NCBI GenBank assembly: GCA_031551135.1
Contig: JAVBOA010000008.1
Coordinates: forward strand, 10,563 to 74,562
DNA: 64,000 nucleotides
From: Eubacteriales bacterium
Lineage (GTDB): Bacteria; Bacillota; Clostridia; Lachnospirales; JAITVM01
Reading direction: 5' to 3'
The position numbers were made by a program, and so were the translations under genes. The notes beneath the pieces are model-generated. The model did no database searches and had not been told where the DNA came from. It saw nothing but the letters and a program-made list of their open reading frames with translations. Below, one piece after another: positions 1 to 64,000 of this stretch (positions are counted from its first letter, which is position 1; the number at the start of each line of letters is the position of its first letter).

Positions 1-501
1 TTTATTCAAAACATCATAAGTATCTTCCGGAGTATCATTCGTAACCCTTGTATTTCCGCGTACTTTTTTCAATATCGCCAAAAATCCCTCTTTATTTATA
101 CCGAATGTCTTGAAAATACCGGCAACAATTTTATTTGGTTTTTCTATAATCGAAAGCATGATATGTTCCACAGAAACATATTCATCTTTCATATTCGCCG
201 CCAATTTTTCCGCATTAGTCAGATTCGAATCAACATCTGCGGCGATATAAACCGTATTCATCGCCCTGCTCTGCCCCGAAACAACGGGTAATTTTGAAAT
301 CTCTGTTTCAATAATTTTCAATACACTTTCCGAATTTATGTTCATGCCCTGCAAAAGTTCTTTTATCAATCCGTTTTCTTGTTGGATTAAAGCCGCAAGC
401 AAGTGTAATTGTTCTATCTGCGAATTATTTTTTTCAATCGCCAAATTCTGCGCCGATTGTATTACTTCTACAGATTTTTGTGTAAATTTTTGAATATTCA
501 T
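1..501 (-). CDS. clpB: ClpB chaperone, N-terminal part only; the gene continues past the left edge of the window
   Basis: My own translation of the minus strand from ATG at 501: MNIQKFTQKSVEVIQSAQNLAIEKNNSQIEQLHLLAALIQQENGLIKELL...RGNTRVTNDTPEDTYDVLNK. This is the typical ClpB/Clp N-domain. The frame stays open to position 1. Confidence 0.8.
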   Translation of the reverse strand, partial: MNIQKFTQKSVEVIQSAQNLAIEKNNSQIEQLHLLAALIQQENGLIKELLQGMNINSESVLKIIETEISKLPVVSGQSRAMNTVYIAADVDSNLTNAEKLAANMKDEYVSVEHIMLSIIEKPNKIVAGIFKTFGINKEGFLAILKKVRGNTRVTNDTPEDTYDVLNK

Positions 502-506
502 ATATG

Positions 507-1100
507 TCACTCCATTTTATTTTTGTACAATATTTTTATTTTTTCATTATCACCGATAAAATATAATTTCAGTGATTCGTCGAAAGTGTTTATATATTCG
601 CCGATTCTGTAAGCGAAATTTTGATGATTCACAATATTTGTAAAGCGTCTTGTAAAGCGTGCGTTTCTTTCATCATGTATTATGTTTTCGTGATGCCCGG
701 ATTCCAATTCAATCCAAAATTCGAAAAAGCCGTTTAATCTCAAAAGCAGCAATGAATTTTGCGAACGTGAGCTGACTCGAAACTCTGCCGAATATTGTAA
801 ATCTTTTAAATTAATTTCTACAAAATATTTTATAGTCGGATTATATTTATAAAAAACAACGGTTTTCATAGCCAAGGTATTGACGCTTCTTTGAGGCTGT
901 ATCTGTATTTTTTCATTAACTTGCTTGACTATTTCCTCAAAAATCTTCCTAAAATTATCTTCCGGTGTTGTAAACATTAAATAATCAGCCAATATTTGAT
1001 TAATCAGCCCTGAGCGGTTTGTATTTTTTGAATATGCGATTTCGTCTATGCTTTTGACTATTTCTTCAATTAAAATAATTGAATAAATATTTTTTTTCAA
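507..1100 (-). CDS. Ribbon-helix-helix (CopG/Arc-like) N-terminal domain protein with an uncharacterised C-terminal domain
   Basis: 197-aa ORF. The N-terminus YSIILIEEIVKSIDEIAYSKNTNRSGLINQILADYL has a beta-strand / helix / helix RHH pattern. The stop lies 5 nt upstream of the clpB start on the same strand. Confidence 0.55.
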   Translation of the reverse strand: MKKNIYSIILIEEIVKSIDEIAYSKNTNRSGLINQILADYLMFTTPEDNFRKIFEEIVKQVNEKIQIQPQRSVNTLAMKTVVFYKYNPTIKYFVEINLKDLQYSAEFRVSSRSQNSLLLLRLNGFFEFWIELESGHHENIIHDERNARFTRRFTNIVNHQNFAYRIGEYINTFDESLKLYFIGDNEKIKILYKNKME

Positions 1101-1416
1101 ATCATCACCTCTTAACTTTGTAAATCAATTTATATAAACAGTAATACGAATTATTTATTTTATAGTATGAAATTCTGTAAAAAAAATTTAATATTTAATT
1201 GACCAAATAACTTTCGAGAATAGAAAAATCAACGGGAATATTGAACAAATTTCGGCATGTTCTGACAAAGTTCATATCTGCTATTTCCTAAAATCACTGG
1301 ATTTTTGGAGCATTTAACTGTTTTATCTCTATTTGTCATAAAAAACTAAATTTGTTATACTATAATAAATTCCATAGTGTCTTTTGTAAAAAATTTCGAT
1401 AATAAGAATATATAGT

Positions 1417-1532
1417 TATACTATTTTCATTATTAAGGATAGAAAAAAATATTTCATTTCACGCTTGAAGCATGCGTGAAACGCTCCGCTGTGAAAAATT
1501 TTTTTCTGCTTATCAAAATGAAAATAGTATTA
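1417..1532 (+). repeat. Palindromic intergenic repeat, full-length copy 1 (forward orientation)
   Basis: 116 nt: TATACTATTTTCATTATTAAGGATAGAAAAAAATATTTCATTTCACGCTTGAAGCATGCGTGAAACGCTCCGCTGTGAAAAATTTTTTTCTGCTTATCAAAATGAAAATAGTATTA. Near-identical to the copies at 26310 and 42018. Confidence 0.95.
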
Positions 1533-1534
1533 AA

Positions 1535-1543
1535 TGCTATAAT
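1535..1543 (+). promoter_or_regulatory. Candidate extended -10 promoter element (TGCTATAAT) abutting the right end of repeat copy 1
   Basis: Exact TGnTATAAT match about 134 nt upstream of the 1677 start codon. No good -35 hexamer was seen. Confidence 0.3.
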
Positions 1544-1676
1544 GTTTAATTCGAGATTTTTACAAATGCTGTAAATAATTAAACCCGTTATCGACTTGAA
1601 AATTATTTTGCGATTGACACAAATATCGTAAATCGGTCATTTGTTCCAACATGAATTGTTAGGAGGAGAAATCTTG

Positions 1677-2222
1677 ATGATTGGCAAAAAAAAGCTTGCA
1701 ACTTATGCTATGACAGGAGTTTTTATTGCTGCTACCGTAACCACCGTGATAGCTTCAAATGTAGCACCCGGCTCCGAATCCGACCCACTTGTAACAAAAT
1801 CTTACGTTGATACAAAGTTTGAAGAATTAAAGTCTTTAATAAGCAGCTCGAACTCTGGCGCGCCGCTTTCTGAAACTTCTGCAATACTGAGTGATGAAGA
1901 CAGGCAAAAAATCATAACAGAAGTTTTGGCAAAAATTGAAACTGCTCAGGCTGCCGAGAGCCATTTCGTGCCGGTAAAAGTAAACAAAGGCAAAGTTTTG
2001 ATGGGCAGAGAGGGAACTGAAATCATTCTTCGAACCGGACGAGCTTTTGTTTATTCTAAAACAGAAAACGGAGTTTCTGACTTGACTGCCGGAAAAGACT
2101 TGCCAAATGGAGAAAGTGTTACTAAAAACCACTATATGGTTGTTCCGAGAGATGATAATCGAGGAGTTATCCCGATTTCAGACTGTTGGTTCATGGTAAA
2201 AGGAGATTATGAAATCAAATAG
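1677..2222 (+). CDS. Hypothetical membrane-anchored protein (one N-terminal TM helix)
   Basis: AGGAGG at 1661-1666 precedes ATG 1677, giving MIGKKKLATYAMTGVFIAATVTTVIASNV. I do not recognise a domain. It lies immediately upstream of the large surface protein gene. Confidence 0.6.
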   Translation: MIGKKKLATYAMTGVFIAATVTTVIASNVAPGSESDPLVTKSYVDTKFEELKSLISSSNSGAPLSETSAILSDEDRQKIITEVLAKIETAQAAESHFVPVKVNKGKVLMGREGTEIILRTGRAFVYSKTENGVSDLTAGKDLPNGESVTKNHYMVVPRDDNRGVIPISDCWFMVKGDYEIK

Positions 2223-2293
2223 TGATTGCTTTGCTGAAAATCAGAGTTATTTTCAGAAAGGATAAAGCTTGTATTTAAAAAAGTGAGGTAAAA

Positions 2294-5095
2294 ATGAAAA
2301 GAATATTTAAAAAATCTGCTTCAGTAATTGTTTTTCTTACGTTTTTTTTCGTGAACTGTTATGTAGCGAACGCGGCCTATTTACTATTCGAAAAAACTAA
2401 GGTCGAAGATATTTCAAAAGGAGTTACATACTCAAAAATTAATCAAGTAACAAGCGATGGACTTAGGGATATCCACGTAATAAAGGTTCCTACAAAAGAC
2501 CCTAATATTAAAATAAAAAATAAATCTTCCGCAAAAGATTATGAATTAAAAGAAACTACAAGCCAATTAGTGAATTCTGAACAGGACGCTTTAGGCGGCG
2601 TAAACGGAGATTTTTTTGTTTTAAACGGAAGCCATTCTGTGGCACAGGGCGCGACTGTTGAAAATAATTCGCTCGTATCCACCGACAATTTAAATAATTT
2701 GAATAAAAACGAATATTCGACTTTTTGTTTGACCAGCGACGGAAGTCCGTTTATCGACTATATCAAAACAGATATAGATTTTTTAAACAACGGTGTGGAA
2801 AATATTAAAGTTCATTACATGAACAAATATCCAGAAATTACTTACCCGATTTATATGGATGCAAGGGCGATGTCTGATACAAGCCCCGTTGATTCGGTTT
2901 TTCCGAATGTTACGAAAATTATTGTTCAAGACAATAAAATTACCGGTATTTCCCAAAAAGGCGAAACCGTTAAAATTCCGCAAAACGGCTATGTAATAAT
3001 GATTTCCGAACAATCAATCGATTATATTAAAACTTTAGTAAAAGTCGGTGATAAAGCCGAAGTAAAAATTAATGCAAATATTGATTATAACGCTCTTGAA
3101 ACAGCTATCGGCGGCGGCGGTAAACTGCTATCAGGCGGAAAAACCGTTGCAGACAGCGGATTTTATATAAAAGGCAGACAGCCGAGAACAGCAATCGGTA
3201 TCAACAAAGACGGAAACGAAATATTTTTAGTTGTTGTGGACGGCAGAACACATAGTATCGGCGCAACACATGACGAACTTGCCTCGATAATGCAGCGTAT
3301 CGGCGCATATGAAGCTATGCATTTGGACGGCGGCGGCTCCTCGACTATGGTTGTTAAAAAAGACGTTCAAGACAATACAAATGTCGTGAATACGCCTTCC
3401 GAAGGCTATGAGCGCAAAATAATCAACGCTCTCGGTGTTTACAATAAATCCGAAACCGGCGAATTAAAGACCATTAAAATTATCGCAAACGACAAAGTTA
3501 TAAAAGGTTCAGGCTTGAAATATTCTGTTATTGGTTTTGATGATTATTTAAATAAAATAGAGCTTGACCAAGCTCAAATAAGCGTTTTTTCTAGCGATAC
3601 AAACGCAAAATATTCAAACTCAACTTTTTATCCGTCTGTTGCTGGAAATATCAAGCTGACCGCAGTATATAAAAATCTTTCTTATGATTTAAATATTATT
3701 TCGCTGAATGTTTCGTCTTTGATTCCGAATATTCAAAAAATCAAAACCGATATCGGCGTTAAAAACGAAATTTATATGAGCGGAAAAGCAAGCAACGGAA
3801 ATACGGTTTCTATAAATGATAGTCTAAAATACGAGCTTGTTCCCGCCGATTTAGGCAAAATGGAAAACAATGTATTTACTGCAGCAAAAAACGGAAACGG
3901 TTATATAAAAGTAACGTATAACGATATTGTTTCTTATATCGATGTTTCTGTCGGCAAAAAATCAGTACGCCTGTCGCCATTCGATGATGTCGGAAATTTC
4001 GCTTTTGAGGGTTCCTCAAAAGATGTTACCGGAAATGCGTACCATGCAAAAGAGTTTGTTGCCGACGGCGGAGTTTCTATTGCACTCAAATACAAATTCC
4101 CGATTCTCGACAAAACTCAAGCGGCTTATATAGTTTTTAAAGATAAAATTCAATTGAAAAACGACCCAAGCAATATTAAGCTTACGGTTTTCGGCGATAA
4201 TTCTAAAAATTGGCTCAGGGCGAAAATCGTTGACTCGAATAAAAGCGAATTTATTTTAGACCTTGCCAAAGAAATCGATTGGAGCGGCAAAAAAGAAGTA
4301 ACTGCGGCGATTCCGGGCAATGTAAAATATCCGATTTATTTGGAGCGGATTTATCTTGCGTCTTTATCCAATCAATCGGATAAAGAAAGCGTTATCTACG
4401 TTGACCAATTGATGGGTGAAGTCTATTACAATGATTTCTTGGAACATCCGGCAAGCACGGCGTATTGGGATAATTTTAATAAAGATTTAACAAAAGAAAA
4501 TATTCCAAACAGTTTTGATATTACCGCTATCGGAAATATCACCGCCGCCAAAAAACCTGCCAATTATTCCGAAACTCAGAAAAAAGCTGTAGCTTCGCTT
4601 GTAAATAATACAAAAAAAGCGTTATTGATTGGCGCTAACGATTATCCGAATGATTTCGGCGTTCCGATTTTAAAAGCCGGTAAAAACTATACTTTTTATA
4701 CCGAAGGAAATACCGGACTTGTTACAATGAACGCAAACACTGGAAATCTTTACGATTCGAATTTGGATCAATGGCAAAATATCGATAAAGATATCAAGGA
4801 AAAAAACAAAAATAATCTTATTATAATGATGGACAGAAGTCCGTTAAATTTAAGACAGCCGAAAGAATTTGAGTTCTTTCACGATATTCTGTCTCAGCAC
4901 GCTAAAAACGGAAAAAATATTTTTGTAGTCTCTGCGGAAGGCGCATATAATACGGTCGAAGTTCGTGACGGTATACGATATATCAATCTCGGTGCGCTCT
5001 ACAACTCTAGCGGTGAAATAAACAACGACTTTAGAGTACTCCGTTTTAGAATTGCAAATGATAATATTTATTACGATTTACAAAAAGTATTCTAA
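2294..5095 (+). CDS. Secreted multidomain protein with a phosphodiester glycosidase (NAGPA / DUF2233-like) domain
   Basis: 933 aa with an N-terminal signal-like segment. Motifs GGVNGDFF, RTAIGINKDGNEIFLVVVDGR and AMHLDGGGSSTMV are typical of the phosphodiester glycosidase family. Ig-like segments and an unassigned C-terminal region follow. Confidence 0.75.
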   Translation: MKRIFKKSASVIVFLTFFFVNCYVANAAYLLFEKTKVEDISKGVTYSKINQVTSDGLRDIHVIKVPTKDPNIKIKNKSSAKDYELKETTSQLVNSEQDALGGVNGDFFVLNGSHSVAQGATVENNSLVSTDNLNNLNKNEYSTFCLTSDGSPFIDYIKTDIDFLNNGVENIKVHYMNKYPEITYPIYMDARAMSDTSPVDSVFPNVTKIIVQDNKITGISQKGETVKIPQNGYVIMISEQSIDYIKTLVKVGDKAEVKINANIDYNALETAIGGGGKLLSGGKTVADSGFYIKGRQPRTAIGINKDGNEIFLVVVDGRTHSIGATHDELASIMQRIGAYEAMHLDGGGSSTMVVKKDVQDNTNVVNTPSEGYERKIINALGVYNKSETGELKTIKIIANDKVIKGSGLKYSVIGFDDYLNKIELDQAQISVFSSDTNAKYSNSTFYPSVAGNIKLTAVYKNLSYDLNIISLNVSSLIPNIQKIKTDIGVKNEIYMSGKASNGNTVSINDSLKYELVPADLGKMENNVFTAAKNGNGYIKVTYNDIVSYIDVSVGKKSVRLSPFDDVGNFAFEGSSKDVTGNAYHAKEFVADGGVSIALKYKFPILDKTQAAYIVFKDKIQLKNDPSNIKLTVFGDNSKNWLRAKIVDSNKSEFILDLAKEIDWSGKKEVTAAIPGNVKYPIYLERIYLASLSNQSDKESVIYVDQLMGEVYYNDFLEHPASTAYWDNFNKDLTKENIPNSFDITAIGNITAAKKPANYSETQKKAVASLVNNTKKALLIGANDYPNDFGVPILKAGKNYTFYTEGNTGLVTMNANTGNLYDSNLDQWQNIDKDIKEKNKNNLIIMMDRSPLNLRQPKEFEFFHDILSQHAKNGKNIFVVSAEGAYNTVEVRDGIRYINLGALYNSSGEINNDFRVLRFRIANDNIYYDLQKVF

Positions 5096-5100
5096 TATCC

Positions 5101-5126
5101 GGGCAGACTTTTGTCTGCCCTTTTTT
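5101..5126. terminator. Bidirectional intrinsic terminator
   Basis: GGGCAGAC-TTTT-GTCTGCCC followed by TTTTTT, placed between convergent genes ending at 5095 (+) and 5125 (-). Confidence 0.8.
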
Positions 5127-5298
5127 AATCATCGCCGCGCAAAAGATTTTCGGCATAATCTTTCAAAGATTCAAAAGAATTAATATTGTCCGACCTGGAA
5201 GAAATCTGTTCCTTTACAAATCCCGGAAGAGAGTTAAAATAAGACTTTGCTTCCGTTTCGTTATCGATCAACAATGTCAAATTATCATAATGTCTCAC
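5125..5298 (-). CDS. Small hypothetical protein (~57 aa)
   Basis: ORF ...RHYDNLTLLIDNETEAKSYFNSLPGFVKEQISSRSDNINSFESLKDYAENLLRGDD. GAGGTG lies 6 nt before the GTG at 5298, whereas the track start at 5307 overlaps the RBS. Confidence 0.4.
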   Translation of the reverse strand: MRHYDNLTLLIDNETEAKSYFNSLPGFVKEQISSRSDNINSFESLKDYAENLLRGDD

Positions 5299-5345
5299 AT
5301 AAATCACCTCAGGAATATTATTTGTTAATCAAAATTTTCTATTCA

Positions 5346-6680
5346 TTAAATTTCAAAATTATGATTATAATCCAAAGAATCTCCGATAAAATCGTCCATT
5401 GTATCTATATCGCTTGTGTTTGGTTCTGAATTGTGTTTTTTTAATTCCAAAAACTCATAATTAAGTTCAGCCAATTCATCGTTTTTATTTTTCAATAATG
5501 TTGTCATCGAAATTATTTGCCTGTCTTTTTCTTCTAGCATGCGTTTCGCCATAAGCAATTGATTTTTCATTTTAGATAAATATTCTTTCAATTCATTTAT
5601 TTCGCCTTGATATTCATCTTCATTCTGAACTTTAATTTGTTTTTCCACTCTCTCGGCGGTTTTTAGGGCGACCGGAAAAAAATCATTTACTAAATTCGGT
5701 ATTATTTGTATATCCCAAGGTTTTTCAGAATTAACTAAAATTTCACGCAAAAAATAATCGCTTTCATCTAATTTATATTCAGAAATAAAAAACGCTTTTT
5801 CCGATTCTGCTGAAAATTTGCCTTTTGCTTCCGCCGGTTTTTCGAAAGTTTCGCCTAAATCATTCGAAATAATTTCCAAAGGATTATTGTTCGAAATACA
5901 ATAAATATAAAGTTTATCTTTGATTATCGATAAAACACATTTGCTGAGCCTTTGAGCTTCCCATAAAACTTTCGGTTTTGTAAATCCGTTGTCGGTTTTT
6001 TTTCTGTAAATCAATTGTGATGAAAAATAAGTTTTTACAATATAACAAAAATGAATTTCTTCATTCGTCGTCAAAAAAGACTGGTCTCGTATCTGAAAAG
6101 TTGTTTGATGAAAAACATTAAACGGTCCTTGCAAAGAGGAGGTCAATTCCCGATATCCTATCCTAAGTTCTCCTGTACGGTTTTGGTAAAATAATAAAAC
6201 ATGGTCTTTAGCCACTTGCTGGACTTGAAAAATACTATTTTGCAATTGAATATAATTATCTATATTAACCGGCTCTGACCATTTACCAAGATTATTTATT
6301 GATTGGCTCACCAAAAAACCCGGCCTGTTGTCGCTTTCGGGAACATTATAAATCAGTGTTATGTTGTTTTCCGAAATTATCGGATAAAAAATTACTTTAT
6401 TGATTTTTTTAGATTTGTTTTCTAAAATCAGCTTATTTTTCCAAACGCCGTCAGGGTTTGTACAAACAAATAAATTTCCGCCGATATCTTGGCAAAAAAT
6501 ATATATCGTACGGTCCTCAGCCAATGAAACGGTGTAATTTTCGAGAGCGTTTCTGAAAATAACTTCGGTTTTCGACCAATAATTATTTTCGTAAACTTTA
6601 TATGCAATTCCTTCGTCGTTCAAATAAAAAAAACAAATTAATTTATCTTTTTTCAATTTTACAATATAAGTATTTTCCAT
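5346..6680 (-). CDS. Hypothetical cytoplasmic protein: repeated beta-rich N-terminal region plus C-terminal coiled coil
   Basis: AAGGTGG lies 5 nt before the ATG at 6680. Blade-like strand motifs recur (IYIFCQD, ITLIYN, VLLFYQN, IHFCYIV, LYIYCIS). The C-terminus EINELKEYLSKMKNQLLMAKRMLEEKDRQ...ELAELNYEFLELKK is heptad-like. No signal peptide. Confidence 0.6.
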   Translation of the reverse strand: MENTYIVKLKKDKLICFFYLNDEGIAYKVYENNYWSKTEVIFRNALENYTVSLAEDRTIYIFCQDIGGNLFVCTNPDGVWKNKLILENKSKKINKVIFYPIISENNITLIYNVPESDNRPGFLVSQSINNLGKWSEPVNIDNYIQLQNSIFQVQQVAKDHVLLFYQNRTGELRIGYRELTSSLQGPFNVFHQTTFQIRDQSFLTTNEEIHFCYIVKTYFSSQLIYRKKTDNGFTKPKVLWEAQRLSKCVLSIIKDKLYIYCISNNNPLEIISNDLGETFEKPAEAKGKFSAESEKAFFISEYKLDESDYFLREILVNSEKPWDIQIIPNLVNDFFPVALKTAERVEKQIKVQNEDEYQGEINELKEYLSKMKNQLLMAKRMLEEKDRQIISMTTLLKNKNDELAELNYEFLELKKHNSEPNTSDIDTMDDFIGDSLDYNHNFEI

Positions 6681-6750
6681 AATATCCACCTTCTTATATT
6701 TTATGGATATTATAATGTATGCTTATAAAATTGAATGTTGAACCAAAATT

Positions 6751-7227
6751 CTAAATTTTACCGGTAACCAAGCTGCAGATTTTTTCCAGATAAATTTTTT
6801 CTTCTTCTCCAAAACGATTGTATTCGGGGCTATCCAAATCCAAAACTCCAAAAAGCTCTCCGTCTTTTAAAATAGGAATAACAATTTCGGATTTTGATGC
6901 CGAATCGCAGGCGATATGCCCCGGAAAAGAATTTACATCATCAACAATAATAGTTTTCTTATTTTCGGCGGCAGTTCCGCAAACCCCTTTGCCCAATTTT
7001 ATTCTGATACACGCGGGCAAACCTTGAAATGGTCCCAAAACTAACTCAGAGTCTCTTAAAATATAAAACCCGACCCAATTGATTCGGTCAAAATATACAT
7101 TTATAACAGCAGAAATATTCGCTAAGTTGGCAATTATATCTTCTTCATCAAAAATAATATATTCGACAGTTTTCACCATCAATTTTAAATTTTCTTCTTT
7201 ATTATCTGATTTTTGTAATTCAAACAT
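6751..7227 (-). CDS. msrC: GAF domain protein, free methionine-(R)-sulfoxide reductase (MsrC/YebR) family
   Basis: NWVGFYIL...LGPFQGLPACIRIKLGKGVCGTAAENKKTIIVDDVNSFPGHIACDSASKSEIVIPI is collinear with the YebR/MsrC family. GGGAGA RBS is present. Confidence 0.8.
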   Translation of the reverse strand: MFELQKSDNKEENLKLMVKTVEYIIFDEEDIIANLANISAVINVYFDRINWVGFYILRDSELVLGPFQGLPACIRIKLGKGVCGTAAENKKTIIVDDVNSFPGHIACDSASKSEIVIPILKDGELFGVLDLDSPEYNRFGEEEKIYLEKICSLVTGKI

Positions 7228-7644
7228 TTTTATTCTCCCAAATATGTATTTTTATCCATTTTGCAAAATTTTACACAGAACATAATCAATACTAAAAATC
7301 TCTTGTTTAATAATACTAATTTTACACAAAAAAAAATTAGTTGTATATCCTAAATTTTTTTTAGTATCTATAATTTTTTTTTGACTTTCGTCAAATTTTT
7401 ATGTATGATAGATATTAGGTCTAATTCCAGAAGTTAATATTGGAATGTTTGGTTTTTTTAGTTTATTATCGCCAAAATTAAAAATCATAGCGGTTTAATT
7501 TTTCGCCAAACTATGTTTAATTTTATCGTATACTAACGAATGAAAACAAGCTTCATATCCGTTTCTATCTGCCTAGCCGCACGGTATGGATGTTAAATTC
7601 TTGTCATTCGCCGGTATATAAACTAAAAAATCGAATCCCCTTTT

Positions 7645-7758
7645 GATACTATTTCCGTTCGAAAGAATAAAAAAAAATATTTCATTTTGCGCTGAAGCAA
7701 TGTGCGTAACGCTCAGCTATGGAATGTTTTTTTCTATACCAAAATGCAAATAGTATAA
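7645..7758 (+). repeat. Palindromic intergenic repeat, diverged full-length copy 2 (forward)
   Basis: GATACTATTTCCGTTCGAAAGAATAAAAAAAAATATTTCATTTTGCGCTGAAGCAATGTGCGTAACGCTCAGCTATGGAATGTTTTTTTCTATACCAAAATGCAAATAGTATAA. Same architecture as the consensus, with many substitutions. Confidence 0.8.
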
Positions 7759-7871
7759 GTTTAGGTTTTAGTAAATCTCTACATATTTCTGAAAACAGCC
7801 CTGCTGTTTTTAAAAATATAAGTATTTTTAATTTCTATAAGCCCATAATAAAACAAAAAGGTGGTGATATC

Positions 7872-8198
7872 TTGGCAAAAGAAGCTCTTCAAAAAATAAA
7901 GGAGGCAGAGGAAAAATCTTCTTTAGCTATCTCAAACGCGAAAAAACAAGCAGAAGAAATTCTGCTAAAAGCAAAAGAGGAAGAGGAAAAAATTTTGAAT
8001 ACAGCTAAAAAAGAAAGCCAATTCTTAAAAGACGGAATTATTAAAAAAGAAATCTTGGACGCTAAACAGGCGTACGAGCCGACTCTTTTAGGTGGCGAAG
8101 CAAAAATTGCCGCTCTGGAGAATTTGGAAGATGCAAAAATAAAATCAGCTGTAAATCTTATTGTAGAAAGGATTGTGAATATCAGTGGCAATAGTTAA
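7872..8198 (+). CDS. ntpF: V-type ATPase small peripheral-stalk subunit (E. hirae NtpF / subunit G-H-like)
   Basis: TTG at 7872 is preceded by AAAAGGTGGTGA. The product is a lysine/glutamate-rich coiled-coil protein, LAKEALQKIKEAEEKSS..., and is the first gene of the ntp operon. The longer track ORF from 7719 starts inside repeat copy 2. Confidence 0.7.
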   Translation: MAKEALQKIKEAEEKSSLAISNAKKQAEEILLKAKEEEEKILNTAKKESQFLKDGIIKKEILDAKQAYEPTLLGGEAKIAALENLEDAKIKSAVNLIVERIVNISGNS

Positions 8199-10176
8199 AA
8201 TGAGTAAATTCACACTCTTTACCTTTCAATCAAAAAAAGATGAATTACTTAAAAAGCTCCAAATTTATAAAAATATTCACTTTAAAAATTTAGCAAATGA
8301 CGAATTATACGCACTTGACTTTTTGAAAAAAGATTATTCAAATGAGCAATATAATTTTTATACAGAAGAACTTGGAAAGCTCAAGTTTATTACCGAAAAG
8401 TTGAAGCCGCTGAAACCTAAAGAAAAAGGTCTCGCCTCTTTGACAAAAGAAAATGTTTCGTTATCTTATGATGAATTCGAAAAATTTTCGATGAATTATG
8501 ATTATGAGTCAATTTTTCAAAAAATCAAAGCTATTGATGAAAACGTCAAAAATTTAAAACAAAAATGCTCCAAACTCGAAACAGACAATTTTTCTTATCA
8601 GCAATGGATTAGATTGGATGTTTCAACAAAACAGCTTTCGGATTTAAAATTTTCAACATTTGTATTGGGCAATGTAAATAAAGCGAATTATAATACTTTC
8701 AGCGAGAATTTCAGAAATACATTCAAAAATTTTTATTTTGAAAATCTCGGCGACAGTAAAGACGATTCACATGTACTTATAATTTATGAAAAATCCGATT
8801 CCGAAAATGTTATGAGTTTTTTGCGAGATAACGGTTTTTCTAAAATGCCGATAGAATTGTCTGATATTCCGGAAGAGCTGATTAAAACCAACACAAGCGA
8901 AATAAATAAGCTGAAATCAGAAATTGCTGCTCTGGAAGAAGGAAACAAGCAGTTCCTGAAAGAATATGATAATATTCTGATTTTAACCGATTATTATGAA
9001 TCTATGCTGGAGCGCACGAAAATTTCCGAACGTTTTGTAAAAACAAATGATGTTCTGGTTTTGGAAGGCTGGGTGCCGGAAGGCGATATGGGCGAATTCG
9101 GTAATATTTTAAACAAAGTCTGCGGCAACGAATATTTTATTGAGTTTGAAAAAGTAGATTTCGATTCTACCGAAGTTCCAATTAAACTCAAAAACAATAA
9201 ACTTGTATCAGCGTTTGAAAATGTTACGGCTATGTTTAATATGCCTAAATACAACGAAATTGACCCAACACCGCTTTTAACTCCATTCTATATTTTGTTT
9301 TTCGGAATAATGGTCGGAGACCTCGGTTACGGTCTTGTTCTTTTCATTGCTACTTTCGCCGCATTGAAATTCTTTACATTGGGCGAAGGCACCAGAAATT
9401 TTATGAAGTTTTTATGCTATTGCTCTTTGGGCGTAATAGCAGCAGGAATTGTTTTCGGCGGTGCTTTTGGTATAAAAGTATTTGCTCCAATAACTTATGT
9501 TGACCCGGCAACCGGTCAAACTGTGAAAAAAGCAATTATTGACAGTGATTACCAAATAGTTCTGATGATGATTATTTCCGTTGCTTTGGGATTTTTCCAA
9601 ATAATATTCGGATTGCTTGTAAAAGGCTATATGAATATTAGAGACGGAAAATTTATTGACGCTGTTTTCGATTCATTCTTCTACATCACTACATTGTTTT
9701 CAGCGGTTTTACTGTTATTGGGTGCTACAGGAGTTGTTCCCGCATCCGTGGCCGGAATCTCTAAATGGGTTCTGATTATATCCATATTCGGCTTGTTATT
9801 TACTCAAGGTCGCATGAACAAAACAATGGTAGGAAAAGTTGCCGGCGGCGCATACGCCGTTTATGGATTATCTTCATATGTCGGCGATTTCGTTTCCTAT
9901 ACAAGACTCGTGGCTCTGAGCTTGTCAGGCGCATATGTTGCTCTTTCATTCAATAAAATGATCGAACTTTTGCCGGCCGGAATTGTCAGAATAATTTTCG
10001 GCGTGTTAATTTTTTTGGCCAGCCAAACTTTGAATATCGGACTTTCTGTACTTGGAGCTTATGTTCATAGCTGCAGACTTCAATATGTAGAATATTTCGG
10101 TAAATTCTACGAGGGCGGCGGCGTACCTTTTAGACCTTTTGGATTAAAAAATAAATTTATTACTTTAAAAGAATAG
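8185..10176 (+). CDS. ntpI: V-type ATPase subunit I (membrane a-subunit homologue)
   Basis: 663 aa. The conserved N-terminus MAIVKMSKFTLF is followed by a cytoplasmic coiled region and a C-terminal multi-TM domain. Operon position matches. Confidence 0.9.
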   Translation: MAIVKMSKFTLFTFQSKKDELLKKLQIYKNIHFKNLANDELYALDFLKKDYSNEQYNFYTEELGKLKFITEKLKPLKPKEKGLASLTKENVSLSYDEFEKFSMNYDYESIFQKIKAIDENVKNLKQKCSKLETDNFSYQQWIRLDVSTKQLSDLKFSTFVLGNVNKANYNTFSENFRNTFKNFYFENLGDSKDDSHVLIIYEKSDSENVMSFLRDNGFSKMPIELSDIPEELIKTNTSEINKLKSEIAALEEGNKQFLKEYDNILILTDYYESMLERTKISERFVKTNDVLVLEGWVPEGDMGEFGNILNKVCGNEYFIEFEKVDFDSTEVPIKLKNNKLVSAFENVTAMFNMPKYNEIDPTPLLTPFYILFFGIMVGDLGYGLVLFIATFAALKFFTLGEGTRNFMKFLCYCSLGVIAAGIVFGGAFGIKVFAPITYVDPATGQTVKKAIIDSDYQIVLMMIISVALGFFQIIFGLLVKGYMNIRDGKFIDAVFDSFFYITTLFSAVLLLLGATGVVPASVAGISKWVLIISIFGLLFTQGRMNKTMVGKVAGGAYAVYGLSSYVGDFVSYTRLVALSLSGAYVALSFNKMIELLPAGIVRIIFGVLIFLASQTLNIGLSVLGAYVHSCRLQYVEYFGKFYEGGGVPFRPFGLKNKFITLKE

Positions 10177-10188
10177 GAGTGTTTTTCT

Positions 10189-10680
10189 ATGCTAGAGTTT
10201 TTTCTAAAATACGGCGGTTTCTTAATTGGCGGTTTCGGTGCTGCTTTTGCGGTGTTTTTACCGGGTATCGGTTCTTCAAAAGGATGCGGACTTGTTGGTA
10301 AAACAGCTACCGGTCTTTTGACAGAAGAACCTGAAAAATTTGGTCAGGCTCTTATTTTACAGCTTTTGCCGGGTACTCAGGGACTTTATGGATTTTTGAT
10401 TGCTTTCCTTATAATCAATAATCTTAATCCAAATGTAAACCTTGCTCAAGGATTTTTCCTTTTCTTTGCTTCGCTTCCTGTTGCTTTTGCAGGATACCGT
10501 TCCGCTATTTATCAAGGTGAAGTTGCTGCCGCCGGTTTGCAAATTTTGGCTAAAAAACCGGAGGAAAATACAAAAGGTATCATCCTTTCCGCTATCGTTG
10601 AAACATACGCGATTCTTGGTTTGGTTGGCTCTCTGATTCTCCTTGTTGTTGCATATCCTAACCTCGGATTAATTAAATAG
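10189..10680 (+). CDS. ntpK: V-type ATPase proteolipid subunit K (double-hairpin, 4 TM)
   Basis: PEKFGQALILQLLPGTQGLYGFLIAFLI, AIYQGEVAAAGLQILAKKPE and KGIILSAIVETYAILG are nearly identical to the E. hirae NtpK motifs as I recall them. Confidence 0.92.
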   Translation: MLEFFLKYGGFLIGGFGAAFAVFLPGIGSSKGCGLVGKTATGLLTEEPEKFGQALILQLLPGTQGLYGFLIAFLIINNLNPNVNLAQGFFLFFASLPVAFAGYRSAIYQGEVAAAGLQILAKKPEENTKGIILSAIVETYAILGLVGSLILLVVAYPNLGLIK

Positions 10681-10696
10681 CAAAATATATACAGAA

Positions 10697-10726
10697 CGGT
10701 TTGATTTTTAATCAGAAATCAGACCG
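10697..10726 (+). other. Intercistronic stem-loop between ntpK and ntpE, with no T-run
   Basis: CGGTTTGATTT - TTAATCAG - AAATCAGACCG forms an 11-bp stem with one G.T pair. It is followed by CTAAAAG, so it is not a classical terminator. Confidence 0.5.
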
Positions 10727-10748
10727 CTAAAAGATTGGATGTGATTAT

Positions 10749-11333
10749 TTGTCAAACCTCGAAAATCTAATCAATAAAATAATATCCGATGGAAATATAA
10801 AAGCTACGGCAATTTTAAGCGAAGCGAACTCAAAACGTGATGAAATTATAAATAGCGCCCAATCAAAAGCCGGCGAAATTTTGCAAAACGGCAGAAAATC
10901 AGCCGATATTGAGGCAAAAAATAAAAAGAATCAATTTTTGCTGGAGCAGGATATTAATTTACGTGATAGATTATTATCTAAGAAACAAGATATTATTGAT
11001 AAAATATTTGCAAAAGCCGTTGAGAAGCTTTCTAATTTACCGCAAAACGAATATGAGAGCTTTTTAAAAAAATATTTATTGGCACTGGATTTAAACGGCG
11101 GCGAAGAAATTCTTATCCCAACAAAATACGAATCAATCGATAAAAAAGCGATAAACGATTATTTGACAGCTAACGGAAAAAAAGGAAATCTCACATTTTC
11201 CGGCAGCAAAAGAAATATCGAAAATGGTTTTATTGCGGTTCGTGAGGGAATAGAAAACGATAATAGATTTGAGGCTTTAATTAATTTTTATAAAGATGAT
11301 TTAGAAAAAGATATTATAAAATTTTTCGAATAG
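10749..11333 (+). CDS. ntpE: V-type ATPase subunit E
   Basis: 194 aa from a TTG start. N-terminal charged coiled coil. Size and operon position match subunit E. Confidence 0.85.
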   Translation: MSNLENLINKIISDGNIKATAILSEANSKRDEIINSAQSKAGEILQNGRKSADIEAKNKKNQFLLEQDINLRDRLLSKKQDIIDKIFAKAVEKLSNLPQNEYESFLKKYLLALDLNGGEEILIPTKYESIDKKAINDYLTANGKKGNLTFSGSKRNIENGFIAVREGIENDNRFEALINFYKDDLEKDIIKFFE

Positions 11334-11342
11334 GAGGTTATT

Positions 11343-12341
11343 ATGAAAGAAACAGATTATGCCGATCACGCCGGTTATATCAGAGTTTTGGAAAAGAAAC
11401 TTTTGTCCGGCGATGCGATATATAAATTGACTGATACCTCCTCTTTACAAGAAGCGACGAGAGCTGCGTCGCAGAATTCCGATTACGATTTTTCGGCTTT
11501 AAAATATCCCGAAGATTTCGAAAATATTTTAATCGATGAATTAAAACGGGTTTACAAAACAGCTTTTGATATTTGCCAAAATACGGATATTACTAAAATA
11601 TTATCCGTAAAATATGATTTTAATAATCTTAAAATATCAATAAAATCACATTTGCTGGGACTAAAGAATTCTGAATATTCTTATGTTACAGATGTGAATC
11701 CCGACGATTTTAATAAGCTTTTTGCGGATAAAGAAGATATTTCGATGATTCCGGATTATATTAAAGATGCCTGTAAAAAAGCATTGGCGGAATACGGAAA
11801 TTCGGCTGACCCGCAAACAATCTCTGTCGTTCTGGACAAAGAAATGTTTTCGTATATGCTTTCGTTGGCCGAAAATCTTAAATCAGATTTGATTTTGGAC
11901 TATGTTAAAACTTCTGTTGATATCTATAATTTAAAATCTTTGATTAGATGCATGTCTTTAAAAAAAGATTTCTCTTTTCTCAATACCGTAATAATCGACG
12001 GCGGAAAAATTGAGAAAAAAGAGATATCGGAATATTTTAATAAAACAAATGACTTTATTGCAAACAAATTGTTTTATAAATATATGGGTGTGTCTCTAAA
12101 ATCGGGCATTGATAATTATGAGTCCACAAAGAGTTTATCATTGTTTGAGAAGTTATTGGACGACTATTTAATTACACTTTTGAAAAAGGCCAAATTCATA
12201 CCGTTTGGTCCGGAGCTTGTTTTTGCGTATATCGCAAATAAAGAAAATGAAATCCGACAGCTTAGAATCGTTTTTACCGGAAAACGAAGCGAAATTCCGC
12301 CGGAAAGACTTAGAGAAAGGCTGCGTGATAACTATGCATAA
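11343..12341 (+). CDS. ntpC: V-type ATPase subunit C (d-subunit homologue)
   Basis: 332 aa with the C-terminal LRIVFTGK-type motif. Operon position matches, and GGAGG RBS is present. Confidence 0.85.
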
Positions 12342-12660
12342 AGTTGCGGTTATGGGCGATAAATCGTCCGTATTATGTTTCAAAGCCTTTGGTATCGATG
12401 TTTTTGACTGTATCGAATCCCATGCCGACGATAATCGCAAATTGCTGGACAAATTGGCGCGGGACGGCTACGGAATGATTTTTCTTACAGAACAAGTTGC
12501 TCTTAATATAAAAGAAACGATTGATAGATATAACCGTGAGCTTACTCCGATTGTTGTTTTAATTCCAAGCAATAAAGGCAGCTTGGGAATCGGTCTGCAG
12601 CGGATAAGCGATAATGTGGAAAAAGCTGTTGGAATCAATATTTTAGACGAAGGTAGGTAA
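12334..12660 (+). CDS. ntpG: V-type ATPase subunit F (E. hirae NtpG)
   Basis: [24 protein letters not shown] is the typical subunit F N-terminus. The ATG at 12334 overlaps the ntpC stop (ATGCATAA). Confidence 0.85.
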
Positions 12661-12665
12661 AGTTA

Positions 12666-14438
12666 TTGGACGTTGGAAGAATTGTAAAAGTTTCCGGTCC
12701 TTTGGTTATTGCCGAAGGAATGAATAATGCCAAACTCTACGACGTTGTTAGGGTTTCTGATAAAAAACTTATCGGTGAAATAATAGAAATGCGCGGTGAC
12801 AAAGCCTCTATCCAAGTTTATGAAGAAACTTCCATGCTTGGACCCGGCGAAAATGTTTATTCTACAGACATGCCTCTTAGTGTTGAACTCGGACCGGGTC
12901 TTTTGGAATCGATGTTCGACGGAATCCAGAGGCCGCTGAATAAAATCCGCGAAATGGTCGGCGACTTTATCGAAAAAGGCGTAGAAACAGTATCTTTGGA
13001 TCGCGATAAAAAATGGGAATTCGTTCCGGCAAAAAAAGTCGGCGACAACGTAGTTCCCGGCGATATTATTGGAACTGTGCAGGAAAATATTATTATTGAA
13101 CATAGAATCATGGTACCGCCTAATGTTCAGGGTAAAATAAAAGAAATATACAAGGGTCAATTTACTGTAGTTGACACAGTTTGTATAATCGAAACCCCGA
13201 ATGGTTTCGAAAAGCTCATGATGATGCAAAAATGGCCTGTTCGTAAAACCAGACCAAATAAAGCAAAACTTTTGCCGGAAGAGCCTATGATTACCGGTCA
13301 GCGTGTAATCGATACACTTTTTCCTGTTGCAAAAGGCGGTACAGCATGCGTTCCGGGACCGTTCGGAAGCGGCAAAACCGTTGTTCAGCACCAAATGGCA
13401 AAATGGTCGAACGTTGAGATAGTTGTTTATGTTGGCTGCGGCGAGCGCGGCAACGAAATGACCGACGTTCTTAACGAGTTCCCTGAGCTTATTGACCCGA
13501 ATACCGGCGAGCCTTTGATGAAGCGTACGGTTTTGATCGCGAATACTTCAAATATGCCCGTTGCCGCTCGTGAAGCAAGTATTTATACCGGCGTTACGAT
13601 AGCCGAATATTTTAGAGATATGGGTTATAACGTGGCAATGATGGCGGACTCGACTTCTCGTTGGGCAGAGGCGCTTAGAGAAATGTCCGGACGTTTGGAA
13701 GAGATGCCTGGTGAGGAAGGTTATCCCGCTTATCTTTCTTCAAGACTTTCGGAATACTACGAGCGTGCCGGAAAAGTTGTATGTCTCGGTTCTGATGAAC
13801 GTACGGGATCTTTGACGGTAATCGGTGCAGTATCCCCTCCGGGCGGTGACCTTTCGGAACCGGTTACACAAGGAACTCTGCGTATTGTTAAAGTTTTCTG
13901 GGGACTCGATGCTCAGCTTGCTTATAGGCGGCATTTCCCTGCAATCAACTGGTTGAATTCTTATTCGCTTTATAATGAGCGTATAAATAATTGGATGAAT
14001 GAAAACGTAAACTCTGATTGGAAAGACATGGTTGTAAAAACCATGACGCTTTTGCAGGAAGAATCCGAATTGCAAGAAATCGTACGTCTCGTTGGTTACG
14101 ACGCACTTTCCGAATCGGATCAGCTCAAGCTGGAAGTTTCTAAATCCATTCGTGAGGACTATTTGCAGCAAAACGCTTTCCATGAAATTGACTCGTATTC
14201 TTCGCTTAACAAGCAATGCAAAATGCTGGATTTGATTTTATTCTTCGGCGAAGAAGCCAGAAAAGCATTGGATAAAGGCGTTTATTTAAAAAACATTCTT
14301 GCCCTCGAAGTTCGTGACAAAATAGCAAGATCAAAATATTTATCTGAAGAAACCATTAATTCCGTATCCGAAATTAAAGCTCAAATTAAAAAAGATATGG
14401 AAAATCTAATTTCGGAAGGGGTGAAATCAGATGCTTAA
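12666..14438 (+). CDS. ntpA: V-type ATPase catalytic subunit A
   Basis: 590 aa. Walker [10 protein letters not shown], and strong family-wide collinearity (e.g. [14 protein letters not shown]). Confidence 0.97.
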
Positions 14439-15801
14439 GGATTATAAAACAATAAGAGAAGTCGTTGGACCTTTGATGGTTGTAGAAAACGTTGAAGGTG
14501 TAAAATTTGACGAACTCGTGGAAATAGAAACTCAAACCGGAGAAATAAGAAAAGGAAAAGTTCTCGAGATAAACCGTGACAAGGCTGTTGTTCAGCTTTT
14601 TGAAAGCCCGCAAGGAATTAATCTCGAAAATTCAAAAGCTAAATTTTTGGCTAAGCCTTTGGAGCTTGGTGTATCTACAGATATGCTCGGACGTATTTTT
14701 GACGGTATGGGCAGGGTTAAGGACGGCGGTCCGAAAATCATACCCGAATATAAACGTGATATTAACGGTGTTCCGATTAACCCCGTTTCACGTGACTATC
14801 CCGAAGAATTTATCCAAACAGGTATTTCCGCTATCGACGGCTTAAATACTCTTGTTCGCGGTCAAAAACTTCCGGTTTTCTCGGCTTCGGGATTACCGCA
14901 TGCCGAACTTGCAAGCCAGATTGCACGTCAAGCTCAAGTTTTGGGTACAGACAGCAATTTCGCGGTTGTTTTCGCCGCCCTCGGTACTACTTTTGAAGAG
15001 GCGCAGTTTTTCATTGATGATTTCACAAAAACAGGCGCGATTCACCGTGCTGTTCTATTTGTAAATCTTGCGAACGAACCGGCGATCGAGCGTATTTCAA
15101 CACCGCGTATGGCACTTACTATGGCGGAATATCTTGCATACGAAAAAGACATGCACGTTTTGGTTATTATAACCGACATCACAAATTATTGTGAGGCTCT
15201 GCGTGAAGTTTCGGCCGCAAGAAAAGAAATTCCGGGCCGCCGCGGATATCCGGGTTATTTGTATACTGACCTTGCCGGGTTATATGAACGTGCCGGAAAA
15301 ATTAAAGGACGTAAAGGTTCGATTACTCAAATTCCGATTCTTTCTATGCCTGAAGATGATAAAACTCACCCTATTCCCGACCTTACGGGATATATAACAG
15401 AGGGTCAGATTATCCTTAGCCGTGAATTGTACCGTAAAGGCATAATGCCTCCAATCGACGTTTTACCGTCGCTTTCAAGGCTTAAGGATAAAGGTATCGG
15501 AAAAGGAAAAACCCGTGAGGATCACGCTGATACAATGAACCAGCTTTTCTCGGCTTATGCGCAAGGAAAGCAAGCAAAAGAATTGGCTGTAATTCTCGGT
15601 GAATCCGCGCTTTCTGATGTTGACAAACAGTACGCAAAATTCGCGGATGCTTTTGAAAAAAGCTATGTTTCGCAGGGTTTTGAAACAGACCGCGGAATTG
15701 AAGAAACCCTTACAATCGGTTGGGATTTATTGAAAATCCTTCCTAAAACCGAATTGAAGAGAATCAGAGACGAGTATTTGCAAAAATATATGAAAGAATA
15801 G
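14431..15801 (+). CDS. ntpB: V-type ATPase subunit B
   Basis: 456 aa. [22 protein letters not shown] and the degenerate P-loop region are typical of subunit B. It overlaps the ntpA stop. Confidence 0.97.
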
Positions 15802-15816
15802 CAAGTGGGTGAATGA

Positions 15817-16449
15817 ATGAGATTAAACGTAAATCCAAACAGGATGGAGCTATCCAAGCTAAAAAAAAGACTCGTGACCTCTAAACGCGGTCATAAGCTT
15901 TTGAAAGATAAGCAAGATGAGCTGATGCGTCGTTTTATTCTGCTTGTTAAGAGAAATAACACTCTGCGAAAAGAAATAGAAGCTGAGCTTCAAAACGCCT
16001 ATAACGATTTCGTTTTGACAGGCGCAATTATATCTCCGGATTTTTTGGAAGAAGCTCTTATATTCCCAAAACGCTCCTTGACTTTGGATATTTCTTCGGT
16101 AAATATCATGAGTGTTAATGTCCCGAAACTCGATGTAAAAATCGAATCAAAATTTGATGAGAATGATATTTATTCCTATGGATTTTATAATACATCGGAT
16201 GAGCTGGACGCCTCTTTAAACAAACTCTCAGCGATTTTGCCGAAACTTTTAGAGCTTGCTGAAATAGAAAAAACCTGTAATTTAATGACTTTTGAAATAG
16301 AAAAAACAAGGCGGCGTGTAAACGCTCTTGAATACATGACGATTCCACAATTGGAAGAAACAATTAAATATATTACAATGAAATTGGACGAAAACGAGCG
16401 TTCGGCTCTGACCCGCCTAATGAAAGTTAAAACAATGATTGCGAATTAA
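15817..16449 (+). CDS. ntpD: V-type ATPase central-stalk subunit D
   Basis: [36 protein letters not shown] is the canonical subunit D N-terminus. Confidence 0.93.
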
Positions 16450-16463
16450 TATTGCTTTCAAAA

Positions 16464-16505
16464 AAATCCCCTATATTTGTTTAGAATATAAGGGATTTTT
16501 GTTTT
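16464..16505 (+). terminator. Intrinsic terminator of the ntp operon
   Basis: AAATCCCCTATAT ... ATATAAGGGATTT forms a 13-bp stem with one mismatch, followed by a T-rich tract, 15 nt after the ntpD stop. Confidence 0.75.
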
Positions 16506-16620
16506 ATACTATTTTCATTATAAAGGATAGAAAAAAATATTTCATTTCGCGCTAGAAGCCTGCGCGAAACGCTCCGCTGTGAAAAATTTTTTTCTACTTA
16601 TCAAAATGAAAATAGTATTA
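16505..16620 (+). repeat. Palindromic intergenic repeat, full-length copy 3 (forward)
   Basis: 116 nt. It carries the CGCGC/GCGCG inner-stem variant (TTTCGCGCTAGAAGCCTGCGCGAAA). It lies between the convergent ntpD and SLH-protein genes. Confidence 0.95.
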
Positions 16621-16655
16621 ATTTAAAAAATCAGTAAAAAATGAAACTGCTATAA

Positions 16656-19016
16656 TTATTCAAAATAATTGTATCCATTAGCAGCATTCATCATCTGCTT
16701 ATATGCGTAAAAAGATTCTACCAAATCAGGGAAAATCTTATATTTGTCGAAGTTATTTGTTCTGTTCAATAGTTTATTAATAATAACACAAGCCTCTGCT
16801 CTTGTTATACTCTGGTCTGGCTTTATGCTCCCATCTTCATAGCCTGTCAAAGCTCCGACTGCTTTTAAAGAAAGAATATACATTTTTGCCCAGTGTTTTT
16901 CGATTTCAGCTGTTGCTTCAGTATTTGAAGGTATTTCCAATTCCAAAACCAGAGAAAATACTTTTGCGAATTCTGCTCTTGTAATGTATTTATTTGGTTC
17001 AAATTTTCCGTTTGGATAACCAATCATATAATCGTTATTTCCTGCAAAACAGATTGCTTTATAGTACCATGCGGTATTTATCACATCCGGATATAAAACT
17101 TTAGTAAGCTCTGATTCTCCATCGTAAAATAAATTATAGATTAATTGTGCAAGCTCAGCTCTGGTTAAATTCCCTTGAGGTCTGATTAAACCGTCAGGAT
17201 AACCGTAAATATAAGGTTCTTCGATTATTTCCGGCGTTACTGTAGGAGTTGGAGTGCTAGTCGGGATAGTGCTCGGTGTTGGTGTGACGCTCGGAGACGG
17301 CGTAGTGCTTGGCGTTGGTGAACTCGTTGGTGTTGGCGATGTATCCGGAGAAGTTGTTGGAGTTGGGGTGACATAAGTTGATTTTGGACTAAGGTTTATT
17401 TTACCCGATATTGAATCTTTATTATTGTCAATTCCGCTGCCCGAGTAATATTGATTCGTCTCTGGTATTGATAGTTTGTAATCACCGGGTAGATTTGTAA
17501 GAATATTCTGGGTTGTTAATTCATTTGCCGTAAATGTAATCTTTCCATTTGCATCCGTGGTTTTACTTCCGTTAAAAACTACTCTTCCGTTTGGGTCAGT
17601 CAATGTTAAATTATTTAAAGTTTTATTTTTATATGGAACGTTGTCTACAGTTATATCGAATTCCAGTTTTGTTTTCGGCAAAACTTTCAAGTCGATTTCA
17701 TATTCTTTTGTTATTACTTTTGTTTTTACTGTGTCAAATGGTGCAGGATTATTTACGTCTGTATAGCTATATGAAAGATCGACTTCTTTTATATAAATCT
17801 TTGCCGCTATTTTTGCTGTACCTTCCGTTTTCCCTGTTATTTCTCCTGTTTTTTCATCTATCGATGCCACAGCGCTGTTGCTTATTGACCATACGATTGT
17901 TGGCTGACCGCTTCCTGTGGCCGAAACAAATGGTGTTGCCGGCGTAATCTTTTGCCCGGGCTCTACAACCAAAGCTCCGCTAGCCGGTGTGATATCTTTA
18001 TTCGTCGGCAGATTATCCTCCTTTGTTAAAATAACCAGTTCCGGTGTTGATGCAGAATTTTCATATTTAGCTTTGGCCAGACTTTTTATATCGAACGAGT
18101 TATACTCGCCCTTTCCGCCTACAATATAGTCAGCGAGTTTTTCTGTAGAAATATCCCAAAAATTTTCTGATACATCAATTTTGCCGCCGGTAGCAAGCGG
18201 AAATCTTATAATGTATTCATCGAAATTCACAAAATTATTATGCTTTATGTTAATTCCGCTTAAATTAGTATTTCCTCCGCCGATTGCATAAAATTTTCTT
18301 TCACCCGAGTAATAGATGTCGTTTTTCTCATACATCGGAGAATCAAATGTATTTCCGGTAATATCAACGCCGAATGAAGCCGGATCGTAAAAGCTTACTA
18401 GCGAATGTTTAAAATAACAATCCTTAACCGCAGATCCTGTAGAATTGTTATCAAAAAATACTGACAACCCGTATCTTTCATCTTGCCCTCTTTCCGAGCC
18501 GATTTGCGGTTTCAATAAATCATATGCTTCAGAAGGTGCTGTAGAATAAGTTTCATCAGACATTGGCAATAATCTGCAATTTTCTAATACAAAATTGTCT
18601 GCGCCTTTTTTAACGTAAATACCCCAATTCAAATAACGTTTTCCGTAAATATTCAAACCTTCGATCTTTACGTTGTCTGCATCAATCGAAATAAAACTGT
18701 AGTTTGGAGAATTGTCAAATACCGAACTATAGATATTTGGAAATCCCTCTCCTTTGATTGTCATAGGTGCTGTAATTTTAATATAACCGTCAGGATACGC
18801 TGTACACATCGGATTTATATCATAATCACCGGCCTTCACTATAACCGTAGAACCCGGATCATTATTCGCAGCCGATATTGCATCTTCCAGCTTGGTATAT
18901 TGCTCACCCGGACCAACTGTGTAACTCGAACCCGCTAACACGCTATTTATGCTAAAAAATAAAGTACCAAATAAAGCTAAAACAATAAATAAAATTAATA
19001 ATTTTACTTCCTTCAT
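16656..19016 (-). CDS. Cell-surface protein: signal peptide, right-handed beta-helix region, Big_2-like domain, Pro/Thr linker, three C-terminal SLH domains
   Basis: 786 aa. TIVWSISNSAVASIDEKTGEITGKTEGTAKIAA is Big_2-like. The linker is TPTPTTSPDTSPTPTSSPTPSTTPSPSVTPTPS. SLH motifs are GYPDGLIRPQGNLTRAELAQLI, GYPNGKFEPNKYITRAEFAKVF and GYEDGSIKPDQSITRAEACVII. Confidence 0.88.
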   Translation of the reverse strand: MKEVKLLILFIVLALFGTLFFSINSVLAGSSYTVGPGEQYTKLEDAISAANNDPGSTVIVKAGDYDINPMCTAYPDGYIKITAPMTIKGEGFPNIYSSVFDNSPNYSFISIDADNVKIEGLNIYGKRYLNWGIYVKKGADNFVLENCRLLPMSDETYSTAPSEAYDLLKPQIGSERGQDERYGLSVFFDNNSTGSAVKDCYFKHSLVSFYDPASFGVDITGNTFDSPMYEKNDIYYSGERKFYAIGGGNTNLSGINIKHNNFVNFDEYIIRFPLATGGKIDVSENFWDISTEKLADYIVGGKGEYNSFDIKSLAKAKYENSASTPELVILTKEDNLPTNKDITPASGALVVEPGQKITPATPFVSATGSGQPTIVWSISNSAVASIDEKTGEITGKTEGTAKIAAKIYIKEVDLSYSYTDVNNPAPFDTVKTKVITKEYEIDLKVLPKTKLEFDITVDNVPYKNKTLNNLTLTDPNGRVVFNGSKTTDANGKITFTANELTTQNILTNLPGDYKLSIPETNQYYSGSGIDNNKDSISGKINLSPKSTYVTPTPTTSPDTSPTPTSSPTPSTTPSPSVTPTPSTIPTSTPTPTVTPEIIEEPYIYGYPDGLIRPQGNLTRAELAQLIYNLFYDGESELTKVLYPDVINTAWYYKAICFAGNNDYMIGYPNGKFEPNKYITRAEFAKVFSLVLELEIPSNTEATAEIEKHWAKMYILSLKAVGALTGYEDGSIKPDQSITRAEACVIINKLLNRTNNFDKYKIFPDLVESFYAYKQMMNAANGYNYFE

Positions 19017-19366
19017 ATTTCTTTCCCTCCATATAACGGCAATTTATAAAACTGCGAGCCTTTCATATGAAGATACCTATTTTCGAGTAAATACTCATTT
19101 CTAATTTCTATAAATTGCACTGAAACTTATACCGCTATTTCTGAAATAATTAATCTCCCTCCTTTAAAAATAAAAAAACATAACAAACGAATATAATTCA
19201 TGATTTTTAAAAATACTTTTTAGACAGGTTTACAAAAATTATATAAGCGTAGTTTATAGCTTACATGAAAATTTTTGTGATTCCATTAAAATTTACTCGA
19301 GTTGCGATATATAATATTATTATATTTAGTACAACTATTGATAATAAAAGTAAAATTTAATTGTCT

Positions 19367-19406
19367 TATACTATTTCCATTATAATAGAAAACAGAAATA
19401 GTATTA
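19367..19406 (+). repeat. Mini (internally deleted) derivative of the palindromic repeat
   Basis: TATACTATTTCCATTATAATAGAAAACAGAAATAGTATTA keeps both termini (TACTATTTC / GAAATAGTA pair) but lacks the ~75-nt core. Confidence 0.65.
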
Positions 19407-19612
19407 ATCATGAAATAATATTCCAATTATTATGTATAGATATATTATATTTAAATGTAAATGAAATGTACACCAATATATGATATATGAAATAATATTG
19501 AAATATAGCGGTTTGGTTTTTCTATTTACAAATAATTTTGTTTTCGAATTATATAAAATCAAGAAAAATCGGATTAAATTATATCAATGTTTTGTTACTA
19601 TTATTTCCATTC

Positions 19613-19660
19613 AAAAAAATAGAAGCGGAATTGCATTTGCCGTGCTGCACAACCCCGCTT
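19613..19660 (-). terminator. Candidate terminator downstream of the DUF402 gene
   Basis: On the minus strand: AAGCGG - 26 nt - CCGCTT followed by CTATTTTTTT. Short stem with a large loop. Confidence 0.4.
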
Positions 19661-19697
19661 AAAAATTCCAAAATATATTTTATTTTCAGTGCCGGAT

Positions 19698-20180
19698 TTA
19701 ATCGAATTTTATAAACTTATCCAGCTTCGTTAAATATTTTTCGAATTGCCCTTGATAAATACTGTGCAATAATTTATTGACGGCTCTTAAAGCGGTTTTC
19801 GCCTGATTCAAATCAATCAAATTTTCGTCGAGCGCATCCGCTATTTCCTCCAAATCCAAAACTTCTACGAAACCATTTTCGCGTATAACAACATCCGCCA
19901 ATAAATCATTAAAACAATAGGATTTTTCAGATTCATCATAAATAGTTTCTATTATATCGCAATATGTTCGAATATATTTTTTATCCCAAAAAAACTTACT
20001 GATTTTATAATTTTCGTTTAAAAAATAACAAGAAAAGCCGTTATTAAATTCTTTTTTTGCACGAAAAACTTTCCATTTCGTTACGATTATTTCCTTATCC
20101 GTATATAGAATACGGTCATCCTTTAATAGAATTTTCTCGTTTGGAATATATCGTCTTCTATAAAGCTTTATATCATTCAT
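19698..20180 (-). CDS. DUF402 domain protein (FomD / Ntdp-like nucleoside di/triphosphatase family)
   Basis: 160 aa. YRRRYIPNEKILLKDD...VTKWKVF...YCDIIETIYDES...LLADVVIRENGFVEVLDLEE matches the DUF402 layout. Confidence 0.65.
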   Translation of the reverse strand: MNDIKLYRRRYIPNEKILLKDDRILYTDKEIIVTKWKVFRAKKEFNNGFSCYFLNENYKISKFFWDKKYIRTYCDIIETIYDESEKSYCFNDLLADVVIRENGFVEVLDLEEIADALDENLIDLNQAKTALRAVNKLLHSIYQGQFEKYLTKLDKFIKFD

Positions 20181-20204
20181 GGCACACTCCGGTTTACTAG
20201 CAAT

Positions 20205-21704
20205 TTAAAGTTCTTTTTTTAATTTATTAACGACTTCTTCTAATATTTTTATGCGTGCGTATTTTTTATTGTTCGACTCAATAATCTGCCACGGAGCATA
20301 TTCCGTATTTGTATTCAAAAACATTTCATTTACAGCAACTTCATACATATCCCACTTTTCACGGTTTCGCCAATCTTCTTCGGTTATTTTATAATTTTTC
20401 AATGGGTCTTCCTGTCTGGCTTTAAAACGGTTTAACTGTTCTTCTTTGTCTATTTGCAACCAAAACTTAAAAATTATCGTGCCGTGATTATGCAGATGAA
20501 ATTCCATATCGTTTATTTCGGAATATGCCCGCTGCCATTCGTCGGCAGAGCAAAATCCCTCAATACGTTCCACCATGACCCTGCCATACCAAGAACGGTC
20601 GAATATCGCAATATGTCCGTCTTTTGGGAATTTATTATAAAATCGCCAAAGATAATGATGATTTAATTCTTCTTTCGTCGGTGCGGCTACGGTAATAACT
20701 TCATAACCGCGTGGATCGAGTTCTTCTGTAAGGCGTTTTATCGAGCCGCCTTTTCCGGCAGCGTCCCAGCCTTCCATGAGAATCACAACAGATTTCCGTT
20801 TTCTGTATAATTTAAATTCCAGCTTTGCTAAATCCTTTTGCAGATTGTCCAGTTTTTCTTTATAATCTTCATCGGAAATCATTTTATTGGCGTCAATTCC
20901 GCTCAAAATAGAAATCTCAGGCGAAGTAATAATTTCCTCTTTATCAAATTCATCGTAAAGCTTGGCTTCACGAAGTTTCGTTCGGTTATTTACTTCTTCT
21001 TGGATTTTGCTGATTAAAAGTTTGAATATTTTTACGGTTGCATATTTTTTGTCATTCGCTTCGATAATCGCCCATTGGCTTTTTGTGGTATTGGTACGAG
21101 AAATCATTTCTTGAAAAAGCTTTAAATAATTCTCATATTTTAGGTTTTGCTCCATATCACGCTCATTCAAACGCCAAGCCGTATCTTCGGATTTTCCCAA
21201 TTCCTTAAAGCGCTTCTTCTGTTCATCTTTGCTGATATGCAAAAATAATTTAATAATCAGAGTTCCGTCATCTTGGTGCATTTTTTCAAATGAATTTATA
21301 TCATGAAAATATGTTTGCATTTCGTTCGGCTTCAAATCAAAATTAGCCACAGCACCCGGCAAAACCAGGCGATGCCAAGATTTATCAAAAATAGACATTC
21401 TTCCTTTTGAAGGCATTTTGCAAAAATAATTCCAAAGCGGCGGACGCATAAAAACCTCTTCAGTAACACGGCTCATTGAATAAACATTAAAATAACGCGG
21501 GTCCAAAGGATAAAGGATTTTATTAATCAGCGTGCCCTTTCCCGAAGCACTCCAGCCTTCAAAAACAATACAAACCGGAATTTCCAATTCTCGGATTTTT
21601 TGTTGCAGCAGATTTAATTTAGAATGAAGTTCTTTTATCTGCGATTGATATTCTTTCTTATCCATAGATTTATTTAAGTCAATTTTTCCAAGCAAATTAA
21701 ACAC
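20205..21704 (-). CDS. Two-domain polyphosphate kinase 2 (polyphosphate:AMP/NMP phosphotransferase type)
   Basis: Two PPK2 P-loop modules: FEGWSASGKGTLINKILYPLDPRYF and MEGWDAAGKGGSIKRLTEELDPRGYEV. The start is ambiguous between GTG 21704 and TTG 21695. Confidence 0.9.
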   Translation of the reverse strand: MFNLLGKIDLNKSMDKKEYQSQIKELHSKLNLLQQKIRELEIPVCIVFEGWSASGKGTLINKILYPLDPRYFNVYSMSRVTEEVFMRPPLWNYFCKMPSKGRMSIFDKSWHRLVLPGAVANFDLKPNEMQTYFHDINSFEKMHQDDGTLIIKLFLHISKDEQKKRFKELGKSEDTAWRLNERDMEQNLKYENYLKLFQEMISRTNTTKSQWAIIEANDKKYATVKIFKLLISKIQEEVNNRTKLREAKLYDEFDKEEIITSPEISILSGIDANKMISDEDYKEKLDNLQKDLAKLEFKLYRKRKSVVILMEGWDAAGKGGSIKRLTEELDPRGYEVITVAAPTKEELNHHYLWRFYNKFPKDGHIAIFDRSWYGRVMVERIEGFCSADEWQRAYSEINDMEFHLHNHGTIIFKFWLQIDKEEQLNRFKARQEDPLKNYKITEEDWRNREKWDMYEVAVNEMFLNTNTEYAPWQIIESNNKKYARIKILEEVVNKLKKEL

Positions 21705-21737
21705 TCCTTTTTTACAGCATTCGAATGAAGGCTGTAT

Positions 21738-22139
21738 TTATCCATTGACAATTCCCGTAGCAACAGGAATATATTTTTTTAATTGCATGTTTTTCGTAAT
21801 AACTTTTATTCCAAAATACGTTAATAATAAAAACGCAATCCCTATAATAAAACTCATCAGTTCAGAGCCTGTTAATTTTTCCCCAAAAACAAATCCTAAA
21901 ACGAGTGTTACAAGCGGAATCAAATACATTATTAAAACGGCTCTGAAAAAATATACTGAATCAAGCTCGATATTTACGAAATCGCCGGATTTTGCACCGC
22001 ATTCATTTTTTGCAATAATAAACATTTCGCTTTGCTCAAAACCGGCTGTACAGGCCCGGCATTTTGCGCAAGCCTCCGTACGTTTCAGGCTCACCTTTAT
22101 TTTATTGTCAAAAACCTCTACCACATGTCCGATTTCCAT
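21738..22139 (-). CDS. RseC/MucC family (SoxR-reducing system RseC-like) membrane protein
   Basis: 133 aa. The N-terminal Cys cluster CAKCRACTAG is followed by two TM helices. Confidence 0.7.
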   Translation of the reverse strand: MEIGHVVEVFDNKIKVSLKRTEACAKCRACTAGFEQSEMFIIAKNECGAKSGDFVNIELDSVYFFRAVLIMYLIPLVTLVLGFVFGEKLTGSELMSFIIGIAFLLLTYFGIKVITKNMQLKKYIPVATGIVNG

Positions 22140-22228
22140 AAAAGCCTCCTTTCAATATTATAAATTGACTTTAGAATTTTTATTTGATATAGTAATAACT
22201 TGAAAAATGAAATTATTGGCGGTGATTT

Positions 22229-23008
22229 ATGAGCTATCAAACACAATTATTAATTTTATGTCCCATAATATTTTTGGCCGGATTTATCGATTCTATAGCA
22301 GGCGGAGGCGGTTTAATATCTCTGCCGATGTATTCAATACTTATTAAATCACCGATAGTCAGCGTATACGGAACAAATAAATTTACAAATGTATGGGGAA
22401 CTTTGGTAGCAAGTATTAAATACATAAAATCTAAAAACATACAATTCGAATCCGCAGTGACTGCCGCTATTTTTTCATTTATCGGGTCAAAATTCGGTTC
22501 GCTTGCGGCAGAATATGTATCCGAAGATTTTTTGAGAATATTTTTGTTGATAGCGATTCCGGCGGTCGCAATATTTACTTTATTGAAAAAAGATTTTGGC
22601 GAAAGCCAAGCTTTTGAAATGCCGATTTTAAAAATAATAGGAATAACTATGGTTTTCAGCCTTTTTATCGGGTTTTACGATGGCTTTTTCGGCCCTGGTA
22701 CAGGCACTTTTCTGATACTTGCCTTTACCACTTTTACCGGCATGGATTTAACAAAAGCTTCCGGAAATGCCAAAATCGCAAATCTTGCTTCAAATATTTC
22801 AGCCTGTCACACTTTCATTCTTTCCGGAAATGTTGTGTACAAGCTAGCGATTCCCGGCGCAATCTGTTCCATTTTAGGCTCATATTTAGGCTCTAATATT
22901 GCGATAAAAAACGGGAAGAATATAATAAAACCGATTTTTGTATTGGTTCTGTTTATTTTATTGGCAACGGTTATTGCTCAAGTTTTAGGATTTACTTATG
23001 GTGATTAA
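22229..23008 (+). CDS. TauE/SafE (TSUP) family anion exporter
   Basis: 259 aa and polytopic. FIDSIAGGGGLISLPMY and GFFGPGTGTF are typical TSUP motifs. Confidence 0.85.
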   Translation: MSYQTQLLILCPIIFLAGFIDSIAGGGGLISLPMYSILIKSPIVSVYGTNKFTNVWGTLVASIKYIKSKNIQFESAVTAAIFSFIGSKFGSLAAEYVSEDFLRIFLLIAIPAVAIFTLLKKDFGESQAFEMPILKIIGITMVFSLFIGFYDGFFGPGTGTFLILAFTTFTGMDLTKASGNAKIANLASNISACHTFILSGNVVYKLAIPGAICSILGSYLGSNIAIKNGKNIIKPIFVLVLFILLATVIAQVLGFTYGD

Positions 23009-23108
23009 ATTTTTTAAAATACTATTTCATTATAGCATAAAAAACCTTTTGAATATAATTGAATTTTAAATTTATTAATTCCGGACTCATGACTTTTGAG
23101 GTGAAAAT

Positions 23109-23678
23109 ATGAAAAATTACTGGCAAGGCAAAAAAATTAAGCTTAGAGCTTTTGAAGAAAAAGATATTCAAAAATATCTTGACGAACGAAATGACCCCGA
23201 CAGCGTGCGTCAATTATATGAAGATTATATCGAATTTCCGCTTTCTGAAAACGAAATGCGCAATAGCATCGAAAATTATTTACGCTCATTGAACGGAAAC
23301 GATAAAAGACTTTTTGTAATCGAAAATTTTGACGGTGAATATGTCGGCGAAATAAGTATTTGGTACACACATAGACGCAATGGCGTTTTTAGATACGGAA
23401 TTTTTTTGGATGAAAGAATGCGCGGTAAAGGCTACGCCGGCGACGCATTAACAGTAGTTTTGGATTTTTATTTTAATGAGCTGAATTATCAAAAATGCAG
23501 CCCAACGGTTTATGAATTCAATTTAAATTCTCAGAAATTTCACAAAAAAATGGGATTTATCGAAGAAGGCCGTTTGAGGAGCGATGTTTTTGTCCGCGGA
23601 AAATACCATGATATGATTTATTATGGAATGTTGCGAGACGAATTTAATCAAAAATATAAACATGAGTTTATTATTTAA
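23109..23678 (+). CDS. GNAT family N-acetyltransferase (RimJ/RimL-like)
   Basis: 189 aa. FGIFLDERMRGKGYAGDAL is the acetyl-CoA binding Q/RxxGxG/A-like motif. Confidence 0.8.
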   Translation: MKNYWQGKKIKLRAFEEKDIQKYLDERNDPDSVRQLYEDYIEFPLSENEMRNSIENYLRSLNGNDKRLFVIENFDGEYVGEISIWYTHRRNGVFRYGIFLDERMRGKGYAGDALTVVLDFYFNELNYQKCSPTVYEFNLNSQKFHKKMGFIEEGRLRSDVFVRGKYHDMIYYGMLRDEFNQKYKHEFII

Positions 23679-23690
23679 TTCTTTTTATAA

Positions 23691-23755
23691 TATAAAAAAA
23701 TATTTCATAATGCACGGCATTTTGAAAAACGCCTCAAATGCATTATGAAATATTT
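23691..23755 (-). terminator. Perfect 17-bp hairpin between convergent genes; a likely terminator for the PhzF gene, with an arm sequence that resembles the repeat core
   Basis: AAATATTTCATAATGCA (23698-23714) pairs with TGCATTATGAAATATTT (23739-23755). The run of A at 23694-23700 becomes a T-run after the stem on the minus strand. Confidence 0.6.
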
Positions 23756-23768
23756 CTCGCTTATACTA

Positions 23769-24542
23769 TTATAGAATAATTTCACCTTTTAAAAATATTT
23801 TCGCTTTGCCGCCAATCTTAACACGGTCACCGTGGTACTCACAAAAAAGTTTTCCGCCGCGTTTCGATAATTGTGTTGCAATCATTTTATCTTTCTTTAA
23901 AATATCCGCCCAATAAGGGATTAATGTTGTATGTGACGAGCCGGTCACATAATCTTCCGAAATTCCGGCCTTTGGGCAAAAAAATCTGGACACAAAATCC
24001 GAATCGTCACCTTTTGCGGTAACAATCACTCCAAATATGTTTTCTAAAGAACAAATCAAATCCATATTCGGTTTTAGCTCACGCACAGTTTTTTCATCTT
24101 CCAAAACCAGCATCAAATCTCTGGAGGAATATGCCTCCAAAACTTTCGCACCCACAGCTCTTTGCATCTCTATTGTGCGTTCAATCGGCTCCGGCTTTCG
24201 GGTTGGGAAATTCAGCATATAGATATCATTATTTCTCTCAACATATAAAATTCCGCTTTTTGTATGGAACTCAATTTTCTTAGATTTTTCGACATAATTA
24301 TTTATTGCAAAAGCCGCAGCCAAAGTGGCATGCCCGCATAAATCCACTTCAACAAGAGGCGTAAACCAGCGTAAATCATAATAGCCGCCGTTTTTTAAAA
24401 CAAAGGCGGTCTCTGCGAGGTTATTCTCAAAAGCTATATTCTGCAAAATTTCGTCGTCAAGTTTTTCTTCAAGAATACAAACACCGGCAGGATTGCCTTT
24501 AAAATTTTTATCAACAAAAGCATCAATTACAAAATAAAGCAT
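23769..24542 (-). CDS. PhzF family isomerase
   Basis: MLYFVIDAFVDKNFKGNPAGVCIL...NLAETAFV...LRWFTPLVEVDLCGHATLAAA is the PhzF-family signature. Confidence 0.88.
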   Translation of the reverse strand: MLYFVIDAFVDKNFKGNPAGVCILEEKLDDEILQNIAFENNLAETAFVLKNGGYYDLRWFTPLVEVDLCGHATLAAAFAINNYVEKSKKIEFHTKSGILYVERNNDIYMLNFPTRKPEPIERTIEMQRAVGAKVLEAYSSRDLMLVLEDEKTVRELKPNMDLICSLENIFGVIVTAKGDDSDFVSRFFCPKAGISEDYVTGSSHTTLIPYWADILKKDKMIATQLSKRGGKLFCEYHGDRVKIGGKAKIFLKGEIIL

Positions 24543-24571
24543 AAAATCCCCCCAAAATTAAAAAATTCTAA

Positions 24572-25468
24572 TCAATTCGGCAATTCGTCTTCTTCGCAGT
24601 CCTCCCCTGCGCAAATAGTGAATTTTTCTACCATAAAATCGGGGTCATAAGAGAGCTTCATTTTTCTGAGTCCCTCGATTCCCATATCTTCCATAAAATT
24701 CACATCTTCACATTCTGTAAAATAATTTTCGCAAAATAATTTAAACAGCGCAACCGATGCACCGCGGTAATTGACATCCGATTTCGCTATTTGAATCAGC
24801 ATAGAATTATGCTGTTTTTCAGCCATTATTATACCGGCGATTTCGCCGTCAACAATCAAACATCTCGAAATAAATCCTAATTTTTCTCTATGTTTCAAAA
24901 CTTTCAGCGTTGCAAAAAGTTCCCGTTCCGGGTTCAAGCTGCGCTCAAATATTATTTCTTTCAATTTAATTTTACATTTTTCCTCATTTGAATCGTCGAT
25001 ATCAACAAATTGATATTCAAAATTTTTTTTAAAATAATTAAAATGATTTTTTTGCCCGTGGAGTTTTTTGCCCGAAAGTCCGGCTAATTTCTCTCTTTTG
25101 TATAAGTAATCAAAAAGATCTCTACGAACGACTAATTTATGATTTTTGCACAAATCAAAAGATTTGAGTTCCTCCAACATTCGCGTTGTTATACTTATCA
25201 ATTTAAATTGCTTATTTAAAGCCTTTGCATCGTTTCGAAGCTCCATAATCGCATCTTTTATATTTTCCGTTTCGCCGATCGGATACATATAGCCGTCAAA
25301 ATTTTTAACACATAAGCAGTCATTAATCACAGCAAATTGTGTGCTGTACATTTCTTCCCACGCGAAAAGCGTCGCAAAATCATATTCCGAACTTATATCT
25401 TTATTAATTGAATAATACTTTTGAAAAATATCTTTATCATCTATCTCGATAGATTTAAAGCTTATCAT
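24572..25468 (-). CDS. DUF2156 domain protein (lysyl-PG synthase C-terminal-like / GNAT fold)
   Basis: About 298 aa. SEYDFATLFAWEEMYSTQFAVINDCLCVK is typical of DUF2156. The ATG at 25468 has better RBS spacing than the GTG at 25474. Confidence 0.6.
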   Translation of the reverse strand: MISFKSIEIDDKDIFQKYYSINKDISSEYDFATLFAWEEMYSTQFAVINDCLCVKNFDGYMYPIGETENIKDAIMELRNDAKALNKQFKLISITTRMLEELKSFDLCKNHKLVVRRDLFDYLYKREKLAGLSGKKLHGQKNHFNYFKKNFEYQFVDIDDSNEEKCKIKLKEIIFERSLNPERELFATLKVLKHREKLGFISRCLIVDGEIAGIIMAEKQHNSMLIQIAKSDVNYRGASVALFKLFCENYFTECEDVNFMEDMGIEGLRKMKLSYDPDFMVEKFTICAGEDCEEDELPN

Positions 25469-25542
25469 AAACACTCTTCTTTCTAAAGTCTTTGAAATTA
25501 TAGGTATTAACCATTATTTTATTTCCAAATTTTTCTTTTTAC

Positions 25543-25572
25543 AAAAAAGGTTTTAGATTATAATCTAAAACC
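25543..25572 (-). terminator. Intrinsic terminator (minus strand) downstream of yajC
   Basis: Perfect palindrome GGTTTTAGATTA/TAATCTAAAACC, followed on the minus strand by TTTTTT. Confidence 0.65.
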
Positions 25573-25614
25573 AAAAACTACCGCTGTAAATTTTGAAAAA
25601 ATCCATATCAAGTC

Positions 25615-25638
25615 AAAACGGCGTATACACGCCGTTTT
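25615..25638 (-). terminator. Second hairpin downstream of yajC
   Basis: AAAACGGCGT-ATAC-ACGCCGTTTT. The T-run forms part of the stem, and it lies 65 nt after the yajC stop. Confidence 0.45.
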
Positions 25639-25703
25639 TAAGGTTTCCGCATCATGCTTAAAAAAATAATATCGAATAAATCTTATCAATAAATATGTTC
25701 TAT

Positions 25704-26150
25704 TTATTTAGAAGGTTTTTCCGAAACTTGAGCATCTTTTTTTAGCGGGTATACATCAGATTTTCTGACAGGTATTCTAACGCCTTTGTTTGTACCAAAC
25801 TCTATAATATATTTATCATCAATTTTTTCAACTACTTTTCCAAAAAGTCCGCCGGAAGTATGAACCTCGTCACCAATCGTAATCGCTTCCTGCAAATCGC
25901 GTACAGCTTTTTCTTTTTTCTTTTGTGAACGGCTTGTAAAATAAAAAGCTGCACCAATTACAACAACATACAACAACAAAATTCCCATGCTTCCAAAAGG
26001 ACTGCCACTGTTAGCGTTTCCATTATTTTGCGTTTGTGTAGAAGCTGTTGTTTGAGTGCTCTGTTCATTTTTATTACCGCTCGGGCCGACTATAAATTCG
26101 CCGGGATTTTCCGAAGAAGTCAATAAAACCATATTGTAAGCTTGAATCAT
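25704..26150 (-). CDS. yajC: Preprotein translocase subunit YajC with a long low-complexity N-terminal extension
   Basis: The C-terminal 90 aa, LLLYVVVIGAAFYFTSRSQKKKEKAVRDLQEAITIGDEVHTSGGLFGKVVE, is canonical YajC. The strong AGGAGA RBS supports the long form, which begins with a Q/T/N-rich segment. Confidence 0.85.
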   Translation of the reverse strand: MIQAYNMVLLTSSENPGEFIVGPSGNKNEQSTQTTASTQTQNNGNANSGSPFGSMGILLLYVVVIGAAFYFTSRSQKKKEKAVRDLQEAITIGDEVHTSGGLFGKVVEKIDDKYIIEFGTNKGVRIPVRKSDVYPLKKDAQVSEKPSK

Positions 26151-26309
26151 AAAATACTCTCCTAATTAAAGATTCCGCAATCCCAATGAGATTGCTTTTA
26201 TGTAAATTTAATATTGCACAGCAAGTTTTCTGCCGACCTCAAACTTGCCTTAACCAATTATATACAAGTAAAAGAGCATCGTCAAGTGATATCTTGCGGT
26301 TTGATTTTT

Positions 26310-26424
26310 TATACTATTTTCATTATTAAGGATAGAAAAAATATTTCATTTCACGCTTGAAGCATGCGTGAAACGCTCCGCTGTGAAAAATTTTTTTCTA
26401 CTTATCAAAATGAAAATAGTATTA
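26310..26424 (+). repeat. Palindromic intergenic repeat, full-length copy 4 (forward)
   Basis: 115 nt. It differs from copy 1 at only a few positions. It lies upstream of the CPBP gene. Confidence 0.95.
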
Positions 26425-26538
26425 CAAAAATAAATTTACAAAAAATGAAATTTGATGGTAATCAATAAGTAATCTTTATAATGTTAAAATCTATCTGCTA
26501 AAGAATTTATTACAAAATATTTTGAAAGTAGGTATATT

Positions 26539-27219
26539 ATGAAAAACAATGAAAAAAAATTAGAGGCTTCCATATTTAACATTTTAGTTTTGGTTATTAT
26601 TTATTTTTTATTTACAGGAATTTTTCCGTTATTTATAAATATAATTATTGCAAAATCTACAGAAATCGACCTATCGATATGGCTGAATGTAATTACGGTT
26701 TTTTCGACAAATGTAATTTTTTTGTACGCAATAAAACAATACTATAATTTTGAGTATTATTTTGGCGAAAATATAAATATCAAGACAATCTTTTTAGGAA
26801 TAATATTGGCAGTCGCATTATTTGGATTTTTTAATTATTTCTTAGTACCGTTCCTGAGTAAATATATAAATCCTAATGAATATATCAGCCAGCTTGAATC
26901 GATGAAAATATTTCCGCTCCAGAATATTGTATTAACTTGTTTAATTGCGCCATTATCCGAAGAATTATTTTTGAGGGCATATATCGTTAGAGGCTTATAT
27001 AATAAATACAATCCTTTTATTGCGATTCTCGTTTCCTCAATTTTGTTTGCAGTAATTCATTTCAATATGATTCAAGGAATTTTGGCTTTTATTTTTGGCA
27101 TTGCCGTCGGCTGTTTATATTTGGCAACAGGTTCGATTTTTTCTTGCATCATTACGCATTTTTTATATAATTTATTCCTTTATATAGCTTATAGTAACTT
27201 TGTACTAATTTCATTTTGA
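26539..27219 (+). CDS. CPBP family intramembrane glutamic endopeptidase (CAAX protease / Abi-like)
   Basis: 226 aa and polytopic. It has the EELFLRAY motif and the FAVIHF motif. Confidence 0.88.
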   Translation: MKNNEKKLEASIFNILVLVIIYFLFTGIFPLFINIIIAKSTEIDLSIWLNVITVFSTNVIFLYAIKQYYNFEYYFGENINIKTIFLGIILAVALFGFFNYFLVPFLSKYINPNEYISQLESMKIFPLQNIVLTCLIAPLSEELFLRAYIVRGLYNKYNPFIAILVSSILFAVIHFNMIQGILAFIFGIAVGCLYLATGSIFSCIITHFLYNLFLYIAYSNFVLISF

Positions 27220-27335
27220 TAATACTAATTCCCATTTGATTTGTAGAAAAAAATTTTCACAGCGAAGCGTTCCGCGCAACGCTTCAAGCGCGGAATGAAA
27301 TATTTTTTTCTATTCTTTAAAAGGGAAATAGTATA
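27220..27335 (-). repeat. Palindromic intergenic repeat, diverged full-length copy 5 (reverse orientation)
   Basis: TAATACTAATTCCCATTTGATTTGTAGAAAAAAATTTTCACAGCGAAGCGTTCCGCGCAACGCTTCAAGCGCGGAATGAAATATTTTTTTCTATTCTTTAAAAGGGAAATAGTATA. It starts directly after the CPBP stop codon. Confidence 0.85.
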
Positions 27336-27376
27336 AGTAGAAAATAAATTTTCAGAATTTACTCAGCAAAAAAATT

Positions 27377-27419
27377 AAAAGGCCGTGCAATGATTTAAAA
27401 AATCGCACAGCCCTTTTTT
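27377..27419. terminator. Bidirectional terminator between the CPBP gene and the 5'-nucleotidase gene
   Basis: AAAAGGCCGTGC ... GCACAGCCCTTTTTT forms an imperfect stem flanked by an A-run and a T-run. Confidence 0.6.
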
Positions 27420-27453
27420 ATATATGTCGCATTAATGATTTGAAATCAAAAAT

Positions 27454-28974
27454 TTATTTTTTAATCAAAATTTCCGGTGCTTCAAAATTAACTACTTTTT
27501 CAGCTCTCATAGCTTCAGCCATAGCGTCACGAATCGGAAGAGTATCGGCTAAATGTTTAGCAGATAAGAAAGAAGTAAATCCGTCGCCGCCTGTTGCCAT
27601 AAAGTCATTAGTTACAACATTATAAACTTTGTCGTCTGCCAAAGCAGTGCCGTCGTCCAATTTAACCGAAATCAAGTTCACAGCTTTATCATTCATAGAA
27701 TATTCCACTGTTAATCCGGAAAATTGTACCGAGCCGATTTCTGCATTTTCAATACCATGAGTCAAAACTTGTTTAATTTGAGCTCCTGTCATTTCAAAAG
27801 TAGAAAGAACATTATCAAAAGGCATTACTTCATATAAATCGCCCATTGTAATATTTCCGGCTTCCAGACCGCGCCTCAAGCCGCCGCCGTTTGTAAATGC
27901 GATATCAGCATCTGCTGATTGTCTCATAATTTCTGCTGTCCAAATTCCCAAAGGAGATAATTTATATCTGTCATGTGCAAGACCTGCATCTGTTTTAGCA
28001 ACGATATCATTTAATATAGGAGCTACTTTTCTTTGGTAAACGCCCATATTAACGCTCATTGATAAATTGTCAGGAATTTCAGCTTTTCTTAAATATAATT
28101 CATCCAAAGAAGGTGTTACTTTAACAACTTTTTTGTTTGCGTCTACTTCAAAAGAAAGTTTCGCAAGAGTACGTCCGTTGTAATACGCTTGAACAACCGG
28201 AACATTGTTATAAAAACCACAAACTGTATTATGCGAATGCGCCGTAATTATAGCGTCGACACCTTTTATAGAAGCCAAGCCTTCTGCGCCTGATTCAAAA
28301 GTTATTGCTTTGGTGTCCGAATTCTGGCTTGTACCGATATGTGATAAAATCACAACAATATCACAGCCGGCAGCTTTCATTTGCGGAACCATTATTTTTG
28401 CAGTTTCAACCGGATCTCTAAATTCAATACCTTCAACGTTTTCCGGTTTTGTTTTGTAAGCTGTTTCAGGTGTTGTCAATCCCAAAAATCCTACTTTTAT
28501 CCCATCAATTTCTTGAATAATATATGGTTTTACATAATCTGCAGGTTTATCTGTTGCTTTGTCGTAAATATTAGCAGCAACAAAAGGAGCTCCCATTGTG
28601 TTTTCCCAAGTAGCAAATTTGTCTACGCCCCAGTCATATTCGTGGTTACCGACAGCAGATGCTGCTATACCGATATTGTTAAGCATAAGAGCAACCGGTT
28701 CACCATACAAGAGATTTGAAGCCGCAGAACCGTTAAAATTATCGCCCGCGGAAACAACTACTGTATTAGGATTTTTTCTGGTGTGCTGCCTAATAGCCTC
28801 AACAAATTTCGCCGCACCCATATTTTTGTCCTTTTCACCGGTAGATAACAGAGCACCATGAAAATCATTAAAGCTGATAACATCGATTGTCTTTGTAGCT
28901 GTTGCACCAAAAACCTGAGTGGCGAGCAATAAAGACAGTACTAAAGCAAAAATAATACTTAAACGTTTTTTCAT
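27454..28974 (-). CDS. Secreted bifunctional metallophosphatase / 5'-nucleotidase (UshA-like)
   Basis: 506 aa with a signal peptide. Motifs NDFHG, GDNFNG, GNHEYDWG and the C-terminal 5'-nucleotidase domain are present. Confidence 0.9.
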   Translation of the reverse strand: MKKRLSIIFALVLSLLLATQVFGATATKTIDVISFNDFHGALLSTGEKDKNMGAAKFVEAIRQHTRKNPNTVVVSAGDNFNGSAASNLLYGEPVALMLNNIGIAASAVGNHEYDWGVDKFATWENTMGAPFVAANIYDKATDKPADYVKPYIIQEIDGIKVGFLGLTTPETAYKTKPENVEGIEFRDPVETAKIMVPQMKAAGCDIVVILSHIGTSQNSDTKAITFESGAEGLASIKGVDAIITAHSHNTVCGFYNNVPVVQAYYNGRTLAKLSFEVDANKKVVKVTPSLDELYLRKAEIPDNLSMSVNMGVYQRKVAPILNDIVAKTDAGLAHDRYKLSPLGIWTAEIMRQSADADIAFTNGGGLRRGLEAGNITMGDLYEVMPFDNVLSTFEMTGAQIKQVLTHGIENAEIGSVQFSGLTVEYSMNDKAVNLISVKLDDGTALADDKVYNVVTNDFMATGGDGFTSFLSAKHLADTLPIRDAMAEAMRAEKVVNFEAPEILIKK

Positions 28975-29280
28975 AAAATACCTCCTTGAATTATTATGAC
29001 CTACAGTTGTGATTCATAACAGTGTTCAAAAACCTAATTTTCCGGAAAACTTAAAAGGCCATGTTTTCAAACACCGGCTATTTACAAAAAAAAGTAAACA
29101 GCCCTCTAAAAACACCTCTTAAATTAACTCAATAGCAGCAAAAAAATGAAGTGTTTTTAGTTTATGGCAAATAAGCATTATAAAATGCAAATTTACAATT
29201 TTATGTTAAGAAGATATCTTTATTATAATTTATGATATAGAAAATTGCAACGTTTCATTGTTTATAAATATTGGTATCAT

Positions 29281-29433
29281 TTATTCGCTTTTCTGATTCG
29301 GAACTTTATAAATTTCCTGCATCGATTCAATTTCGGATTCGTCCTTAATATTGCTGATAAGCCCTGTACATTCTGTACTCGAAACAACATTGGAAGTATC
29401 GATATCATCGGGATTTGGAAAATTATTTTTCAT
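29281..29433 (-). CDS. Possible small ORF (50 aa) downstream of the pseudouridine synthase gene
   Basis: My own translation: MKNNFPNPDDIDTSNVVSSTECTGLISNIKDESEIESMQEIYKVPNQKSE. An AAAGGGTGA RBS-like sequence lies upstream. It is not in the supplied track because it is under 60 aa. Confidence 0.3.
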   Translation of the reverse strand: MKNNFPNPDDIDTSNVVSSTECTGLISNIKDESEIESMQEIYKVPNQKSE

Positions 29434-29489
29434 AAAATCACCCTTTCTGCGTTTATTTTCTATATTTTATCCAAATACAAGATTAGTAT

Positions 29490-30218
29490 TCAAATGTATA
29501 GATTTATGATTTCCATTTCCGAATCATTCAATTCACGATATTCGCCCGGCTTCAGTTTTTCATCCAATTTGATTCCGCAAAACTCCACCCGCTTTAGATA
29601 TTTAACCTCTTTTGAAAGTGCGATAAACATTTTTTTGACTTGATGAAACTTTCCTTCTGAGATTTCAAGCAGAATTTCGGATTTTGAATTTATTTTATCC
29701 AAAGATAGTATTTCTAAATTCGTAGGCTTGCATTTATAATCCCCATCAATTATTACGCCGTTTTTAAATGCCGCTATATCGTCATTGTCTACAATTCCGT
29801 TTACTTCGGCGAAATATTTTTTCGAGACATGTTTTTTCGGCGAAAGCGTATTGTGTGCAAAAATCCCGTTATTCGTCAGGATTACCAAACCTTCGGTATC
29901 CTTGTCCAATCTTCCGACAGGAAAAAGCTTTAGCTTTTGATGACGTAATTCCAATAAATCAATCACGGTTTTATCATTATAAACCTCATCCTTTGTTGCG
30001 GAAATCACTCCGCCGGGCTTGTTCAGCATAAAATAATAGAACTTTTTATATTCGACTAAATCGCCGTTTAACAAAACTATATCCGAATTTTCATTTACAT
30101 CTGCATTTGATTCCAATACCAGTTTTCCATTAACACTAACGCATCCTTTTTGAATAAAATCTTTAGCTTCCTTGCGGCTGCCGTAGCCGCAGTTTGAAAT
30201 ATATTTATCTAAACGCAT
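29490..30218 (-). CDS. RsuA/RluB-family pseudouridine synthase with an S4 domain
   Basis: MRLDKYISNCGYGSRKEAKDFIQKGCVSVNGK is the S4 domain. GRLDKDTEGLVILTNNG is the catalytic Asp motif. Confidence 0.9.
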   Translation of the reverse strand: MRLDKYISNCGYGSRKEAKDFIQKGCVSVNGKLVLESNADVNENSDIVLLNGDLVEYKKFYYFMLNKPGGVISATKDEVYNDKTVIDLLELRHQKLKLFPVGRLDKDTEGLVILTNNGIFAHNTLSPKKHVSKKYFAEVNGIVDNDDIAAFKNGVIIDGDYKCKPTNLEILSLDKINSKSEILLEISEGKFHQVKKMFIALSKEVKYLKRVEFCGIKLDEKLKPGEYRELNDSEMEIINLYI

Positions 30219-30382
30219 ATAAACGCTCTTTCTCCTTAAAATATTTTATGTTATAGTATTTGACATATGATTTTGATAAATGCCTTGTACGACTTTCAAT
30301 TAAATCAGCATATATTGTATTAAGCGGAATTTCTTATTCAAAAAAATAAACCGCCTAAAAATTTCTATAATCGGAGGAAAAA

Positions 30383-31411
30383 ATGAATTTCGACAAAAAA
30401 TATATAATTAATTTATTAAAAGATATTCTAAAAACCGACAGCCCGACCGGATTCACAGAAGAAGCAATGAAAAAAATCTCGGCATATGCTGCCGAACTTG
30501 GCTTTGAATTACGGCGCACAAAAAAAGGCGGCGGTATCATTGAAATAAACGTAAATGCCGAAAAAACAATCGGCTTGTCTGTGCATATCGATACACTCGG
30601 ATTGATGGTTCGTTCTGTAAACGAAAACGGCTCTTTAAAATTAACAAATATCGGAATGCCCATAACGCCGACGCTGGACGGCGAATACTGCAAAATTTAT
30701 ACGCGCACGGGAGATTCATATACCGGAACAATATTATCGACTTCTCCGTCGATACATGTTTATCCCGACGCTATCAGCAAGTCTCGAGAACTTGACGAAT
30801 TAGCCGTTGTTATAGACGAAATCGTAAAATCAAAAAAAGACGTTGCAAAACTCGGAATTAATTCGGGAGATTTTATTTGTATCGATACAAAAACCTGTAT
30901 TACAGAATCGGATTTTATAAAATCCAGATTTTTGGATGATAAAGCTTCGGTTGCTATAATATTCGGAGTTCTTAAAAATATAAAGGATAATTCAATTAAT
31001 CTCAAAAACAATCTGAAAATATTTTTCTCGGTTTATGAAGAAGTCGGTCACGGACTTTCCTATTTAGAAGAAGTCGACGAATTGCTGGCGGTTGATATGG
31101 GCTGTATCGGCATGGATTTAAACTGCACAGAGCAAGATGTCAGCATTTGCGCCAAGGATTCAAGCGGACCGTATAATTATTTTTTGACCAACAAATTAAT
31201 CGAAATCGCAAAAAAAGAAAAACTGAAATACGCTGTCGATATCTATCCGAAATATGGTTCGGACGTTTCCGCGGCAAATACCGGTGGCAACGATTTCCGC
31301 GGAGCATTGATTGGTCCGGGTGTTTCGGCGTCCCACGGAATGGAAAGAACTCATTACAACGCTTTGCTTAATACAATGAAATTAATTTTAAATTATCTGC
31401 TATCCGAATAA
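30383..31411 (+). CDS. M42-family (FrvX/YsdC-like) metallopeptidase
   Basis: 342 aa. The N-terminus LLKDILKTDSPTGFTEEAMKKISAYAAELGFEL and the overall size fit the M42 glutamyl aminopeptidase family. Confidence 0.6.
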   Translation: MNFDKKYIINLLKDILKTDSPTGFTEEAMKKISAYAAELGFELRRTKKGGGIIEINVNAEKTIGLSVHIDTLGLMVRSVNENGSLKLTNIGMPITPTLDGEYCKIYTRTGDSYTGTILSTSPSIHVYPDAISKSRELDELAVVIDEIVKSKKDVAKLGINSGDFICIDTKTCITESDFIKSRFLDDKASVAIIFGVLKNIKDNSINLKNNLKIFFSVYEEVGHGLSYLEEVDELLAVDMGCIGMDLNCTEQDVSICAKDSSGPYNYFLTNKLIEIAKKEKLKYAVDIYPKYGSDVSAANTGGNDFRGALIGPGVSASHGMERTHYNALLNTMKLILNYLLSE

Positions 31412-31412
31412 T

Positions 31413-31530
31413 TAACACTATTTTCATTTTGATAAGAAGAAAAAAATTTTTCACAGCGGAGCGTTTCGCGCAATGTTTCTAGCGCGAAATGAAATATTTT
31501 TTTCTATACCTTTATATTGAAAATAGTATA
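31413..31530 (-). repeat. Palindromic intergenic repeat, full-length copy 6 (reverse orientation)
   Basis: 118 nt. TAACACTATTTTCATTTTGATAAGAAGAAAAAAATTTTTCACAGCGGAGCGTTTCGCGCAATGTTTCTAGCGCGAAATGAAATATTTTTTTCTATACCTTTATATTGAAAATAGTATA. Confidence 0.93.
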
Positions 31531-31667
31531 ATCTTGTTTTAAAATCGGCGAATATATTTTTCCTTAAGCATTTTTACGAAATGAAGCTCGGCAAAAAATG
31601 AAATTGGATATAAACATAAATCTTTGGATTTCGTATATTTGTCTATAATCAAAAAGGAGGTAAAAAT

Positions 31668-32033
31668 ATGAGCCTGATTGGAAACATCATTTGGATAATT
31701 TTCGGCGGATTCATAGTTTCACTGCTGTGGCTGCTGTTCGGCGTGCTTTGGTGCTTAAGTATTGTCGGTATACCTATCGGTCTGCAATGTTTTAAATTCG
31801 CAACGCTGACTCTGGCACCGTTTGGAAAAGACATTAGATATGGAACTAAAACCACATCTTTGATATTAAATATACTTTGGATATTTTTCGGAGCAATCGA
31901 AATTTCTGTTACTTGCCTAATTTTAGGGGTGATTTTCTGTATAACAATAATCGGTATTCCGTTTGGCATACAGTATTTTAAGCTCGCAAAATTAGCTTTT
32001 ATGCCTTTTGGTGCAGAAATAATTTATAATTAA
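31668..32033 (+). CDS. yccF: YccF-domain inner membrane protein (DUF307)
   Basis: NIIWIIFGG...GIPIGLQCFKFATLTLAPFGKDI repeats as NILWIFFGA...GIPFGIQYFKLAKLAFMPFGAEI. Confidence 0.88.
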   Translation: MSLIGNIIWIIFGGFIVSLLWLLFGVLWCLSIVGIPIGLQCFKFATLTLAPFGKDIRYGTKTTSLILNILWIFFGAIEISVTCLILGVIFCITIIGIPFGIQYFKLAKLAFMPFGAEIIYN

Positions 32034-32080
32034 ATATTTTTTATTTCTTTGCGGATTATCCAATAGGAATTAAATTCTTT

Positions 32081-32118
32081 AAAAATCATTTGCGTAGGCG
32101 CTTACGCAAATGATTTTT
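32081..32118. terminator. Bidirectional intrinsic terminator between yccF and thiI
   Basis: AAAAATCATTTGCGTA-GGCGC-TTACGCAAATGATTTTTT. Confidence 0.85.
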
Positions 32119-32120
32119 TA

Positions 32121-33278
32121 TTATTCTTTAATTTCTAAATATTCCGCTTCGTCTACTGCTTTTTGTATTAATTCATCCAATTCAGTCAGCTCAGTATTTA
32201 TTTTTTGAATCGTCTCGATTTTTGGCGTAAGGTCGGGATGCTTTGGAACGAAAACCGTACAGCAATCGTTAAACGGTCTGATTGAAATTTCATATGTCTC
32301 AATTTCTTTTGCCAAATTTATAATATCGTTTTTACCATAAGCACAAAGCGGTCTTAAAATCGGTATATTAACCGCCGAATCAATAGCAGTGATAGCCTTC
32401 AAGGTTTGGCTTGCCACCTGCCCGACACTGTCGCCGACAATCAAAGCAGAAGCGTTTTTTCTGTCTGCAATAATTTCAGAAGCCCTCAACATAGAGCGTT
32501 TCAGAAAAATAGTCAATTTATCATCCGGAACTTTTGCTTTTAAATACAGCATCAATTCTGTAAAATTAACAATATTAAGCGAAATTTCGCCCGTGAATTC
32601 GCTTAATTTTTCACATAAATCTTTTACTTTATTAACGGAATTCCGTGAGGTGTACGGCGGCGAATTAAAATAAACCGCTTCACATTCGACTCCCCGTAAA
32701 CTCATTAAATATCCGGCTACAGGGCTGTCAATTCCGCCCGAGAGCAATAAAACGGCTTTTCCTGACGACGCATAAGGAAGCCCCGAAACGCCCTTTATTT
32801 CTTTCGAATATATGTAAGCGCAAGTCCGCAGTTCTACTTTTAAAACAACATCCGGATTTTTTACATTAACGGAGAAACTTTCGCTGTTATTCAAAATATA
32901 ACCGCCTATATCCGCCGAAATCTGCACGGAATCCAGCGGGTATTTTTTATTGCTGCGCCTTGTGTCTACTTTATAAGAAACTCCGGAATAATTTCGCAAC
33001 ATATGTTCGATCGAAATTTCTCTCAGATTTTCGATAGATAAATCATCTGTTTTCGTCGCTATACAAATCGATGTGATTCCTGAAATATTTTTCAGTTTAT
33101 TTACAGCATAATCAAGGTCATCGGCTTCTATTACGAATCTTGTCTGTTCTCTGATTAATCTATGGCCTTTTCCCAATCGCCGCAAAATTATATTCGCCAA
33201 TTGGTCTAAAAATTTATATCTGTTTTTGCCCCTTATAAAAATTTCGCCGTATTTTATTAATAAGACATTTTTTACCAT
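32121..33278 (-). CDS. thiI: tRNA 4-thiouridine(8) synthase ThiI
   Basis: THUMP-type N-terminus and the PP-loop LLLSGGIDSPVAGYLM. The ATG at 33278 (MVKNVLLIKYGEIFIRGKNR) has a GAAGGGA RBS. The track start at 33332 is a TTG with no RBS. Confidence 0.9.
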   Translation of the reverse strand: MVKNVLLIKYGEIFIRGKNRYKFLDQLANIILRRLGKGHRLIREQTRFVIEADDLDYAVNKLKNISGITSICIATKTDDLSIENLREISIEHMLRNYSGVSYKVDTRRSNKKYPLDSVQISADIGGYILNNSESFSVNVKNPDVVLKVELRTCAYIYSKEIKGVSGLPYASSGKAVLLLSGGIDSPVAGYLMSLRGVECEAVYFNSPPYTSRNSVNKVKDLCEKLSEFTGEISLNIVNFTELMLYLKAKVPDDKLTIFLKRSMLRASEIIADRKNASALIVGDSVGQVASQTLKAITAIDSAVNIPILRPLCAYGKNDIINLAKEIETYEISIRPFNDCCTVFVPKHPDLTPKIETIQKINTELTELDELIQKAVDEAEYLEIKE

Positions 33279-33415
33279 ATTATTCTGCTTCCCTTCTAGC
33301 TTTAAATCAATCAGTTTGATTTGATTGTCCAAAACAATATCATTGATATTACACTAATTTCAGCAAATAATCAAGATTTCCGGAGATTACTATTCTTTAG
33401 AGTGACGAATGAAAT

Positions 33416-33443
33416 AAAAAAACCTTCTTGTTTTCAAGAAGGT
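33416..33443 (-). terminator. Intrinsic terminator of the PspC-domain gene
   Basis: On the minus strand: ACCTTCTTG-AAAA-CAAGAAGGT followed by TTTTTTT. Confidence 0.85.
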
Positions 33444-33452
33444 AATCTAAAA

Positions 33453-33686
33453 CTAATTTGCTCTATCGTCTTTGTTGTCGTCTCTCATATCAATAACTCC
33501 GTCTTCTCTAGGCATGATTAACGAGCAAGCTATATAGACAATAACTCCCGGGAAAAAGCTCGTAAATAATGACAAGAGTACAAAAATTATTCTCACCATT
33601 GTAACATCGGCATCCAAATATTTTGCTATACCGGCGCAAACACCATCTAATTTAATATCTGTTCTGGATTTGCAAAGTCTTTTCAT
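33453..33686 (-). CDS. PspC domain-containing membrane protein
   Basis: MKRLCKSRTDIKLDGVCAGIAKYLDADVTMVRIIFVLL is the PspC motif. GGAGGA precedes the ATG at 33686. Confidence 0.85.
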   Translation of the reverse strand: MKRLCKSRTDIKLDGVCAGIAKYLDADVTMVRIIFVLLSLFTSFFPGVIVYIACSLIMPREDGVIDMRDDNKDDRAN

Positions 33687-33838
33687 TTCTATTCCTCCAA
33701 ACAATTATGCAACTAATAATTATAACCAAAATTAAATCAAGCTTTTGTATAAATAGTTTGCATTTTCTATACTAATATATACGCTAAATAATTCAAAAGT
33801 TTATTGTTTTTTATTTTTCGGAATATTAATTATACTAT

Positions 33839-34255
33839 TTACTTTTGTGCTACAAAATTCCACATTACACCGAATTTATCAAAAACAACGCCTGCACAAG
33901 GGCTGTAAAAGGTTTCAGCTAAAGGCATTGCAATCCGGCCTTCTTCAGCCAAAACAGAAAATGCAAATTTAACTTCTTCGATACCGGTTTCCACGGCAAT
34001 CGAAATTCTTTCCGATTCAGGGTCGTTCAGCGACTGTCCCGGGCCGCAATCCGAAAGCCGAATAAAATCGTCGCCGAATTTCATAGTCGCCTGTACGACT
34101 TTATCTTTATAATCATCCGGAATCGGGAAATTCGGATTAGCAGGAAGTCCTGAAAATCTCAAAATCTGCATAGTTTCGGTTTTAAACGCACGCTTGTAAA
34201 GCTCAATAGCTTCCGAACAATTTCCTTTAAACGTTAAGTACGGTCTTAATTTCAT
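33839..34255 (-). CDS. VOC-superfamily protein, PhnB-like (3-demethylubiquinone methyltransferase-like fold)
   Basis: MKLRPYLTFKGNCSEAIELYKRAF...VVFDKFGVMWNF is typical of PhnB/VOC. AAGAGGAAAA RBS is present. Confidence 0.75.
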   Translation of the reverse strand: MKLRPYLTFKGNCSEAIELYKRAFKTETMQILRFSGLPANPNFPIPDDYKDKVVQATMKFGDDFIRLSDCGPGQSLNDPESERISIAVETGIEEVKFAFSVLAEEGRIAMPLAETFYSPCAGVVFDKFGVMWNFVAQK

Positions 34256-34275
34256 ATGTTTTCCTCTTTTCGTAT

Positions 34276-34704
34276 TCAACTGTATTTTTGACTCTTTTGT
34301 TCGCAGTACATGCAGCGGTAAGTTTGCTTTTCTTCATTAACAAGCTTAAAAACATGGACAATCTCTTGCTCGATAGAAGTTATACATCTTGGGTTTTTGC
34401 ATTTTATTACATTGCTTAACGATTCGGGCAAAGTCAGTTTTTTCTTATCGATTATCTGACCGTTATCAATAATATTTACGGTAACATTCGGGGTTATATA
34501 TCCCAAAGCCTCGAAATTTATATCAATAACATTTTCAATCTTAATCATATCTTTTTTGCCCATTTTTTTGGATTTTACATTTTTTATAATGGCAATACTG
34601 CAATCCAGTTCTTCCATATTCAAGAGATTATAAATTTCCATTGATTTTTTTGCTTTAATATGGTCAATAACTATACCTTTTTCTATACTATCAATACTAA
34701 GCAT
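34276..34704 (-). CDS. pyrI: Aspartate carbamoyltransferase regulatory subunit
   Basis: GIVIDHI at the N-terminus and the zinc domain CKNPRCIT...YRCMYCE. Confidence 0.93.
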
Positions 34705-35620
34705 TTATTTCAACCCCTAACATTTTTAATATTAACGCCATTCTGATGAATTTTCCGTATCTTACCTGATCAAAATATTTCGCGCGCGGATCCGCGTCAA
34801 CTTCTTTGGAAATCTCGTTCACTCGCGGCAGCGGATGCATGATTACTAAATCTTCTTTAGAATTCGTAAGTTTATTTTTATCGAGGATATACAAATCCTT
34901 CAAGCGCACATAATCCTCCTCATTAAAAAATCTTTCCTTTTGCACTCGAGTCATATATAAAATATCGAGCATAGGCATAGATTCTTCTAGGTTTGTCGTT
35001 TGGACATATTCAATTTTATTAGGTTTTATATATTGATCGATTAGATAAGATGGAATTTTAAGTTCTTCCGGTGATATAAATATAAATTTGTTATTTGGAT
35101 ATGATGAAAGGGATTTTACTAAAGAATGAACCGTACGGCCGAACATTAAATCTCCGCATAAACCGATTGTTAAATTTTCCAATTTTCCTTTTGATGAAAC
35201 AATAGTTAAAATATCGGTAAGAGTCTGGGTTGGATGAGAATGACCGCCGTCTCCGGCATTGATAACAGGAATTTTAGAATATTGAGAAGCAACTAATGCA
35301 GAGCCTTCTTTTGGATGTCTGATAACAGCTATGTCCGCATATTCGGAAACAGTGCGTATTGTATCGGCAATACTTTCGCCCTTAACAGCCGAGCTGGAGT
35401 CCGCTGTCGAAAAACCAATAACAGAGCCGCCCAAGCTAAACATGGCCGATTCGAAACTTAGTCTTGTACGCGTACTTGCCTCATAAAACAAAGTAGCTAA
35501 AATTTTCCCCCTGCAAAGTGAAGAATATTTTTCGGGTTTTTTAATAATATCTTCCGCAATCTCCACAAGCTCGTTAATCTGTTGAAAATTCAACTCAGAT
35601 GAATCCAATAAGTGTTTCAT
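34697..35620 (-). CDS. pyrB: Aspartate carbamoyltransferase catalytic subunit (canonical active-site motifs)
   Basis: [21 protein letters not shown] and HPLPRV are all intact. The ATG at 35620 follows GGAGGA. The longer track ORF adds an implausible N-terminus. Confidence 0.93.
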
Positions 35621-35664
35621 AACATTCCTCCAATAATAATAGAACAAACATTCGGTTTTTGGAC

Positions 35665-35697
35665 AAAAAAAAATACGGACTTTGCGTTTTGGCAAAG
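35665..35697 (-). promoter_or_regulatory. Leader hairpin plus T9 tract upstream of pyrBI (possible UTP-sensitive attenuator or pause element)
   Basis: On the minus strand: CTTTGCCAAAACGCAAAG, then GTCCGTA, then TTTTTTTTT, 45 nt before the pyrB start. The T-run is separated from the stem by 7 nt. Confidence 0.3.
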
Positions 35698-35834
35698 ATA
35701 TTTTTTTTCTTGAAATATGATATCATAGATTTTCTAAAAATAAAATAGTTTTTTGTAATTTTAATATAAAAATTTTTACCGAAATTTATTATATTGAACA
35801 AATATCTATTTTATGCCACTTTCGGGATATCGAT

Positions 35835-35878
35835 TAAAAAAGCACACCCATTCCGCTAATACCGCAGAATAAATGTGC
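35835..35878 (-). terminator. Terminator of the SNF2-SWIM operon
   Basis: On the minus strand: GCACATTTATTCTGCG-GTATTA-GCGGAATGGGTGTGC, an imperfect stem, followed by TTTTTT. Confidence 0.55.
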
Positions 35879-35900
35879 ATCTTTCTTCGTTAAAAATATT

Positions 35901-36608
35901 TTAAAGCCCGAAAATATCATCTATATCTTCGTCTTCAATTACACGTTTTGATTTTTGTTCCGAATTTTTCATCATATTTTTAAGTTTTTCATCGACAGAT
36001 TTTTTGATTAAATATTCAAAATCAATGCCTCTTAATTTAAAAAACAGAAGCGGGTCCTCATCGAATTTTGCTCCGATTGCAAATAAAACCGCCGAAACAT
36101 GTTTGCACATGCTCGCCCAGTCCGGACAGGAACAAGAAAAATCAATTTCGCTGCTGCTCGGAAAAAGTCCGTTTTTCATAGTAAATAATTCCTGCAGCTC
36201 TATGGGAAATTTACCGGAAATTAATTCATCCAGATTGGATATTTTATTGCTGCAAGCCGAAACTACTCTGTTCCAATCCCGCTGACTCATTACTTCAATA
36301 TCTACTCTGACTTTATACGGAGTATTGCTACTTCCCATAACTAAAGCTTCCACAATTCCGGGATATATTTTCAAATCAATAACAAATCCGTTTTTTACAT
36401 AAGACCTTCCTCTGTCGATTCTGTTCGAATAATCGGCGTAATTTTCCAGATTTTTATTCCACGAAATTCCCCACCATTTTGTTGCAATTTTACTACCCTC
36501 GATAATTACAGGCGAAATATCGGGATTCTTTTTTCGTAGCTTTTCAATCTGTTTCTGTGCATTTAATTTTTTTTGACCGACCGGAATATATTCATAAAAA
36601 TCATACAT
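35901..36608 (-). CDS. SWIM zinc-finger protein (B. subtilis YwqB-like)
   Basis: 235 aa. The SWIM signature is CSCPDWASMCKHVSAVLFAIG. It starts 4 nt after the SNF2 gene stop. Confidence 0.8.
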   Translation of the reverse strand: MYDFYEYIPVGQKKLNAQKQIEKLRKKNPDISPVIIEGSKIATKWWGISWNKNLENYADYSNRIDRGRSYVKNGFVIDLKIYPGIVEALVMGSSNTPYKVRVDIEVMSQRDWNRVVSACSNKISNLDELISGKFPIELQELFTMKNGLFPSSSEIDFSCSCPDWASMCKHVSAVLFAIGAKFDEDPLLFFKLRGIDFEYLIKKSVDEKLKNMMKNSEQKSKRVIEDEDIDDIFGL

Positions 36609-36611
36609 ATT

Positions 36612-39233
36612 CTAAACCACCTCTAATTTAAACAGCTTCATAAGATCATCATTACTTAGCTCGGTGATCCAATTTTCTTCACTTTTCGCGATTATTTCTC
36701 CCGCAAGTTTTTGCTTGTCGTTTATCATTTTATCGATTTTTTCTTCAATCGTTCCTGTCGTTATCATTTTATGCACCATAACGTTTTTCGCCTGCCCGAT
36801 ACGGAAAACACGATCCGTTGCCTGATTTTCTATCGCAGGATTCCACCATCTGTCGAAATGTATTACATGATTCGCTTTAACGAGATTCAATCCGACACCG
36901 CCGGCTTTTAATGATAAGACCATATACGGTACATATTCATCTCCCTGAAATTTTTCTACGATTTCAGTACGTTTTTTTACCGCCGTTCCGCCGTGCAGCG
37001 AAAGTCCGCGCCTGCCGAATATTTTTTCCAGATAATCTACCAAAGGCTCTACCATTTCTCTGAACTGCGTAAAGATCAGAACGCTCTCCCGTTTTTCGCG
37101 GATTGTCTCACAAATTTCAGCTAATTTTTCAAATTTACCGCTATATTCTTCTGCAAATTTTGCCTGCCCGTTAAATTGGTCGGGATGATTGCAAATCTGT
37201 TTGAATTTAACAATACTAGCCAAAACTATGCCTTTGCGCTGTATTCCTTCGGCTGAATAGATGCTGTGCTCTATTTCTTTAACTAATTTATTATACAATA
37301 CAACCTGTTTTTTGCTGAGTCCCGCATAATCGAAAATCTCAATTTTATCCGGCAAATCACTGATTATGCTCTTGTCCGTTTTCAATCTTCTTAAAATAAA
37401 AGGACTTATTATATTTTTCAAATTGGAGTAGTTTTCATTCTCTGACATATTTTTAATCAAAGTGGAAAATTCTTTATTTGTGCCCAAAAGCCCTTTGTTC
37501 AAGAAATCAAAAATTGACCACAAATCCGAGAGCTTGTTTTCTATCGGAGTTCCTGTCATTGCGATTTTAAAATCAGCCTTGATCTCTTTAACGGCTTTTG
37601 TTTGTTTTGTAGACGGATTTTTAATCGCCTGCGCCTCGTCCAAAATCAGTATGTCCCATTTGTTTTCTCTAAGTTTTTCAAGCTTTAAAGCCATTCCGTA
37701 AGTTGTTATAAATAAATCGGCGTTTTCAAAATCCAGCTCTGTTTTGTTTCCGTGCAAAATATTATATTTTATCAGCGGCGCAAATTTCATCAGTTCTTTT
37801 TCCCAGTTACCGATTAATGAAGCCGGTATTATTAACAACGCTTTAAAATCTCTCCTTTGACGGATATATTCCAAAAACGCAATTATCTGAACAGTTTTTC
37901 CAAGTCCCATATCGTCCGCCAAAAGTGCTCCGAATTTTAAATTGTTCATCATCGTCAGCCAGCTAAATCCCGATTGTTGATAATGCCTTAAATCAGCTTT
38001 AAAATCACTGCCGATTTTTAGATTTTTATTGACTTCCGGAGCACTTAGGCTTTTTTTCAGATTTTCCATCCATTCACCGCTTTTAATCTCGATGTCTAAA
38101 TCCGAATCTTCGTCTTGAAATAAAAGTTTATTCGGATTCAACTGCATGCGCATTGCATCCGCAAAGCTCAATCCATCGCCGTCCGCTAATTCATTTGCTC
38201 TTTCAAAGGCCTCCAAAGCCGCTTTCAGCTTTTCTTGGTCTACTTCTATCCACTTTCCTTTTATAAAATAAAGTCCGTTTGTTTTGCTAATCAAATCTTC
38301 AATTTCTTCTTTTGTAAAGCTCTCGTCTCTAAAATAAATTTCAGGTCTGAAACTCAAAATCGCATCCAGCCCGACAGCAGACGGCGGCTGCTCACCAATC
38401 GCAACCGAAACCCTGAGCATATTGGATTTTTTACGCCACCAATCGGGAATACGGCATAATATTCCGCTTTCTTCATACAGCGGCACTTCTTTTAAAAACT
38501 CGAAAGCATCTTCTTTTCCGAATTTCAGAGGCGAAAATATTTCTCCGCTTTCGATTAAATCGGATAAAAAATCACTTTTGTCCGCCGCCTGACTAACAGA
38601 AGATAGGAGCTTAAGCAATAAATCCCGTTGGTTTTGAAATTCCAGAAGTGCGTTTTTCAGCGGAATATGATTCGATTTCATTTCAGCTTTTTCGGTAGAA
38701 TATGTAGCCAAAAATGCGAACGGATAATCATCCGATTTGCTTTCAACCAAATGAAAGAAAACCCGTCCGAAAATTTTGGTTTGATTATTGATTGATTTTA
38801 AAAAATCCTGAACTGTCCCGCCGAATTTCGCAAGCTCCGATTCAAAAACTTCGGACAATTTCGTCCATTGAGTCTTTATCCAATTTATGCTTATATATTC
38901 CATGCCTATAGCAAAAGGCATTTCTTTCATAAGACTATAAGCATCAAAATCTTCAATCATGCTTGGCTTTTTTGTAAATTCAATTGCGGGATTTTGTGAA
39001 ATATACTCAATAAATCTAAAACTAAGTTTATGGATAAAGCTCAAGGATGGCGAAATATCCCTTGGTCTTGAAGCGAATCCAAAATAAAACAAAGTTTTGT
39101 TCTGATTATTTTTAAAATCCTCAAAAAATTTATCATCTGCATAGTAATTTTTATTGCCGGTTGTCTCGTAGTCAATCGAAAATCCGTCTTCTGTAAAATA
39201 TACAATGAGTTCTTTATTCAAAATTCCCACCAT
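36612..39233 (-). CDS. SNF2-family DEAD/H helicase (RapA/YwqA-like)
   Basis: 873 aa. Motifs LADDMGLGKT, LILDEAQAIKN, MTGTPIENKLSDLW and SLKAGGVGLNLVKANHVIHFDRWWNPAIENQATDRVFRIGQ. Confidence 0.9.
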   Translation of the reverse strand: MVGILNKELIVYFTEDGFSIDYETTGNKNYYADDKFFEDFKNNQNKTLFYFGFASRPRDISPSLSFIHKLSFRFIEYISQNPAIEFTKKPSMIEDFDAYSLMKEMPFAIGMEYISINWIKTQWTKLSEVFESELAKFGGTVQDFLKSINNQTKIFGRVFFHLVESKSDDYPFAFLATYSTEKAEMKSNHIPLKNALLEFQNQRDLLLKLLSSVSQAADKSDFLSDLIESGEIFSPLKFGKEDAFEFLKEVPLYEESGILCRIPDWWRKKSNMLRVSVAIGEQPPSAVGLDAILSFRPEIYFRDESFTKEEIEDLISKTNGLYFIKGKWIEVDQEKLKAALEAFERANELADGDGLSFADAMRMQLNPNKLLFQDEDSDLDIEIKSGEWMENLKKSLSAPEVNKNLKIGSDFKADLRHYQQSGFSWLTMMNNLKFGALLADDMGLGKTVQIIAFLEYIRQRRDFKALLIIPASLIGNWEKELMKFAPLIKYNILHGNKTELDFENADLFITTYGMALKLEKLRENKWDILILDEAQAIKNPSTKQTKAVKEIKADFKIAMTGTPIENKLSDLWSIFDFLNKGLLGTNKEFSTLIKNMSENENYSNLKNIISPFILRRLKTDKSIISDLPDKIEIFDYAGLSKKQVVLYNKLVKEIEHSIYSAEGIQRKGIVLASIVKFKQICNHPDQFNGQAKFAEEYSGKFEKLAEICETIREKRESVLIFTQFREMVEPLVDYLEKIFGRRGLSLHGGTAVKKRTEIVEKFQGDEYVPYMVLSLKAGGVGLNLVKANHVIHFDRWWNPAIENQATDRVFRIGQAKNVMVHKMITTGTIEEKIDKMINDKQKLAGEIIAKSEENWITELSNDDLMKLFKLEVV

Positions 39234-39248
39234 TCCTACTACTTTTTC

Positions 39249-39291
39249 ATACTATTTTATACTATTTCCAAGCTTAAAAAAAGAATAATTT
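39249..39291 (+). repeat. Possible degenerate left-end remnant of the palindromic repeat
   Basis: ATACTATTTT then ATACTATTTCCAAGCTTAAAAAAAGAATAATTTC resembles the left arm of the diverged copy 5 read in forward orientation (TATACTATTTCCC...AAAGAATAGAAAAAAATATTTC). Confidence 0.3.
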
Positions 39292-40752
39292 CTATAAATC
39301 TATAAATTTATTTGCGATTTTGTTGACAAAAACTTCGTCGTGCTCCACAAAAATCATTGTAGGCTCAGAAAATAAAATCATTTCTTCAATTTGGATTTTT
39401 GAAAAAACATCCACATAGTTCAGCGGTTCGTCCCAGATATATAAATTAGCTTCTTCGCAAATCGATTTTGCGACTAAAACTTTTTTGCGCTGACCTTCGG
39501 AATAATCTTCGATATTCATATCAAATAATTTTCTTTCGAAGTCCAATTTTCGTAAAATGGTTTTAAAATAAGTTTCATCCAAATTATTCACTTGTGCAAA
39601 ATTTTTTAAATCGCTGCTTAAATTTGAAGTAATTTGTGTGATATAAGAAATTTTAATCGACGGCGGTATTTTCAATTCTCCGGAAAAATCCATTTCATCT
39701 CCGGCGATAAGCTTAATCAAAGACGATTTTCCCGAGCCGTTTTTTCCGCGCACCGCAATTCGATCACCTTTAAATAAATCAAAAGAAAGATTATCAAAAA
39801 CTTTATTTTCGCCGTAAAAAATCGATATATTTTTTGCAGATATCAAATTTGTTTTATGATATTCAATATATTTTAGCGTTAAATCTTCATAAGAATCTAT
39901 ATTTTTCATCAAAGAAGATTTTTCTTCGATAGCTTTATTTTTGCGCTTTTCGATATTTTTCGAACGCTTCATCATTTTTGCCGCCTGATGCCCGACAAAG
40001 CCACGGTCATAAACTCCCTGCCCGATTTTGCTGCTTTCAATTTTATCCGACCACTGCGCCGTTCTTCGGGCTGATTGCTCAAGCTTTCTTACTTCTTTTT
40101 TTAGTTTTTTATTTTTTTCGATTTCATATTCGTCCTGCTGCTGTTTATTTTGATAATAAGTCGAGAAATTTCCTTTTTGCAATTCGATATTCGCACGGTT
40201 TATCGATAAAATATAATCCACGCAATTATCCAAAAAATCACGGTCATGCGAGACAACAATAAAACCCTGCTTTGATTTCAAATAATCGCATACAGTTTTT
40301 CGCCCCAGGATATCCAAATGATTCGTCGGCTCGTCTATCAACAAAAAATTATTCTGCTTTATAAACATTGCCGCAAGCATTGTCTTTGTTCTTTCGCCCA
40401 GACTCAAGGTTTCAAAAGGACGGTATAAAATTTCTTCATCTACCGATAAAAGCGAAAGCTCTTTTATAATTTCCCATTCCTGCAAGTTTGGATTTAGCTC
40501 AAAAAGTGCATCAATTGTATTTTTCGAAATATTCCGAATTTCAAACGGGAAATAATCGAAATTTATTGAGCAATCGATTTTTCCCTTGTATTCCAATTCT
40601 GAATTTAAAATCTTCAATAAAGTGGTTTTGCCGCGCCCGTTGCGCCCGACTAAGCCGAGTTTCCAATTAGAATCTATTTGCAGATTAACATTTTCAAAAA
40701 TATCGTTAAATCCGTAAGCAAACGATAGATTTTTTATTGATATCAATGACAT
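39292..40752 (-). CDS. Lsa-family ABC-F ribosomal protection protein (two ABC domains, no TM domain)
   Basis: 486 aa. It is collinear with Lsa(A) as I recall it: SNWKLGLVGRNGRGKTTLLKIL, LIDEPTNHLD, an interdomain basic linker, GKNGSGKSSL and IWDEPLNYVD. Confidence 0.85.
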   Translation of the reverse strand: MSLISIKNLSFAYGFNDIFENVNLQIDSNWKLGLVGRNGRGKTTLLKILNSELEYKGKIDCSINFDYFPFEIRNISKNTIDALFELNPNLQEWEIIKELSLLSVDEEILYRPFETLSLGERTKTMLAAMFIKQNNFLLIDEPTNHLDILGRKTVCDYLKSKQGFIVVSHDRDFLDNCVDYILSINRANIELQKGNFSTYYQNKQQQDEYEIEKNKKLKKEVRKLEQSARRTAQWSDKIESSKIGQGVYDRGFVGHQAAKMMKRSKNIEKRKNKAIEEKSSLMKNIDSYEDLTLKYIEYHKTNLISAKNISIFYGENKVFDNLSFDLFKGDRIAVRGKNGSGKSSLIKLIAGDEMDFSGELKIPPSIKISYITQITSNLSSDLKNFAQVNNLDETYFKTILRKLDFERKLFDMNIEDYSEGQRKKVLVAKSICEEANLYIWDEPLNYVDVFSKIQIEEMILFSEPTMIFVEHDEVFVNKIANKFIDL

Positions 40753-40774
40753 AAAATCACCCCAAAATTTGTAT

Positions 40775-40873
40775 TAAAAAAGCCATAGAAAAACATTATT
40801 CCTATGGCGTAAATACAAAATTCGGGTTAGCAAATTTTAAAATAAAATCATAATAAAACAAAAGGAATAATAT
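40775..40873 (-). promoter_or_regulatory. Leader attenuator of the ABC-F gene: terminator hairpin plus an alternative antiterminator pairing
   Basis: On the minus strand: GCCATAGGAA-TAATG-TTTCTATGGC then TTTTTT (40808-40775). The upstream ATATTATTCCT (40873-40863) is complementary to AGGAATAAT in the terminator 5' arm. Confidence 0.55.
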
Positions 40874-40925
40874 TTTTCTCGCTTGGTTTTTTTGCACGCA
40901 AATAAAACCATTTAAATTATTAAAA

Positions 40926-40946
40926 TTAGCAAGAAAAATTATTCAT
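40926..40946 (-). CDS. Candidate 6-codon leader peptide (MNNFSC) of the ABC-F attenuator
   Basis: AAAGGAG, then 8 nt, then ATG AAT AAT TTT TCT TGC TAA, about 170 nt upstream of the ABC-F start. Confidence 0.45.
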   Translation of the reverse strand: MNNFSC

Positions 40947-41036
40947 TCTTTCAGCTCCTTTTGTTGTGATAAATCAATATCGTTTCAAAGCGCAATTCCG
41001 CTTCATAATTATATTAATATAAAATTCTTTCGGTGT

Positions 41037-41924
41037 CTATACCAATCTCTTAATAATATCCTCACGTTCGCCTTCCAATAAATCAATTACCGGTATTTCT
41101 ATCATAGTATACGCACCCGGTTTTTGTTTCAAAGAAGCTCTGGCGCAAGCGACCATTACTTGAGATGTCAAAGCGGGATTATTTATTTTCATATTGAAAT
41201 CAAAAAGCTGATTGTCCGTCATTCCCGAAACACCCTTGCGCTGCATATTAACGCCGTGACCTTTATCAATATATTTATTTACATCATCGACTTGGATTAC
41301 ATGCGTTTCGTCATGTATAAAATAATCATCCGATTTTATAGCATCAGCTATTGATTTAAAATCTATATTCGGATATGTCTCAACATAAACAATTCGTCTA
41401 TGAACTCCCGTTCCTGTCGGAATCGTAACCGATATTGCATCTTTAACGCCCTCTATCGCGCGCACGGCTACCGAATGTCCCATGCTCATTCCCGGACCGA
41501 AATTTGTATAAGTAATTCCTCTAGGTGCGCAGGCCTCCAAAAGCGTTCTGACTATCGAGTCACTGCCCGGGTCCCAGCCGGCGGAAATTACCGCAACCGA
41601 ATTATTTTTCTCAGCGACTTCATTTAAATTTTTTCGTAATCCAATAATGTCTCCGTGGATATCGAAACTGTCTATAGTATTAATACCCATTTCAAGATAT
41701 TTTTTTGCATTATCAAAAACTGCTCTTGTCGGAGTGCATAAAAGCGCAACATCAACTTTTCCAAGTTCCTTGATATCCGTAACTATATTTAAATCATCGA
41801 TTTTTGTATCTTTACTGCGTCTGACAACCCCCACAAGCTCCATATCCGAAGCCGCCTGAACAGCTTGTACTGCGTATTTTCCTATATTACCGTAACCCAC
41901 TATCGCAACTTTAATTTTATCCAT
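41037..41924 (-). CDS. ddh: meso-Diaminopimelate D-dehydrogenase
   Basis: MDKIKVAIVGYGNIGKYAV is the Rossmann motif. WDPGSDS and the overall length fit Ddh. AAAGGAG RBS precedes the ATG at 41924. Confidence 0.85.
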   Translation of the reverse strand: MDKIKVAIVGYGNIGKYAVQAVQAASDMELVGVVRRSKDTKIDDLNIVTDIKELGKVDVALLCTPTRAVFDNAKKYLEMGINTIDSFDIHGDIIGLRKNLNEVAEKNNSVAVISAGWDPGSDSIVRTLLEACAPRGITYTNFGPGMSMGHSVAVRAIEGVKDAISVTIPTGTGVHRRIVYVETYPNIDFKSIADAIKSDDYFIHDETHVIQVDDVNKYIDKGHGVNMQRKGVSGMTDNQLFDFNMKINNPALTSQVMVACARASLKQKPGAYTMIEIPVIDLLEGEREDIIKRLV

Positions 41925-42017
41925 AATTAACTCCTTTTTGTTGAATTTAAAGCTTAACATCTTTGCAGTATAATTATACGATAAAATTAATCATTAATAA
42001 ATTATTTTTTTTTAAGT

Positions 42018-42133
42018 TAAACTATTTTCATTATTAAGGATAGAAAAAAATATTTCATTTCACGCTTGAAGCATACGTGAAACGCTCCTCTGTGAAAAAT
42101 TTTTTTCTACTTATCAAAATGAAAATAGTATTA
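42018..42133 (+). repeat. Palindromic intergenic repeat, full-length copy 7 (forward)
   Basis: 116 nt. Its last three bases (TTA, 42131-42133) are the complement of the TAA stop codon of the hemolysin III gene. Confidence 0.95.
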
Positions 42134-42775
42134 AATAAAAAGGAACATTAGTAATATATGAAAAAAACTACCCAGCATAACCAATACATGAAAAATTTCA
42201 TGAAAGCCGAAATGCTTAAATGAAGGTTTTTTTATAGCATAAACCACGCCGCCGGCAGTATACGCAACGCCGCCAAGAGCAAGCAATAAAAATCCCATCG
42301 GGTGCAAAGATTTTGAAAGCGGCACAAAAGCTACAATAACGAGCCAACCCATGAATAGATAAATTCCGGAAGTCAGCCAGCGAGGCATGTTTATAAAAAA
42401 CACTTTAAAAAGAATTCCCAAAATCGCAATTGACCAAACAAGAATCAAAAGTGTATATCCCCAAACGCCTCTTAATGTTATTAAACAAATCGGCGTATAC
42501 GAACCGGCAATCAAAACAAAAATCATCATATGGTCGATTTTGCGCAGCAACTCGGATTTTTTTTCGGATATTTTGAGCATATGATAAAATGTACTCGCGG
42601 CGTATAATAAAATCAAAGCGGCTCCGAAAACCGAAAAACTTACAATATGCCAAACCGTGGCCGTAAGCGCCGCCTTAATTATCAAAAATACGGTAACAGG
42701 AATACAGCAAATTAGCGCAATCAAATGGGTAAGCGTGCTGATAGGGTCTTTAAACTTATTCATCATAATAAACAT
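42131..42775 (-). CDS. Hemolysin III / PAQR family membrane protein
   Basis: 214 aa with 7 TM helices. It has the HxxxH-type C-terminal motif HEIFHVLV. The start could also be the internal MNKF. Confidence 0.88.
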   Translation of the reverse strand: MFIMMNKFKDPISTLTHLIALICCIPVTVFLIIKAALTATVWHIVSFSVFGAALILLYAASTFYHMLKISEKKSELLRKIDHMMIFVLIAGSYTPICLITLRGVWGYTLLILVWSIAILGILFKVFFINMPRWLTSGIYLFMGWLVIVAFVPLSKSLHPMGFLLLALGGVAYTAGGVVYAIKKPSFKHFGFHEIFHVLVMLGSFFHILLMFLFI

Positions 42776-42867
42776 CTCCTAATGTAGTTTTTAAAACTAT
42801 GTGTTGCATTTATTATAACCTTAATATATAATAATATCAAGTAAATTTTTTCAAAAGGACTGATAAA

Positions 42868-43365
42868 ATGAGAAAATATTCAGAATTTTTTGATTCACTA
42901 GACACAATCCCAATCGAAAAACTCCCTGATCTTGAGCTTTATATGGATCAAGTCACCAAATTTTTAGATGATAAACTTTTAGCTTATAAGCAAGAAAAAA
43001 GTGATAGAGCCATTACAAAAACAATGGTCAACAATTATACAAAAGCAAAAATGCTTCCTGTTTCAAACAAAAAAAAATACAGCAAAGAGCATTTACTATT
43101 CTTGATTTTAATTTTCCATTTAAAATCAATTTTGTCAATCGACGATATTTCGAAAATAATCGGCCTTTTGCCGGACTCAATTTCGGATTTTTACGGAAGC
43201 TTTTTAAAAATTCAGGAAGAGCAAATCTCAAAGCTAAAGGAAGAAAACGAAAAATCCAATATAAATGATAAAATGGAACTTATATTTTCGCTTGCCTTCG
43301 AAATCGAATTAAAAAAAATGATGATAGAATATATTTTGAACCAAGACAGTGAAATAATAAACTAA
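42868..43365 (+). CDS. DUF1836 domain protein
   Basis: ITKTMVNNYTKAKMLPVSNKKKYSKEHLLFLILIFHLKSILSIDDI matches the DUF1836 core as I recall it. Confidence 0.6.
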   Translation: MRKYSEFFDSLDTIPIEKLPDLELYMDQVTKFLDDKLLAYKQEKSDRAITKTMVNNYTKAKMLPVSNKKKYSKEHLLFLILIFHLKSILSIDDISKIIGLLPDSISDFYGSFLKIQEEQISKLKEENEKSNINDKMELIFSLAFEIELKKMMIEYILNQDSEIIN

Positions 43366-43390
43366 ATATTTCGACACTTTCTGTACGGCT

Positions 43391-43427
43391 ATAAAAAAAT
43401 GACGCAAACGCGCCATTTTTTTATAGT
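43391..43427. terminator. Weak bidirectional terminator
   Basis: A7-ATGACGC-AAA-CGCGCCAT-T7 forms a short imperfect stem between convergent genes. Confidence 0.45.
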
Positions 43428-43435
43428 TTTTTATT

Positions 43436-44119
43436 TTAAATCAAAACCACGTTTATATTCACGTCATTAATTCCGGCGGATTCCAAAAATGTGCCGACTA
43501 ATTCTCTTAAAGATTTAATTGTGTTTTCGTTAGCAAGTTTCAGCATTTGTTCTTCATGCAATTCCAAATACATAGAATTTTTAACTTTTTTAATTAATTC
43601 ATTTTGTTCAGCGGCGGTTAGTTTTATTTCGCCGAATCTTAAAAGTCCGTTTGTTGTTGAATAAATTTCTGTTTTATCATTCAAAATTTCCAGAGATGAA
43701 ACAACCGGTTTTTTTGCTTTGACTGTTAAAATATTGCTGTCCGGATTATATATAATCATATCTTTTGTAATCTCTGCCAAATCAGTCGAAAATTTCGCTT
43801 TCGAATAAAAAACCATATTCTGATATTTTTTAAGTATGTCCCATTCATAAATAGAATTGTCCCATTGAACCTCCTGCTTGAGGTCTGTCTCCATTGTCAC
43901 GAGTTCTTTTTTCCCTTGAATATTTTGAACCATAACTTCGTCAACTTTGATTTTTTTCATTATTTTGTCAACATCAGGCATTTGAATGTTCATAGGTTTG
44001 TTTTGATCCAGAAAAGCCGCCTTTGATTCCTTTTGAAAATTCATTGCGAAAATAAACCCCACAATAACAAAGACTACTGCCATTAATACAAAATTTCTGA
44101 TTTTTTTCAAAATTTTCAC
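43436..44119 (-). CDS. Hypothetical membrane-anchored protein (possibly DUF4230-like), last gene of the lspA...pyrC' block
   Basis: 227 aa with one N-terminal TM helix. The start is ambiguous between GTG 44119 and TTG 44110. There is a 4-nt gap to the upstream gene. Confidence 0.55.
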   Translation of the reverse strand: MKILKKIRNFVLMAVVFVIVGFIFAMNFQKESKAAFLDQNKPMNIQMPDVDKIMKKIKVDEVMVQNIQGKKELVTMETDLKQEVQWDNSIYEWDILKKYQNMVFYSKAKFSTDLAEITKDMIIYNPDSNILTVKAKKPVVSSLEILNDKTEIYSTTNGLLRFGEIKLTAAEQNELIKKVKNSMYLELHEEQMLKLANENTIKSLRELVGTFLESAGINDVNINVVLI

Positions 44120-44123
44120 CCCT

Positions 44124-45404
44124 CTAAAATTCTTGTAAATACATAATTCTGCCGTTTACAATTGTGCCCAAAACTTTTCCTTTTAGCTTCATGCCGTCGT
44201 ACGGCGAAAACTTGGCTTTAGAAGCGAAATTTTCCGCTGTAATTTGATTTTCCGCATCGATATCAAAAATAAATAAATCGCCGGACATTCCGATTTCAAT
44301 ATTTCCTTTATTGCTTAGATTTAAAAATTTTGCCGGATTTAGAGTAAATTTTTCTATTAAATTTATTATACTCATTTTGCGCTCAATAACAAGGGCATTG
44401 TATGAGATAAGAAAAGCGGTTTCCAAAGAAGAAATTCCATAGGAAGCAGATTCAAATTCGCAAGTTTTTTGTTCGATTGTCGAAGGTGAATGACCGGAGG
44501 ATATAATATCGATTGTACCGTCAAAAATCCCTTCAATAATCGCTTCAACGTCGCTTTTTGTCCTAAGCGGCGGTTTTACTTTACAAAAAGTATTGTAATT
44601 TTCGAGCGAATCTTCGGTCAATGTAAAATAATGCGGGCAAGTATCGCAAGTCACTTTAATTCCGTCTTTTTTCGCCTGCCTGATTAATTCGACCGAACCT
44701 TTTGTGCTGATATTCGCTATATGAATTCTGGAGTTTGCGTATTTTGCTAAAATCAAATTTCTGGCAAGCGTAATTTCCTCTGATTCGCGCGGAATCCCCC
44801 GAAGCCCGGTTTGCGTTGAAATTATTCCTTTATTTATAACGCCGTCGCCCGATACGGATTTATCTTCACAAAAAGTTATCACAGGAATATCAAACATTGT
44901 TGCGTATTTCAAAACATTGCTGAGCAGAAGCGCGTCATAAAAAGCCTTGCCGCCGTCCGAAATCGCAACAATTCCGGCGCGCTTCATTTCGCCGATTTCC
45001 GCCATCTGATTGCCCAAAAGCCCTTTTGTCATGCCGCCGTATTGAAAAATATTTACATAAGATAATTCTTTCGCTTTATTTTCGATATATTTAACGACGG
45101 TTTTATCATCGATTACCGGCATTGTGTCCGGCGAAGCCGTGAGCGACGTAAATCCGCCTTTTATCGCAGATTTTGAGGCAGAGGCGATATCCTCTTTATT
45201 TTCGAAACCGGGATCGCAGATTTTACATGATGTATCGATAAGTCCCGGGAAAACATATTTTTCTTTAACATCGATATATTCAGGAATATTATAATTTAAA
45301 TTTTTTCCGATTTCGATAATTTCGCCGTAATCAATATAAATATCAACAATCTCTAAAACTCCATCTTTATTAAACACAGAAGCATTTTTAATTAAAGTTC
45401 TCAT
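44124..45404 (-). CDS. Dihydroorotase-like protein lacking all metal-binding and catalytic residues (PyrC'-type pseudoenzyme)
   Basis: 426 aa and collinear with type I DHOase, but DLHVHLREPG is replaced by DTSCKICDPG, HCED by FCED, HxCHxS by HIANIS, and TDHAPH by SGHSPS. Confidence 0.85.
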   Translation of the reverse strand: MRTLIKNASVFNKDGVLEIVDIYIDYGEIIEIGKNLNYNIPEYIDVKEKYVFPGLIDTSCKICDPGFENKEDIASASKSAIKGGFTSLTASPDTMPVIDDKTVVKYIENKAKELSYVNIFQYGGMTKGLLGNQMAEIGEMKRAGIVAISDGGKAFYDALLLSNVLKYATMFDIPVITFCEDKSVSGDGVINKGIISTQTGLRGIPRESEEITLARNLILAKYANSRIHIANISTKGSVELIRQAKKDGIKVTCDTCPHYFTLTEDSLENYNTFCKVKPPLRTKSDVEAIIEGIFDGTIDIISSGHSPSTIEQKTCEFESASYGISSLETAFLISYNALVIERKMSIINLIEKFTLNPAKFLNLSNKGNIEIGMSGDLFIFDIDAENQITAENFASKAKFSPYDGMKLKGKVLGTIVNGRIMYLQEF

Positions 45405-46338
45405 CTATCGGTTTACCTCTCATAGAAAGTAAATACAAAAGCGCCATTCTGACCGCCACGCCATTTGTAATCTGATCGTCTATCAAACAATTTTTCGAGT
45501 CAATGACTTGTGAAGAAATTTCTATTCCGCGGTTGATTGGGCCGGGATGCATTACGATTACATCTTTTTTTGCATAAGAGAGCATTTTCTGATCTATTTT
45601 AAATAGATTACGATATTCGTTTATCGAGGGCAAAAGCGAACCATATTGCCTTTCGGTCTGCATCCGCAAAGCAAGCACAACATCAGCGTCCTCCATGCCT
45701 TCGTAAGCATTATAAAAAACTTTCACACCGAAATCTTCAAGATAATCGGGAATTAAAGTCGGCGGCCCCACTACAGAAACTTTTGCGCCGAGCGTAGTAA
45801 GCGCCCAAATGTTACTGCGGCTGACTCTGCTATGCGCAACATCTCCGATAATTGTTACTTTCAAATTTTCAAAACTGCCTTTTTGCTCTTTTATTGTCAA
45901 AAGGTCGAGCATTGACTGTGTAGGGTTTTCGTTTATTCCGTCGCCTGCGTTTATCACGCTTGCTTCGACATTTTCAGCCAGAAGTTTTGCCGAGCCTGAC
46001 ATCGGGTGGCGTATTATAATAAAATTGCAGCCCATTTGGTCAATAATTCTGCCGAGATCCAGTAAATTTCCAAAATCTCCGTTGTTTACGCCGAGTTTCA
46101 TTTCAACAACATTCGCGCCCAAATATCCGGCGGCAAGCTCATAAGAAAGCCTGTTTCGGGATACGGTATCACTAAAAAGCGTCAAAACCGATTTTCCTTC
46201 TAAAATCAAAGCTCTTTTGTTTTTTTGCGAAATTACAAATTTCATTGTTTCGGCAACTTTTAAAATATATTGAATTTCTTCGCTCTCAACCCCTCTTAAA
46301 GTTACGAAATCTTTTCGCATAAATTTCAACGCGAACAC
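45388..46338 (-). CDS. Aspartate carbamoyltransferase-like protein (B. subtilis-type fold) with a degenerate carbamoyl-phosphate site
   Basis: Collinear with B. subtilis PyrB (GDVAHSRVSRSN, LRMQTER and HPGPINRG are conserved). However, STRTR is VSRNR, QHPTQ is ENPTQ, and the QKGE loop is GDFG. The start is ambiguous between 46338 and 46320. Confidence 0.8.
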   Translation of the reverse strand: MFALKFMRKDFVTLRGVESEEIQYILKVAETMKFVISQKNKRALILEGKSVLTLFSDTVSRNRLSYELAAGYLGANVVEMKLGVNNGDFGNLLDLGRIIDQMGCNFIIIRHPMSGSAKLLAENVEASVINAGDGINENPTQSMLDLLTIKEQKGSFENLKVTIIGDVAHSRVSRSNIWALTTLGAKVSVVGPPTLIPDYLEDFGVKVFYNAYEGMEDADVVLALRMQTERQYGSLLPSINEYRNLFKIDQKMLSYAKKDVIVMHPGPINRGIEISSQVIDSKNCLIDDQITNGVAVRMALLYLLSMRGKPIDENFN

Positions 46339-46370
46339 CAGCTTTCTGATATGATTAAACGCTTTTCAAA

Positions 46371-47285
46371 TTATTTTTGCTTAAGCGTACAAATTAATTT
46401 TTGAAAATATTCGGGTAATTCCGATTCGAATTCCATATATTCTTTGGTTTTAGGATGAATAAAACCCAAAATTTTAGCGTGCAGTGCTTGTCCTTCCAAT
46501 TTGTAAGGCTGTTTCTCTCTGCCATATATTTTATCGCCCAAAAGCGGATGACCGGAATCTGACATATGTACACGAATCTGATGCGTGCGTCCGGTTTCCA
46601 GAACCGCCTCGATTAAAGTAAAGCCGTTAAATCTATGTAGGACTTTAAAATTCGTAACGGCATTCTTTCCGTTTTTATAATTTACAGCCATTTTTTTTCG
46701 GTCTTTTATATCGCGCCCGATAGGTTTATTTATAGTTCCGCTGTCTTCGGCGATATTTCCGAAAACAATCGCATGATATTTTCGTGTTATCGTATGCGCC
46801 GAAAATTGCTCCGAAAGATAGGAGTGTGCTTTATCATTTTTCGCCGCAATTAAAATTCCGGATGTGTCCTTGTCTATACGATGCACAATCCCCGGCCGCA
46901 AAACACCGTTTATTCCAGATAAAGAATCTCCGCAATGGTTCAAAAGAGCGTTTACAAGCGTTCCTTCGTAATGCCCCGGCGCAGGATGAACCACTAAATT
47001 CTGCGGTTTATTTATAACAATTAAGTCGTCATCTTCATATAAAATATCAAGAGGAATATCCTCTCCCTGCAATTCCAATTTTCTGTTTTTGGGTATATCG
47101 ACCGAAATTATGTCTCGCAATTTAGTTTTATAATTTGATTTTTCAATTTTATTATTAACCGTAACATAACCGCTTTCGATTAGTTTTTGCAGCATATTAC
47201 GAGATTTTTCTATTATATTTTCGGAAAGAAAATGATCCAGCCTTTTGTTTATATCAAATTCGGGAACAATGAAAGTTTTATTCAT
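46371..47285 (-). CDS. rluD: 23S rRNA pseudouridine synthase RluD family
   Basis: S4 domain plus HRIDKDTSGILIAAKN. The ATG at 47285 overlaps the lspA stop (ATGAATAA). The track start at 47309 is also possible. Confidence 0.9.
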   Translation of the reverse strand: MNKTFIVPEFDINKRLDHFLSENIIEKSRNMLQKLIESGYVTVNNKIEKSNYKTKLRDIISVDIPKNRKLELQGEDIPLDILYEDDDLIVINKPQNLVVHPAPGHYEGTLVNALLNHCGDSLSGINGVLRPGIVHRIDKDTSGILIAAKNDKAHSYLSEQFSAHTITRKYHAIVFGNIAEDSGTINKPIGRDIKDRKKMAVNYKNGKNAVTNFKVLHRFNGFTLIEAVLETGRTHQIRVHMSDSGHPLLGDKIYGREKQPYKLEGQALHAKILGFIHPKTKEYMEFESELPEYFQKLICTLKQK

Positions 47286-47793
47286 TTTTAACACCGCTGA
47301 TTTCATCATCTTTTATAAAAAATATCACAAGAATTGACAGCAAAATCGCGCCAACAACAACATAGGAATCTGCTAAATTAAACACAGGAAAATCCATAAA
47401 CTTTATAAAAGTGGCATGAAAAAAATCTATAACATAACCCCTAAAAAGACGGTCAATATAATTTCCCACAGCGCCCGCCAAGATTAAAACAAGACAGCCT
47501 CTGACAAGATTGTAAATTTTTGTTTTCGGTAATTTTATATAATAATAAATCATAATGGAGATAACAATCGTGGTTGAGATTATAAAAAACCATCTCCAAT
47601 TCTGCATTAAACCAAACGCCGCGCCCCTATTTTCCACATAAGTAAAATTAAAAACGCCGTTGATTAAATAAATCGAGCCGATTTCCTTTAGATTATTCAG
47701 CGCTATCCATTTTGTAATCTGATCCAAAGCAACCAAAAAAATAAATATAGATACAGTCAAAATCACAATTATACCCCTAACTGCCTTATGCAA
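47278..47793 (-). CDS. lspA: Lipoprotein signal peptidase II
   Basis: VENRGAAFG and FNLADS motifs, with 4 TM helices. Confidence 0.92.
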   Translation of the reverse strand: MHKAVRGIIVILTVSIFIFLVALDQITKWIALNNLKEIGSIYLINGVFNFTYVENRGAAFGLMQNWRWFFIISTTIVISIMIYYYIKLPKTKIYNLVRGCLVLILAGAVGNYIDRLFRGYVIDFFHATFIKFMDFPVFNLADSYVVVGAILLSILVIFFIKDDEISGVKNE

Positions 47794-48842
47794 TCGGCCA
47801 AAATATTTTCATCATTAATTTTTACGGAAAAAGCTTCTCCGATTTGTCTTAATGTTATAATACTAATTACGTTATTGCTGGTCTTTTTGTCTAAATACAT
47901 TTGAGAAATTATTTCTTTCTCGCTATAATTTTTTATTTGGTTTTCGAGTTCAAAAAAATTCAGCAATTCTTTTATAGAATTAAAATCCTCTTCAGAAATA
48001 AATTTCTGCGTTAATGCGTAATAAGAAGAACAAATCATTCCGATTGCAACGGAATGTCCGTGGGTCAGTTCGAAATTCGATAAAGTTTCAACAGCGTGAC
48101 CAAAACTATGTCCGAAATTCAAAATTTCCCGAATCCCTAAATCTCTTTCGTCAAGCGAAACAACAGAATTTTTTATTTCGCAGGAGCGGAAAACTAATTC
48201 TGATAAGCAATCAAAATCCATATGAATTATTTTTTCCTTGTTATCACAAATAAATTTATAATATTCATAATCTTTAATTAAGCCGTGTTTGATTGCCTCC
48301 GCCATTCCCGACGAAAATTGTTTTTTATCCAGAGTTAAGAGCGTATTTATATTCGTGAAAACGAATTTCGGCTGATAAAACGAACCGACTAAATTTTTAT
48401 TTCCCGAGAAATCGACTCCGACTTTTCCGCCGACAGAACTGTCAATTTGAGATAAAAGCGTCGTCGGAACTTGTATAAAATCAATTCCACGCATATAAGT
48501 TGAGGCCGCAAACCCTGTCAAATCTCCGACTACACCGCCGCCAAGCGCAATCAAAGCGGATTTTCTGTCAAAATGATTATTTATTAAAAATAGATAAAGC
48601 TCTTTTAGCGTATCTAAATTTTTACTTTTTTCTCCTGCCGGAAAAACAAAAGAATGAATTTCATAATTTTTATGTAACAAAGATTTCAGTTCGTCGAGAT
48701 AAAGCTCAGAAACATTCGAGTCGCTGACAATACATATTTTTTTATAATTAAAGTTTTTTAAAATTTCGGGAAAGCTCCCAAAATTGTTTTCAAAATATAT
48801 TTTATAATTCGCTGATTTTGTCTCTATATTCAGATTTTTCAA
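47769..48842 (-). CDS. aroB: 3-Dehydroquinate synthase
   Basis: GGGVVGDLTGFAASTYMRGIDFIQVPTTLLSQIDSSVGGKVGVD and the HGHSVAIG motif. Confidence 0.92.
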   Translation of the reverse strand: MKNLNIETKSANYKIYFENNFGSFPEILKNFNYKKICIVSDSNVSELYLDELKSLLHKNYEIHSFVFPAGEKSKNLDTLKELYLFLINNHFDRKSALIALGGGVVGDLTGFAASTYMRGIDFIQVPTTLLSQIDSSVGGKVGVDFSGNKNLVGSFYQPKFVFTNINTLLTLDKKQFSSGMAEAIKHGLIKDYEYYKFICDNKEKIIHMDFDCLSELVFRSCEIKNSVVSLDERDLGIREILNFGHSFGHAVETLSNFELTHGHSVAIGMICSSYYALTQKFISEEDFNSIKELLNFFELENQIKNYSEKEIISQMYLDKKTSNNVISIITLRQIGEAFSVKINDENILADCIRQLGV

Positions 48843-48856
48843 AAATCTTCCCCCTG

Positions 48857-50206
48857 CTAAAATTTTTTATGTGCTATCAAAGAGATTATCCGCCTGTCTT
48901 GCACATTGTTTATTTTAAAGATTACTCCATTGTATTCGATTTCATATTTTTCTCCGTCTTCCGGAACAAATCCAAGCTGACCCGTTAAAAATCCGCTGAT
49001 TGTATCAAATTCGTCCTCGTCATCAATCCCTATTTCAAGGCTCTGCGCCACATCCACAATTTCTGCCACTCCGGAAATAAAAAAAGTCGAATCATTAAGT
49101 TTTTCGATATCCGGAACTTCGTGTTCATCATATTCATCCGATATATTTCCGACTATTTCTTCTGTCAAATCCTCCATTGTTACAATACCAGATGTTCCTC
49201 CGTATTCGTCCACTATAATAACCATATATACACGGTTTTTCTGCATTTCTTGAAAAAGTTCGTCATTCTTTTTTGATTCGGGCAAAAAATGAGCTTTTCT
49301 GATAATTTTACGCAAATCAATTTCCGCTTTCGGGTCTACTAAATATTCCAAAATATCTTTTATATGGAGTATACCGATAATATTATCGATATTTTCTTCA
49401 TAAACCGGCATCCGTGAATATTTTTCCTCTGTTATGATTTTAATAATTTCATCTTTTGTGGCATCAGCATTAATCGCAACGATTTCTGTTCTGTGCGTAG
49501 CGATTTCGCCAACGGTTTTATTATCAAACTCGAATACATTATTTATCATTTCGATTTCGCTTTCGTCGATATTTCCTGATTCCCGCGACGCGTCCACCAT
49601 CATCCGGATTTCTTCTTCCGAATAATCATTTTCGGAATATTCATCTGATATATTTAAAAGCTTCATCAAGAAATCTGCTATTCCCATACAGAAAAACACA
49701 ATTAGTTTTGAAATTGTATAAATAATTGAAATAGGAATCGAAAATATTCTTATTAATGCGCTTGCTTGTTTTATTGCGATTCTTTTTGGAATAAGCTCTG
49801 TAATAACAAAAGCGAAAATTGTTATTATTATTAAAGAAATCACAAAAATCGTAAATGCAAGCATATCATTTACTTTTTCGTCAATCGAACTCATCAGAAG
49901 AAAGAAATATTTTTCGTAAAAAACAACAATAAAATAAACCCCAAGACAGACCGTCGCTATCATATGCCAAAATTTTAACGAAATTTCAATGTATGGACTT
50001 TTGCTGATAAATCTGTCTACTTTGGCATCATTGTTCAATAAAGTGCGTCTGAGTTTATTTTTATTAAAGAAAATAACTGCCTGCTCCAAAAGCTTGAAAA
50101 ATCCTTTCAGTGCCACCAGAATTAATAGATACACAAAAATTCTAAACAAAATTTTCCTTCCTCCAATAAATTTTAGGATTTCTGTTCTTTTAATACTAAT
50201 TCCCAT
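48857..50206 (-). CDS. CNNM/DUF21 + CBS pair + CorC_HlyC domain protein (TlyC/hemolysin family)
   Basis: 449 aa with N-terminal TM helices, a CBS pair and a C-terminal transporter-associated domain. Its first codons (ATGGGAATTAGTATTA) are the complement of a repeat fragment. Confidence 0.85.
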   Translation of the reverse strand: MGISIKRTEILKFIGGRKILFRIFVYLLILVALKGFFKLLEQAVIFFNKNKLRRTLLNNDAKVDRFISKSPYIEISLKFWHMIATVCLGVYFIVVFYEKYFFLLMSSIDEKVNDMLAFTIFVISLIIITIFAFVITELIPKRIAIKQASALIRIFSIPISIIYTISKLIVFFCMGIADFLMKLLNISDEYSENDYSEEEIRMMVDASRESGNIDESEIEMINNVFEFDNKTVGEIATHRTEIVAINADATKDEIIKIITEEKYSRMPVYEENIDNIIGILHIKDILEYLVDPKAEIDLRKIIRKAHFLPESKKNDELFQEMQKNRVYMVIIVDEYGGTSGIVTMEDLTEEIVGNISDEYDEHEVPDIEKLNDSTFFISGVAEIVDVAQSLEIGIDDEDEFDTISGFLTGQLGFVPEDGEKYEIEYNGVIFKINNVQDRRIISLIAHKKF

Positions 50207-50213
50207 TTGATTT
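50191..50213 (-). repeat. 23-nt fragment identical to the left end of repeat copy 5
   Basis: TAATACTAATTCCCATTTGATTT matches 27220-27242 exactly. It overlaps the annotated start codon at 50206. Confidence 0.7.
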
Positions 50214-50293
50214 TATTCTTTTCCGTTTTAAAAATTTTATCTACAACTATTATAGCAATTTAACAAAATAACGCAAGTTCTGTACTATTCAAA

Positions 50294-51085
50294 TCACTTT
50301 AAAATCCAACGCTCGGAATCATCTATATTTGTACATTCGTGCGAAACAGCGGCCTCCAAAATAGAATAATAATATTTATGATTTTTAGGCACATCAATAA
50401 AATTTAAATTTTGCGGATTTTCAATCAAATTATCACGCCCAAGCAAAATATTAATTATCCAAACAGCCTCTCCCCTTGTAATTTTTTGTGTACGGCTCAT
50501 ATTGTTAAGCTGTAAAAAAGCGTTTATCACATTATCATATAAATAATTATCGATATACAAAGAAGCAAGCGAAATAAATTCATAGCGGCTTAATAATTTT
50601 TCCTTCTCAAAATTATATTCCTCAAAAAATTCCTTAAAACCCAAATCTATAAAATAATCATAAGCCTTTTGATAATTGCTCGAAAAATCATCGGAATTAT
50701 ATTTGTAGACCTCATAAATATTGTAGAGCATAATTATCGCTTCGGAAAACGTAATTTCCTTATCCGGTAAAAAATAATCCGCGCTATATCCGAATACATA
50801 GTTTTTGTGAATCTGCGCGCCGCTGTTCGATTTTGTATAAATAAATCTCAGCTCATTGTTTATATCAAATGTTGCGAATTTATAGTCCGCTCCTATAATA
50901 CAGTATTCCTCGAGTCTCGGAGCCTGTACTTTGATTGCTTCATATCTGTTCCCGAAAATCTTTTCCGTATAAAGTATATTTTTGTTTTCATCTGTGCAAA
51001 TTATATTTATTTCAAAATCCTCGGCAAAAATACAATTGGGAATAAATAAAAAAATAATAACAAAAAGGGCTATTTTTTTTAACAT
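50294..51085 (-). CDS. Secreted protein with degenerate SLH-like repeats
   Basis: Signal peptide MLKKIALFVIIFLFIPNCIFA. SLH-like segments are GYSADYFLPDKEITFSEAIIMLYNI, ITRGEAVWIINILLGR and FIDVPKNHKYYYSILEA. Confidence 0.5.
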   Translation of the reverse strand: MLKKIALFVIIFLFIPNCIFAEDFEINIICTDENKNILYTEKIFGNRYEAIKVQAPRLEEYCIIGADYKFATFDINNELRFIYTKSNSGAQIHKNYVFGYSADYFLPDKEITFSEAIIMLYNIYEVYKYNSDDFSSNYQKAYDYFIDLGFKEFFEEYNFEKEKLLSRYEFISLASLYIDNYLYDNVINAFLQLNNMSRTQKITRGEAVWIINILLGRDNLIENPQNLNFIDVPKNHKYYYSILEAAVSHECTNIDDSERWILK

Positions 51086-51252
51086 AACAAACCTCTTTCG
51101 AATAGTTGATGATTATATTTTGCGTTAAACCAAGATTTGTTATGCATTTTTTAGCAATACAAAAAAACGAAGCATATAAACCGCTTTGATGTTTATTAAA
51201 AATTCAATTCGTGCCGATATCTATGTGTATACATAATTATGGGGGTGAAATA

Positions 51253-51426
51253 ATGGATATTCCGGCTTTATCGAGCGCTATGGCAAGCTCAAAAGTAGCA
51301 ACAAATGTAAATATTGCAATGTTAAAAAAAGCAAAAGAATCTATGGAAGAAAGCGGACAAAGAGTTGCAGAGATGATAACCTCTACAAATGTAAACTCCG
51401 GTAGTAAAATAGACATAAAAATTTGA
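51253..51426 (+). CDS. YjfB-family putative motility protein
   Basis: MDIPALSSAMASSKVATNVNIAMLKKAKESMEESGQRVAEMI resembles B. subtilis YjfB. GGGGGTGA RBS is present. Confidence 0.65.
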   Translation: MDIPALSSAMASSKVATNVNIAMLKKAKESMEESGQRVAEMITSTNVNSGSKIDIKI

Positions 51427-51463
51427 TATATACTGACAAACGATTAGATTTTCGTTCACCACA

Positions 51464-51510
51464 CAAAAAAACGGTGAGTTATCATAAAGATAAATCTCAC
51501 CGTTTTTTTA
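51464..51510. terminator. Bidirectional intrinsic terminator
   Basis: A7-ACGGTGAG - 17 nt - CTCACCGT-T7. Confidence 0.8.
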
Positions 51511-51511
51511 T

Positions 51512-51546
51512 TTATACTATTTTCATTTTGATAAGTAGAAAAAAAT
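51512..51546 (-). repeat. Truncated copy (35 nt) of the palindromic repeat, reverse orientation
   Basis: TTATACTATTTTCATTTTGATAAGTAGAAAAAAAT matches the repeat terminus and stops at the A-run. It ends 1 nt from the telA stop codon. Confidence 0.8.
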
Positions 51547-51547
51547 A

Positions 51548-52813
51548 TTATGAGTTTTGCAATAAAGTTTGTTTTACTTGCTCTTCCAATTTTTTGATTT
51601 CAACTTCTGCAAGTGCTCTCTCTTCTTTGCCCTTTTTTTGGATGGCCACAACGCCGTTTATTGTTTCGATCAGATTATTATTTGTAATCTGCAAGGTTTC
51701 GAGGCTCACTATTCCTCTTTCGCCCTCTTCCGCAATTTCTAAAGCGCCTTGTTTTAATAATTCGCTGTTACGCTGCAAAAGCTCATTTGTAGTATCCGTA
51801 ATATGTTTTTGCAAACCAAGCGCCGCTCTGTTATTTGCTATTCCCAAAGATATAACCATTTGACTTTTCCAAACAGGAATTGCCGTAAAAATCGAATTTT
51901 GAATTTGATAAACCAATTGTTCGCTGCCTTGCTGAACCAATCTGATTTGCGGTGCGTTTTGAATACTCACCAATCTTGTACGCAAAAGGTCATCAATTTT
52001 CTTTTCAAATTTTACTTGGATATCATTCATTTCATTGTATTTCTGGATTTCCATTTGGTCGTTGGAAGAAGTAGCAGCTTCTTTTTGTTTGGCAACTTCC
52101 TGCGTATACGATTTTAATTTTTCCTTAGCGGCAATTAAAATATAAGTAAGTTCTTTATAATACTGAACGTTTGTATTATACATTCCGTCCATGATTTTAA
52201 CATTACCAATTAATTTATCCTTAGATTTTTCAAGCTTATCGACAATCGTATCAATTGTTTTTTCAACAGTATCAAATTTTGCAAGCATTTTTTCAGTTTC
52301 TTTTTTCGATAAAACAATTTGATTTTTAATTTGTTTGCCGATGTTTGAAGCTCCTTCGGAAGCTTTTTTTGCGCCCGAATTTAATCCGCCGAAAAGATTC
52401 GATAAAAATCCCGGCTTGGAATCGTCTTTAAAATCAAAATTTTTGATTTCCGAGGTAAGGTCAACCAACGAATTAGCAACATCGGCATCCAATTCATTTA
52501 CTTTTATGCTTCTCAAAATTTGGTCGCAAAACTCGGCTATTTTCTGCTGAGTATTAACGCCGTAAGTTATTACGCCGTCTGTAGAAGATAAATCGATTTT
52601 TGAAACAATGTTTTCCACCAATTGGCGTTCTTGCGGGGTCAAAATTTCCAATGACAAACTATCCTTAGTTTTTTCCTGAACTTCCGTGCTTTGCGACTGT
52701 GCAGGCGGCTCTACGACTTTAGATTCTCCGTATGGGTCAATATCCATCAGAGGCGCGCCGTTATCCGGTAATCCCATTTCAAAATCTTTCATTATTCCGT
52801 TGTTTTCTTCCAT
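51548..52813 (-). CDS. telA: TelA / YaaN family toxic anion resistance protein
   Basis: 421 aa. All-helical TelA-type sequence, with about 50 aa of acidic N-terminal extension. Confidence 0.8.
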   Translation of the reverse strand: MEENNGIMKDFEMGLPDNGAPLMDIDPYGESKVVEPPAQSQSTEVQEKTKDSLSLEILTPQERQLVENIVSKIDLSSTDGVITYGVNTQQKIAEFCDQILRSIKVNELDADVANSLVDLTSEIKNFDFKDDSKPGFLSNLFGGLNSGAKKASEGASNIGKQIKNQIVLSKKETEKMLAKFDTVEKTIDTIVDKLEKSKDKLIGNVKIMDGMYNTNVQYYKELTYILIAAKEKLKSYTQEVAKQKEAATSSNDQMEIQKYNEMNDIQVKFEKKIDDLLRTRLVSIQNAPQIRLVQQGSEQLVYQIQNSIFTAIPVWKSQMVISLGIANNRAALGLQKHITDTTNELLQRNSELLKQGALEIAEEGERGIVSLETLQITNNNLIETINGVVAIQKKGKEERALAEVEIKKLEEQVKQTLLQNS

Positions 52814-52828
52814 AAATACAATCCCCTT

Positions 52829-53473
52829 TCAATTTTTACTTACATTATTATATGCGTCACAAAATTCAAAAAAGCAACAAATTTCGCACTTAGGTTTTCG
52901 GGCAATACAAATTTTTCTGCCATGTGCGATAACTTGTGTGTTATATTTAATCCAGCTTTTTTTGGGAAGTATCTTCATTAATTCAAATTCAATTTTTTCG
53001 GGGTCTTCGGATTTCACAAGCCCTAGTTTATTGGAAATACGTTTAACATGTGTATCCACAACTATGCTTGGAATATTAAAAATATGTCCGCGCACAACAT
53101 TTGCGGTTTTTCTGCCCACGCCGGCCAGAGATGTAAGGCTTTCAATATCCGAAGGCATTTTAGAATCAAAATCGCTTATCAATTTATTACAGCAATTGAT
53201 TATATTTTTAGCTTTATTGCGGTAAAATCCCGTCGATCTGATATCTTCCATTAAAGTAATGAAATCCGCATTCGCAAAATCCTCGATAGATTTATATTTT
53301 TTAAAAAGCGATTGTGTAACAATATTCACTCTGTCATCGGTGCATTGCGCGCTTAAAATCGTTGCAATCAAAAGCTGCCAATCTTTTTCATAATTCAAAT
53401 AGCATTTAGTATCTTGAGGATAATTTTCATCTAAAAGCGCAAGAGTTTTTTTTACTTTTTCTTTTTTTGTCAA
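52829..53473 (-). CDS. nth: Endonuclease III
   Basis: HhH motif LTSLAGVGRKTANVV, the catalytic-Lys region, and the 4Fe-4S cluster CIARKPKCEICCFFEFC. Confidence 0.93.
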   Translation of the reverse strand: MTKKEKVKKTLALLDENYPQDTKCYLNYEKDWQLLIATILSAQCTDDRVNIVTQSLFKKYKSIEDFANADFITLMEDIRSTGFYRNKAKNIINCCNKLISDFDSKMPSDIESLTSLAGVGRKTANVVRGHIFNIPSIVVDTHVKRISNKLGLVKSEDPEKIEFELMKILPKKSWIKYNTQVIAHGRKICIARKPKCEICCFFEFCDAYNNVSKN

Positions 53474-55176
53474 GCTTCAGCCTCCAATAGAAATTCTGTC
53501 ATTAAATTCGTAATATCAAAAGCCTCAACAGAATCAGCATATCTGAAAATAATATACGAAATTTGTTTTTTTCGGTCTCCCAAAATGTCATAATTAAATT
53601 TTTTTACATTATAGTTTTTTAAACGCTGTCTGTAATTTGCCGTTGTACCAAAACAAAAATGATTGCTTTCTTTCATAAATCTAAGGATAGCATTTTTTTC
53701 TGATTCGGAAATTGTATCCTCAAAAATATCCGGCAGAGTCTTTAGATTCTCGTTTAATAAAATATCGTATTTAATTAAATCAGACAGTAATTCTCGATTA
53801 AGATTTTTTACGGATTCCGCAAATTTAAATAAATATTTCGGAATAAAGAGTTTATTATGTTTCAGAAGATTTAATTTATTGCTTTCCCAAAAAATTCCCA
53901 AGCTATAAAAAAAGTCGAAAGGCGAGTCAAAAAAATCCAGCAAATAGTTTAAAGATTTTTCAAATCTATTTGTATTATAGAACAATTCGACAATATCTTC
54001 AATCGATTTTAAATCTAAAATTTCCTCAAAACTGAGCCACATAGTGGAAATCACTTCATATGGCGCATTTGCACGGTATTTAATCTCAAACTCTTTTGCC
54101 TTTTCTTTTATTCCCGTTTCTTTCAAGACTTTCAAAAATCCCAATTGAAACTGCTCCGGGCGCAAAGCAAAAACATCATTGAAAGATTTTTTAAAAGAAT
54201 CAAAATCCTCGAACGGCAGTCCCGCAATCAAATCCAAATGCTGGTGAATATTTCCGAAGGATTTAATAATCCGCACGTTTTCGAATAATTTATCCAGATT
54301 CGTTTTTCTTGTAATCGCATCCAAAGTCTTTATATTTGTAGATTGAACGCCGATTTCGAATTGAAAAAGTCCTTTGCGGGCTTTTTGCAGCAGTAATATT
54401 TGTTTTTTATTAATTAAATCAGCGGCTATTTCAAAATGAAAATTCGAAATCCCGTTGTCGTTTTCAATCAAAAATTCCCAAATCTTATAAGTCCGTTCGG
54501 GTTCGCAATTAAATGTGCGGTCAACAAATTTAACCTGCTTTATATTATTATCCAAAAAGATTTTCAAATCAGAAAAAACTCTATCCAACGAGAGATTTCG
54601 AACGCCCGAAACTAAAGAAGACATGCAATATTGGCATTTGAACGGACAGCCGCGGCTTGTCTCATAATAAATAATACGATTCTCCAATCCGGAAAAATCT
54701 TGATAAACAAAGTCTATTTCATCAAGCTGAATTGCGTCATTTGCATTATATTCCGAATTTTCTTTTGTTAAGATTCCTTTTATTTCAGATAGACTTGTTT
54801 TTTTATACAAAAAACAATCAACAATTTCCGAAAAAGGCTTTTCGCCTTCTCCCAAAACCACGATATCAATATTTTTATTTTCATTTAAGCCATATGCCTC
54901 CGGTCCACCCGCAATAATAAAAATATTCGGATCGGCTTTTTTCAGCGTATCGATAATTTGCAGATTATTTTCGATATTCCAAATATAAAAAGAAAAACCG
55001 ATAATCTTGATTTTTGTTCGGTATATCTCAGCAGTTATGCTGTCCAAATTATTATTTATTGTAAATTCTTTAATAATGATATCTGCGTTTTTATCTTTTA
55101 CAAATCCTTTGAGCGAATACAGACCAAGTGCGGAATGTATAAATTTTGCGTTTAGCGCGACAAGTAAAAATTTCAT
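53470..55176 (-). CDS. B12-binding-domain radical SAM protein with a DUF4080-like C-terminus
   Basis: 568 aa. The N-terminal B12-like domain is followed by ETSRGCPFKCQYC (CxxxCxxC). Confidence 0.85.
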   Translation of the reverse strand: MKFLLVALNAKFIHSALGLYSLKGFVKDKNADIIIKEFTINNNLDSITAEIYRTKIKIIGFSFYIWNIENNLQIIDTLKKADPNIFIIAGGPEAYGLNENKNIDIVVLGEGEKPFSEIVDCFLYKKTSLSEIKGILTKENSEYNANDAIQLDEIDFVYQDFSGLENRIIYYETSRGCPFKCQYCMSSLVSGVRNLSLDRVFSDLKIFLDNNIKQVKFVDRTFNCEPERTYKIWEFLIENDNGISNFHFEIAADLINKKQILLLQKARKGLFQFEIGVQSTNIKTLDAITRKTNLDKLFENVRIIKSFGNIHQHLDLIAGLPFEDFDSFKKSFNDVFALRPEQFQLGFLKVLKETGIKEKAKEFEIKYRANAPYEVISTMWLSFEEILDLKSIEDIVELFYNTNRFEKSLNYLLDFFDSPFDFFYSLGIFWESNKLNLLKHNKLFIPKYLFKFAESVKNLNRELLSDLIKYDILLNENLKTLPDIFEDTISESEKNAILRFMKESNHFCFGTTANYRQRLKNYNVKKFNYDILGDRKKQISYIIFRYADSVEAFDITNLMTEFLLEAEA

Positions 55177-55196
55177 GCTTTCCCTCGTTTATAATT

Positions 55197-55312
55197 TATA
55201 CTATTTTCATTATAAAGGATAGAAAAAAATATTTCATTTCGCGCTTGAAGCCTGCGCGAAACGCTCCGCTGTGAAAAATTTTTTTCTACTTATCAAAATG
55301 AAAATAGTATTA
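55197..55312 (+). repeat. Palindromic intergenic repeat, full-length copy 9 (forward)
   Basis: 116 nt with the CGCGC/GCGCG inner-stem variant, nearly identical to copy 3. Confidence 0.95.
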
Positions 55313-55371
55313 GTTAAAAAAAGGAACGTCACCGATAAGCGATAACGATCCTAAAAAATTTATTGTTAAAA

Positions 55372-56004
55372 TTAACTGATAGTAGCTATTTTAGTAGTAA
55401 CGTCGTATTTATATTCTGCCTCAAGATTATCAGCTAAAAATTTAATTGGTAAATAAATTCTATTTTCTTTCATAACTGCCGAAGCCGCAAGTTTAACTTC
55501 TTTGCCATTAACTTTTGCTGTAGAAGCGTCGATTGTGATTTCCACAATATCATCGTCTTTGGTCAATTTAGCAACACGGGTTTTGTCGTCCCATTCAACT
55601 TTTGCACCAAGATGCTCAGCAAGTTCTCTCATAGGTACAACAATATCTCCGGACTCTACATAAGGTTTTCCGGTAGTAAATTTTACAAGTTTATCTCCGA
55701 TAACAACCTGAATATCGCCTGTCGGAGTAATGGTTGGTTTTACAACCGCAGAAGCCGGCTGGGAAGTTACAGGCGGAGTCGAAGTTGCCGGTTTAACCGA
55801 AGATGTTGCAACTGCTGGTTTCACCGGTGTTGGAGATGCAGCTGCCGGTTTTGCTTGTGTTGTGGAAGTAGTCGTAGTTGTTGGTTTTGCCTGTGTAGTC
55901 GAAGTTGTAGTAGTCGCTTGAGGTTTTGGTGCTACCGTAGAAGCAGGTTTTGCGTTATTCTCCGCCTCTTGTCTTGGTTTACGTAAAAAATCAAAAAGTC
56001 CCAA
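55372..56004 (-). CDS. Copper amine oxidase N-terminal (stalk) domain protein with a Thr/Pro-rich repeat region
   Basis: AGGAGG lies 9 nt before the TTG at 56004. The tandem repeat is TTTTSTTQAKP x2. The C-terminus VPMRELAEHLGAKVEWDDKTRVAKL...IYLPIKFLADNLEAEYKYD is the stalk domain. No obvious signal peptide. Confidence 0.7.
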   Translation of the reverse strand: MGLFDFLRKPRQEAENNAKPASTVAPKPQATTTTSTTQAKPTTTTTSTTQAKPAAASPTPVKPAVATSSVKPATSTPPVTSQPASAVVKPTITPTGDIQVVIGDKLVKFTTGKPYVESGDIVVPMRELAEHLGAKVEWDDKTRVAKLTKDDDIVEITIDASTAKVNGKEVKLAASAVMKENRIYLPIKFLADNLEAEYKYDVTTKIATIS

Positions 56005-56143
56005 TATAAAATACCTCCTTGTTAGTTTTATCACATTATAGCACAAAAAGCATAAAATTCCAATATTTTATATCAAAAAAATATTAATTTATACTGATTG
56101 CAAAAATAAAAAAATATGATATACTAAATTAAATTCAGTGTAT

Positions 56144-56217
56144 CTGGGTGTGGCGTAGTTTGGTAGCGCGCTTGCTTCGGGAGTAAGAGGTCGCAAGTTC
56201 AAATCTTGTCACCCAGA
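56144..56217 (+). tRNA. tRNA-Pro (anticodon CGG)
   Basis: Hand-folded cloverleaf: acceptor CTGGGTG/CACCCAG with C1-G72, D stem GCGT/GCGC, anticodon stem CTTGC/GTAAG with loop TTCGGGA (G37), and T arm GCAAG-TTCAAAT-CTTGT. No encoded CCA. Confidence 0.9.
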
Positions 56218-56274
56218 TTTTTTTTGCATTTTTTTCGGTAAATTGAGCATCCTAATAGCGTTAGCCTTTGCAAT

Positions 56275-56302
56275 TAATACTATTTTCATTTTGAATAGTA
56301 TA
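56275..56302 (-). repeat. Mini derivative (28 nt) of the palindromic repeat: the two termini joined
   Basis: TAATACTATTTTCATTTTGA + ATAGTATA. ATACTATT pairs with AATAGTAT. It lies 58 nt downstream of tRNA-Pro. Confidence 0.6.
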
Positions 56303-56353
56303 AAATGCTTCGAATCTACGTTTATAGATACGAAGAAAACAGGATGTGAGTTT

Positions 56354-56596
56354 ATGAAACGAGAAGAATTAATTAAACAAGTCAGAGAAGAATACAGCAA
56401 TATTGTCGCCCATGAAAGCCAGCAGCATTTTCATCAAACCTCGGATTCTTTGGGGACAGATGCATATTACAGCAAATTAGCCGAATGCGTGATTGACGAA
56501 ATTTCGAACGGAAAGTTTGACAGCTGCAAATCCGGAATTGAAATTATTAATAAAGTAGCGGCGGATAAATCTATTTTATCTGAATGGAATAATTGA
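56354..56596 (+). CDS. Small hypothetical protein (80 aa)
   Basis: The ATG at 56354 follows AGGATGTGAG, giving MKREELIKQVREEYSNIVAHESQQHFH... The longer track ORF begins inside the mini-repeat region. Confidence 0.5.
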   Translation: MKREELIKQVREEYSNIVAHESQQHFHQTSDSLGTDAYYSKLAECVIDEISNGKFDSCKSGIEIINKVAADKSILSEWNN

Positions 56597-56614
56597 ATGG
56601 AGTAGTTAAAAAAT

Positions 56615-56672
56615 AGCGGTTTGATTTTTGTTCTCGCTTTTGAGATTCATGAAATCAACCGCTTTATTTTTT
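56615..56672 (+). terminator. Terminator between convergent genes
   Basis: AGCGGTTTGATTT - 24 nt - AAATCAACCGCT followed by TTATTTTTTT. Confidence 0.55.
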
Positions 56673-56673
56673 T

Positions 56674-57477
56674 CTAGGAATTTTCCGCGATTAAAGGCTG
56701 ATACATCATAAGCGCGTGATTTTCAACAACAAATTCATCAGCCAAAATTTCGCCTTCACAATTGTATTTTTTTCGGAAAATTATATTATGCCTGCTATAA
56801 TTTCCCCATAATTCCTGTTTTATTATATGTTCTTTTTCATAAATTTCATATGTATAATCCGGCTCTCTTTCGCATTTCCAAGCGCCGCATAAATTTTCAT
56901 CATCCAAGTTCAAAAAAAGCTGAAAGCTTATATCCGTGTCATTTCGTATCATTAAATCTATGTAATTATAATAACACGTTGCTCCGCTGCCAAAAGGCTG
57001 AGTCCGGTCAGAATCCGGAAAAACATCGTAACTGTGCCGATGGCGTTCGATTATTGTAAGAGGTGTGTGGATTGTCATCCAATAAATTAAATTTGAAAGC
57101 TGGCAAAGACCGCCGCCGATTCCGGCCGTGTATTTTCCGCTTTGCAAAACCATTCCTTCCAAATAACCTTTGCGTTTCGTCGGTTTCCCGATTAATTTCC
57201 AATAAGAAAAAACCTCACCGGGATGAATTGTAACTTTGTTAAGCTTTTTAACGGCAATTCTTAAATTTACAATTTTATTATATTGCAAATACATATCAAC
57301 ATTTTTTAACTTGCGTAAAAGTGGGGTTTTGTGAGAGAAATGTTCATTTCTAAGTTCTTTAGTATCTATCCTTGCAAATTTTAACCTTGAAAATATCCAA
57401 AAAAAATATCGCTTATAAGTATAAAAAATTTTGCCCAAAGTGAGTCTTAATTTTGATCTTCTGTTTGGTTTTTCCAT
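56674..57477 (-). CDS. VanW family protein
   Basis: 267 aa with IGGGLCQLSNLIYW and the VanW domain layout. GGGGGG RBS is present. Confidence 0.85.
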   Translation of the reverse strand: MEKPNRRSKLRLTLGKIFYTYKRYFFWIFSRLKFARIDTKELRNEHFSHKTPLLRKLKNVDMYLQYNKIVNLRIAVKKLNKVTIHPGEVFSYWKLIGKPTKRKGYLEGMVLQSGKYTAGIGGGLCQLSNLIYWMTIHTPLTIIERHRHSYDVFPDSDRTQPFGSGATCYYNYIDLMIRNDTDISFQLFLNLDDENLCGAWKCEREPDYTYEIYEKEHIIKQELWGNYSRHNIIFRKKYNCEGEILADEFVVENHALMMYQPLIAENS

Positions 57478-57618
57478 AAAATCCCCCCTGACGAATTAAT
57501 CTACTTCTATCATATATGTCTATTCCGAATTTGCTCGCTGAATTCACATTATACTTTATTGTACAGCAATTACAGATTAATATTTATATTTTTACAAAAA
57601 TCGGGGAAAATAAAAAAA

Positions 57619-57690
57619 AGCGCGAGACGGGATTCGAACCCGCGACCCTCGCCTTGGCAAGGCGATGCTCTACCACTGAGCTACTCGCGC
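57619..57690 (-). tRNA. tRNA-Gly (anticodon GCC)
   Basis: The reverse complement reads GCGCGAGTAGCTCAGTGGTAGAGCATCGCCTTGCCAAGGCGAGGGTCGCGGGTTCGAATCCCGTCTCGCGCT. This is a canonical cloverleaf with no encoded CCA, followed by a T-run. Confidence 0.92.
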
Positions 57691-57879
57691 ATATAAAATG
57701 CGATTTCTATTTGTAATTTTTTGTACTCCCTGCTGAGCACTATGAAATAATATCATATACTAAAAACATTGTCAACACTTTTAAAAAATAATTTTATTAA
57801 TCGAGAGCGGCTATAGAAGCACCGCAAATACGCCGTTTCTATAATCGCTCTATAAAATATTTCGTGTATAAAAATAACT

Positions 57880-58596
57880 TTACGCAAACTTCTCCCTTAT
57901 GGTTTTCAAAACTTTTTTTTCGATTCTCGAAACCTGAACCTGTGAAACTCCAATCGCATTTGCAACTTCTGTTTGGGTTTTATCATCAAAATACCGCATA
58001 ATAATAACCTTGCGTTCTTTCGGCTTTAGCTCACTTATAATTTGTTTAAGCACGATATTATCAATCATATTTCCGTCAGATTTATCACAAAGTTCGAGTT
58101 TGTCAATCAAATAAATTGGATTTCCATCGCCTTGATAAATCGTACTGTAAAGCGATTCGACCTCCATTCCGGCTTCCATAGCCATAACCAATTCTTCTGC
58201 TTCAATATTCATATATTCGGCGATTTCGTTTATCGTAGCGTCGCGCCCTTTTTCCTGAGATATTTTTTCTTTTACATATTTCGCTTTGTTTGCGATTTCT
58301 TTCAGCGGACGCGAAACTTTGATTATGCCGTCATCTCTCAAAAACCGTTTTATTTCGCCCATAATCATCGGTACAGCATAAGTAGAAAATTTCACATCAT
58401 AATTGATATCGAACTTATTAATACATTTTAAAAGCCCGATAGAACCTATTTGAAATAAATCTTCAATTTCGTAGCCCCTGTTTGCGAATTTTTTTACAAT
58501 ACTCCAAACAAGCCCCTGATTTTCGGAGATAATTTTTTCGCAGGCGGCTTTATCGCCCGACTGCGCCATCAAAATCAGTCTTTTGTATTCTTCCAT
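57880..58596 (-). CDS. sigF: Sporulation sigma factor F
   Basis: 238-aa sigma-70 family protein (regions 2-4), placed immediately downstream of spoIIAA-spoIIAB. Confidence 0.9.
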   Translation of the reverse strand: MEEYKRLILMAQSGDKAACEKIISENQGLVWSIVKKFANRGYEIEDLFQIGSIGLLKCINKFDINYDVKFSTYAVPMIMGEIKRFLRDDGIIKVSRPLKEIANKAKYVKEKISQEKGRDATINEIAEYMNIEAEELVMAMEAGMEVESLYSTIYQGDGNPIYLIDKLELCDKSDGNMIDNIVLKQIISELKPKERKVIIMRYFDDKTQTEVANAIGVSQVQVSRIEKKVLKTIREKFA

Positions 58597-58616
58597 AAAA
58601 ACGCCCCCATAAATCT

Positions 58617-59048
58617 CTATGATTGGGAGATTTTCTTCCTCATAATAATTTTAGTTCCGTTATTTCTTTCCGAAAAAACTTCCAAGCCGTCCATAAAAGT
58701 CTCCATAACAGTAAAGCCCATTCCGCTGCGTTCACTTTCCGGTTTTGAGGTATAAAGCGGAGTCATCGCTTCGCCGACATCATCAATCCCCAAGCCTGTA
58801 TCTTTTATTTCGATGATAATTTCGTTTTCAAAAGTAAGTTTGCAATTTATGTAAATTTGTCCTTTTTTATTATCGTATCCGTGAATTATAGAATTTGTGA
58901 CAGCCTCGGACACAGCGACTTTTATATCGGAGATTTCGCTGACAGTGGGGTCTGTTTGAGAAGCAAACGCCGCCACACAGACCCGCGCCAATGCTTCGTT
59001 AGATGATTTGCTTTCTATAATCAAAGTCATTTCATTTTTAAAGTCCAT
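58617..59048 (-). CDS. spoIIAB: Anti-sigma F factor / serine kinase SpoIIAB
   Basis: 143 aa with the HATPase_c motifs [18 protein letters not shown] and SGMGFTVM. Confidence 0.92.
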
Positions 59049-59060
59049 TATTTGCCCTCC

Positions 59061-59393
59061 TTATTCTATCGATTTTATGGCTTTTTCCAGACTATCATAC
59101 ACTTTGATAATCCGGTACAATCCTGAAATATCAAAAATCCGTTTAAGCTCCTCATTTATACCGCTGACTGCGATTTTTCCGCCAAGCTTTTCGATAGCTT
59201 TGTACCGCCCGATAATCATACCGATTCCCGAAGAATCCATAAAATAAACTTTCGAAAAATCCATGATAATATTTTTGCACCTAAGCCTATGAAATTCTTT
59301 ATCTATTTTATCCCGAAGCTCTTCTGAGCTATGATGGTCTATATCTCCATTTATTTTAATAATCAAATTATTATCAAGATTATAAATTTCCAA
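59061..59393 (-). CDS. spoIIAA: Anti-anti-sigma F factor SpoIIAA (STAS domain)
   Basis: 110 aa. FMDSSGIGMIIGRYK carries the phosphorylatable Ser motif. TTG start follows GGAGGTG. Confidence 0.9.
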   Translation of the reverse strand: MEIYNLDNNLIIKINGDIDHHSSEELRDKIDKEFHRLRCKNIIMDFSKVYFMDSSGIGMIIGRYKAIEKLGGKIAVSGINEELKRIFDISGLYRIIKVYDSLEKAIKSIE

Positions 59394-59656
59394 AAAAACA
59401 CCTCCAGATATTTGTCCTATCTATATGTTTATCATCAAACATTTTCCGCTGTTATAGGCAAGCATTAATTATTTTATATTCTAAATCATTAATGCGGCCT
59501 ATATAGATATTAATTAAATAAGCTCATAATTTCAACCGCCAAATTGTTTTTGTTTACCCTATAAAAATACATTGGGAATCAAAATGCTACATATTTCCAT
59601 ATATATTTGCTCGTATAAAAAAATATTATTTCTAAAAATGAAATGTTTTGTAAAAT

Positions 59657-59684
59657 AAAAAAAACATGCCAAATTTCTGGCATG
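59657..59684 (-). terminator. Strong intrinsic terminator separating the flagellar-operon tail from spoIIA
   Basis: On the minus strand: CATGCCA-GAAATT-TGGCATG followed by TTTTTTTT, 15 nt after the stop at 59699. Confidence 0.85.
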
Positions 59685-59698
59685 AATAAAAAAATTCA

Positions 59699-60298
59699 TT
59701 ATTTAATTATTATATTTAAAACTTCTTCAAAGCTCATATTTTGAGTAAATTTATGCTCTCCGTATTTCAAAATTTTAGTAGAATTCTTGTTTGTTAAATA
59801 TTCGTTGAATGATTTTTCATCATCTATAACTGAGTTTGACTTCAATAAACTTACTATTTCATAAGAGCTTGCGCCTTTAGGTATGTCAATAAGAATTTCA
59901 GGCGAGTTTGCATTTTCTTCAGCTATTATTTCATTTTTCGGTGTTTCGTATTGCTCTGATTCTGTTTTTTCTGTTTCTTTTATTTCGGATTTTTCGATTT
60001 GTTCTTTTTGTTTATCAATTCTGTTTTCTTGAGGCAATTCGTTTTTATCTGTTTGGATTTCAAGTTTTTGAGCCGCAGACTCGTCTTCTGCCGCTTGTGA
60101 ATTTTGGGTATTCTGATTTATTTCCGGTAGTTCGCTTACAAAAATCATACCAAGTTTTTTTGCTTCATCCACAATTTTTTCCTGCGTGACTTCGCTTTGG
60201 ATAATATCCTTATTATCAAAATTGTAAACCAAAAACACGGACAAAGAAGACAGTATAAGGCCTGTTCCCAAACCTACAATAAAATTATATTTTTTCAT
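59699..60298 (-). CDS. Hypothetical membrane-anchored protein with an acidic linker and a C-terminal MltG/YceG N-domain-like segment
   Basis: 199 aa with an N-terminal TM helix. The C-terminus IDIPKGASSYEIVSLLKSNSVIDDEKSFNEYL...KYGEHKF resembles the LysM-like N-domain of MltG. Confidence 0.5.
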   Translation of the reverse strand: MKKYNFIVGLGTGLILSSLSVFLVYNFDNKDIIQSEVTQEKIVDEAKKLGMIFVSELPEINQNTQNSQAAEDESAAQKLEIQTDKNELPQENRIDKQKEQIEKSEIKETEKTESEQYETPKNEIIAEENANSPEILIDIPKGASSYEIVSLLKSNSVIDDEKSFNEYLTNKNSTKILKYGEHKFTQNMSFEEVLNIIIK

Positions 60299-60732
60299 AC
60301 GCCGGACCTTTCCCTATTTAAATTTAAAGTCAAATTTACTTCTCCTTGTCCAATTTTTAAAAGCTGGGCAATTTTTGAGACAGTATAACCTTGGTCATAA
60401 AGCGATTTGATTTTGCTTGCCTTTTCGCTTACCGGCCTGAGATTTTTATTAATTTTTTTGTATTCGGCCTGCGTTTTTTCTGCAATACTTTCGTTTTTCT
60501 TCTCGTCCAAAATACTATAAAGTTGAAGCATTTCCTGATATTTTTCGTCGATTTCTTTTCTTACCGAATTTGATAAATCGTCCAGCTCAAAAATAATATT
60601 TTCGGCTTCTTTTAACGAATTATCCAGTTTGTCCAATTTTTGGTCGGTATTTTTGGTGTCTCTTTGTTTTATTAAAGCAAATAATAACAAAGCAACACCC
60701 GAGCCGGCCAAGCAAATTAATATTATAAACAT
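60295..60732 (-). CDS. Hypothetical protein: N-terminal TM helix, coiled coil, C-terminal HTH-like segment
   Basis: 145 aa. The C-terminus is YDQGYTVSKIAQLLKIGQGEVNLTLNL. It overlaps the next gene by 4 nt. Confidence 0.5.
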   Translation of the reverse strand: MFIILICLAGSGVALLLFALIKQRDTKNTDQKLDKLDNSLKEAENIIFELDDLSNSVRKEIDEKYQEMLQLYSILDEKKNESIAEKTQAEYKKINKNLRPVSEKASKIKSLYDQGYTVSKIAQLLKIGQGEVNLTLNLNRERSGV

Positions 60733-60755
60733 ATTAATTTCAACTCCCCTAAATT

Positions 60756-61052
60756 TCAGACACTCCTATCAAACATACTAAGTGATGTTTTGGGTTTTTG
60801 AGTGTCTTTTTTTCTTTTGTTATTTTTATTGTTTGAATAATATTTATTATTATTTTTTCCATCCTTGTCAACAAGCTGAGAGTTCTTTTCCGTATCCGAA
60901 ATAGTTTCTTTTAAATCATTTTCATCCTGTTCAATTTTCTCTTTAAACTGCTTTTTAAACATCTCCGCTTTTGCGGCATCGAAACTGTTAATTCGGTTAA
61001 TTTCATAAGACTTTGGTATTATAGCTTGTAGGTCGATAGGTCGGATTGACAT
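60756..61052 (-). CDS. Small hypothetical lysine/asparagine-rich protein downstream of sigD
   Basis: 98 aa, beginning MSIRPIDLQAIIPKSYEINRINSF..., with an AGGTGA RBS. Confidence 0.45.
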   Translation of the reverse strand: MSIRPIDLQAIIPKSYEINRINSFDAAKAEMFKKQFKEKIEQDENDLKETISDTEKNSQLVDKDGKNNNKYYSNNKNNKRKKDTQKPKTSLSMFDRSV

Positions 61053-61230
61053 ATAATCACCTATTCAAATTTTATTTTTCTTTCTGTAATAGTATATTAA
61101 AACATAAGGCCGGAATCCGCTTAATATCATTTTGAGTTCTTATCAGAACTATGTATACGGCTTTTTTCAAAAAAGCGCTGATTATCGCGAATATACTCGA
61201 TACAATTGTATGTATCGAGAGCCAGTTTTT

Positions 61231-61992
61231 TTAATTTGCAAATAAAATATTTTTGTATTTTCCAAGCCTTGTTTGCAGTCTAAGCACGGCTTTTGAATGA
61301 ATTTGACTTATTCTCGATTCGGAAACTTCCATAATTTTAGAAATTTCTTTCAAAGTCAAATCTTCAAAATAATAAAGTGAGATAACTTTTCTCTCTTTTT
61401 CGGAAAGTTTGTCGATAGCGTCTTTCAGAAGCTCTTTAACTTCTTGCATTTCATAGATAGCTTCGGGGCTGTCTTTTCTGTTATTTCCGCCTGCAGAATA
61501 ATCTGCTTCGTGGTTCTGCTCCAAATAATCATCCAGCGAAATCAACGAAACCACTGAAGACTTTTTTATCAAATCTTTTACTTCTTCCAAAGAAATATTT
61601 AGTTTTTCCGCTAATTCCTCTTCATGCGGCTCTCTGCCAAGCTCGAATTCCAATTCTTGGTATGTTTGTTCCAATTGTTTGTTTTTCTGCCTCAGGGTTC
61701 TCGGCACCCAATCCAGTTTCCTTATGCTATCTATTATAGCGCCGCGAATCCTCAGCGATGCATATGTTTCAAATTTCACGCCTTTTTCATAATCAAATTT
61801 ATCTATAGCATCTATAAGGCCGAATATCCCATAGCTCACTAAATCATCATAATCAACATGCTGACCGATGTGGACGCTCAGTCTGCCTGCAACAAACTTT
61901 ACTAAGGTTGCGTATTCCAAAATTAGCTGTTGCTTAATTTCTTTGTCTTTAGTTTTAGCATACTGCTCCCAAACTTTGTCTATGTTATCCAT
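61231..61992 (-). CDS. sigD: Flagellar sigma factor FliA / SigD (sigma-28)
   Basis: 253 aa. YGIFGLIDAIDKFDYEKGVKFETYASLRIRGAIIDSIRKLDWVPR plus region 4 ISKIMEVSESRISQIH. Confidence 0.9.
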   Translation of the reverse strand: MDNIDKVWEQYAKTKDKEIKQQLILEYATLVKFVAGRLSVHIGQHVDYDDLVSYGIFGLIDAIDKFDYEKGVKFETYASLRIRGAIIDSIRKLDWVPRTLRQKNKQLEQTYQELEFELGREPHEEELAEKLNISLEEVKDLIKKSSVVSLISLDDYLEQNHEADYSAGGNNRKDSPEAIYEMQEVKELLKDAIDKLSEKERKVISLYYFEDLTLKEISKIMEVSESRISQIHSKAVLRLQTRLGKYKNILFAN

Positions 61993-62104
61993 ACAGCAAG
62001 CTTCCTCCTGTCAGGTTATTTTTCCGGCTTTTTTTAGAAATAGCCGGTTTTGTAGTAATTAACCATTTTTTATCTTTAGTAGAAATTCTTTTATAGCCAG
62101 ATTA

Positions 62105-62320
62105 TTATGTTATAACAGAATTTTCATCCATATCCGTTTTTTTATTTTCTAAAATTTTTAATATGTAATTTTTATAAATCGCTCCGATAATATAAAAAAT
62201 ACATATAACAAAAATAAGTCTGTATGCTATAAAAGTTGGATCCATCCTGTAAATAATACAGTTTATCGCAACAACAATTGCTGCGAAGAGGCTAATCAAA
62301 ATATGAATTTTCTCAGCCAT
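62105..62320 (-). CDS. Small hypothetical two-TM membrane protein between cheD and sigD
   Basis: 71 aa and hydrophobic, with a plausible GGAATGG RBS. Confidence 0.45.
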   Translation of the reverse strand: MAEKIHILISLFAAIVVAINCIIYRMDPTFIAYRLIFVICIFYIIGAIYKNYILKILENKKTDMDENSVIT

Positions 62321-62457
62321 CCAACCATTCCTATCTAAATAATGTGAATTCGATACAATTAAAATCGCCTCGAATTTTTTGATAATACTCGATTAAAAAC
62401 GCTTTACCTTCGGTTTTAATCCGCTTTGCGGATTTGTTCGGCTTCGCCGGACTCACG

Positions 62458-62943
62458 TTATATAATCTTGAAACCGTGACCGATCGTTTTAACCACTAAT
62501 CTGCCGTCATCACTATAAAGCTCAATTGTTCGGCCATAAGTGCTGCCGGTATCGTTTGATATGATCGGTATCTTGTATTCCGAAAGAAGCTTTAAAACAG
62601 CCTCAGTATTTCTCTCTCCAATCCGCATATTTTCATTTGTGCTGGTGAGAGCAAACATTTGGGCACCGCCGGCGATTTTCGCCCGCAGCATAACCCTTGA
62701 GGCTCCGATTCTTAACATATCGTCAATCAGTTTTTTTGTTGCGGTATCGGCAAATTTTGCTACATTGGTATTGTTTATAATTTTTGTGCTGTCCGGCAGC
62801 ATAATATGGGCCATTCCGGCTATTTTATGCGTCGGGTCATAAAGGCAAATGCCAACGCACGACCCTAACCCTATCGTAGTCAAAACACCCGGATTTTTTG
62901 TAACATTCAAATCCGCCATTCCTACTACTACCATTTTATTCAT
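62458..62943 (-). CDS. cheD: Chemoreceptor glutamine deamidase CheD
   Basis: TTIGLGSCVGICLYD carries the catalytic Cys motif. 161 aa. Confidence 0.92.
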   Translation of the reverse strand: MNKMVVVGMADLNVTKNPGVLTTIGLGSCVGICLYDPTHKIAGMAHIMLPDSTKIINNTNVAKFADTATKKLIDDMLRIGASRVMLRAKIAGGAQMFALTSTNENMRIGERNTEAVLKLLSEYKIPIISNDTGSTYGRTIELYSDDGRLVVKTIGHGFKII

Positions 62944-62945
62944 GA

Positions 62946-63566
62946 TTAATATACTCCCAGAGATTTTAATATTACGGTAAACGACTCCATTTCCGGAACT
63001 AATACAAAATATCCGGACACATCTTGACCTTCGGCATTAAAAAGCGATTCTATAAAAAGAACTTTGTCTGCTACTTTTGAAAAAGCAATAGCAGGAACAG
63101 ATAAAATCGCATTCGCCATATCAATCGATAAATATGGCACAGAAGGAATAATTTTTAAATTTAAAAGCTGCGCCAATGAGCCTAAATAAGAGCTGGAAAG
63201 AATATTTCCGACTTCTTTTAAAGCCGAAATTTCCATTTCATCAAAATCCGAAAATTCTTCCTTTTGAGTTTCCTTACCAAATAAAATATCCAATAATGTC
63301 TTTGCATGTTTAAGCTCGATAATAAACATCATAATTCCATTAATATCTCCGGATATATTAACCAAGATACCGATTATTGTATTATCGGGGCCGCCCACAA
63401 AGGCCGCTATATCTTTAAATTCCAAAAGATTTATGATGGGAATTGTCATATCTACTTTTTTTCCTAGCATCTTCGACAAAGCCGTGACGGCGTTGCCGGC
63501 ACCAATATTTCCTACCTCTTTTAAAACATCAAAATGAAGCGACTCAAATTTCTCAAAATCTTGCAC
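62946..63566 (-). CDS. cheC: CheY-P phosphatase CheC
   Basis: Duplicated motif: EVGNIGAGNAVTALS and EVGNILSSSYLGSLA. Confidence 0.9.
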   Translation of the reverse strand: MQDFEKFESLHFDVLKEVGNIGAGNAVTALSKMLGKKVDMTIPIINLLEFKDIAAFVGGPDNTIIGILVNISGDINGIMMFIIELKHAKTLLDILFGKETQKEEFSDFDEMEISALKEVGNILSSSYLGSLAQLLNLKIIPSVPYLSIDMANAILSVPAIAFSKVADKVLFIESLFNAEGQDVSGYFVLVPEMESFTVILKSLGVY

Positions 63567-63716
63567 AACCTACACTCCCATCCAATATAGCGGTTTGACC
63601 GGAAAATAATATTTTATTATAATTCAGGAATAATTAAATTTACTTAATTGTCGAAATTTCTCTATATTTATAAAATCAAGCCGCAATATTATTTTATGCA
63701 AAAAATAAATTATTAA

Positions 63717-64000
63717 TCAGATTTTTGTCTTTTGCAGTATTTTCCTCTGTTGCTCAAAAATGTATTGAACAATCACGTCTTGTTCTGTTTTTTGAATCCC
63801 GATAAATTCAACGCGGTACTGAAATTTATAATTTGATTTCGGAAAAAATTGTTTTTGAAGTATTTTTCCGTCAGCAATTATTACCTCAGTATTTAAAATA
63901 ATAGCCACTTTAATTTTGTCGTTTTCGGCAAGCGGTTCGTTTGAAACAAATTTCAAGCCGCCGCCGCCGATATCTTTTATTATTCCCTCAAAAGTTCTAA
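63717..64000 (-). CDS. PilZ-domain (YcgR/flagellar brake-like) protein, C-terminal part; the N-terminus lies beyond the right edge
   Basis: The frame stays open to the window end. Reading upstream of the track start gives ...RTFEGIIKDIGGGGLKFVSNEPL, which is the DxSxxG-type PilZ motif. It sits next to cheC/cheD. Confidence 0.7.
   Translation of the reverse strand, partial: RTFEGIIKDIGGGGLKFVSNEPLAENDKIKVAIILNTEVIIADGKILQKQFFPKSNYKFQYRVEFIGIQKTEQDVIVQYIFEQQRKILQKTKI

What the first reader, a model, noticed from the sequence alone, without database searches (positions are those of the whole stretch)
1417..55312. Dispersed ~115-nt palindromic intergenic repeat family: 8 full-length plus about 5 truncated copies in 64 kb
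One unit recurs throughout the window. Its consensus is TATACTATTTTCATTAT[T/A]AAGGATAGAAAAAAATATTTCATTTC[A/G]CGCTTGAAGC[A/C]TGCG[T/C]GAAACGCTCCGCTGTGAAAAATTTTTTTCTACTTATCAAAATGAAAATAGTATTA. Forward copies lie at 1417-1532, 7645-7758 (diverged), 16505-16620, 26310-26424, 42018-42133 and 55197-55312. Reverse copies lie at 27220-27335 (diverged) and 31413-31530. Every copy is intergenic, and they occur in all contexts: divergent, convergent and tandem gene pairs, both upstream and downstream of operons. The termini are a perfect 14-nt inverted repeat (ATACTATTTTCATT / AATGAAAATAGTAT). Inward from these lie pairing arms that contain A7/T7 runs, so the whole unit can fold into one long imperfect hairpin on either strand. 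The window contains no transposase, integrase or RAYT-like gene, and I see no target-site duplication or conserved flanking motif beyond AT-richness. I cannot place it in a named family: from memory it is not BOX, RUP, ERIC or a classical REP/BIME. Roughly one copy per 8 kb would mean hundreds per genome if this window is representative. That makes it a major unannotated genome feature, either a MITE or REP-like element or a structured-RNA family.
Basis: seen in the sequence. Interest (0 to 1): 0.8.

Follow-up and report, generated by a model that had tools for sequence, protein, structure and literature searches.

The report
New small hairpin transposon (MITE) family
The repeat is real: it is a family of about 111-base non-coding "jumping" DNA hairpins (a MITE) scattered between the genes of an uncultured Clostridia bacterium, which is an ordinary kind of element, although this family seems undescribed.

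Summary
Eight full-length copies lie at the stated coordinates (nhmmer E 1e-27 to 1e-37), with four or five partial copies. All full copies fold as one long hairpin. No described family matched in Rfam, plasmids, phages, E. coli genomes, viral contigs, JGI metagenomes or paper texts.

- The ends are a perfect 13-bp inverted repeat (TACTATTTTCATT / AATGAAAATAGTA). It is flanked by TTA or TAA at 20 of 22 termini.
- Copy 27223-27333 sits inside an older partial copy. Removing it plus one TAA restores the family sequence across the junction (35/38). This shows insertion with a short duplication.

I read it as a non-autonomous terminal-inverted-repeat transposon (MITE). It would be moved in trans by a transposase that is not in this window, probably a DDE enzyme making 3-bp TWA or 2-bp TA duplications.

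The family extends beyond the window. A protein on another NCBI contig starts with element-encoded residues. Independent Logan contigs also break inside two copies. Three related loci lack the element.

Side effects are inferred, not shown. They include an outward promoter-like site and element-derived gene ends.

Verdict: new member of a known kind, modest interest.

The parts
1416..1532 (+). Full-length copy c1417 (subfamily 1). Core 1419-1529, flanked by TTA on both sides. Lies between divergent genes.
   Evidence: nhmmer E 1.5e-35; termini and flanks; hairpin z -6.9
7644..7758 (+). Oldest full-length copy c7645 (76-80% identical to the others). Core 7647-7755, flanks TGA and TAA. Lies upstream of the V-type ATPase operon.
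   Evidence: nhmmer E 1.4e-27; identity matrix; hairpin z -3.6
16504..16620 (+). Full-length copy c16505 (subfamily 2). Core 16507-16617, TTA flanks. Inserted just after the T-run of the V-ATPase operon's own terminator hairpin, between convergent genes.
   Evidence: Logan contig L002 ends 22 nt inside it
26309..26424 (+). Full-length copy c26310 (subfamily 1, one A shorter). Core 26312-26421, TTA flanks. Lies between divergent genes (YajC-like and CAAX protease).
27220..27336 (-). Full-length copy c27220. Core 27223-27333, flanked by TAA on both sides (+ strand reading). It is nested inside an older partial copy.
   Evidence: Removing the core plus one TAA restores 35/38 identity to the family right-arm consensus across the junction; nhmmer E 4.6e-32
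27203..27354 (-). Older solo right arm, split by c27220: 27203-27219 (TACTAATTTCATTTTGA) and 27337-27354 (GTAGAAAATAAATTTTCA). Its first part supplies the last 5 codons and the TGA stop of ORF 26539-27219.
   Evidence: Pfam Rce1-like domain ends at residue 213 of 226
31413..31531 (-). Full-length copy c31413. Core 31416-31528. It begins 2 nt after the TAA stop of the M42 peptidase gene.
42017..42133 (+). Full-length copy c42018 (subfamily 1). Core 42020-42130. Its right TTA flank (42131-42133) is the TAA stop codon of the HlyIII-family gene on the minus strand.
   Evidence: Logan contig L004 starts 32 nt inside it
55196..55312 (+). Full-length copy c55197 (subfamily 2). Core 55199-55309, TTA flanks. 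Its left end lies 21 nt from the ATG of the radical-SAM gene 53470-55176, and the upstream gene's own terminator lies just beyond its right end.
55209..55237 (-). Outward-facing sigma-70-like site inside the element (ATGAAA-17-TATAAT, 10 of 12). The same site occurs at 16517-16545 and, more weakly (AATAAT), at 42030-42058.
   Evidence: consensus match only, and such matches are common in AT-rich DNA
19366..19406 (+). Mini copy with an internal deletion. Both termini and both TTA flanks are kept (core 19369-19403).
56275..56303 (-). Mini copy: a 23-nt core (56278-56300) that keeps both termini and the TAA flanks. Lies just downstream of tRNA-Pro.
51512..51549 (-). Solo right arm, about 35 nt from 51515. 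It lies next to a strong bidirectional terminator hairpin, and its inner end overlaps the stop codon of the TelA-family gene.
   Evidence: nhmmer E 1.3e-4

Best explanation
[quoted passage not shown] Each unit is about 111 bp, non-coding and AT-rich, and is bounded by a perfect 13-bp terminal inverted repeat (TACTATTTTCATT / AATGAAAATAGTA).

**Proposed mechanism (inferred).**
- A transposase encoded elsewhere in the genome binds the two ends.
- It inserts the unit at a TWA (TTA/TAA) site in AT-rich intergenic DNA, often beside terminator T- or A-runs.
- The staggered cut is filled in, which leaves a 3-bp TWA duplication, or less likely a 2-bp TA duplication.
- By analogy, the enzyme is most likely a DDE transposase of the IS5/PIF-Harbinger type or the IS630 type.

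**Decay.** Copies decay into solo arms and into internally deleted mini copies.

**Effects on the host (inferred).** Because the whole unit is a near-perfect palindrome, it forms a long hairpin in any transcript that crosses it. It also carries an outward promoter-like site. Copies therefore probably alter expression of neighbouring genes and remodel gene ends as a side effect.

**What is shown.** The repeat family, its ends and flanks, one nested insertion with duplication, the hairpin, a copy outside the window, and the lack of any match in the searched collections or in three related loci.

**What is inferred.** The transposase, its class, and the promoter and RNA effects.
For: **Structure**
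- Eight full copies have unrelated flanks.
- The TIR is a perfect 13 bp, and TTA or TAA precedes 20 of 22 termini.
- No frame is open through the element.

**Mobility**
- c27220 interrupts an older copy at its internal TAA. TAA is now present on both sides, and excising the copy in silico restores 35/38 identity to the family consensus.
- Two young subfamilies at 95-99% identity sit alongside old copies at 76-86% identity, which suggests repeated bursts.
- Mini copies keep both termini and both flanks.

**Not an artefact, not confined to the window**
- Independent Logan contigs end 22 and 32 nt inside two copies.
- P0129, on an 89-kb NCBI contig, begins MRETLRCEKFFSTYQNENSI. That sequence is the element read in frame, and it is followed by a different flank.

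**Agreement with the literature**
- The element fits the published MITE definition of 50-800 bp, TIRs of at least 10-15 bp and TSDs of 2-10 bp (PMC11602168).
- Pneumococcal RUP, BOX and SPRITE likewise insert into one another (PMC3049150).
- Correia elements carry promoters (PMC10969869).

**Promoter at c55197**
- The upstream gene has its own terminator at 55347-55327.
- The next ATG is only 21 nt beyond the element.
- The element's ATGAAA-17-TATAAT site is the only promoter-like match in that gap.
Against: - No transposase with matching ends was found. None is in the window. None turned up through the six-frame peptide search, the plasmid and phage searches or the viral contig scans.
- No orthologous empty site from a close relative could be obtained. 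The only 'empty site' is the family consensus at the nested insertion.
- The flank is TTA in the element's own orientation in 9 cases and TAA in 2. A symmetric TIR element inserting at TWA should give about equal numbers (two-sided p about 0.07). The flank could therefore be partly element sequence or a strand-specific target.
- Four base pairs show compensatory changes. This could point to selection on structure rather than pure parasitism, although template-switch correction within DNA palindromes can produce the same pattern.
Confidence: 0.8

Rival explanations
1. A REPIN- or PATE-like element moved as single-stranded DNA by a tyrosine (Y1, IS200/IS605- or RAYT-type) transposase. It would insert next to a TTA target without a true duplication, and the second TTA would be the element's own cleavage site.
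For: - The flank has the same orientation (TTA) in 9 of 11 cases, which fits a strand-specific target.
- The whole unit forms a long hairpin with conserved bulges.
- Solo arms resemble REP singlets left by decayed doublets (PMC3337134).
- The nested insertion cannot tell a true duplication from insertion beside a TAA by an element that ends in TAA.
Against: - The ends are perfect inverted repeats that reach the flank. By my recollection, IS200/IS605 ends are non-identical subterminal hairpins.
- The arms alone are not palindromic, so they are not REPs (z about 0).
- There is no clear strand bias: 7 plus and 5 minus, counting partial copies.
- No Y1 transposase is in the window.
- The two TAA-flanked copies fit a TWA duplication better.
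Confidence: 0.08
2. A host-selected structured regulatory module, such as an RNA hairpin, RNase III target, terminator or portable promoter. The structure would be kept by selection, and mobility would be ancient or incidental.
For: - 97% of cells stay paired and 4 pairs show changes on both sides, more than in the shuffles and the slid controls.
- Single-sided transitions give G-U seven times and A-C twice when read on the element's plus strand.
- An outward promoter-like site lies next to a gene start with no room for another promoter.
- The asymmetric 10-nt bulge CGCTCCGCTG is conserved in all copies.
Against: - Copies occur in every orientation relative to neighbouring genes, so no single RNA strand is consistently transcribed.
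- Native terminators stand beside four copies, so the element is not needed for termination there. The simple terminator scan finds none inside the element.
- The -10-like hexamer is lost in the older copies.
- No Rfam family comes near its gathering score. The best hit is 27.7 bits against a threshold of 100, to generic long hairpins.
- With eight related sequences, covariation counts are weak evidence, and DNA palindromes can self-correct.
Confidence: 0.08
3. Assembly artefact, contamination or a chance similarity confined to this window.
For: The source looks like a draft or metagenome-assembled genome. Only one copy outside the window could be shown.
Against: - E-values are as low as 7e-37 and each copy has unique flanks.
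- The same junctions appear in independent Logan assemblies of two sequencing runs.
- A copy lies on another contig.
- Copies have diverged from one another to different degrees.
Confidence: 0.01

Closest known systems
RUP (Repeat Unit of Pneumococcus), a 107-bp MITE of Streptococcus pneumoniae thought to be mobilised by IS630-Spn1
   Same: - Firmicute host and nearly the same size.
- AT-rich, with terminal inverted repeats, a short target duplication and a highly base-paired structure.
- More than 100 dispersed, mostly intergenic copies.
- Copies found inserted into other repeats (PMC3049150).
   Different: - No sequence relationship was found, although this was tested only indirectly: no RUP sequence was on hand.
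- The flank here reads as TWA (3 bp) rather than simply TA.
- No partner IS has been identified.
- The host is an uncultured Clostridia lineage.
Correia elements (CREE/NEMIS) of Neisseria
   Same: - About 100-155 bp, with inverted-repeat ends and a short TA-containing duplication.
- High density between genes.
- Carry outward promoters and form hairpins in transcripts (PMC10969869).
   Different: - Unrelated host phylum and sequence.
- Promoter, IHF-site and RNase III functions are demonstrated for Correia. They are only inferred here, from one consensus match and one gene context.
Tourist-like MITEs / PIF-Harbinger and the bacterial IS5 family (ISL2, IS1031 and IS427 groups)
   Same: A 13-14-bp TIR with a 3-bp A/T-rich duplication. 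Canonical Harbinger elements make 3-bp TSDs and their relatives make 0-3 bp, and they group with the IS5 family (PMC12730594). That the Harbinger/Tourist TSD is TWA is my own recollection.
   Different: No IS5- or Harbinger-type transposase was found, so the link rests on the flank pattern alone. The TTA:TAA ratio is skewed at 9:2.
REPINs (inverted REP doublets mobilised by RAYT transposases)
   Same: A hairpin unit of about 100 nt, decayed single-arm remnants, many copies, and both old and young copies within one genome (PMC3116915, PMC3337134).
   Different: The arms are not themselves REP palindromes. There are true TIRs with a flanking duplication. No RAYT is in the window.

Membership tests
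MITE (non-autonomous TIR transposon) | Small size (50-800 bp in prokaryotes) and no coding capacity | tested here: met
   Core of 109-113 bp. Stop codons occur in all six frames, and the longest open stretch is 38 codons or fewer. Size range from PMC11602168.
MITE (non-autonomous TIR transposon) | Terminal inverted repeats of at least 10-15 bp | tested here: met
   TACTATTTTCATT / AATGAAAATAGTA, 13 of 13 in four copies and 2 or fewer mismatches in the rest.
MITE (non-autonomous TIR transposon) | Target-site duplication of 2-10 bp | tested here: met
   TTA or TAA at 20 of 22 termini. The nested insertion has TAA on both sides and once in the uninterrupted family sequence. The length (3 bp TWA or 2 bp TA) is not resolved, and an IS200/IS605-style mimic is not strictly excluded.
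MITE (non-autonomous TIR transposon) | Multiple dispersed copies with unrelated flanks | tested here: met
   Eight full and at least four partial copies in 64 kb, plus one copy on another contig.
MITE (non-autonomous TIR transposon) | A cognate autonomous IS or transposase with matching TIRs in the same or a related genome | not testable with these tools
   None is in the window. The rest of the source genome could not be fetched. Searches of the collections that could be reached found none.
MITE (non-autonomous TIR transposon) | Empty versus filled orthologous sites (insertion polymorphism) | tested here: inconclusive
   The nearest relative, L014, has 95% amino-acid and 79% nucleotide identity in the V-ATPase genes. 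It lacks the element after the D-subunit gene, but synteny breaks there. No strain-level relatives exist in the protein collection.
IS630/Tc1-mariner-derived MITE (RUP- or Correia-type) | TA dinucleotide duplication | tested here: inconclusive
   All flanks are compatible with TA if one TIR is 14 nt. That reading leaves the invariant T before the left TA unexplained, and also the two ...TAT|AA right flanks.
IS5 / PIF-Harbinger-type (Tourist-like) MITE | 3-bp TWA (TTA/TAA) duplication | tested here: inconclusive
   This is the most economical reading, with perfect symmetric 13-bp TIRs and TWA at 20 of 22 ends. However, the TTA:TAA ratio is 9:2 in element orientation, and no transposase is known.
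REP / BIME / REPIN | Each unit or arm is itself a short imperfect palindrome (REP) | tested here: not met
   The left and right arms folded alone give -1.3 and -1.9 kcal/mol, with z of +0.2 and +0.3.
REP / BIME / REPIN | Associated RAYT (Y1 transposase) gene flanked by the repeats | not testable with these tools
   None is in the window. The rest of the genome was not available.
IS200/IS605-derived PATE | No TIRs, different subterminal hairpins at each end, and strand-biased insertion | tested here: not met
   Perfect TIRs reach the flank. Orientation is 7 plus to 5 minus, counting partial copies.
Any Rfam RNA family | Score at or above the family's gathering threshold | tested here: not met
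   Only two tRNAs pass in the window. On the element, the best hits are 27.7 and 27.5 bits against thresholds of 100 and 86, to generic miRNA-precursor hairpins.
Intrinsic (rho-independent) terminator | G+C-rich stem followed immediately by a T-run | tested here: not met
   The scan finds no terminator-like site inside three copies. The T7 run is separated from the G+C stem by 7-17 nt. Separate native terminators stand beside four copies.
ERIC/IRU and other E. coli repeats; known plasmid or phage IS ends | Detectable sequence similarity | tested here: not met
   blastn with 11-nt words finds no match in 5,426 E. coli genomes, none in plasmids, and only chance 24-26-nt hits in phages.

The most novel reading that the evidence does not exclude
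The family is not a plain parasite. It would be a long-lived, vertically inherited hairpin-element population held in check by a single-copy domesticated transposase, as in the REPIN-RAYT relationship. Its structure would be under selection, as suggested by the compensatory pairs, the conserved asymmetric bulge and the G-U bias. It would also routinely supply promoters and RNA-processing sites to housekeeping genes. That would be the first such system in Clostridia, and it would use TIR ends and a TWA target.
Probability: 0.1. Interest if true: 0.6.

Novelty: new member of a known kind. Interest (0 to 1): 0.3.

Why it matters
**Annotation.** The element breaks short-read assemblies: Logan contigs end inside copies. 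It also creates false gene starts and altered gene ends. Examples are the element-encoded N-terminus of P0129, the ORF call at 7719, and the tail and stop codon of the CAAX-protease gene. A profile for the family would improve annotation of this lineage.

**Biology.**
- The family gives a clean example of self-nested insertion that reveals the target duplication.
- It provides a candidate portable promoter 21 nt upstream of a radical-SAM gene.
- Its 13-bp end sequence can be used to look for the responsible transposase.

None of this changes what is known about MITEs in general.

Tried and rejected
**Searches of public collections**
2. The same core against JGI metagenome contigs gave nine loci that match only the seed, not the element.
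3. Four viral-contig scans (core, both arms, TIR plus flank) gave nothing. The last gave 120 chance 16-mer hits with no element and no inverted TIR partner within 4 kb.
4. blastn against plasmids, phages and E. coli genomes found nothing meaningful.
5. Rfam, at gathering thresholds and at E up to 10, gave only tRNAs and sub-threshold generic hairpins.
6. A literature search for the terminal sequences found only unrelated primers and similar strings.

**Attempts to reach the source genome or relatives**

7. Fetching the source genome through exact proteins returned only short Logan contigs of the same region. The NCBI contigs of 162,540 and 89,222 bp were not retrievable.
8. Empty-site comparison with relatives failed. 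L014, L015 and L016 lack the element, but they are not syntenic or are too diverged.
9. A concatenated six-frame peptide query, meant to find mis-called ORFs over other copies or a parent IS, gave one further copy (P0129) and no transposase.

**Readings rejected**
- REP doublet: the arms are not palindromic.
- Intrinsic terminator.
- Integron attC site or regulator operator: not considered further.

**Left unused on purpose**
- One homology search, the representative search and structure prediction, because no protein question remained open.

Full report
**1.
The window has about 34% G+C and looks like an ordinary chromosome segment of an uncultured member of the Clostridia. It carries a V-type ATPase operon, pyrimidine and aromatic amino-acid genes, ThiI, an Lsa-type ABC-F protein, sigma factors and CheC/CheD. 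The best named relatives of its V-ATPase B subunit are Clostridia MAGs.

A profile built from the eight claimed copies recovers all of them at the stated coordinates and strands, with E-values from 1e-27 to 7e-37. The 14-nt terminus occurs 23 times at 2 or fewer mismatches, against 3.6 expected. Copies are 76-99% identical. They fall into two young subfamilies (c1417/c26310/c42018 and c16505/c55197) plus three older copies (c31413, c27220, c7645).

Every full copy folds into one long imperfect hairpin on either strand, with z-scores from -3.6 to -7.9. The partial copies are:
- a solo arm at 51515-51549;
- two internally deleted mini copies that keep both termini, at 19369-19403 and 56278-56300;
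- an interrupted older arm at 27203-27219 plus 27337-27354;
- weaker fragments at 19599-19642, 23690-23775 and 33833-33845.

**2.
I listed every occurrence of the 13-mer TACTATTTTCATT, at 2 or fewer mismatches, with the three bases outside it. The true inverted repeat is 13 bp and perfect: TACTATTTTCATT / AATGAAAATAGTA. Twenty of the 22 genuine termini are preceded by TTA or TAA. The two exceptions, TGA and TTG, belong to the oldest copies.

Read in the element's own orientation, the flank is TTA...TTA in nine copies. It is TAA in c7645 (right flank TAA, left flank TGA) and in the solo arm at 51515, which has only a right flank.

**3. There is direct evidence of insertion.**
Copy c27220 (core 27223-27333) is flanked by TAA on both sides. 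Just outside it lie two pieces of another copy. Deleting the core and one TAA in silico yields TACTAATTTCATTTTGA-TAA-GTAGAAAATAAATTTTCA. This matches the family's right-arm consensus at 35 of 38 positions, continuously across the junction. Uninterrupted copies carry a single TAA at exactly that place (TTTTGATAAGTAG).

So one copy inserted into another, and the target TAA (or its TA) is now present twice. This shows mobility. It also rules out the reading in which TTA is simply part of both ends with no duplication. It cannot exclude an IS200/IS605-like mimic, in which the element ends in TAA and inserts beside a TAA.

**4. The family is not an artefact and is not confined to the window.**
Exact-protein look-ups return independent Logan assemblies from two sequencing runs. 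Their contigs stop 22 nt inside c16505 and 32 nt inside c42018. That is what a de Bruijn assembler does at a multi-copy repeat.

I also ran a homology search with a concatenation of the element's open reading stretches. It found one protein, P0129, a MoxR-type AAA ATPase on an 89,222-bp NCBI contig. Its called N-terminus, MRETLRCEKFFSTYQNENSI, is the element read in frame, and it is followed by a flank different from any in the window. This is a ninth copy on another contig.

The wider copy number could not be measured, because the source genome itself could not be fetched.

**5. The family appears lineage-restricted and undescribed.**
The following searches found nothing:

| Collection or method | Result |
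|---|---|
| Rfam | no family match |
| Plasmids | no match |
| Phages | only chance 24-26-nt hits |
| 5,426 E. coli genomes | no match |
| IMG/VR viral contigs | no element |
| JGI metagenome contigs | nine seed-only chance hits |
| Full-text search for the terminal sequences | nothing relevant |

Three loci from relatives lack the element. One relative has 95% amino-acid and 79% nucleotide identity in the V-ATPase genes, and two MAGs have 87-88% amino-acid identity. However, none of the three is syntenic at the insertion points. The window's proteins are singletons at 90% identity in a 15-billion-protein collection, so no strain-level comparison was possible.

**6. Most likely mechanism.**
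The anatomy meets the published definition of a prokaryotic MITE: 50-800 bp, TIRs of at least 10-15 bp, TSDs of 2-10 bp, no transposase (PMC11602168). The features here are a small size, no coding capacity, perfect TIRs, a short A/T duplication, dispersed copies with unrelated flanks, bursts of near-identical copies beside old ones, and a nested insertion. No transposase lies in the window, so mobilisation must be in trans.

The most economical reading of the flanks is a 3-bp TWA duplication with symmetric 13-bp TIRs. It explains the invariant T before the left end and both TAA-flanked copies. That pattern is typical of PIF/Harbinger-Tourist elements and of some bacterial IS5-family groups. 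PMC12730594 supports the 3-bp TSD and the IS5 relationship. The TWA detail is from my own knowledge.

A 2-bp TA duplication in a TTAA context, as for IS630, RUP and Correia, remains possible. The 9:2 excess of TTA over TAA (p about 0.07) is a mild anomaly for either reading. It is the main point in favour of the rival, a strand-specific Y1-transposase mechanism.

Against that rival:
- the ends are true TIRs;
- the arms alone are not palindromes;
- there is no evident strand bias, with 7 plus and 5 minus.

**7. Structure conservation.**
On the eight-copy alignment, 97% of cells remain paired. Four pairs show changes on both sides. One separates the two subfamilies (A-T versus G-C in the central stem), and three lie in c27220. 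This exceeds the shuffles and the slid controls.

With eight related sequences this is weak evidence for selection. Template-switch correction within DNA palindromes would produce the same pattern. I therefore do not read it as proof of an RNA function.

**8. Likely consequences for the host (inferred).**
- **Promoter.** The element's minus strand carries ATGAAA-17-TATAAT, a 10 of 12 match, pointing out of the left end. Such matches are common in AT-rich DNA, and the older copies have lost the -10 hexamer. At c55197, however, the upstream gene has its own terminator hairpin and T-run at 55347-55327. The element fills nearly the whole gap, and the radical-SAM gene's ATG lies 21 nt beyond its left end. 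If that terminator is efficient, the gene's promoter must lie inside the element. Correia elements do this in Neisseria (PMC10969869).
- **Gene ends.** The right flank of c42018 is the TAA stop codon of the HlyIII-family gene. The older arm at 27203 supplies the last five codons and the stop of the CAAX-protease ORF. The solo arm at 51515 overlaps the TelA stop codon. Gene callers can also start ORFs inside copies, as with P0129 and the ORF at 7719.
- **Position relative to terminators.** Native terminator hairpins stand within about 40 nt of four copies. The element is therefore not needed as a terminator at those sites, and it seems to favour the T/A-rich DNA beside terminators.

**9. Comparison and verdict.**
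In behaviour it most resembles RUP of S. pneumoniae, which is a 107-bp, AT-rich, TIR-bearing, TSD-making, highly paired element with over 100 copies that inserts into other repeats (PMC3049150). It also resembles the Correia elements. By its flank pattern it may belong with IS5/Harbinger-type (Tourist-like) MITEs.

It is not a member of any named family I could test. The REP/REPIN anatomy, the PATE anatomy, the Rfam families and the intrinsic-terminator definition all fail a tested feature.

It is a new member of a known kind. It is useful for annotation and as a handle for finding its transposase, but it is not surprising to a specialist. Interest 0.3; confidence in the MITE reading 0.8.

Noticed in passing
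window 26296-26309, 56616-56629 (exact); 7490, 10696, 19508 (1 mismatch): A second short motif, GCGGTTTGATTTTT, recurs 12 times at 2 or fewer mismatches against 3.1 expected, mostly on the plus strand in intergenic DNA. At 56616 it forms the 5' arm of a terminator-like hairpin (AGCGGTTTGATTT...AAATCAACCGCT plus a T-run). The 26296 copy directly abuts MITE copy c26310. It may be a shared terminator arm or another small repeat family.
   Followed up: partly
window 23690-23775: A separate 17-bp inverted repeat (AAATATTTCATAATGCA - 23 nt - TGCATTATGAAATATTT) lies between convergent genes. It shares the AAAAAAATATTTCAT arm motif with the MITE and is followed by CTTATACTATTATAG. It hits the element profile only weakly, at E 0.05. 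It could be a very old rearranged copy or a related family.
   Followed up: partly
window 19017-19697: This unusually long (680 bp) AT-rich intergenic region holds a mini copy (19369-19403), a degenerate fragment (19599-19642) and a copy of the GCGGTTTGGTTTTT motif. It looks like a tolerated dumping ground for small repeats.
   Followed up: partly
window 27203-27354 and 51515-51549: The two solo right arms end at nearly the same internal position, just past the A7 run and about 35-38 nt from the terminus. This hints at a recurrent way of losing half the palindrome, such as hairpin cleavage and repair, rather than random truncation.
   Followed up: no
P0129 (NCBI contig of 89,222 bp) and window ORF 7719-8198: Gene callers place start codons inside element copies. 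The first 20 residues of P0129 are element-encoded. The 159-aa ORF call before V-ATPase subunit I starts inside c7645, whereas the equivalent genes in the relatives L015 and L016 are 108 aa. These are likely annotation artefacts caused by the repeat.
   Followed up: partly
window 34697-35695 and 45388-46338: Two aspartate carbamoyltransferase catalytic-subunit paralogues lie 10 kb apart. One sits with small downstream ORFs (33839-34704), and the other sits in a pyrC-containing cluster.
   Followed up: no
window 35901-40752: An SNF2-family helicase with a DUF3670 N-terminal region (SCO1167-like, also hitting the ZorD and DrmD defence-helicase models) sits between an unannotated 235-aa ORF and an Lsa-type ABC-F ribosomal-protection gene. 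It may be a defence or resistance islet.
   Followed up: no
The source genome's contigs could not be fetched by exact proteins either. The source assembly seems to be withheld from the retrievable collections, so absence of hits there says nothing about copy number.
   Followed up: no

Follow-up and report, generated by a model that had tools for sequence, protein, structure and literature searches.

A dispersed repeat with transposon architecture

The open reading frames of the window, by which we mean the whole 64-kb stretch of DNA analysed here, encode housekeeping functions that include a V-type ATPase operon, pyrBI, a sporulation sigma-F operon and cheCD, among others. Judging by this housekeeping and sporulation gene set, the host is probably a spore-forming Firmicute, with a low-GC genome. 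Between the predicted yajC and CAAX promoters lies the segment 26310-26424, which an earlier, sequence-only reading had singled out for a hairpin preserved by paired substitutions. The segment is exactly one copy of a dispersed repeat, taken from target-site duplication (TSD) to TSD. This copy, the fourth of the family, lies on the + strand, where a left TSD (TTA, 26309-26311; placed by the TTA flanks and by the reconstruction of a nested insertion described below) is followed by an element proper of 110 bp (26312-26421; nhmmer E=1e-34) and a right TSD (TTA, 26422-26424). The element opens with the terminal inverted repeat TACTATTTTCATT (26312-26324), the perfect complement of the repeat that closes it, AATGAAAATAGTA (26409-26421). 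Further in, a first TTTCA (26344-26348) pairs across a bulge with TGAAA (26384-26388), both in the minimum-energy fold and in the RNAalifold consensus. The inner hairpin follows at 26349-26373 (TTTCACGC, loop TTGAAGCAT, GCGTGAAA), with double changes at pairs 46/67 and 48/65 of our alignment of the copies (A2), and then the asymmetric segment AACGCTCCGCTG (26372-26383), 10 nt of which are unpaired in the best fold.

The window contains eight full copies, the same eight whether sought by repeat search, by nhmmer profile or with a tolerant gapped pattern. All eight are intergenic with unrelated flanks, and between them they occupy divergent, convergent and tandem intergenic regions. Counted from the TSD, copies 1 to 7 and 9 start at 1416(+), 7644(+), 16504(+), 26309(+), 27219(-), 31412(-), 42017(+) and 55196(+), respectively. 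Copy 1 (1419-1529, +; TSDs at 1416-1418 and 1530-1532) belongs to the subfamily with an A-T stem, and copy 3 (16507-16617, +), found between convergent genes, has the G-C stem. Copy 2 (7647-7755, +) is old and degenerate. Copy 5 (27223-27333, -; TSDs at 27220-27222 and 27334-27336) represents a divergent subfamily with three compensated pairs and is nested in an older solo arm. The elements proper of copies 6, 7 and 9 lie at 31416-31528 (-), 42020-42130 (+) and 55199-55309 (+). The remaining pieces in the window are a solo right arm (51515-51549, -; TTA at 51512-51514), which abuts the stop of the TelA gene, two mini derivatives, and solo ends at 23761, 33830 and 39257. One mini derivative, of 35 bp (19369-19403, +; 19366-19406 with its flanks), consists of terminal repeats only and carries a compensated C-G terminal variant; the other, of 23 bp (56278-56300, +; 56275-56303 with its flanks), sits just downstream of a tRNA gene. 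A ninth copy (P0123) came to light when the six frames of the element were translated, joined into one chimeric query and compared with a protein database; it is a spurious open reading frame from another contig of the assembly, 185.6 kb long where the contig of the window has 162.5 kb, and its translation reads TTA-element-TTA.

The elements proper measure 110-113 bp, and the mean identity of the family is 92%. The terminal inverted repeats are perfect over 13 bp (13/13 positions complementary in copies 1, 3, 4 and 9), and the TSD is 3 bp, TTA. TTA...TTA flanks surround 7/8 full copies and the mini derivative at 19369; the mini derivative at 56278 has TAA...TAA, and the decayed copy 2 has TGA...TAA. 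The junction TTATACTATT occurs 13 times where 0.31 occurrences are expected. The element is AT-rich and has no coding capacity, as stops interrupt all six frames and the longest open stretch is 31 codons. On these features the flagged region is, with high probability, one copy of a non-autonomous cut-and-paste transposon (MITE).

The left half of the MITE is an imperfect inverted copy of its right half. Either strand, whether RNA or single-stranded DNA, therefore folds back into a single long hairpin, with the flagged 8-bp stem at its tip. Given the inverted-repeat architecture of a transposable element, the pairing is thus largely inherited. The fold of copy 4 is more stable than chance would give: the RNA reaches -33 and -35 kcal/mol on the two strands (z about -6.1 each) and the DNA -24.5 kcal/mol (z -7.4).

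Evidence for transposition

The strongest single piece of evidence that the element moves is the nested insertion of copy 5, which is direct evidence of transposition. The outer part of an older solo right arm lies at 27202-27219 (-) and resumes at 27337-27356; copy 5 was inserted into a TAA inside this arm, and the triplet was duplicated. When 27223-27333 and one TAA are excised, 27202-27222 joins 27337-27356 to give TACTAATTTCATTTTGATAAGTAGAAAATAAATTTTCA, a rebuilt arm that matches the right arms of copies 3 and 9 at 35/38 positions. Since the removal of copy 5 together with one TAA restores the arm, only one triplet is target sequence.

Two other accounts of this neighbourhood were considered and set aside. 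One, in which copies 4 and 5 together with the CAAX gene would form a composite transposon, was rejected, as a TTA duplication flanks each of the two copies individually. The other, a tandem duplication at the end of copy 5 hinted at by TRF, gave way to the nested insertion because the interrupted arm resumes in the sequence past the opposite end of the copy.

Short-read (Logan) contigs of the same organism, which is present in the runs SRR23967707 and SRR23967709, break off within copies 5 and 6, about 35 nt from the edge, which is what a high-copy repeat would be expected to cause. A terminal mismatch at column 16 (A.A) is common to copy 6 and the ninth copy, and its presence in two copies indicates that it survived transposition.

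One long fold rather than two competing ones

The sequence-only reading had proposed two mutually exclusive folds, in one of which TTTCAC would leave the inner stem and pair with a downstream GTGAAA. The folds do not behave in this way. The inner stem and the TTTCA/TGAAA helix form together in 13/16 copy/strand minimum-energy folds, and the RNAalifold consensus likewise holds both at once. They can coexist because TTTCA is duplicated on the 5' side (TTTCA-TTTCACGC): the first TTTCA takes the TGAAA beyond the bulge as its partner, leaving GCGTGAAA to the second unit. The proposed alternative helix has zero double changes and needs a G.T pair in 5/8 copies. A bistable RNA is accordingly not supported, given the absence of covariation in the alternative helix and a main fold that is better by 5-8.5 kcal/mol on the + strand in 6/8 copies.

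A second alternative, a helix between loop and bulge, is perfect in copy 5 (GAAGCGTT/AACGCTTC) and present in copy 2. On the + strand it is 5-8.5 kcal/mol worse than the main fold in six copies. The minus strand turns the A.C mismatches of this helix into G.U pairs; there the helix lies within 1.5 kcal/mol of the main fold for copies 1, 4, 5 and 7, and is 3-5 kcal/mol worse in the G-C subfamily. With energies that depend so much on the copy, the loop-bulge helix is no conserved feature.

The one-sided segment AACGCTCCGCTG had been described as conserved and likened to a protein or ligand recognition site. It is indeed present with 0-2 mismatches in 8/8 copies, and a pattern search for it gives 10 matches against 2.2 expected, but its conservation is nothing out of the ordinary. 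Variable columns in the six young copies number 1/10 in the bulge, 8/76 in the stems, 2/19 in other unpaired positions and 4/10 in the loop, so the bulge varies as little as the rest of a family at 92% identity, and special conservation gives no ground for a binding site there. The loop is the exception: its columns 53 and 59 have all four allele combinations, suggesting that the tip of the palindrome has mutated repeatedly.

Compensated changes map to subfamilies

The three Watson-Crick versions of the inner 8-bp stem that had been reported can be read directly in the copies. The version TTTCACGC...GCGTGAAA is found in the copies at 1416 and 26309, and the copy at 42017 (copy 7) shares this 5' arm but has a single C.A mismatch; TTTCGCGC...GCGCGAAA is found in the copies at 16504, 31412(-) and 55196, and TTCCGCGC...GCGCGGAA in the copy at 27219(-). 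The loop does vary, with TTGAAGCAT, TAGAAGCCT, TTGAAGCCT, TAGAAACATT and TTGAAGCGTT all seen, and the co-variation noticed in the outer stem of copy 5, TTTCCC with GGGAAT, is present in its terminal stem.

The compensation is real, in the sense that double substitutions keep intrastrand complementarity at a rate far above chance, both by shuffling and by Monte Carlo simulation. The A2 alignment of eight copies has 38 consensus pairs, and 97% of its cells are paired, against 48-64% when the partners are slid by 1-3 columns. Four A2 pairs have changes on both sides, and the covariation score exceeds that of 500/500 shuffles. When about 16 stem substitutions on five branches were placed at random, leaving out the degenerate copy 2, at least four compensated Watson-Crick pairs arose with P <=1e-5 (<=1 in 100,000 trials). 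Compensation so far above chance means that something favours pairing within a single strand.

The paired changes had also been taken as independent of one another, and this holds in part. Pair 46/67 is changed in copy 5 alone, as is 15/107. The A-T version of pair 48/65 is one event common to copies 1, 4 and 7, with a linked T at A2 column 20, and the C-G version of 13/109 is common to copy 5 and the mini derivative at 19369. The compensated changes thus define subfamilies and map to subfamily branches rather than to single loci. Copies 1, 6 and 7 carry six private stem substitutions, of which 6/6 lack compensation (two G.U pairs and four broken pairs). The count of compensations is based on 8-9 copies and about 4 events, and the division between changes in a master lineage and changes in situ rests on small numbers, with copy 5 forming one long undivided branch.

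This contrast between compensated subfamily changes and uncompensated private ones fits selection in a proliferating lineage and not maintenance at each locus. We propose that the MITE spread through intergenic DNA by means of a DDE transposase acting in trans, and that the compensatory changes would have arisen in the source (master) lineages of the subfamilies. Elements whose arms stay matched, both at the transposase-bound ends and in the fold-back core, would keep being mobilised, and copies would decay neutrally once inserted. Of the readings considered here, selection for matched arms in transposing lineages followed by decay is the one that we infer to carry the highest weight; taken as a whole statement, the identity of the element as a MITE together with this source-lineage cause has a probability of roughly 0.5. 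We know of no need for an internal hairpin in DDE cut-and-paste transposition.

Mutation, rather than selection, might also have matched the arms. The element could form a single-stranded DNA hairpin at replication, in which template switching or mismatch correction from arm to arm would produce paired changes with neither selection nor RNA function. Quasi-palindrome correction occurs in bacteria, and the sequence-only reading had itself warned that templated repair of palindromes could mimic compensation. That caveat stands. The single-stranded DNA hairpin is strong (-24.5 kcal/mol, z -7.4); pair 15/107 is a transversion pair (A-T to C-G) that has no wobble intermediate and is more easily explained by copying; and the hypervariable tip (4/10 columns, against 8/76 in the stems), with its four allele combinations at columns 53 and 59, looks like a mutational hot spot at the centre of the palindrome. 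Arm-to-arm copying sits poorly, however, with the asymmetries that all copies keep (the 10-12 nt bulge; ATTATAAAGGATAG vs CTACTTATCAAAAT) and with mismatches 10/112 and 16/106 of copy 5, which were left uncorrected 1-3 nt from compensated pairs, so that any copied patch would have been <=5 nt. The 6/6 private stem substitutions of young copies also went uncompensated. Templated mutation is, in our estimate, a rather unlikely explanation of the compensations, if one to be taken seriously.

Protein recognition of half-sites could likewise produce symmetric changes without any hairpin, through a variant transposase at the ends and a dimeric host or transposon protein at the inner palindrome. For the ends this is plausible: two of the four compensated pairs, 13/109 and 15/107, lie inside the 13-bp transposase-bound terminal repeats, and a TTTCC terminal variant in copies 2 and 5, the mini derivative at 19369 and the solo end at 39257 marks a distinct end subfamily. 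The inner changes do not follow suit, however, since they are not common to the TTTCC subfamily: 46/67 belongs to copy 5 alone and 48/65 to the young A-T subfamily, whose ends are standard. The A.A mismatch at column 16, carried through transposition, shows moreover that the ends tolerate asymmetry, and no candidate protein was found. For the whole set of compensations, half-site recognition is improbable.

Gene context and the case for a structured RNA

The covariation had been put forward as a sign of selection on structure in RNA or single-stranded DNA. On the RNA reading the hairpin, possibly with two folds, would be transcribed within neighbouring mRNAs or by itself and would act as a stabiliser, a processing site or a protein-binding element. 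Besides the covariation itself, which is real, one-sided stem transitions on the + strand give G.U more often than A.C (7 against 2), although 5/7 of the G.U cases come from the degenerate copy 2. The loop-bulge fold on the minus strand, within 1.5 kcal/mol in copies 1, 4, 5 and 7, may be counted on the same side. MITE RNAs are known to be transcribed, some with functional motifs (PMC3184786). In the tandem contexts (copies 6, 7 and 9) the upstream gene is oriented so as to read into the minus form in 3/3 cases (P=0.125), but a preference for TTA/TAA targets at stop codons can also account for the 3/3.

Other features of the gene context speak against such an RNA. Copies 1, 2 and 4 lie between divergent genes, where copy 4, placed between two predicted promoters, is probably not transcribed. 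Orientation is inconsistent overall, and the copies in the window lack the consistent position and orientation within transcripts that would mark a regulatory RNA. Native terminators adjoin copies 5 and 9 and separate the genes from the MITE there; at copy 9 the predicted terminator lies between the upstream gene and the element. A terminator scan for intrinsic-terminator character (SPRITE-type, a GC-rich stem with a U-tract) flagged none of copies 4, 5, 6 and 9. No covariation backs the alternative folds, which cost 3-5 kcal/mol in the G-C subfamily, and single copies decay uncompensated. At the gathering score, Rfam matched two tRNAs in the window and nothing in the MITE, whose sub-threshold hits were plant microRNA-precursor families at 20-27 bits where 94-195 are needed. 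We therefore assign a structured RNA little probability. With 8-9 copies, RNA-level and DNA-level causes of the pairing are inseparable.

For repeats in general, compensatory substitutions are not in themselves evidence for an RNA gene. Those described here follow the subfamily, or source-copy, history of a mobile hairpin.

Relationship to known mobile elements

Bacterial MITEs have been described as elements of 100-400 bp with terminal repeats, target duplications and long stem-loop folds (PMC3184786), a description that suits the present family. Correia/NEMIS in Neisseria, ERIC in enterobacteria and RUP in pneumococcus share with it a length of 100-160 bp, the absence of coding sequence, terminal inverted repeats, a short A/T-rich TSD, an intergenic location, many copies and a single long stem-loop (PMC3184786), and Correia elements also share an outward promoter-like site. 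The present family differs in its TSD (3-bp TTA, where the others have TA), in its ends (13 bp, against 26 bp in Correia) and in its host, a poorly sampled lineage in another phylum; no sequence similarity to them was found among plasmids, phages and Rfam.

The pattern of substitutions has a counterpart in bcr1 of the Bacillus cereus group, for which compensatory base-pair changes that keep the fold, and repeated loss of stability in single copies, have been reported (PMC3184786). The compensatory changes in bcr1 are a direct precedent for the phenomenon flagged here. It too is an intergenic mobile repeat of a Firmicute, and what is reported of it matches the compensation by subfamily and private decay seen here, but it is about 155 bp long, has 5-bp direct repeats and forms a cruciform with two stem-loops, whereas the MITE described here has 111 bp, a 3-bp TTA and a single hairpin with a one-sided bulge.

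The 3-bp A/T-rich TSD, which is the sole basis of the link, points to a DDE transposase of the IS5 / PIF-Harbinger type. Tourist elements, which are MITEs of plants, typically use TTA/TAA. Tourist-like MITEs and the PIF-Harbinger-IS5 (PHIS) group have the same 3-bp TSD as the present family, although Tourist-like MITEs are eukaryotic. A 3-bp TSD is given as a hallmark of the PIF/Harbinger-IS5 superfamily (PMC2213677, PMC4482050), and the targets of bacterial IS5 are given as ANT, not strictly TTA (PMC4482050). A Pfam scan of about 60 open reading frames in the window detected no transposase domain of any kind, IS5 and Y1 types included.

REP/BIME and IS200/IS605-derived palindromes are, like the present element, intergenic palindromic repeats, and their hairpins are recognised as single-stranded DNA; they serve as a model of how pairing within one strand might be important for a transposase. 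They differ in being 20-40 nt long, GC-rich, without terminal inverted repeats or TSD, and linked to Y1 enzymes (RAYT/TnpA). A REP/RAYT or IS200-IS605 element was ruled out for the present family, which is AT-rich and 111 bp long, has terminal inverted repeats and a TSD, and is accompanied by no Y1 gene in the window.

One further reading makes the fold-back itself the functional unit. Either transposition would go through a single-stranded hairpin intermediate, with the machinery reading the pairing of the whole element and not of its ends alone, or the host would have co-opted the family, in which case the minus-strand RNA hairpin, close to bistable in the A-T subfamily, and the outward promoter-like ATGAAA-17-TATAAT would influence how downstream genes are expressed, for instance the radical-SAM gene by copy 9. 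On either version the compensations would reflect true selection on structure, in a bacterial MITE family not seen before. We regard a functional fold-back as a long shot.

Searches outside the window placed the family in a sparsely sampled lineage. The closest sampled relative, measured by the neighbouring nucleotidase, has 78% amino-acid identity; this relative is syntenic and lacks the MITE, and its intergenic DNA is too diverged to serve as an empty site. Against plasmids and phages, blastn returned 20-30 nt chance matches alone (E about 0.3). In JGI metagenomes no copy was found with a strict 21-mer or with a tolerant gapped pattern that matches all 8 copies in the window, and scans of the viral contigs of IMG/VR likewise found none. 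In species-representative genomes, a loose degenerate 18-mer found single chance matches in unrelated taxa only. An exact look-up of the neighbouring CAAX protein gave no record, and a literature search for the end sequence of the MITE returned an unrelated human paper only. The family is one not described before but of an ordinary kind, and no new RNA switch. As an example it is small and clean: a bacterial MITE whose 3-bp TTA duplication is Tourist-like and one of whose insertions is nested, from a Firmicute lineage that has hardly been sampled.

Effects on the host genome and its annotation

The MITE affects both the assembly of this genome and its genes. As the contig ends inside copies 5 and 6 illustrate, it fragments short-read assemblies. 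It may carry an outward promoter, at an ATGAAA-17-TATAAT site in copy 9, whose left end lies 19 nt upstream of the start of the radical-SAM gene. It also inserts at or beside TAA stop codons; one gene takes its stop from the element and another its C-terminus. Assembly breaks, stop-codon insertions and a possible promoter together make it advisable to mask or annotate the MITE when this genome is analysed. The TSD of copy 6 (31413-31415) lies 1 nt past the stop codon of an M42 peptidase gene, and the right TSD of copy 7 (42131-42133) is the TAA stop codon of an HlyIII-family gene on the - strand. The final codons of the CAAX-protease gene, stop included, are encoded by the older solo arm into which copy 5 inserted.

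Element copies at gene ends

Several copies of the miniature element (MITE) lie at or next to gene ends. We compared window positions 23769–28974 with positions 1–4874 of L062, a JGI metagenome contig that belongs to a relative (78% amino-acid identity, GC 40%). In the relative, the genes for nucleotidase, yajC, LPG synthase and PhzF follow one another in the same order, and yajC has the same promoter, TTGACG-17-TATAAT. Neither the CAAX protease gene nor either of the element copies that flank it in the window is present there, so the block of ~1.2 kb at 26309–27360 is an indel that distinguishes the two lineages. Within this block, copy 5 interrupts a solo right arm of its own family that predates it (27199–27360). 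This older arm provides the TGA stop codon and the seven codons before it (NFVLISF) in the CAAX/Rce1-like protease gene (26539–27219), and thus the 3′ end of the gene has been reshaped by the element.

Two other copies lie at or beside stop codons. In copy 7, the TTA target-site duplication on the right doubles as the TAA stop codon (42131–42133) of an HlyIII-family gene on the minus strand (42131–42775), and the duplication of copy 6 follows 1 nt after the stop codon of an M42 peptidase gene. Stop codons seem to attract insertions through the element's preference for TTA/TAA targets.

The element may also supply an outward promoter. Just before copy 9, a terminator-like hairpin with a T-run (55347–55327, minus strand) closes the upstream gene, and the B12-binding radical-SAM gene (start 55176) is preceded by a single promoter-like site, ATGAAA-17-TATAAT (55237..55209, minus strand), which falls within the left arm of this copy. 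The variant end of copy 6 contains TTGAAA-17-TAAAAT (31517–31545), directed toward yccF.

Host organism and assembly

Window positions 57880–59393 and 61231–63566 encode SpoIIAA/SpoIIAB/sigma-F-like genes, a second sigma-70-family factor, CheC/CheD, SLH-domain proteins and a V-type ATPase operon. This sporulation, CheC/CheD, SLH and V-type ATPase gene content suggests that the host is a motile, spore-forming Firmicute of a very poorly sampled lineage; the closest named homologues of the nucleotidase are from Tepidibacter (51–54% identity). Two short-read Logan contigs of the same organism, L060 (SRR23967709) and L061 (SRR23967707), stop ~35 nt into copies 5 and 6. K-mer assemblies of this genome are broken up by the repeat, a practical caution for its binning and annotation.

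Reduced and possibly related forms

Two mini derivatives consist of terminal repeats only, one of 35 bp (19366–19406) and one of 23 bp (56275–56303, ~60 nt downstream of a tRNA gene at 56144–56217), each with its own TTA or TAA duplication. They are either internally deleted copies that were still mobilised or deletions that arose in place. Two solo right arms (51512–51549 and 27202–27356) end at nearly the same internal position, approximately the start of the T-run/TGAAA segment, and align with one another slightly past this shared break; they might be a short element type in their own right, or mark a point at which deletions preferentially end.

A separate palindrome (23686–23765) has a 17-bp stem (AAATATTTCATAATGCA...TGCATTATGAAATATTT; −20.6 kcal/mol), shares the AAATATTTCAT arm motif with the MITE, and is followed by a solo TTATACTATT end at 23761. 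It may belong to the family, as a relative or a rearranged form; alternatively, it may be a bidirectional terminator for GNAT and PhzF, the convergent genes on either side.

Follow-up and report, generated by a model that had tools for sequence, protein, structure and literature searches.

Loss of catalytic residues from both partners of a conserved ATCase-like and DHOase-like gene pair in Lachnospirales: a probable non-enzymatic protein pair

What keeps an aspartate carbamoyltransferase (ATCase)-like gene and a dihydroorotase (DHOase)-like gene side by side and intact when the residues of catalysis have gone from both, and when a canonical ATCase is encoded a few kilobases away? This question is raised by a locus, here called pyrB'-pyrC', in the window, the whole 64,000-nucleotide stretch of Lachnospirales DNA that was analysed. 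As catalytic residues have been lost from both proteins while the two are retained jointly under strong selection, they are probably a non-enzymatic protein pair; the evidence for this, and the readings that compete with it, are set out below.

The locus and its surroundings

45388..46338, minus strand: pyrB', ATCase-like, 316 aa when read from GTG 46338 (open reading frame, Pfam, alignment to 2at2, 3r7d and 3d6n_B, AF2 model, clade motif tables)
44124..45404, minus strand: pyrC', type-I DHOase-like, 426 aa (open reading frame, Pfam, NCBIfam, alignment to 3mpg, 4yiw and 3d6n_A, AF2 model, clade motif tables)
45388..45404, minus strand: overlap of the pyrB' stop and pyrC' start, 17 nt (coordinates and sequence)
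46371..47309, minus strand: rluD, RluA-family pseudouridine synthase, directly upstream of pyrB' (NCBIfam TIGR00005/NF008385)
47278..47793, minus strand: lspA, signal peptidase II, upstream of rluD, in contexts L001, L003 and L004 (NCBIfam TIGR00077)
43436..44119, minus strand: DUF4230 membrane-anchored protein, 4 nt downstream of pyrC' (Pfam PF14014)
34697..35695, minus strand: canonical pyrB, E. coli/class B type (NCBIfam TIGR00670, 330.7 bits)
34276..34704, minus strand: pyrI, ATCase regulatory subunit, overlapping canonical pyrB (NCBIfam NF002063, 193 bits against a cut-off of 171)

Both reading frames of the pair are seen on the minus strand, with the coordinates and the 17-nt overlap that the original prediction had described. 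The start codon of pyrB' is ambiguous in the sequence and family alignment (GTG 46338, TTG 46329 or ATG 46320), the true start likely being TTG 46329 or ATG 46320. The overlap supports a reading of putative translational coupling, and in relatives the two genes overlap by 4 nt (L004 and the canonical L005) or stand 2 nt apart (L003). Pfam assigns 45388-46338 to OTCace_N and OTCace (E 6e-28 and 1e-29) and 44124-45404 to Amidohydro_1/DHOase. The NCBIfam ATCase equivalog NF002032 accepts PyrB' (317.6 against a cut-off of 263); PyrC' reaches none of the NCBIfam cut-offs for a dihydroorotase equivalog (its best score is 435 bits where 786 are required), the subfamily model TIGR00857 being the only NCBIfam dihydroorotase model that it passes.

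The locus had been thought to keep the Bacillus-type order lspA-rluD-pyrB-pyrC, and the order of lspA and rluD is confirmed, but Bacillus also has pyrR and pyrP between rluD and pyrB, and neither is present between rluD and pyrB' here. Across the degenerate loci having upstream sequence, rluD abuts pyrB' in most. Canonical relatives carry the arrangement rluD-PyrR RNA-pyrR-pyrB-pyrC-pyrF-carAB-pyrK, whereas the degenerate loci are without the PyrR RNA, pyrR and pyrF-carAB-pyrK; the PyrR RNA element RF00515 was found in none of ten degenerate loci, and no PyrR-binding RNA was found in the window. Pyrimidine-type regulation is gone from the degenerate locus. A promoter and terminator scan of 43-50.4 kb revealed no convincing terminator between rluD and pyrB'; over the scanned region weak promoter-like matches were modestly above shuffled controls, and terminator-like counts were near expectation.

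Downstream of the pair there is no recurrent third gene. A gene for SMC follows it in 10 of 22 loci (an Anaerotignum-like subclade); otherwise the downstream gene varies, with no consistently linked metabolic genes. The DUF4230 gene is present in L001, L002 and L008 and absent from L003, L004 and most other loci; its conservation is confined to the window's nearest relatives, a distribution suggesting that it probably stands outside the conserved unit.

A canonical pyrB-pyrI pair, which had been placed about 10 kb away, lies at 9.7 kb and is intact according to its NCBIfam matches and motifs: STRTR, KGE, HPTQ, GRT, RVQ and HPLP are all intact in this PyrB. The true start of canonical pyrB is probably near 35620, since the database gene call (P0390) is of 307 aa. 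In the neighbourhoods of homologues of this canonical PyrB, pyrBI of relatives is a stand-alone pair without pyrC. No other amidohydrolase is encoded in the 64-kb window besides PyrC'; if genomes bearing the pair are without another intact pyrC, their DHOase activity must come from PyrC' or from some other source.

Active sites of PyrB' and PyrC'

Aligned without gaps to B. subtilis ATCase 2at2, PyrB' reads VSRNR for STRTR, ENPTQ for QHPTQ and NNGDFG for SVQKGE, which reproduces all three alterations originally reported for it, and alignment to solved structures places the loss at Ser52, Thr55, Lys84 and His134, with Asp at the Lys84 equivalent of the 80s loop. IRH is retained against 2at2, as are the aspartate-domain motifs HSRV, LRMQ and HPGP, for which retention had been claimed. 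We take SxRT (Ser52-Thr55) to bind the phosphate and the carbonyl of carbamoyl phosphate, Lys84 of the 80s loop to be contributed to the neighbouring ATCase active site, and Arg167, Arg229 and Gln231 to be the aspartate-binding residues of ATCase. In E. coli ATCase, mutation of any one of K84, H134 and T55 causes strong impairment.

A table of 139 sequences of the PyrB' clade separates what is lost from what is kept. His134 is replaced in all 139 (by Asn in 119 and Asp in 20), none has Lys at position 84, where the 80s loop is hypervariable in sequence and length, with deletions, and Thr55 is replaced in 119 (Ala in 107; Thr remains in 20). Ser52 is retained in 122 of the 139, though Val in the window, and Arg56 has become Lys in 114. 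R54, R105, Q137, R167 and R229 are conserved at 88-99%, with R167 present in 138 and R229 in 123 (plus Lys in 15); Q231 occurs in just 58, Gln231 and Arg234 of the 240s loop being unconstrained across the clade. Position 134 is only ever Asn or Asp, within an invariant N-E-[ND]-P motif of which the N and E are already found in canonical relatives (NEHPTQ). By comparison, the His of HPxQ and the Thr of SxRT are described as shared by all known transcarbamylases, and the 80s and 240s loops set second-substrate specificity in the superfamily (PMC4581275).

PyrC' is collinear with B. anthracis DHOase 3mpg over residues 2-425, and in a gapless alignment the HxH region DVHVHLREPG becomes DTSCKICDPG, HCEE becomes FCED, HVCHVST becomes HIANIST and TDHAPH becomes SGHSPS. 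The window's protein is without the HxH pair (which reads S-C-K), both beta-site His (now F and N), the catalytic Asp, the substrate Arg and the terminal His. It had been stated that every metal or catalytic residue was replaced; all the listed motifs are indeed changed, but the bridging Asp (AISDGG, D150) is kept, the sole one of these residues to remain. Amongst 138 sequences of the PyrC' clade the catalytic Asp of beta-strand 8, D304, is Gly in 137, the window included, R63 is Cys in 132, and neither H61 nor H308 is His in any. The first HxH His (H59) is kept in 93 and the second in none; the beta-site His of HCED and HxxHVS are kept in 90 and 94 respectively, and the bridging Asp in 135. 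H59, H178 and H231 remain in about two thirds of the clade, their decay having been independent in sublineages. The window's proteins are unusually degenerate members; most of the PyrC' clade retains three histidines of the six metal ligands. These ligand losses against 3mpg, together with the near-universal change of catalytic Asp to Gly, bear out the earlier view that the DHOase-like protein is not a zinc amidohydrolase. From what mutagenesis has taught about the E. coli, Aquifex and Pseudomonas enzymes, we infer that both PyrB' and PyrC' are inactive.

AlphaFold (AF2) models of the two proteins are confident (pLDDT 89 for PyrB' and 86 for PyrC'). PyrB' is predicted to adopt the two-domain OTCace_N and OTCace fold, with B. 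subtilis ATCase 3r7l as top Foldseek match (TM 0.82-0.89), and PyrC' the TIM-barrel and adjacent-domain fold of about 425 aa, superposing on 3mpg at TM 0.93. Both chains of the ATCase-DHOase complex of Aquifex, 3d6n, are among the best structural matches of the two models, and CRMPs are among the matches of PyrC'. A shift in the original by-eye alignment, of a kind that would restore the catalytic residues, is rejected: no gap falls near any motif in the alignments to PDB chains, and the models, which superpose at TM 0.82-0.94, reveal none. Also rejected was a Cys4 metal or Fe-S site as a derived feature of PyrC' (CxxC at the old HxH, plus the Cys of HCED and CPHYF), because the nearest canonical DHOase, P0220, already has three of the four Cys (HCHLRDPG, HCED, CPHYF); against P0220 only Arg63 to Cys is new.

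Conservation and selection across Lachnospirales

The substitutions first noted in the window recur in its relatives, with about 140 homologues of each protein carrying the same core changes. Taxa bearing the pair, Clostridia of the gut and other anaerobic Clostridia, fall within Lachnospirales: many are uncultured, and the named ones comprise Anaerotignum, Tyzzerella/[Clostridium] colinum, Epulopiscium and Defluviitaleaceae. The degenerate PyrB' and degenerate PyrC' clades are each monophyletic, and the PyrB' clade is a single representative at 50% clustering, the next cluster (54% identity) being fully canonical; differences from canonical relatives lie almost only at active-site positions. 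In a survey of 80 genome loci, a degenerate PyrB' adjoins the degenerate PyrC' wherever the sequence upstream of the latter can be read, and a canonical ATCase adjoins nearly all of some 55 canonical DHOases. In the exceptions, L069 and L077, an intact DHOase within a normal pyr operon is flanked by an ATCase-like gene that is dead, an independent precedent in Clostridia for a non-catalytic ATCase-like partner.

Both reading frames are full-length and intact in all loci, with many invariant columns outside the active sites. Their dN/dS values are about 0.06 and 0.09, and their amino-acid identities, 79% and 77%, are above those of adjacent rluD (65%) and DUF4230 (54%). The catalytic losses are clade-wide, of single origin, strictly co-occurring and accompanied by strong purifying selection. 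Such data weigh heavily against the notion that these are non-functional relics, decaying genes that happen to stay open. Catalytic residues are certainly gone from both, and H59, H178 and H231 of PyrC' are decaying independently in sublineages, yet full-length frames in all loci, dN/dS of 0.06-0.09, identity above that of neighbouring housekeeping genes, invariant columns outside the active sites and co-retention of monophyletic genes across Lachnospirales families render it highly improbable, and the selection data effectively refute it.

Candidate roles and known systems

The reading that we consider rather probable is that the pair descends from a Bacillus/Clostridium-type pyrB-pyrC, is catalytically dead and has been conserved for a non-catalytic role, in keeping with the original proposal that a canonical pyrBI leaves the two genes free for another function. 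The pyr operon beside rluD would have been dismantled in some Lachnospirales ancestor, with pyrR, its RNA attenuator and pyrF-carAB-pyrK lost from the rluD site; the separate pyrBI would supply ATCase activity, and the leftover pyrB-pyrC pair would have lost its chemistry residues whilst keeping fold, length, gene order and translational coupling. PyrB' and PyrC' may still assemble like the Aquifex or Pseudomonas ATCase-DHOase dodecamer, acting non-catalytically. Because R54, R105, R167, R229 and Gln137 are kept while catalytic residues and the 80s and 240s loops vary, the most likely specific role would be that of a complex tied to pyrimidine or carbamoyl-phosphate metabolism, which either binds a ligand, as a sensor or regulator, or serves as a scaffold. 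The arginines of PyrB' might permit residual or altered chemistry. Two observations count against this preferred reading, namely that the ATCase equivalog still accepts PyrB' and that no third gene or regulatory element indicates a specific non-catalytic role.

A joint reading, which we hold tentatively, is that PyrB'-PyrC' is either a small-molecule-sensing pseudoenzyme complex, or that PyrB' performs a transcarbamylase-fold chemistry without the universal His and Thr. In its sensing branch, a hollow ATCase/DHOase-like dodecamer would bind carbamoyl phosphate, carbamoyl-aspartate or a nucleotide in a pocket of Arg54, Arg105, Arg167 and Arg229, and in these Clostridia it would either have taken the place of PyrR-type control or act as regulator of another enzyme, for example PyrBI, carbamoyl-phosphate synthetase or the true DHOase.

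The evolution of enzyme quaternary structure has a textbook example in the ATCase-DHOase complexes, and the variants known to us have either both partners active (Aquifex, Streptomyces, CAD) or the DHOase alone dead (Pseudomonas, fungal Ura2). The Aquifex aeolicus complex (3d6n, 4bjh) is among the closest solved structures for both proteins and, like the present pair, has a type-I DHOase chain in which a bridging Asp replaces the carboxylated Lys, and the dependence of that DHOase upon its ATCase partner is established; both Aquifex subunits are active, however, whereas neither PyrB' nor PyrC' has a complete active site. Canonical pyr operons of Clostridia (L005, L023, L025, L041, L054) encode proteins 47-54% identical to those of the window and match the locus in position beside rluD, in gene order and in coupling, but have all catalytic residues, pyrR with the PyrR RNA, and downstream pyr genes, none of which the window's locus has. 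Amidohydrolase folds with lost metal sites are known from the inactive DHOase-like domain of the CAD-like fungal protein Ura2 and from CRMP/DPYSL, non-enzymatic homologues of dihydropyrimidinase; these resemble PyrC' and serve structural or scaffolding roles, but are eukaryotic, belong to another subfamily or domain context and are without a dead ATCase partner.

The nearest functional parallel is the class A ATCase of Pseudomonas, in which, as described in PMC7053772 and by Schurr et al. 1995 (cited in PMC4581275), PyrB and an inactive PyrC' (a pseudo-DHOase) form a dodecamer. The likeness extends to adjacent or overlapping pyrB-pyrC' genes and to a full-length type-I DHOase fold that is without metal and catalytic residues and would serve a non-catalytic role (PMC7053772). 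By sequence criteria, however, PyrB' here is without the universal residues and has a separate pyrBI, whilst the Pseudomonas ATCase chain is competent and its complex is the cell's ATCase; the present clade, moreover, derives from Firmicute-type pyrB/pyrC next to rluD. It is unlikely that the locus is an ordinary class A system, in which PyrB' would still function as an ATCase, perhaps a weak or differently regulated one, would depend on its inactive partner and would serve as a second isozyme besides PyrBI. A score above the equivalog cut-off, the kept R54, R105, Q137, R167, R229 and HPGP, and the fit of a dead DHOase partner and overlapping genes to the Pseudomonas model (PMC7053772) speak for it; against it stand the replacement in every PyrB' of a His universal in transcarbamylases (PMC4581275), of Thr in 119 of 139, the absence of Lys84 from all, the variable 80s loop with its deletions, the unconstrained Gln231 and Arg234, the loss of pyrR and PyrR RNA control, and the impairment of the corresponding E. 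coli mutants.

We regard as more doubtful still a neofunctionalised enzyme, in which PyrB', with an Asn/Asp-based site, would transfer another acyl- or phosphoryl-activated group or carbamoylate another acceptor, PyrC' being an obligatory subunit that might add residues to a composite site. Its appeal lies in the restriction of position 134 to Asn or Asp within N-E-[ND]-P, in the four conserved active-site arginines and in the fact that other 'pseudo-ATCases' proved to be real enzymes, such as ureidoglycine carbamoyltransferase (UGTCase; PMC4016543). Hypervariable 80s and 240s specificity loops, though, misfit a defined acceptor site or a different donor or substrate, the N and E of NEN are already present in canonical NEHPTQ, and the pair shows no consistent linkage to metabolic genes. 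The pseudo-ATCases of Barba et al. 2013, UGTCase included, are likewise ATCase paralogues annotated as ATCase and found alongside a genuine one, but they keep STRT and HPTQ and with them the binding of carbamoyl phosphate, whereas their aspartate RxQ motif is altered and their genes lie in purine or hydantoin catabolic clusters (PMC4016543). PyrB' has the opposite pattern, breaking STRT and HPTQ and keeping R167 and R229 in an rluD context, and assignment to that type was rejected.

No description of a doubly dead ATCase-like/DHOase-like pair was found in the searchable literature, and the best reading of the sequences is that this pair would extend the Pseudomonas PyrB-PyrC' arrangement to both partners dead. 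A widely conserved pair with both members dead and dN/dS below 0.1 would be a new state, would imply a selectable non-catalytic function of the assembly (sensor, regulator or scaffold) and would be a clean system in which to study pseudoenzyme retention. Annotation pipelines name the two proteins 'aspartate carbamoyltransferase catalytic subunit' and 'dihydroorotase', so that they may be wrongly counted as pyrB and pyrC, and pyrimidine prototrophy mis-called, when the metabolism of Anaerotignum, Tyzzerella, Epulopiscium, Defluviitaleaceae and many gut MAGs is reconstructed.

Active-site residues of the two chains

Both genes lie on the minus strand where the original prediction had placed them, their ORFs sharing 17 nt, and the canonical pyrB-pyrI pair, expected about 10 kb away, is found at 9.7 kb.

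Genes of the pair and its neighbours
44124-45404, minus: pyrC', DHOase-like, 426 aa; Pfam Amidohydro_1/DHOase
45388-46338, minus: pyrB', ATCase-like, 316 aa from GTG; Pfam OTCace_N + OTCace
46371-47309: rluD, upstream of pyrB'
47278-47793: lspA, upstream of pyrB'
34697-35695: canonical pyrB
34276-34704: pyrI, with canonical pyrB

No second amidohydrolase is present among the window's larger ORFs, and pyrBI stands alone in relatives. Where pyrB' starts is ambiguous (46320-46338): its ORF begins with GTG 46338 and the database call (310 aa) with ATG 46320, but the codon that aligns to the Met of most family members is TTG 46329, which has GGTG 6 nt upstream. The mechanical ORF of canonical pyrB (332 aa, TTG) extends ~25 codons beyond database call P0390 (307 aa); its true start is probably near 35620, because the NCBIfam match starts at residue 27.

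In type-I DHOases the alpha-site ligands are the beta-8 Asp and the HxH motif. Aligned to B. anthracis DHOase (3mpg/4yiw), PyrC' is collinear over residues 2-425 with no gaps at any motif: DVHVHLREPG reads DTSCKICDPG, HCEE reads FCED, HVCHVST reads HIANIST and TDHAPH reads SGHSPS. The claim that every ligand had been replaced stands for these motifs but fails for the bridging Asp (AFTDDG > AISDGG), the sole metal ligand left in the window's PyrC'. SxRT, HPxQ and HxLP are hallmarks of all known transcarbamylases (PMC4581275). Against B. subtilis ATCase (2at2/3r7d), PyrB' carries the altered carbamoyl-phosphate site that had been predicted (STRTR > VSRNR, SVQKGE > NNGDFG, QHPTQ > ENPTQ), with IRH, HSRV, LRMQ and HPGP still present. 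At the level of sequence, both chains are shown to be without residues essential in every characterised family member.

AlphaFold2 models built on family alignments reached pLDDT 89 and pTM 0.89 for PyrB', with the 80s loop among the least confident parts, and pLDDT 86 and pTM 0.90 for PyrC', with the active-site loops least confident. Foldseek placed PyrB' onto B. subtilis ATCase (TM 0.82-0.89) and PyrC' onto B. anthracis DHOase (TM 0.93); the Aquifex ATCase-DHOase complex 3d6n is among the top matches with each of its two chains, and the Aquifex H180A/H232A complex 4bjh is among the matches of PyrC'. The gapless motifs and model superpositions rule out a shifted alignment hiding intact catalytic residues, and the substitutions survive this structure-based check. 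PyrC' falls far below every NCBIfam dihydroorotase equivalog cut-off (best model 435 vs 786), passing only the broad subfamily model TIGR00857. PyrB' clears the ATCase equivalog NF002032 (317.6 vs 263), and pipelines will therefore name it a genuine ATCase.

Distribution, pairing and selection across the clade

Homology searches yielded 120 close relatives of each protein (identity 58-79% for PyrB', 49-77% for PyrC'); those with names belong to [Clostridium] colinum, Tyzzerella, Anaerotignum, Epulopiscium, Defluviitaleaceae and "Clostridiales bacterium" MAGs. A survey of these relatives, pooled with genome-locus sequences, found the core losses clade-wide.

Active-site positions in the clade (n = 139 PyrB', n = 138 PyrC')
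PyrB' His134: His 0; Asn 119, Asp 20
PyrB' Thr55: Ala 107
PyrB' Arg56: Lys 114
PyrB' Lys84: Lys 0; 80s loop variable in sequence and length
PyrB' Gln231: kept 58
PyrB' Arg234: unconstrained
PyrB' Arg54, Arg105, Gln137, Arg167: kept 129, 138, 137, 138
PyrB' Arg229: kept 123 (+15 Lys)
PyrC' catalytic Asp: Gly 137
PyrC' substrate Arg: Cys 132
PyrC' second HxH His: His 0
PyrC' TDHAPH terminal His: His 0
PyrC' first HxH His and two beta-site His: kept 93, 90, 94

The last three histidines are kept in about two thirds of sequences only; the window's PyrC' is thus an extra-degenerate case within the clade, which can evidently do without the residual histidines. Compared with 47 canonical relatives, the changed conserved positions are almost all in the active site or catalytic loops, the remainder being canonical-like in both proteins. 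Among 50%-identity representatives from an exhaustive search, the entire PyrB' clade collapses into one (P0113), and the next one, 54% identical, has a full set of canonical motifs (STRTR, KGE, NEHPTQ).

Scanning a genome collection with the PyrC' alignment returned at least 80 loci, which were sorted by motif state; among those listed, ~55 are canonical in both genes. At ~20 of the listed loci PyrC' is degenerate and the sequence upstream of it can be read; Anaerotignum lactatifermentans DSM 14214, Defluviitaleaceae and Ca. Metalachnospira are among them. The adjoining ATCase-like gene has His134 > Asn/Asp in all of these loci and T55A + R56K alongside it in most. In neighbour-joining trees the degenerate PyrB' and PyrC' sets are each monophyletic, with zero canonical intruders. 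Against the closest non-identical relative (locus L008), PyrB' has a dN/dS of 0.06 and PyrC' one of 0.09, upper-range estimates given saturated dS, and identity (79% and 77%) exceeds that of the flanking rluD C-terminus (65%) and DUF4230 (54%). Junctions are tight throughout: the two genes share 17 nt in the window and 4 nt in Anaerotignum, and stand 2 nt apart in C. colinum. An intermediate or divergent pair occurs at L058:5070-7269 (JAQSXR010000003.1), directly downstream of rluD: its PyrC' has lost the second HxH His, substrate Arg and terminal His but still has the catalytic Asp and three His, and its PyrB' carries NSSSR, His in place of Arg105, and Asn134.

Locus history

Canonical loci run rluD - PyrR-binding RNA - pyrR - pyrB - pyrC - pyrF - carA - carB - pyrK, with the RNA (RF00515) detected at gathering threshold in 4/10. 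In degenerate loci rluD directly abuts pyrB', pyrR and the downstream pyr genes are absent, and RF00515 was found in 0/10 and nowhere in the window; so the pair is what is left of a dismantled Bacillus/Clostridium-type pyr operon, outside pyrimidine-responsive control. It is probably co-transcribed with aroB-lspA-rluD, because no convincing terminator was found between them. The gene after pyrC' varies: SMC in an Anaerotignum-like subclade, rimP-nusA in C. colinum and DUF4230 in the window. The DUF4230 gene (43436-44119, minus) follows pyrC' after 4 nt and adjoins a divergent DUF1836 gene (42868-43365, plus); the pyrB'-pyrC'-DUF4230 trio is confined to the closest relatives (L001, L002, L008). 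A ~1190-aa gene follows pyrC' immediately (overlapping or within ~40 nt) in L004, L009, L011, L013, L016-L020 and L033, and is confirmed as SMC in L004, where ftsY comes next; the subclade order is lspA-rluD-pyrB'-pyrC'-smc.

Possible roles, other degenerate ATCases and the wider window

Among known systems the PyrB-PyrC' complex of Pseudomonas (PMC7053772) comes closest; there the DHOase-like chain alone is dead, whereas here both chains are degenerate as judged from sequence. Searches of open-access literature found no description of such a pair, or of this Clostridial clade. PyrB' and PyrC' would still form an assembly like the dodecamer of Aquifex or Pseudomonas, and it would act non-catalytically. 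We give the non-catalytic reading moderate confidence. An ordinary class A enzyme with active PyrB' is disfavoured by the clade-wide loss of His134, Thr55 and Lys84, and decaying relics are refuted by the selection data. A neofunctionalised enzyme is possible, Asn/Asp134 being itself conserved, but the specificity loops are hypervariable, and metabolic genes linked to the pair are absent. In the "pseudo-ATCases" already described (UGTCase; PMC4016543) the motif pattern is the opposite one. The 80s and 240s acceptor-specificity loops are free to vary, which speaks against an enzyme with a new, defined substrate. PyrB' retains its phosphate-/carboxylate-binding arginines and Gln137 in 88-99% of sequences, whereas the independently degenerate ATCase-like proteins of loci L069 and L077 have lost Arg167 and Arg229, which suggests that ligand binding, beyond fold, is selected in the clade. 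With loops free and arginines retained, a ligand-binding regulatory or scaffolding complex is therefore favoured, with low confidence in any specific role.

Those two proteins, L069:5009-5998 (JAZRUF010000087.1) and L077:5048-6013 (CAKUEM010000001.1), present the reverse of the Pseudomonas arrangement in pyr-type clusters (pyrR-pyrB*-pyrC-pyrF-carA in L069; pyrB*-pyrC-pyrF in L077, with pyrR and carA not seen). Both also lack Gln231 and Lys84, with His134 > Gln in L069, and the adjoining DHOase keeps every catalytic residue. This suggests that in some Oscillospiraceae/Eubacteriales MAGs an active type-I DHOase can keep a dead ATCase-like protein as its partner. The representatives P0246, P0270 and P0295 are further, isolated ATCase homologues whose active sites are degenerate (NEQPTQ/HNPI; NENPSQ without the RH of R105/H106; LSPI), and pseudoenzymes of the ATCase fold may have had several origins.

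Elsewhere in the window, immediately upstream of pyrBI, an 873-aa SNF2-family helicase (within 35901-39233, minus), with partial matches to ZorD, DrmD and SCO1167 family defence models all far below cut-offs, is followed by a 235-aa protein without family match; the two might be a defence or mobile insertion. A V/A-type ATPase operon (7719-16449, plus; subunits I, C/AC39, A and B identified) has a locally raised GC (0.41-0.42 vs ~0.34). A two-domain polyphosphate kinase 2 (PPK2; 499 aa, two matched stretches) occupies 20205-21704 (minus), and 51548-55176 (minus) encodes a TelA-like toxic-anion-resistance protein, an HhH-GPD glycosylase and a B12-binding radical SAM protein with DUF4080.
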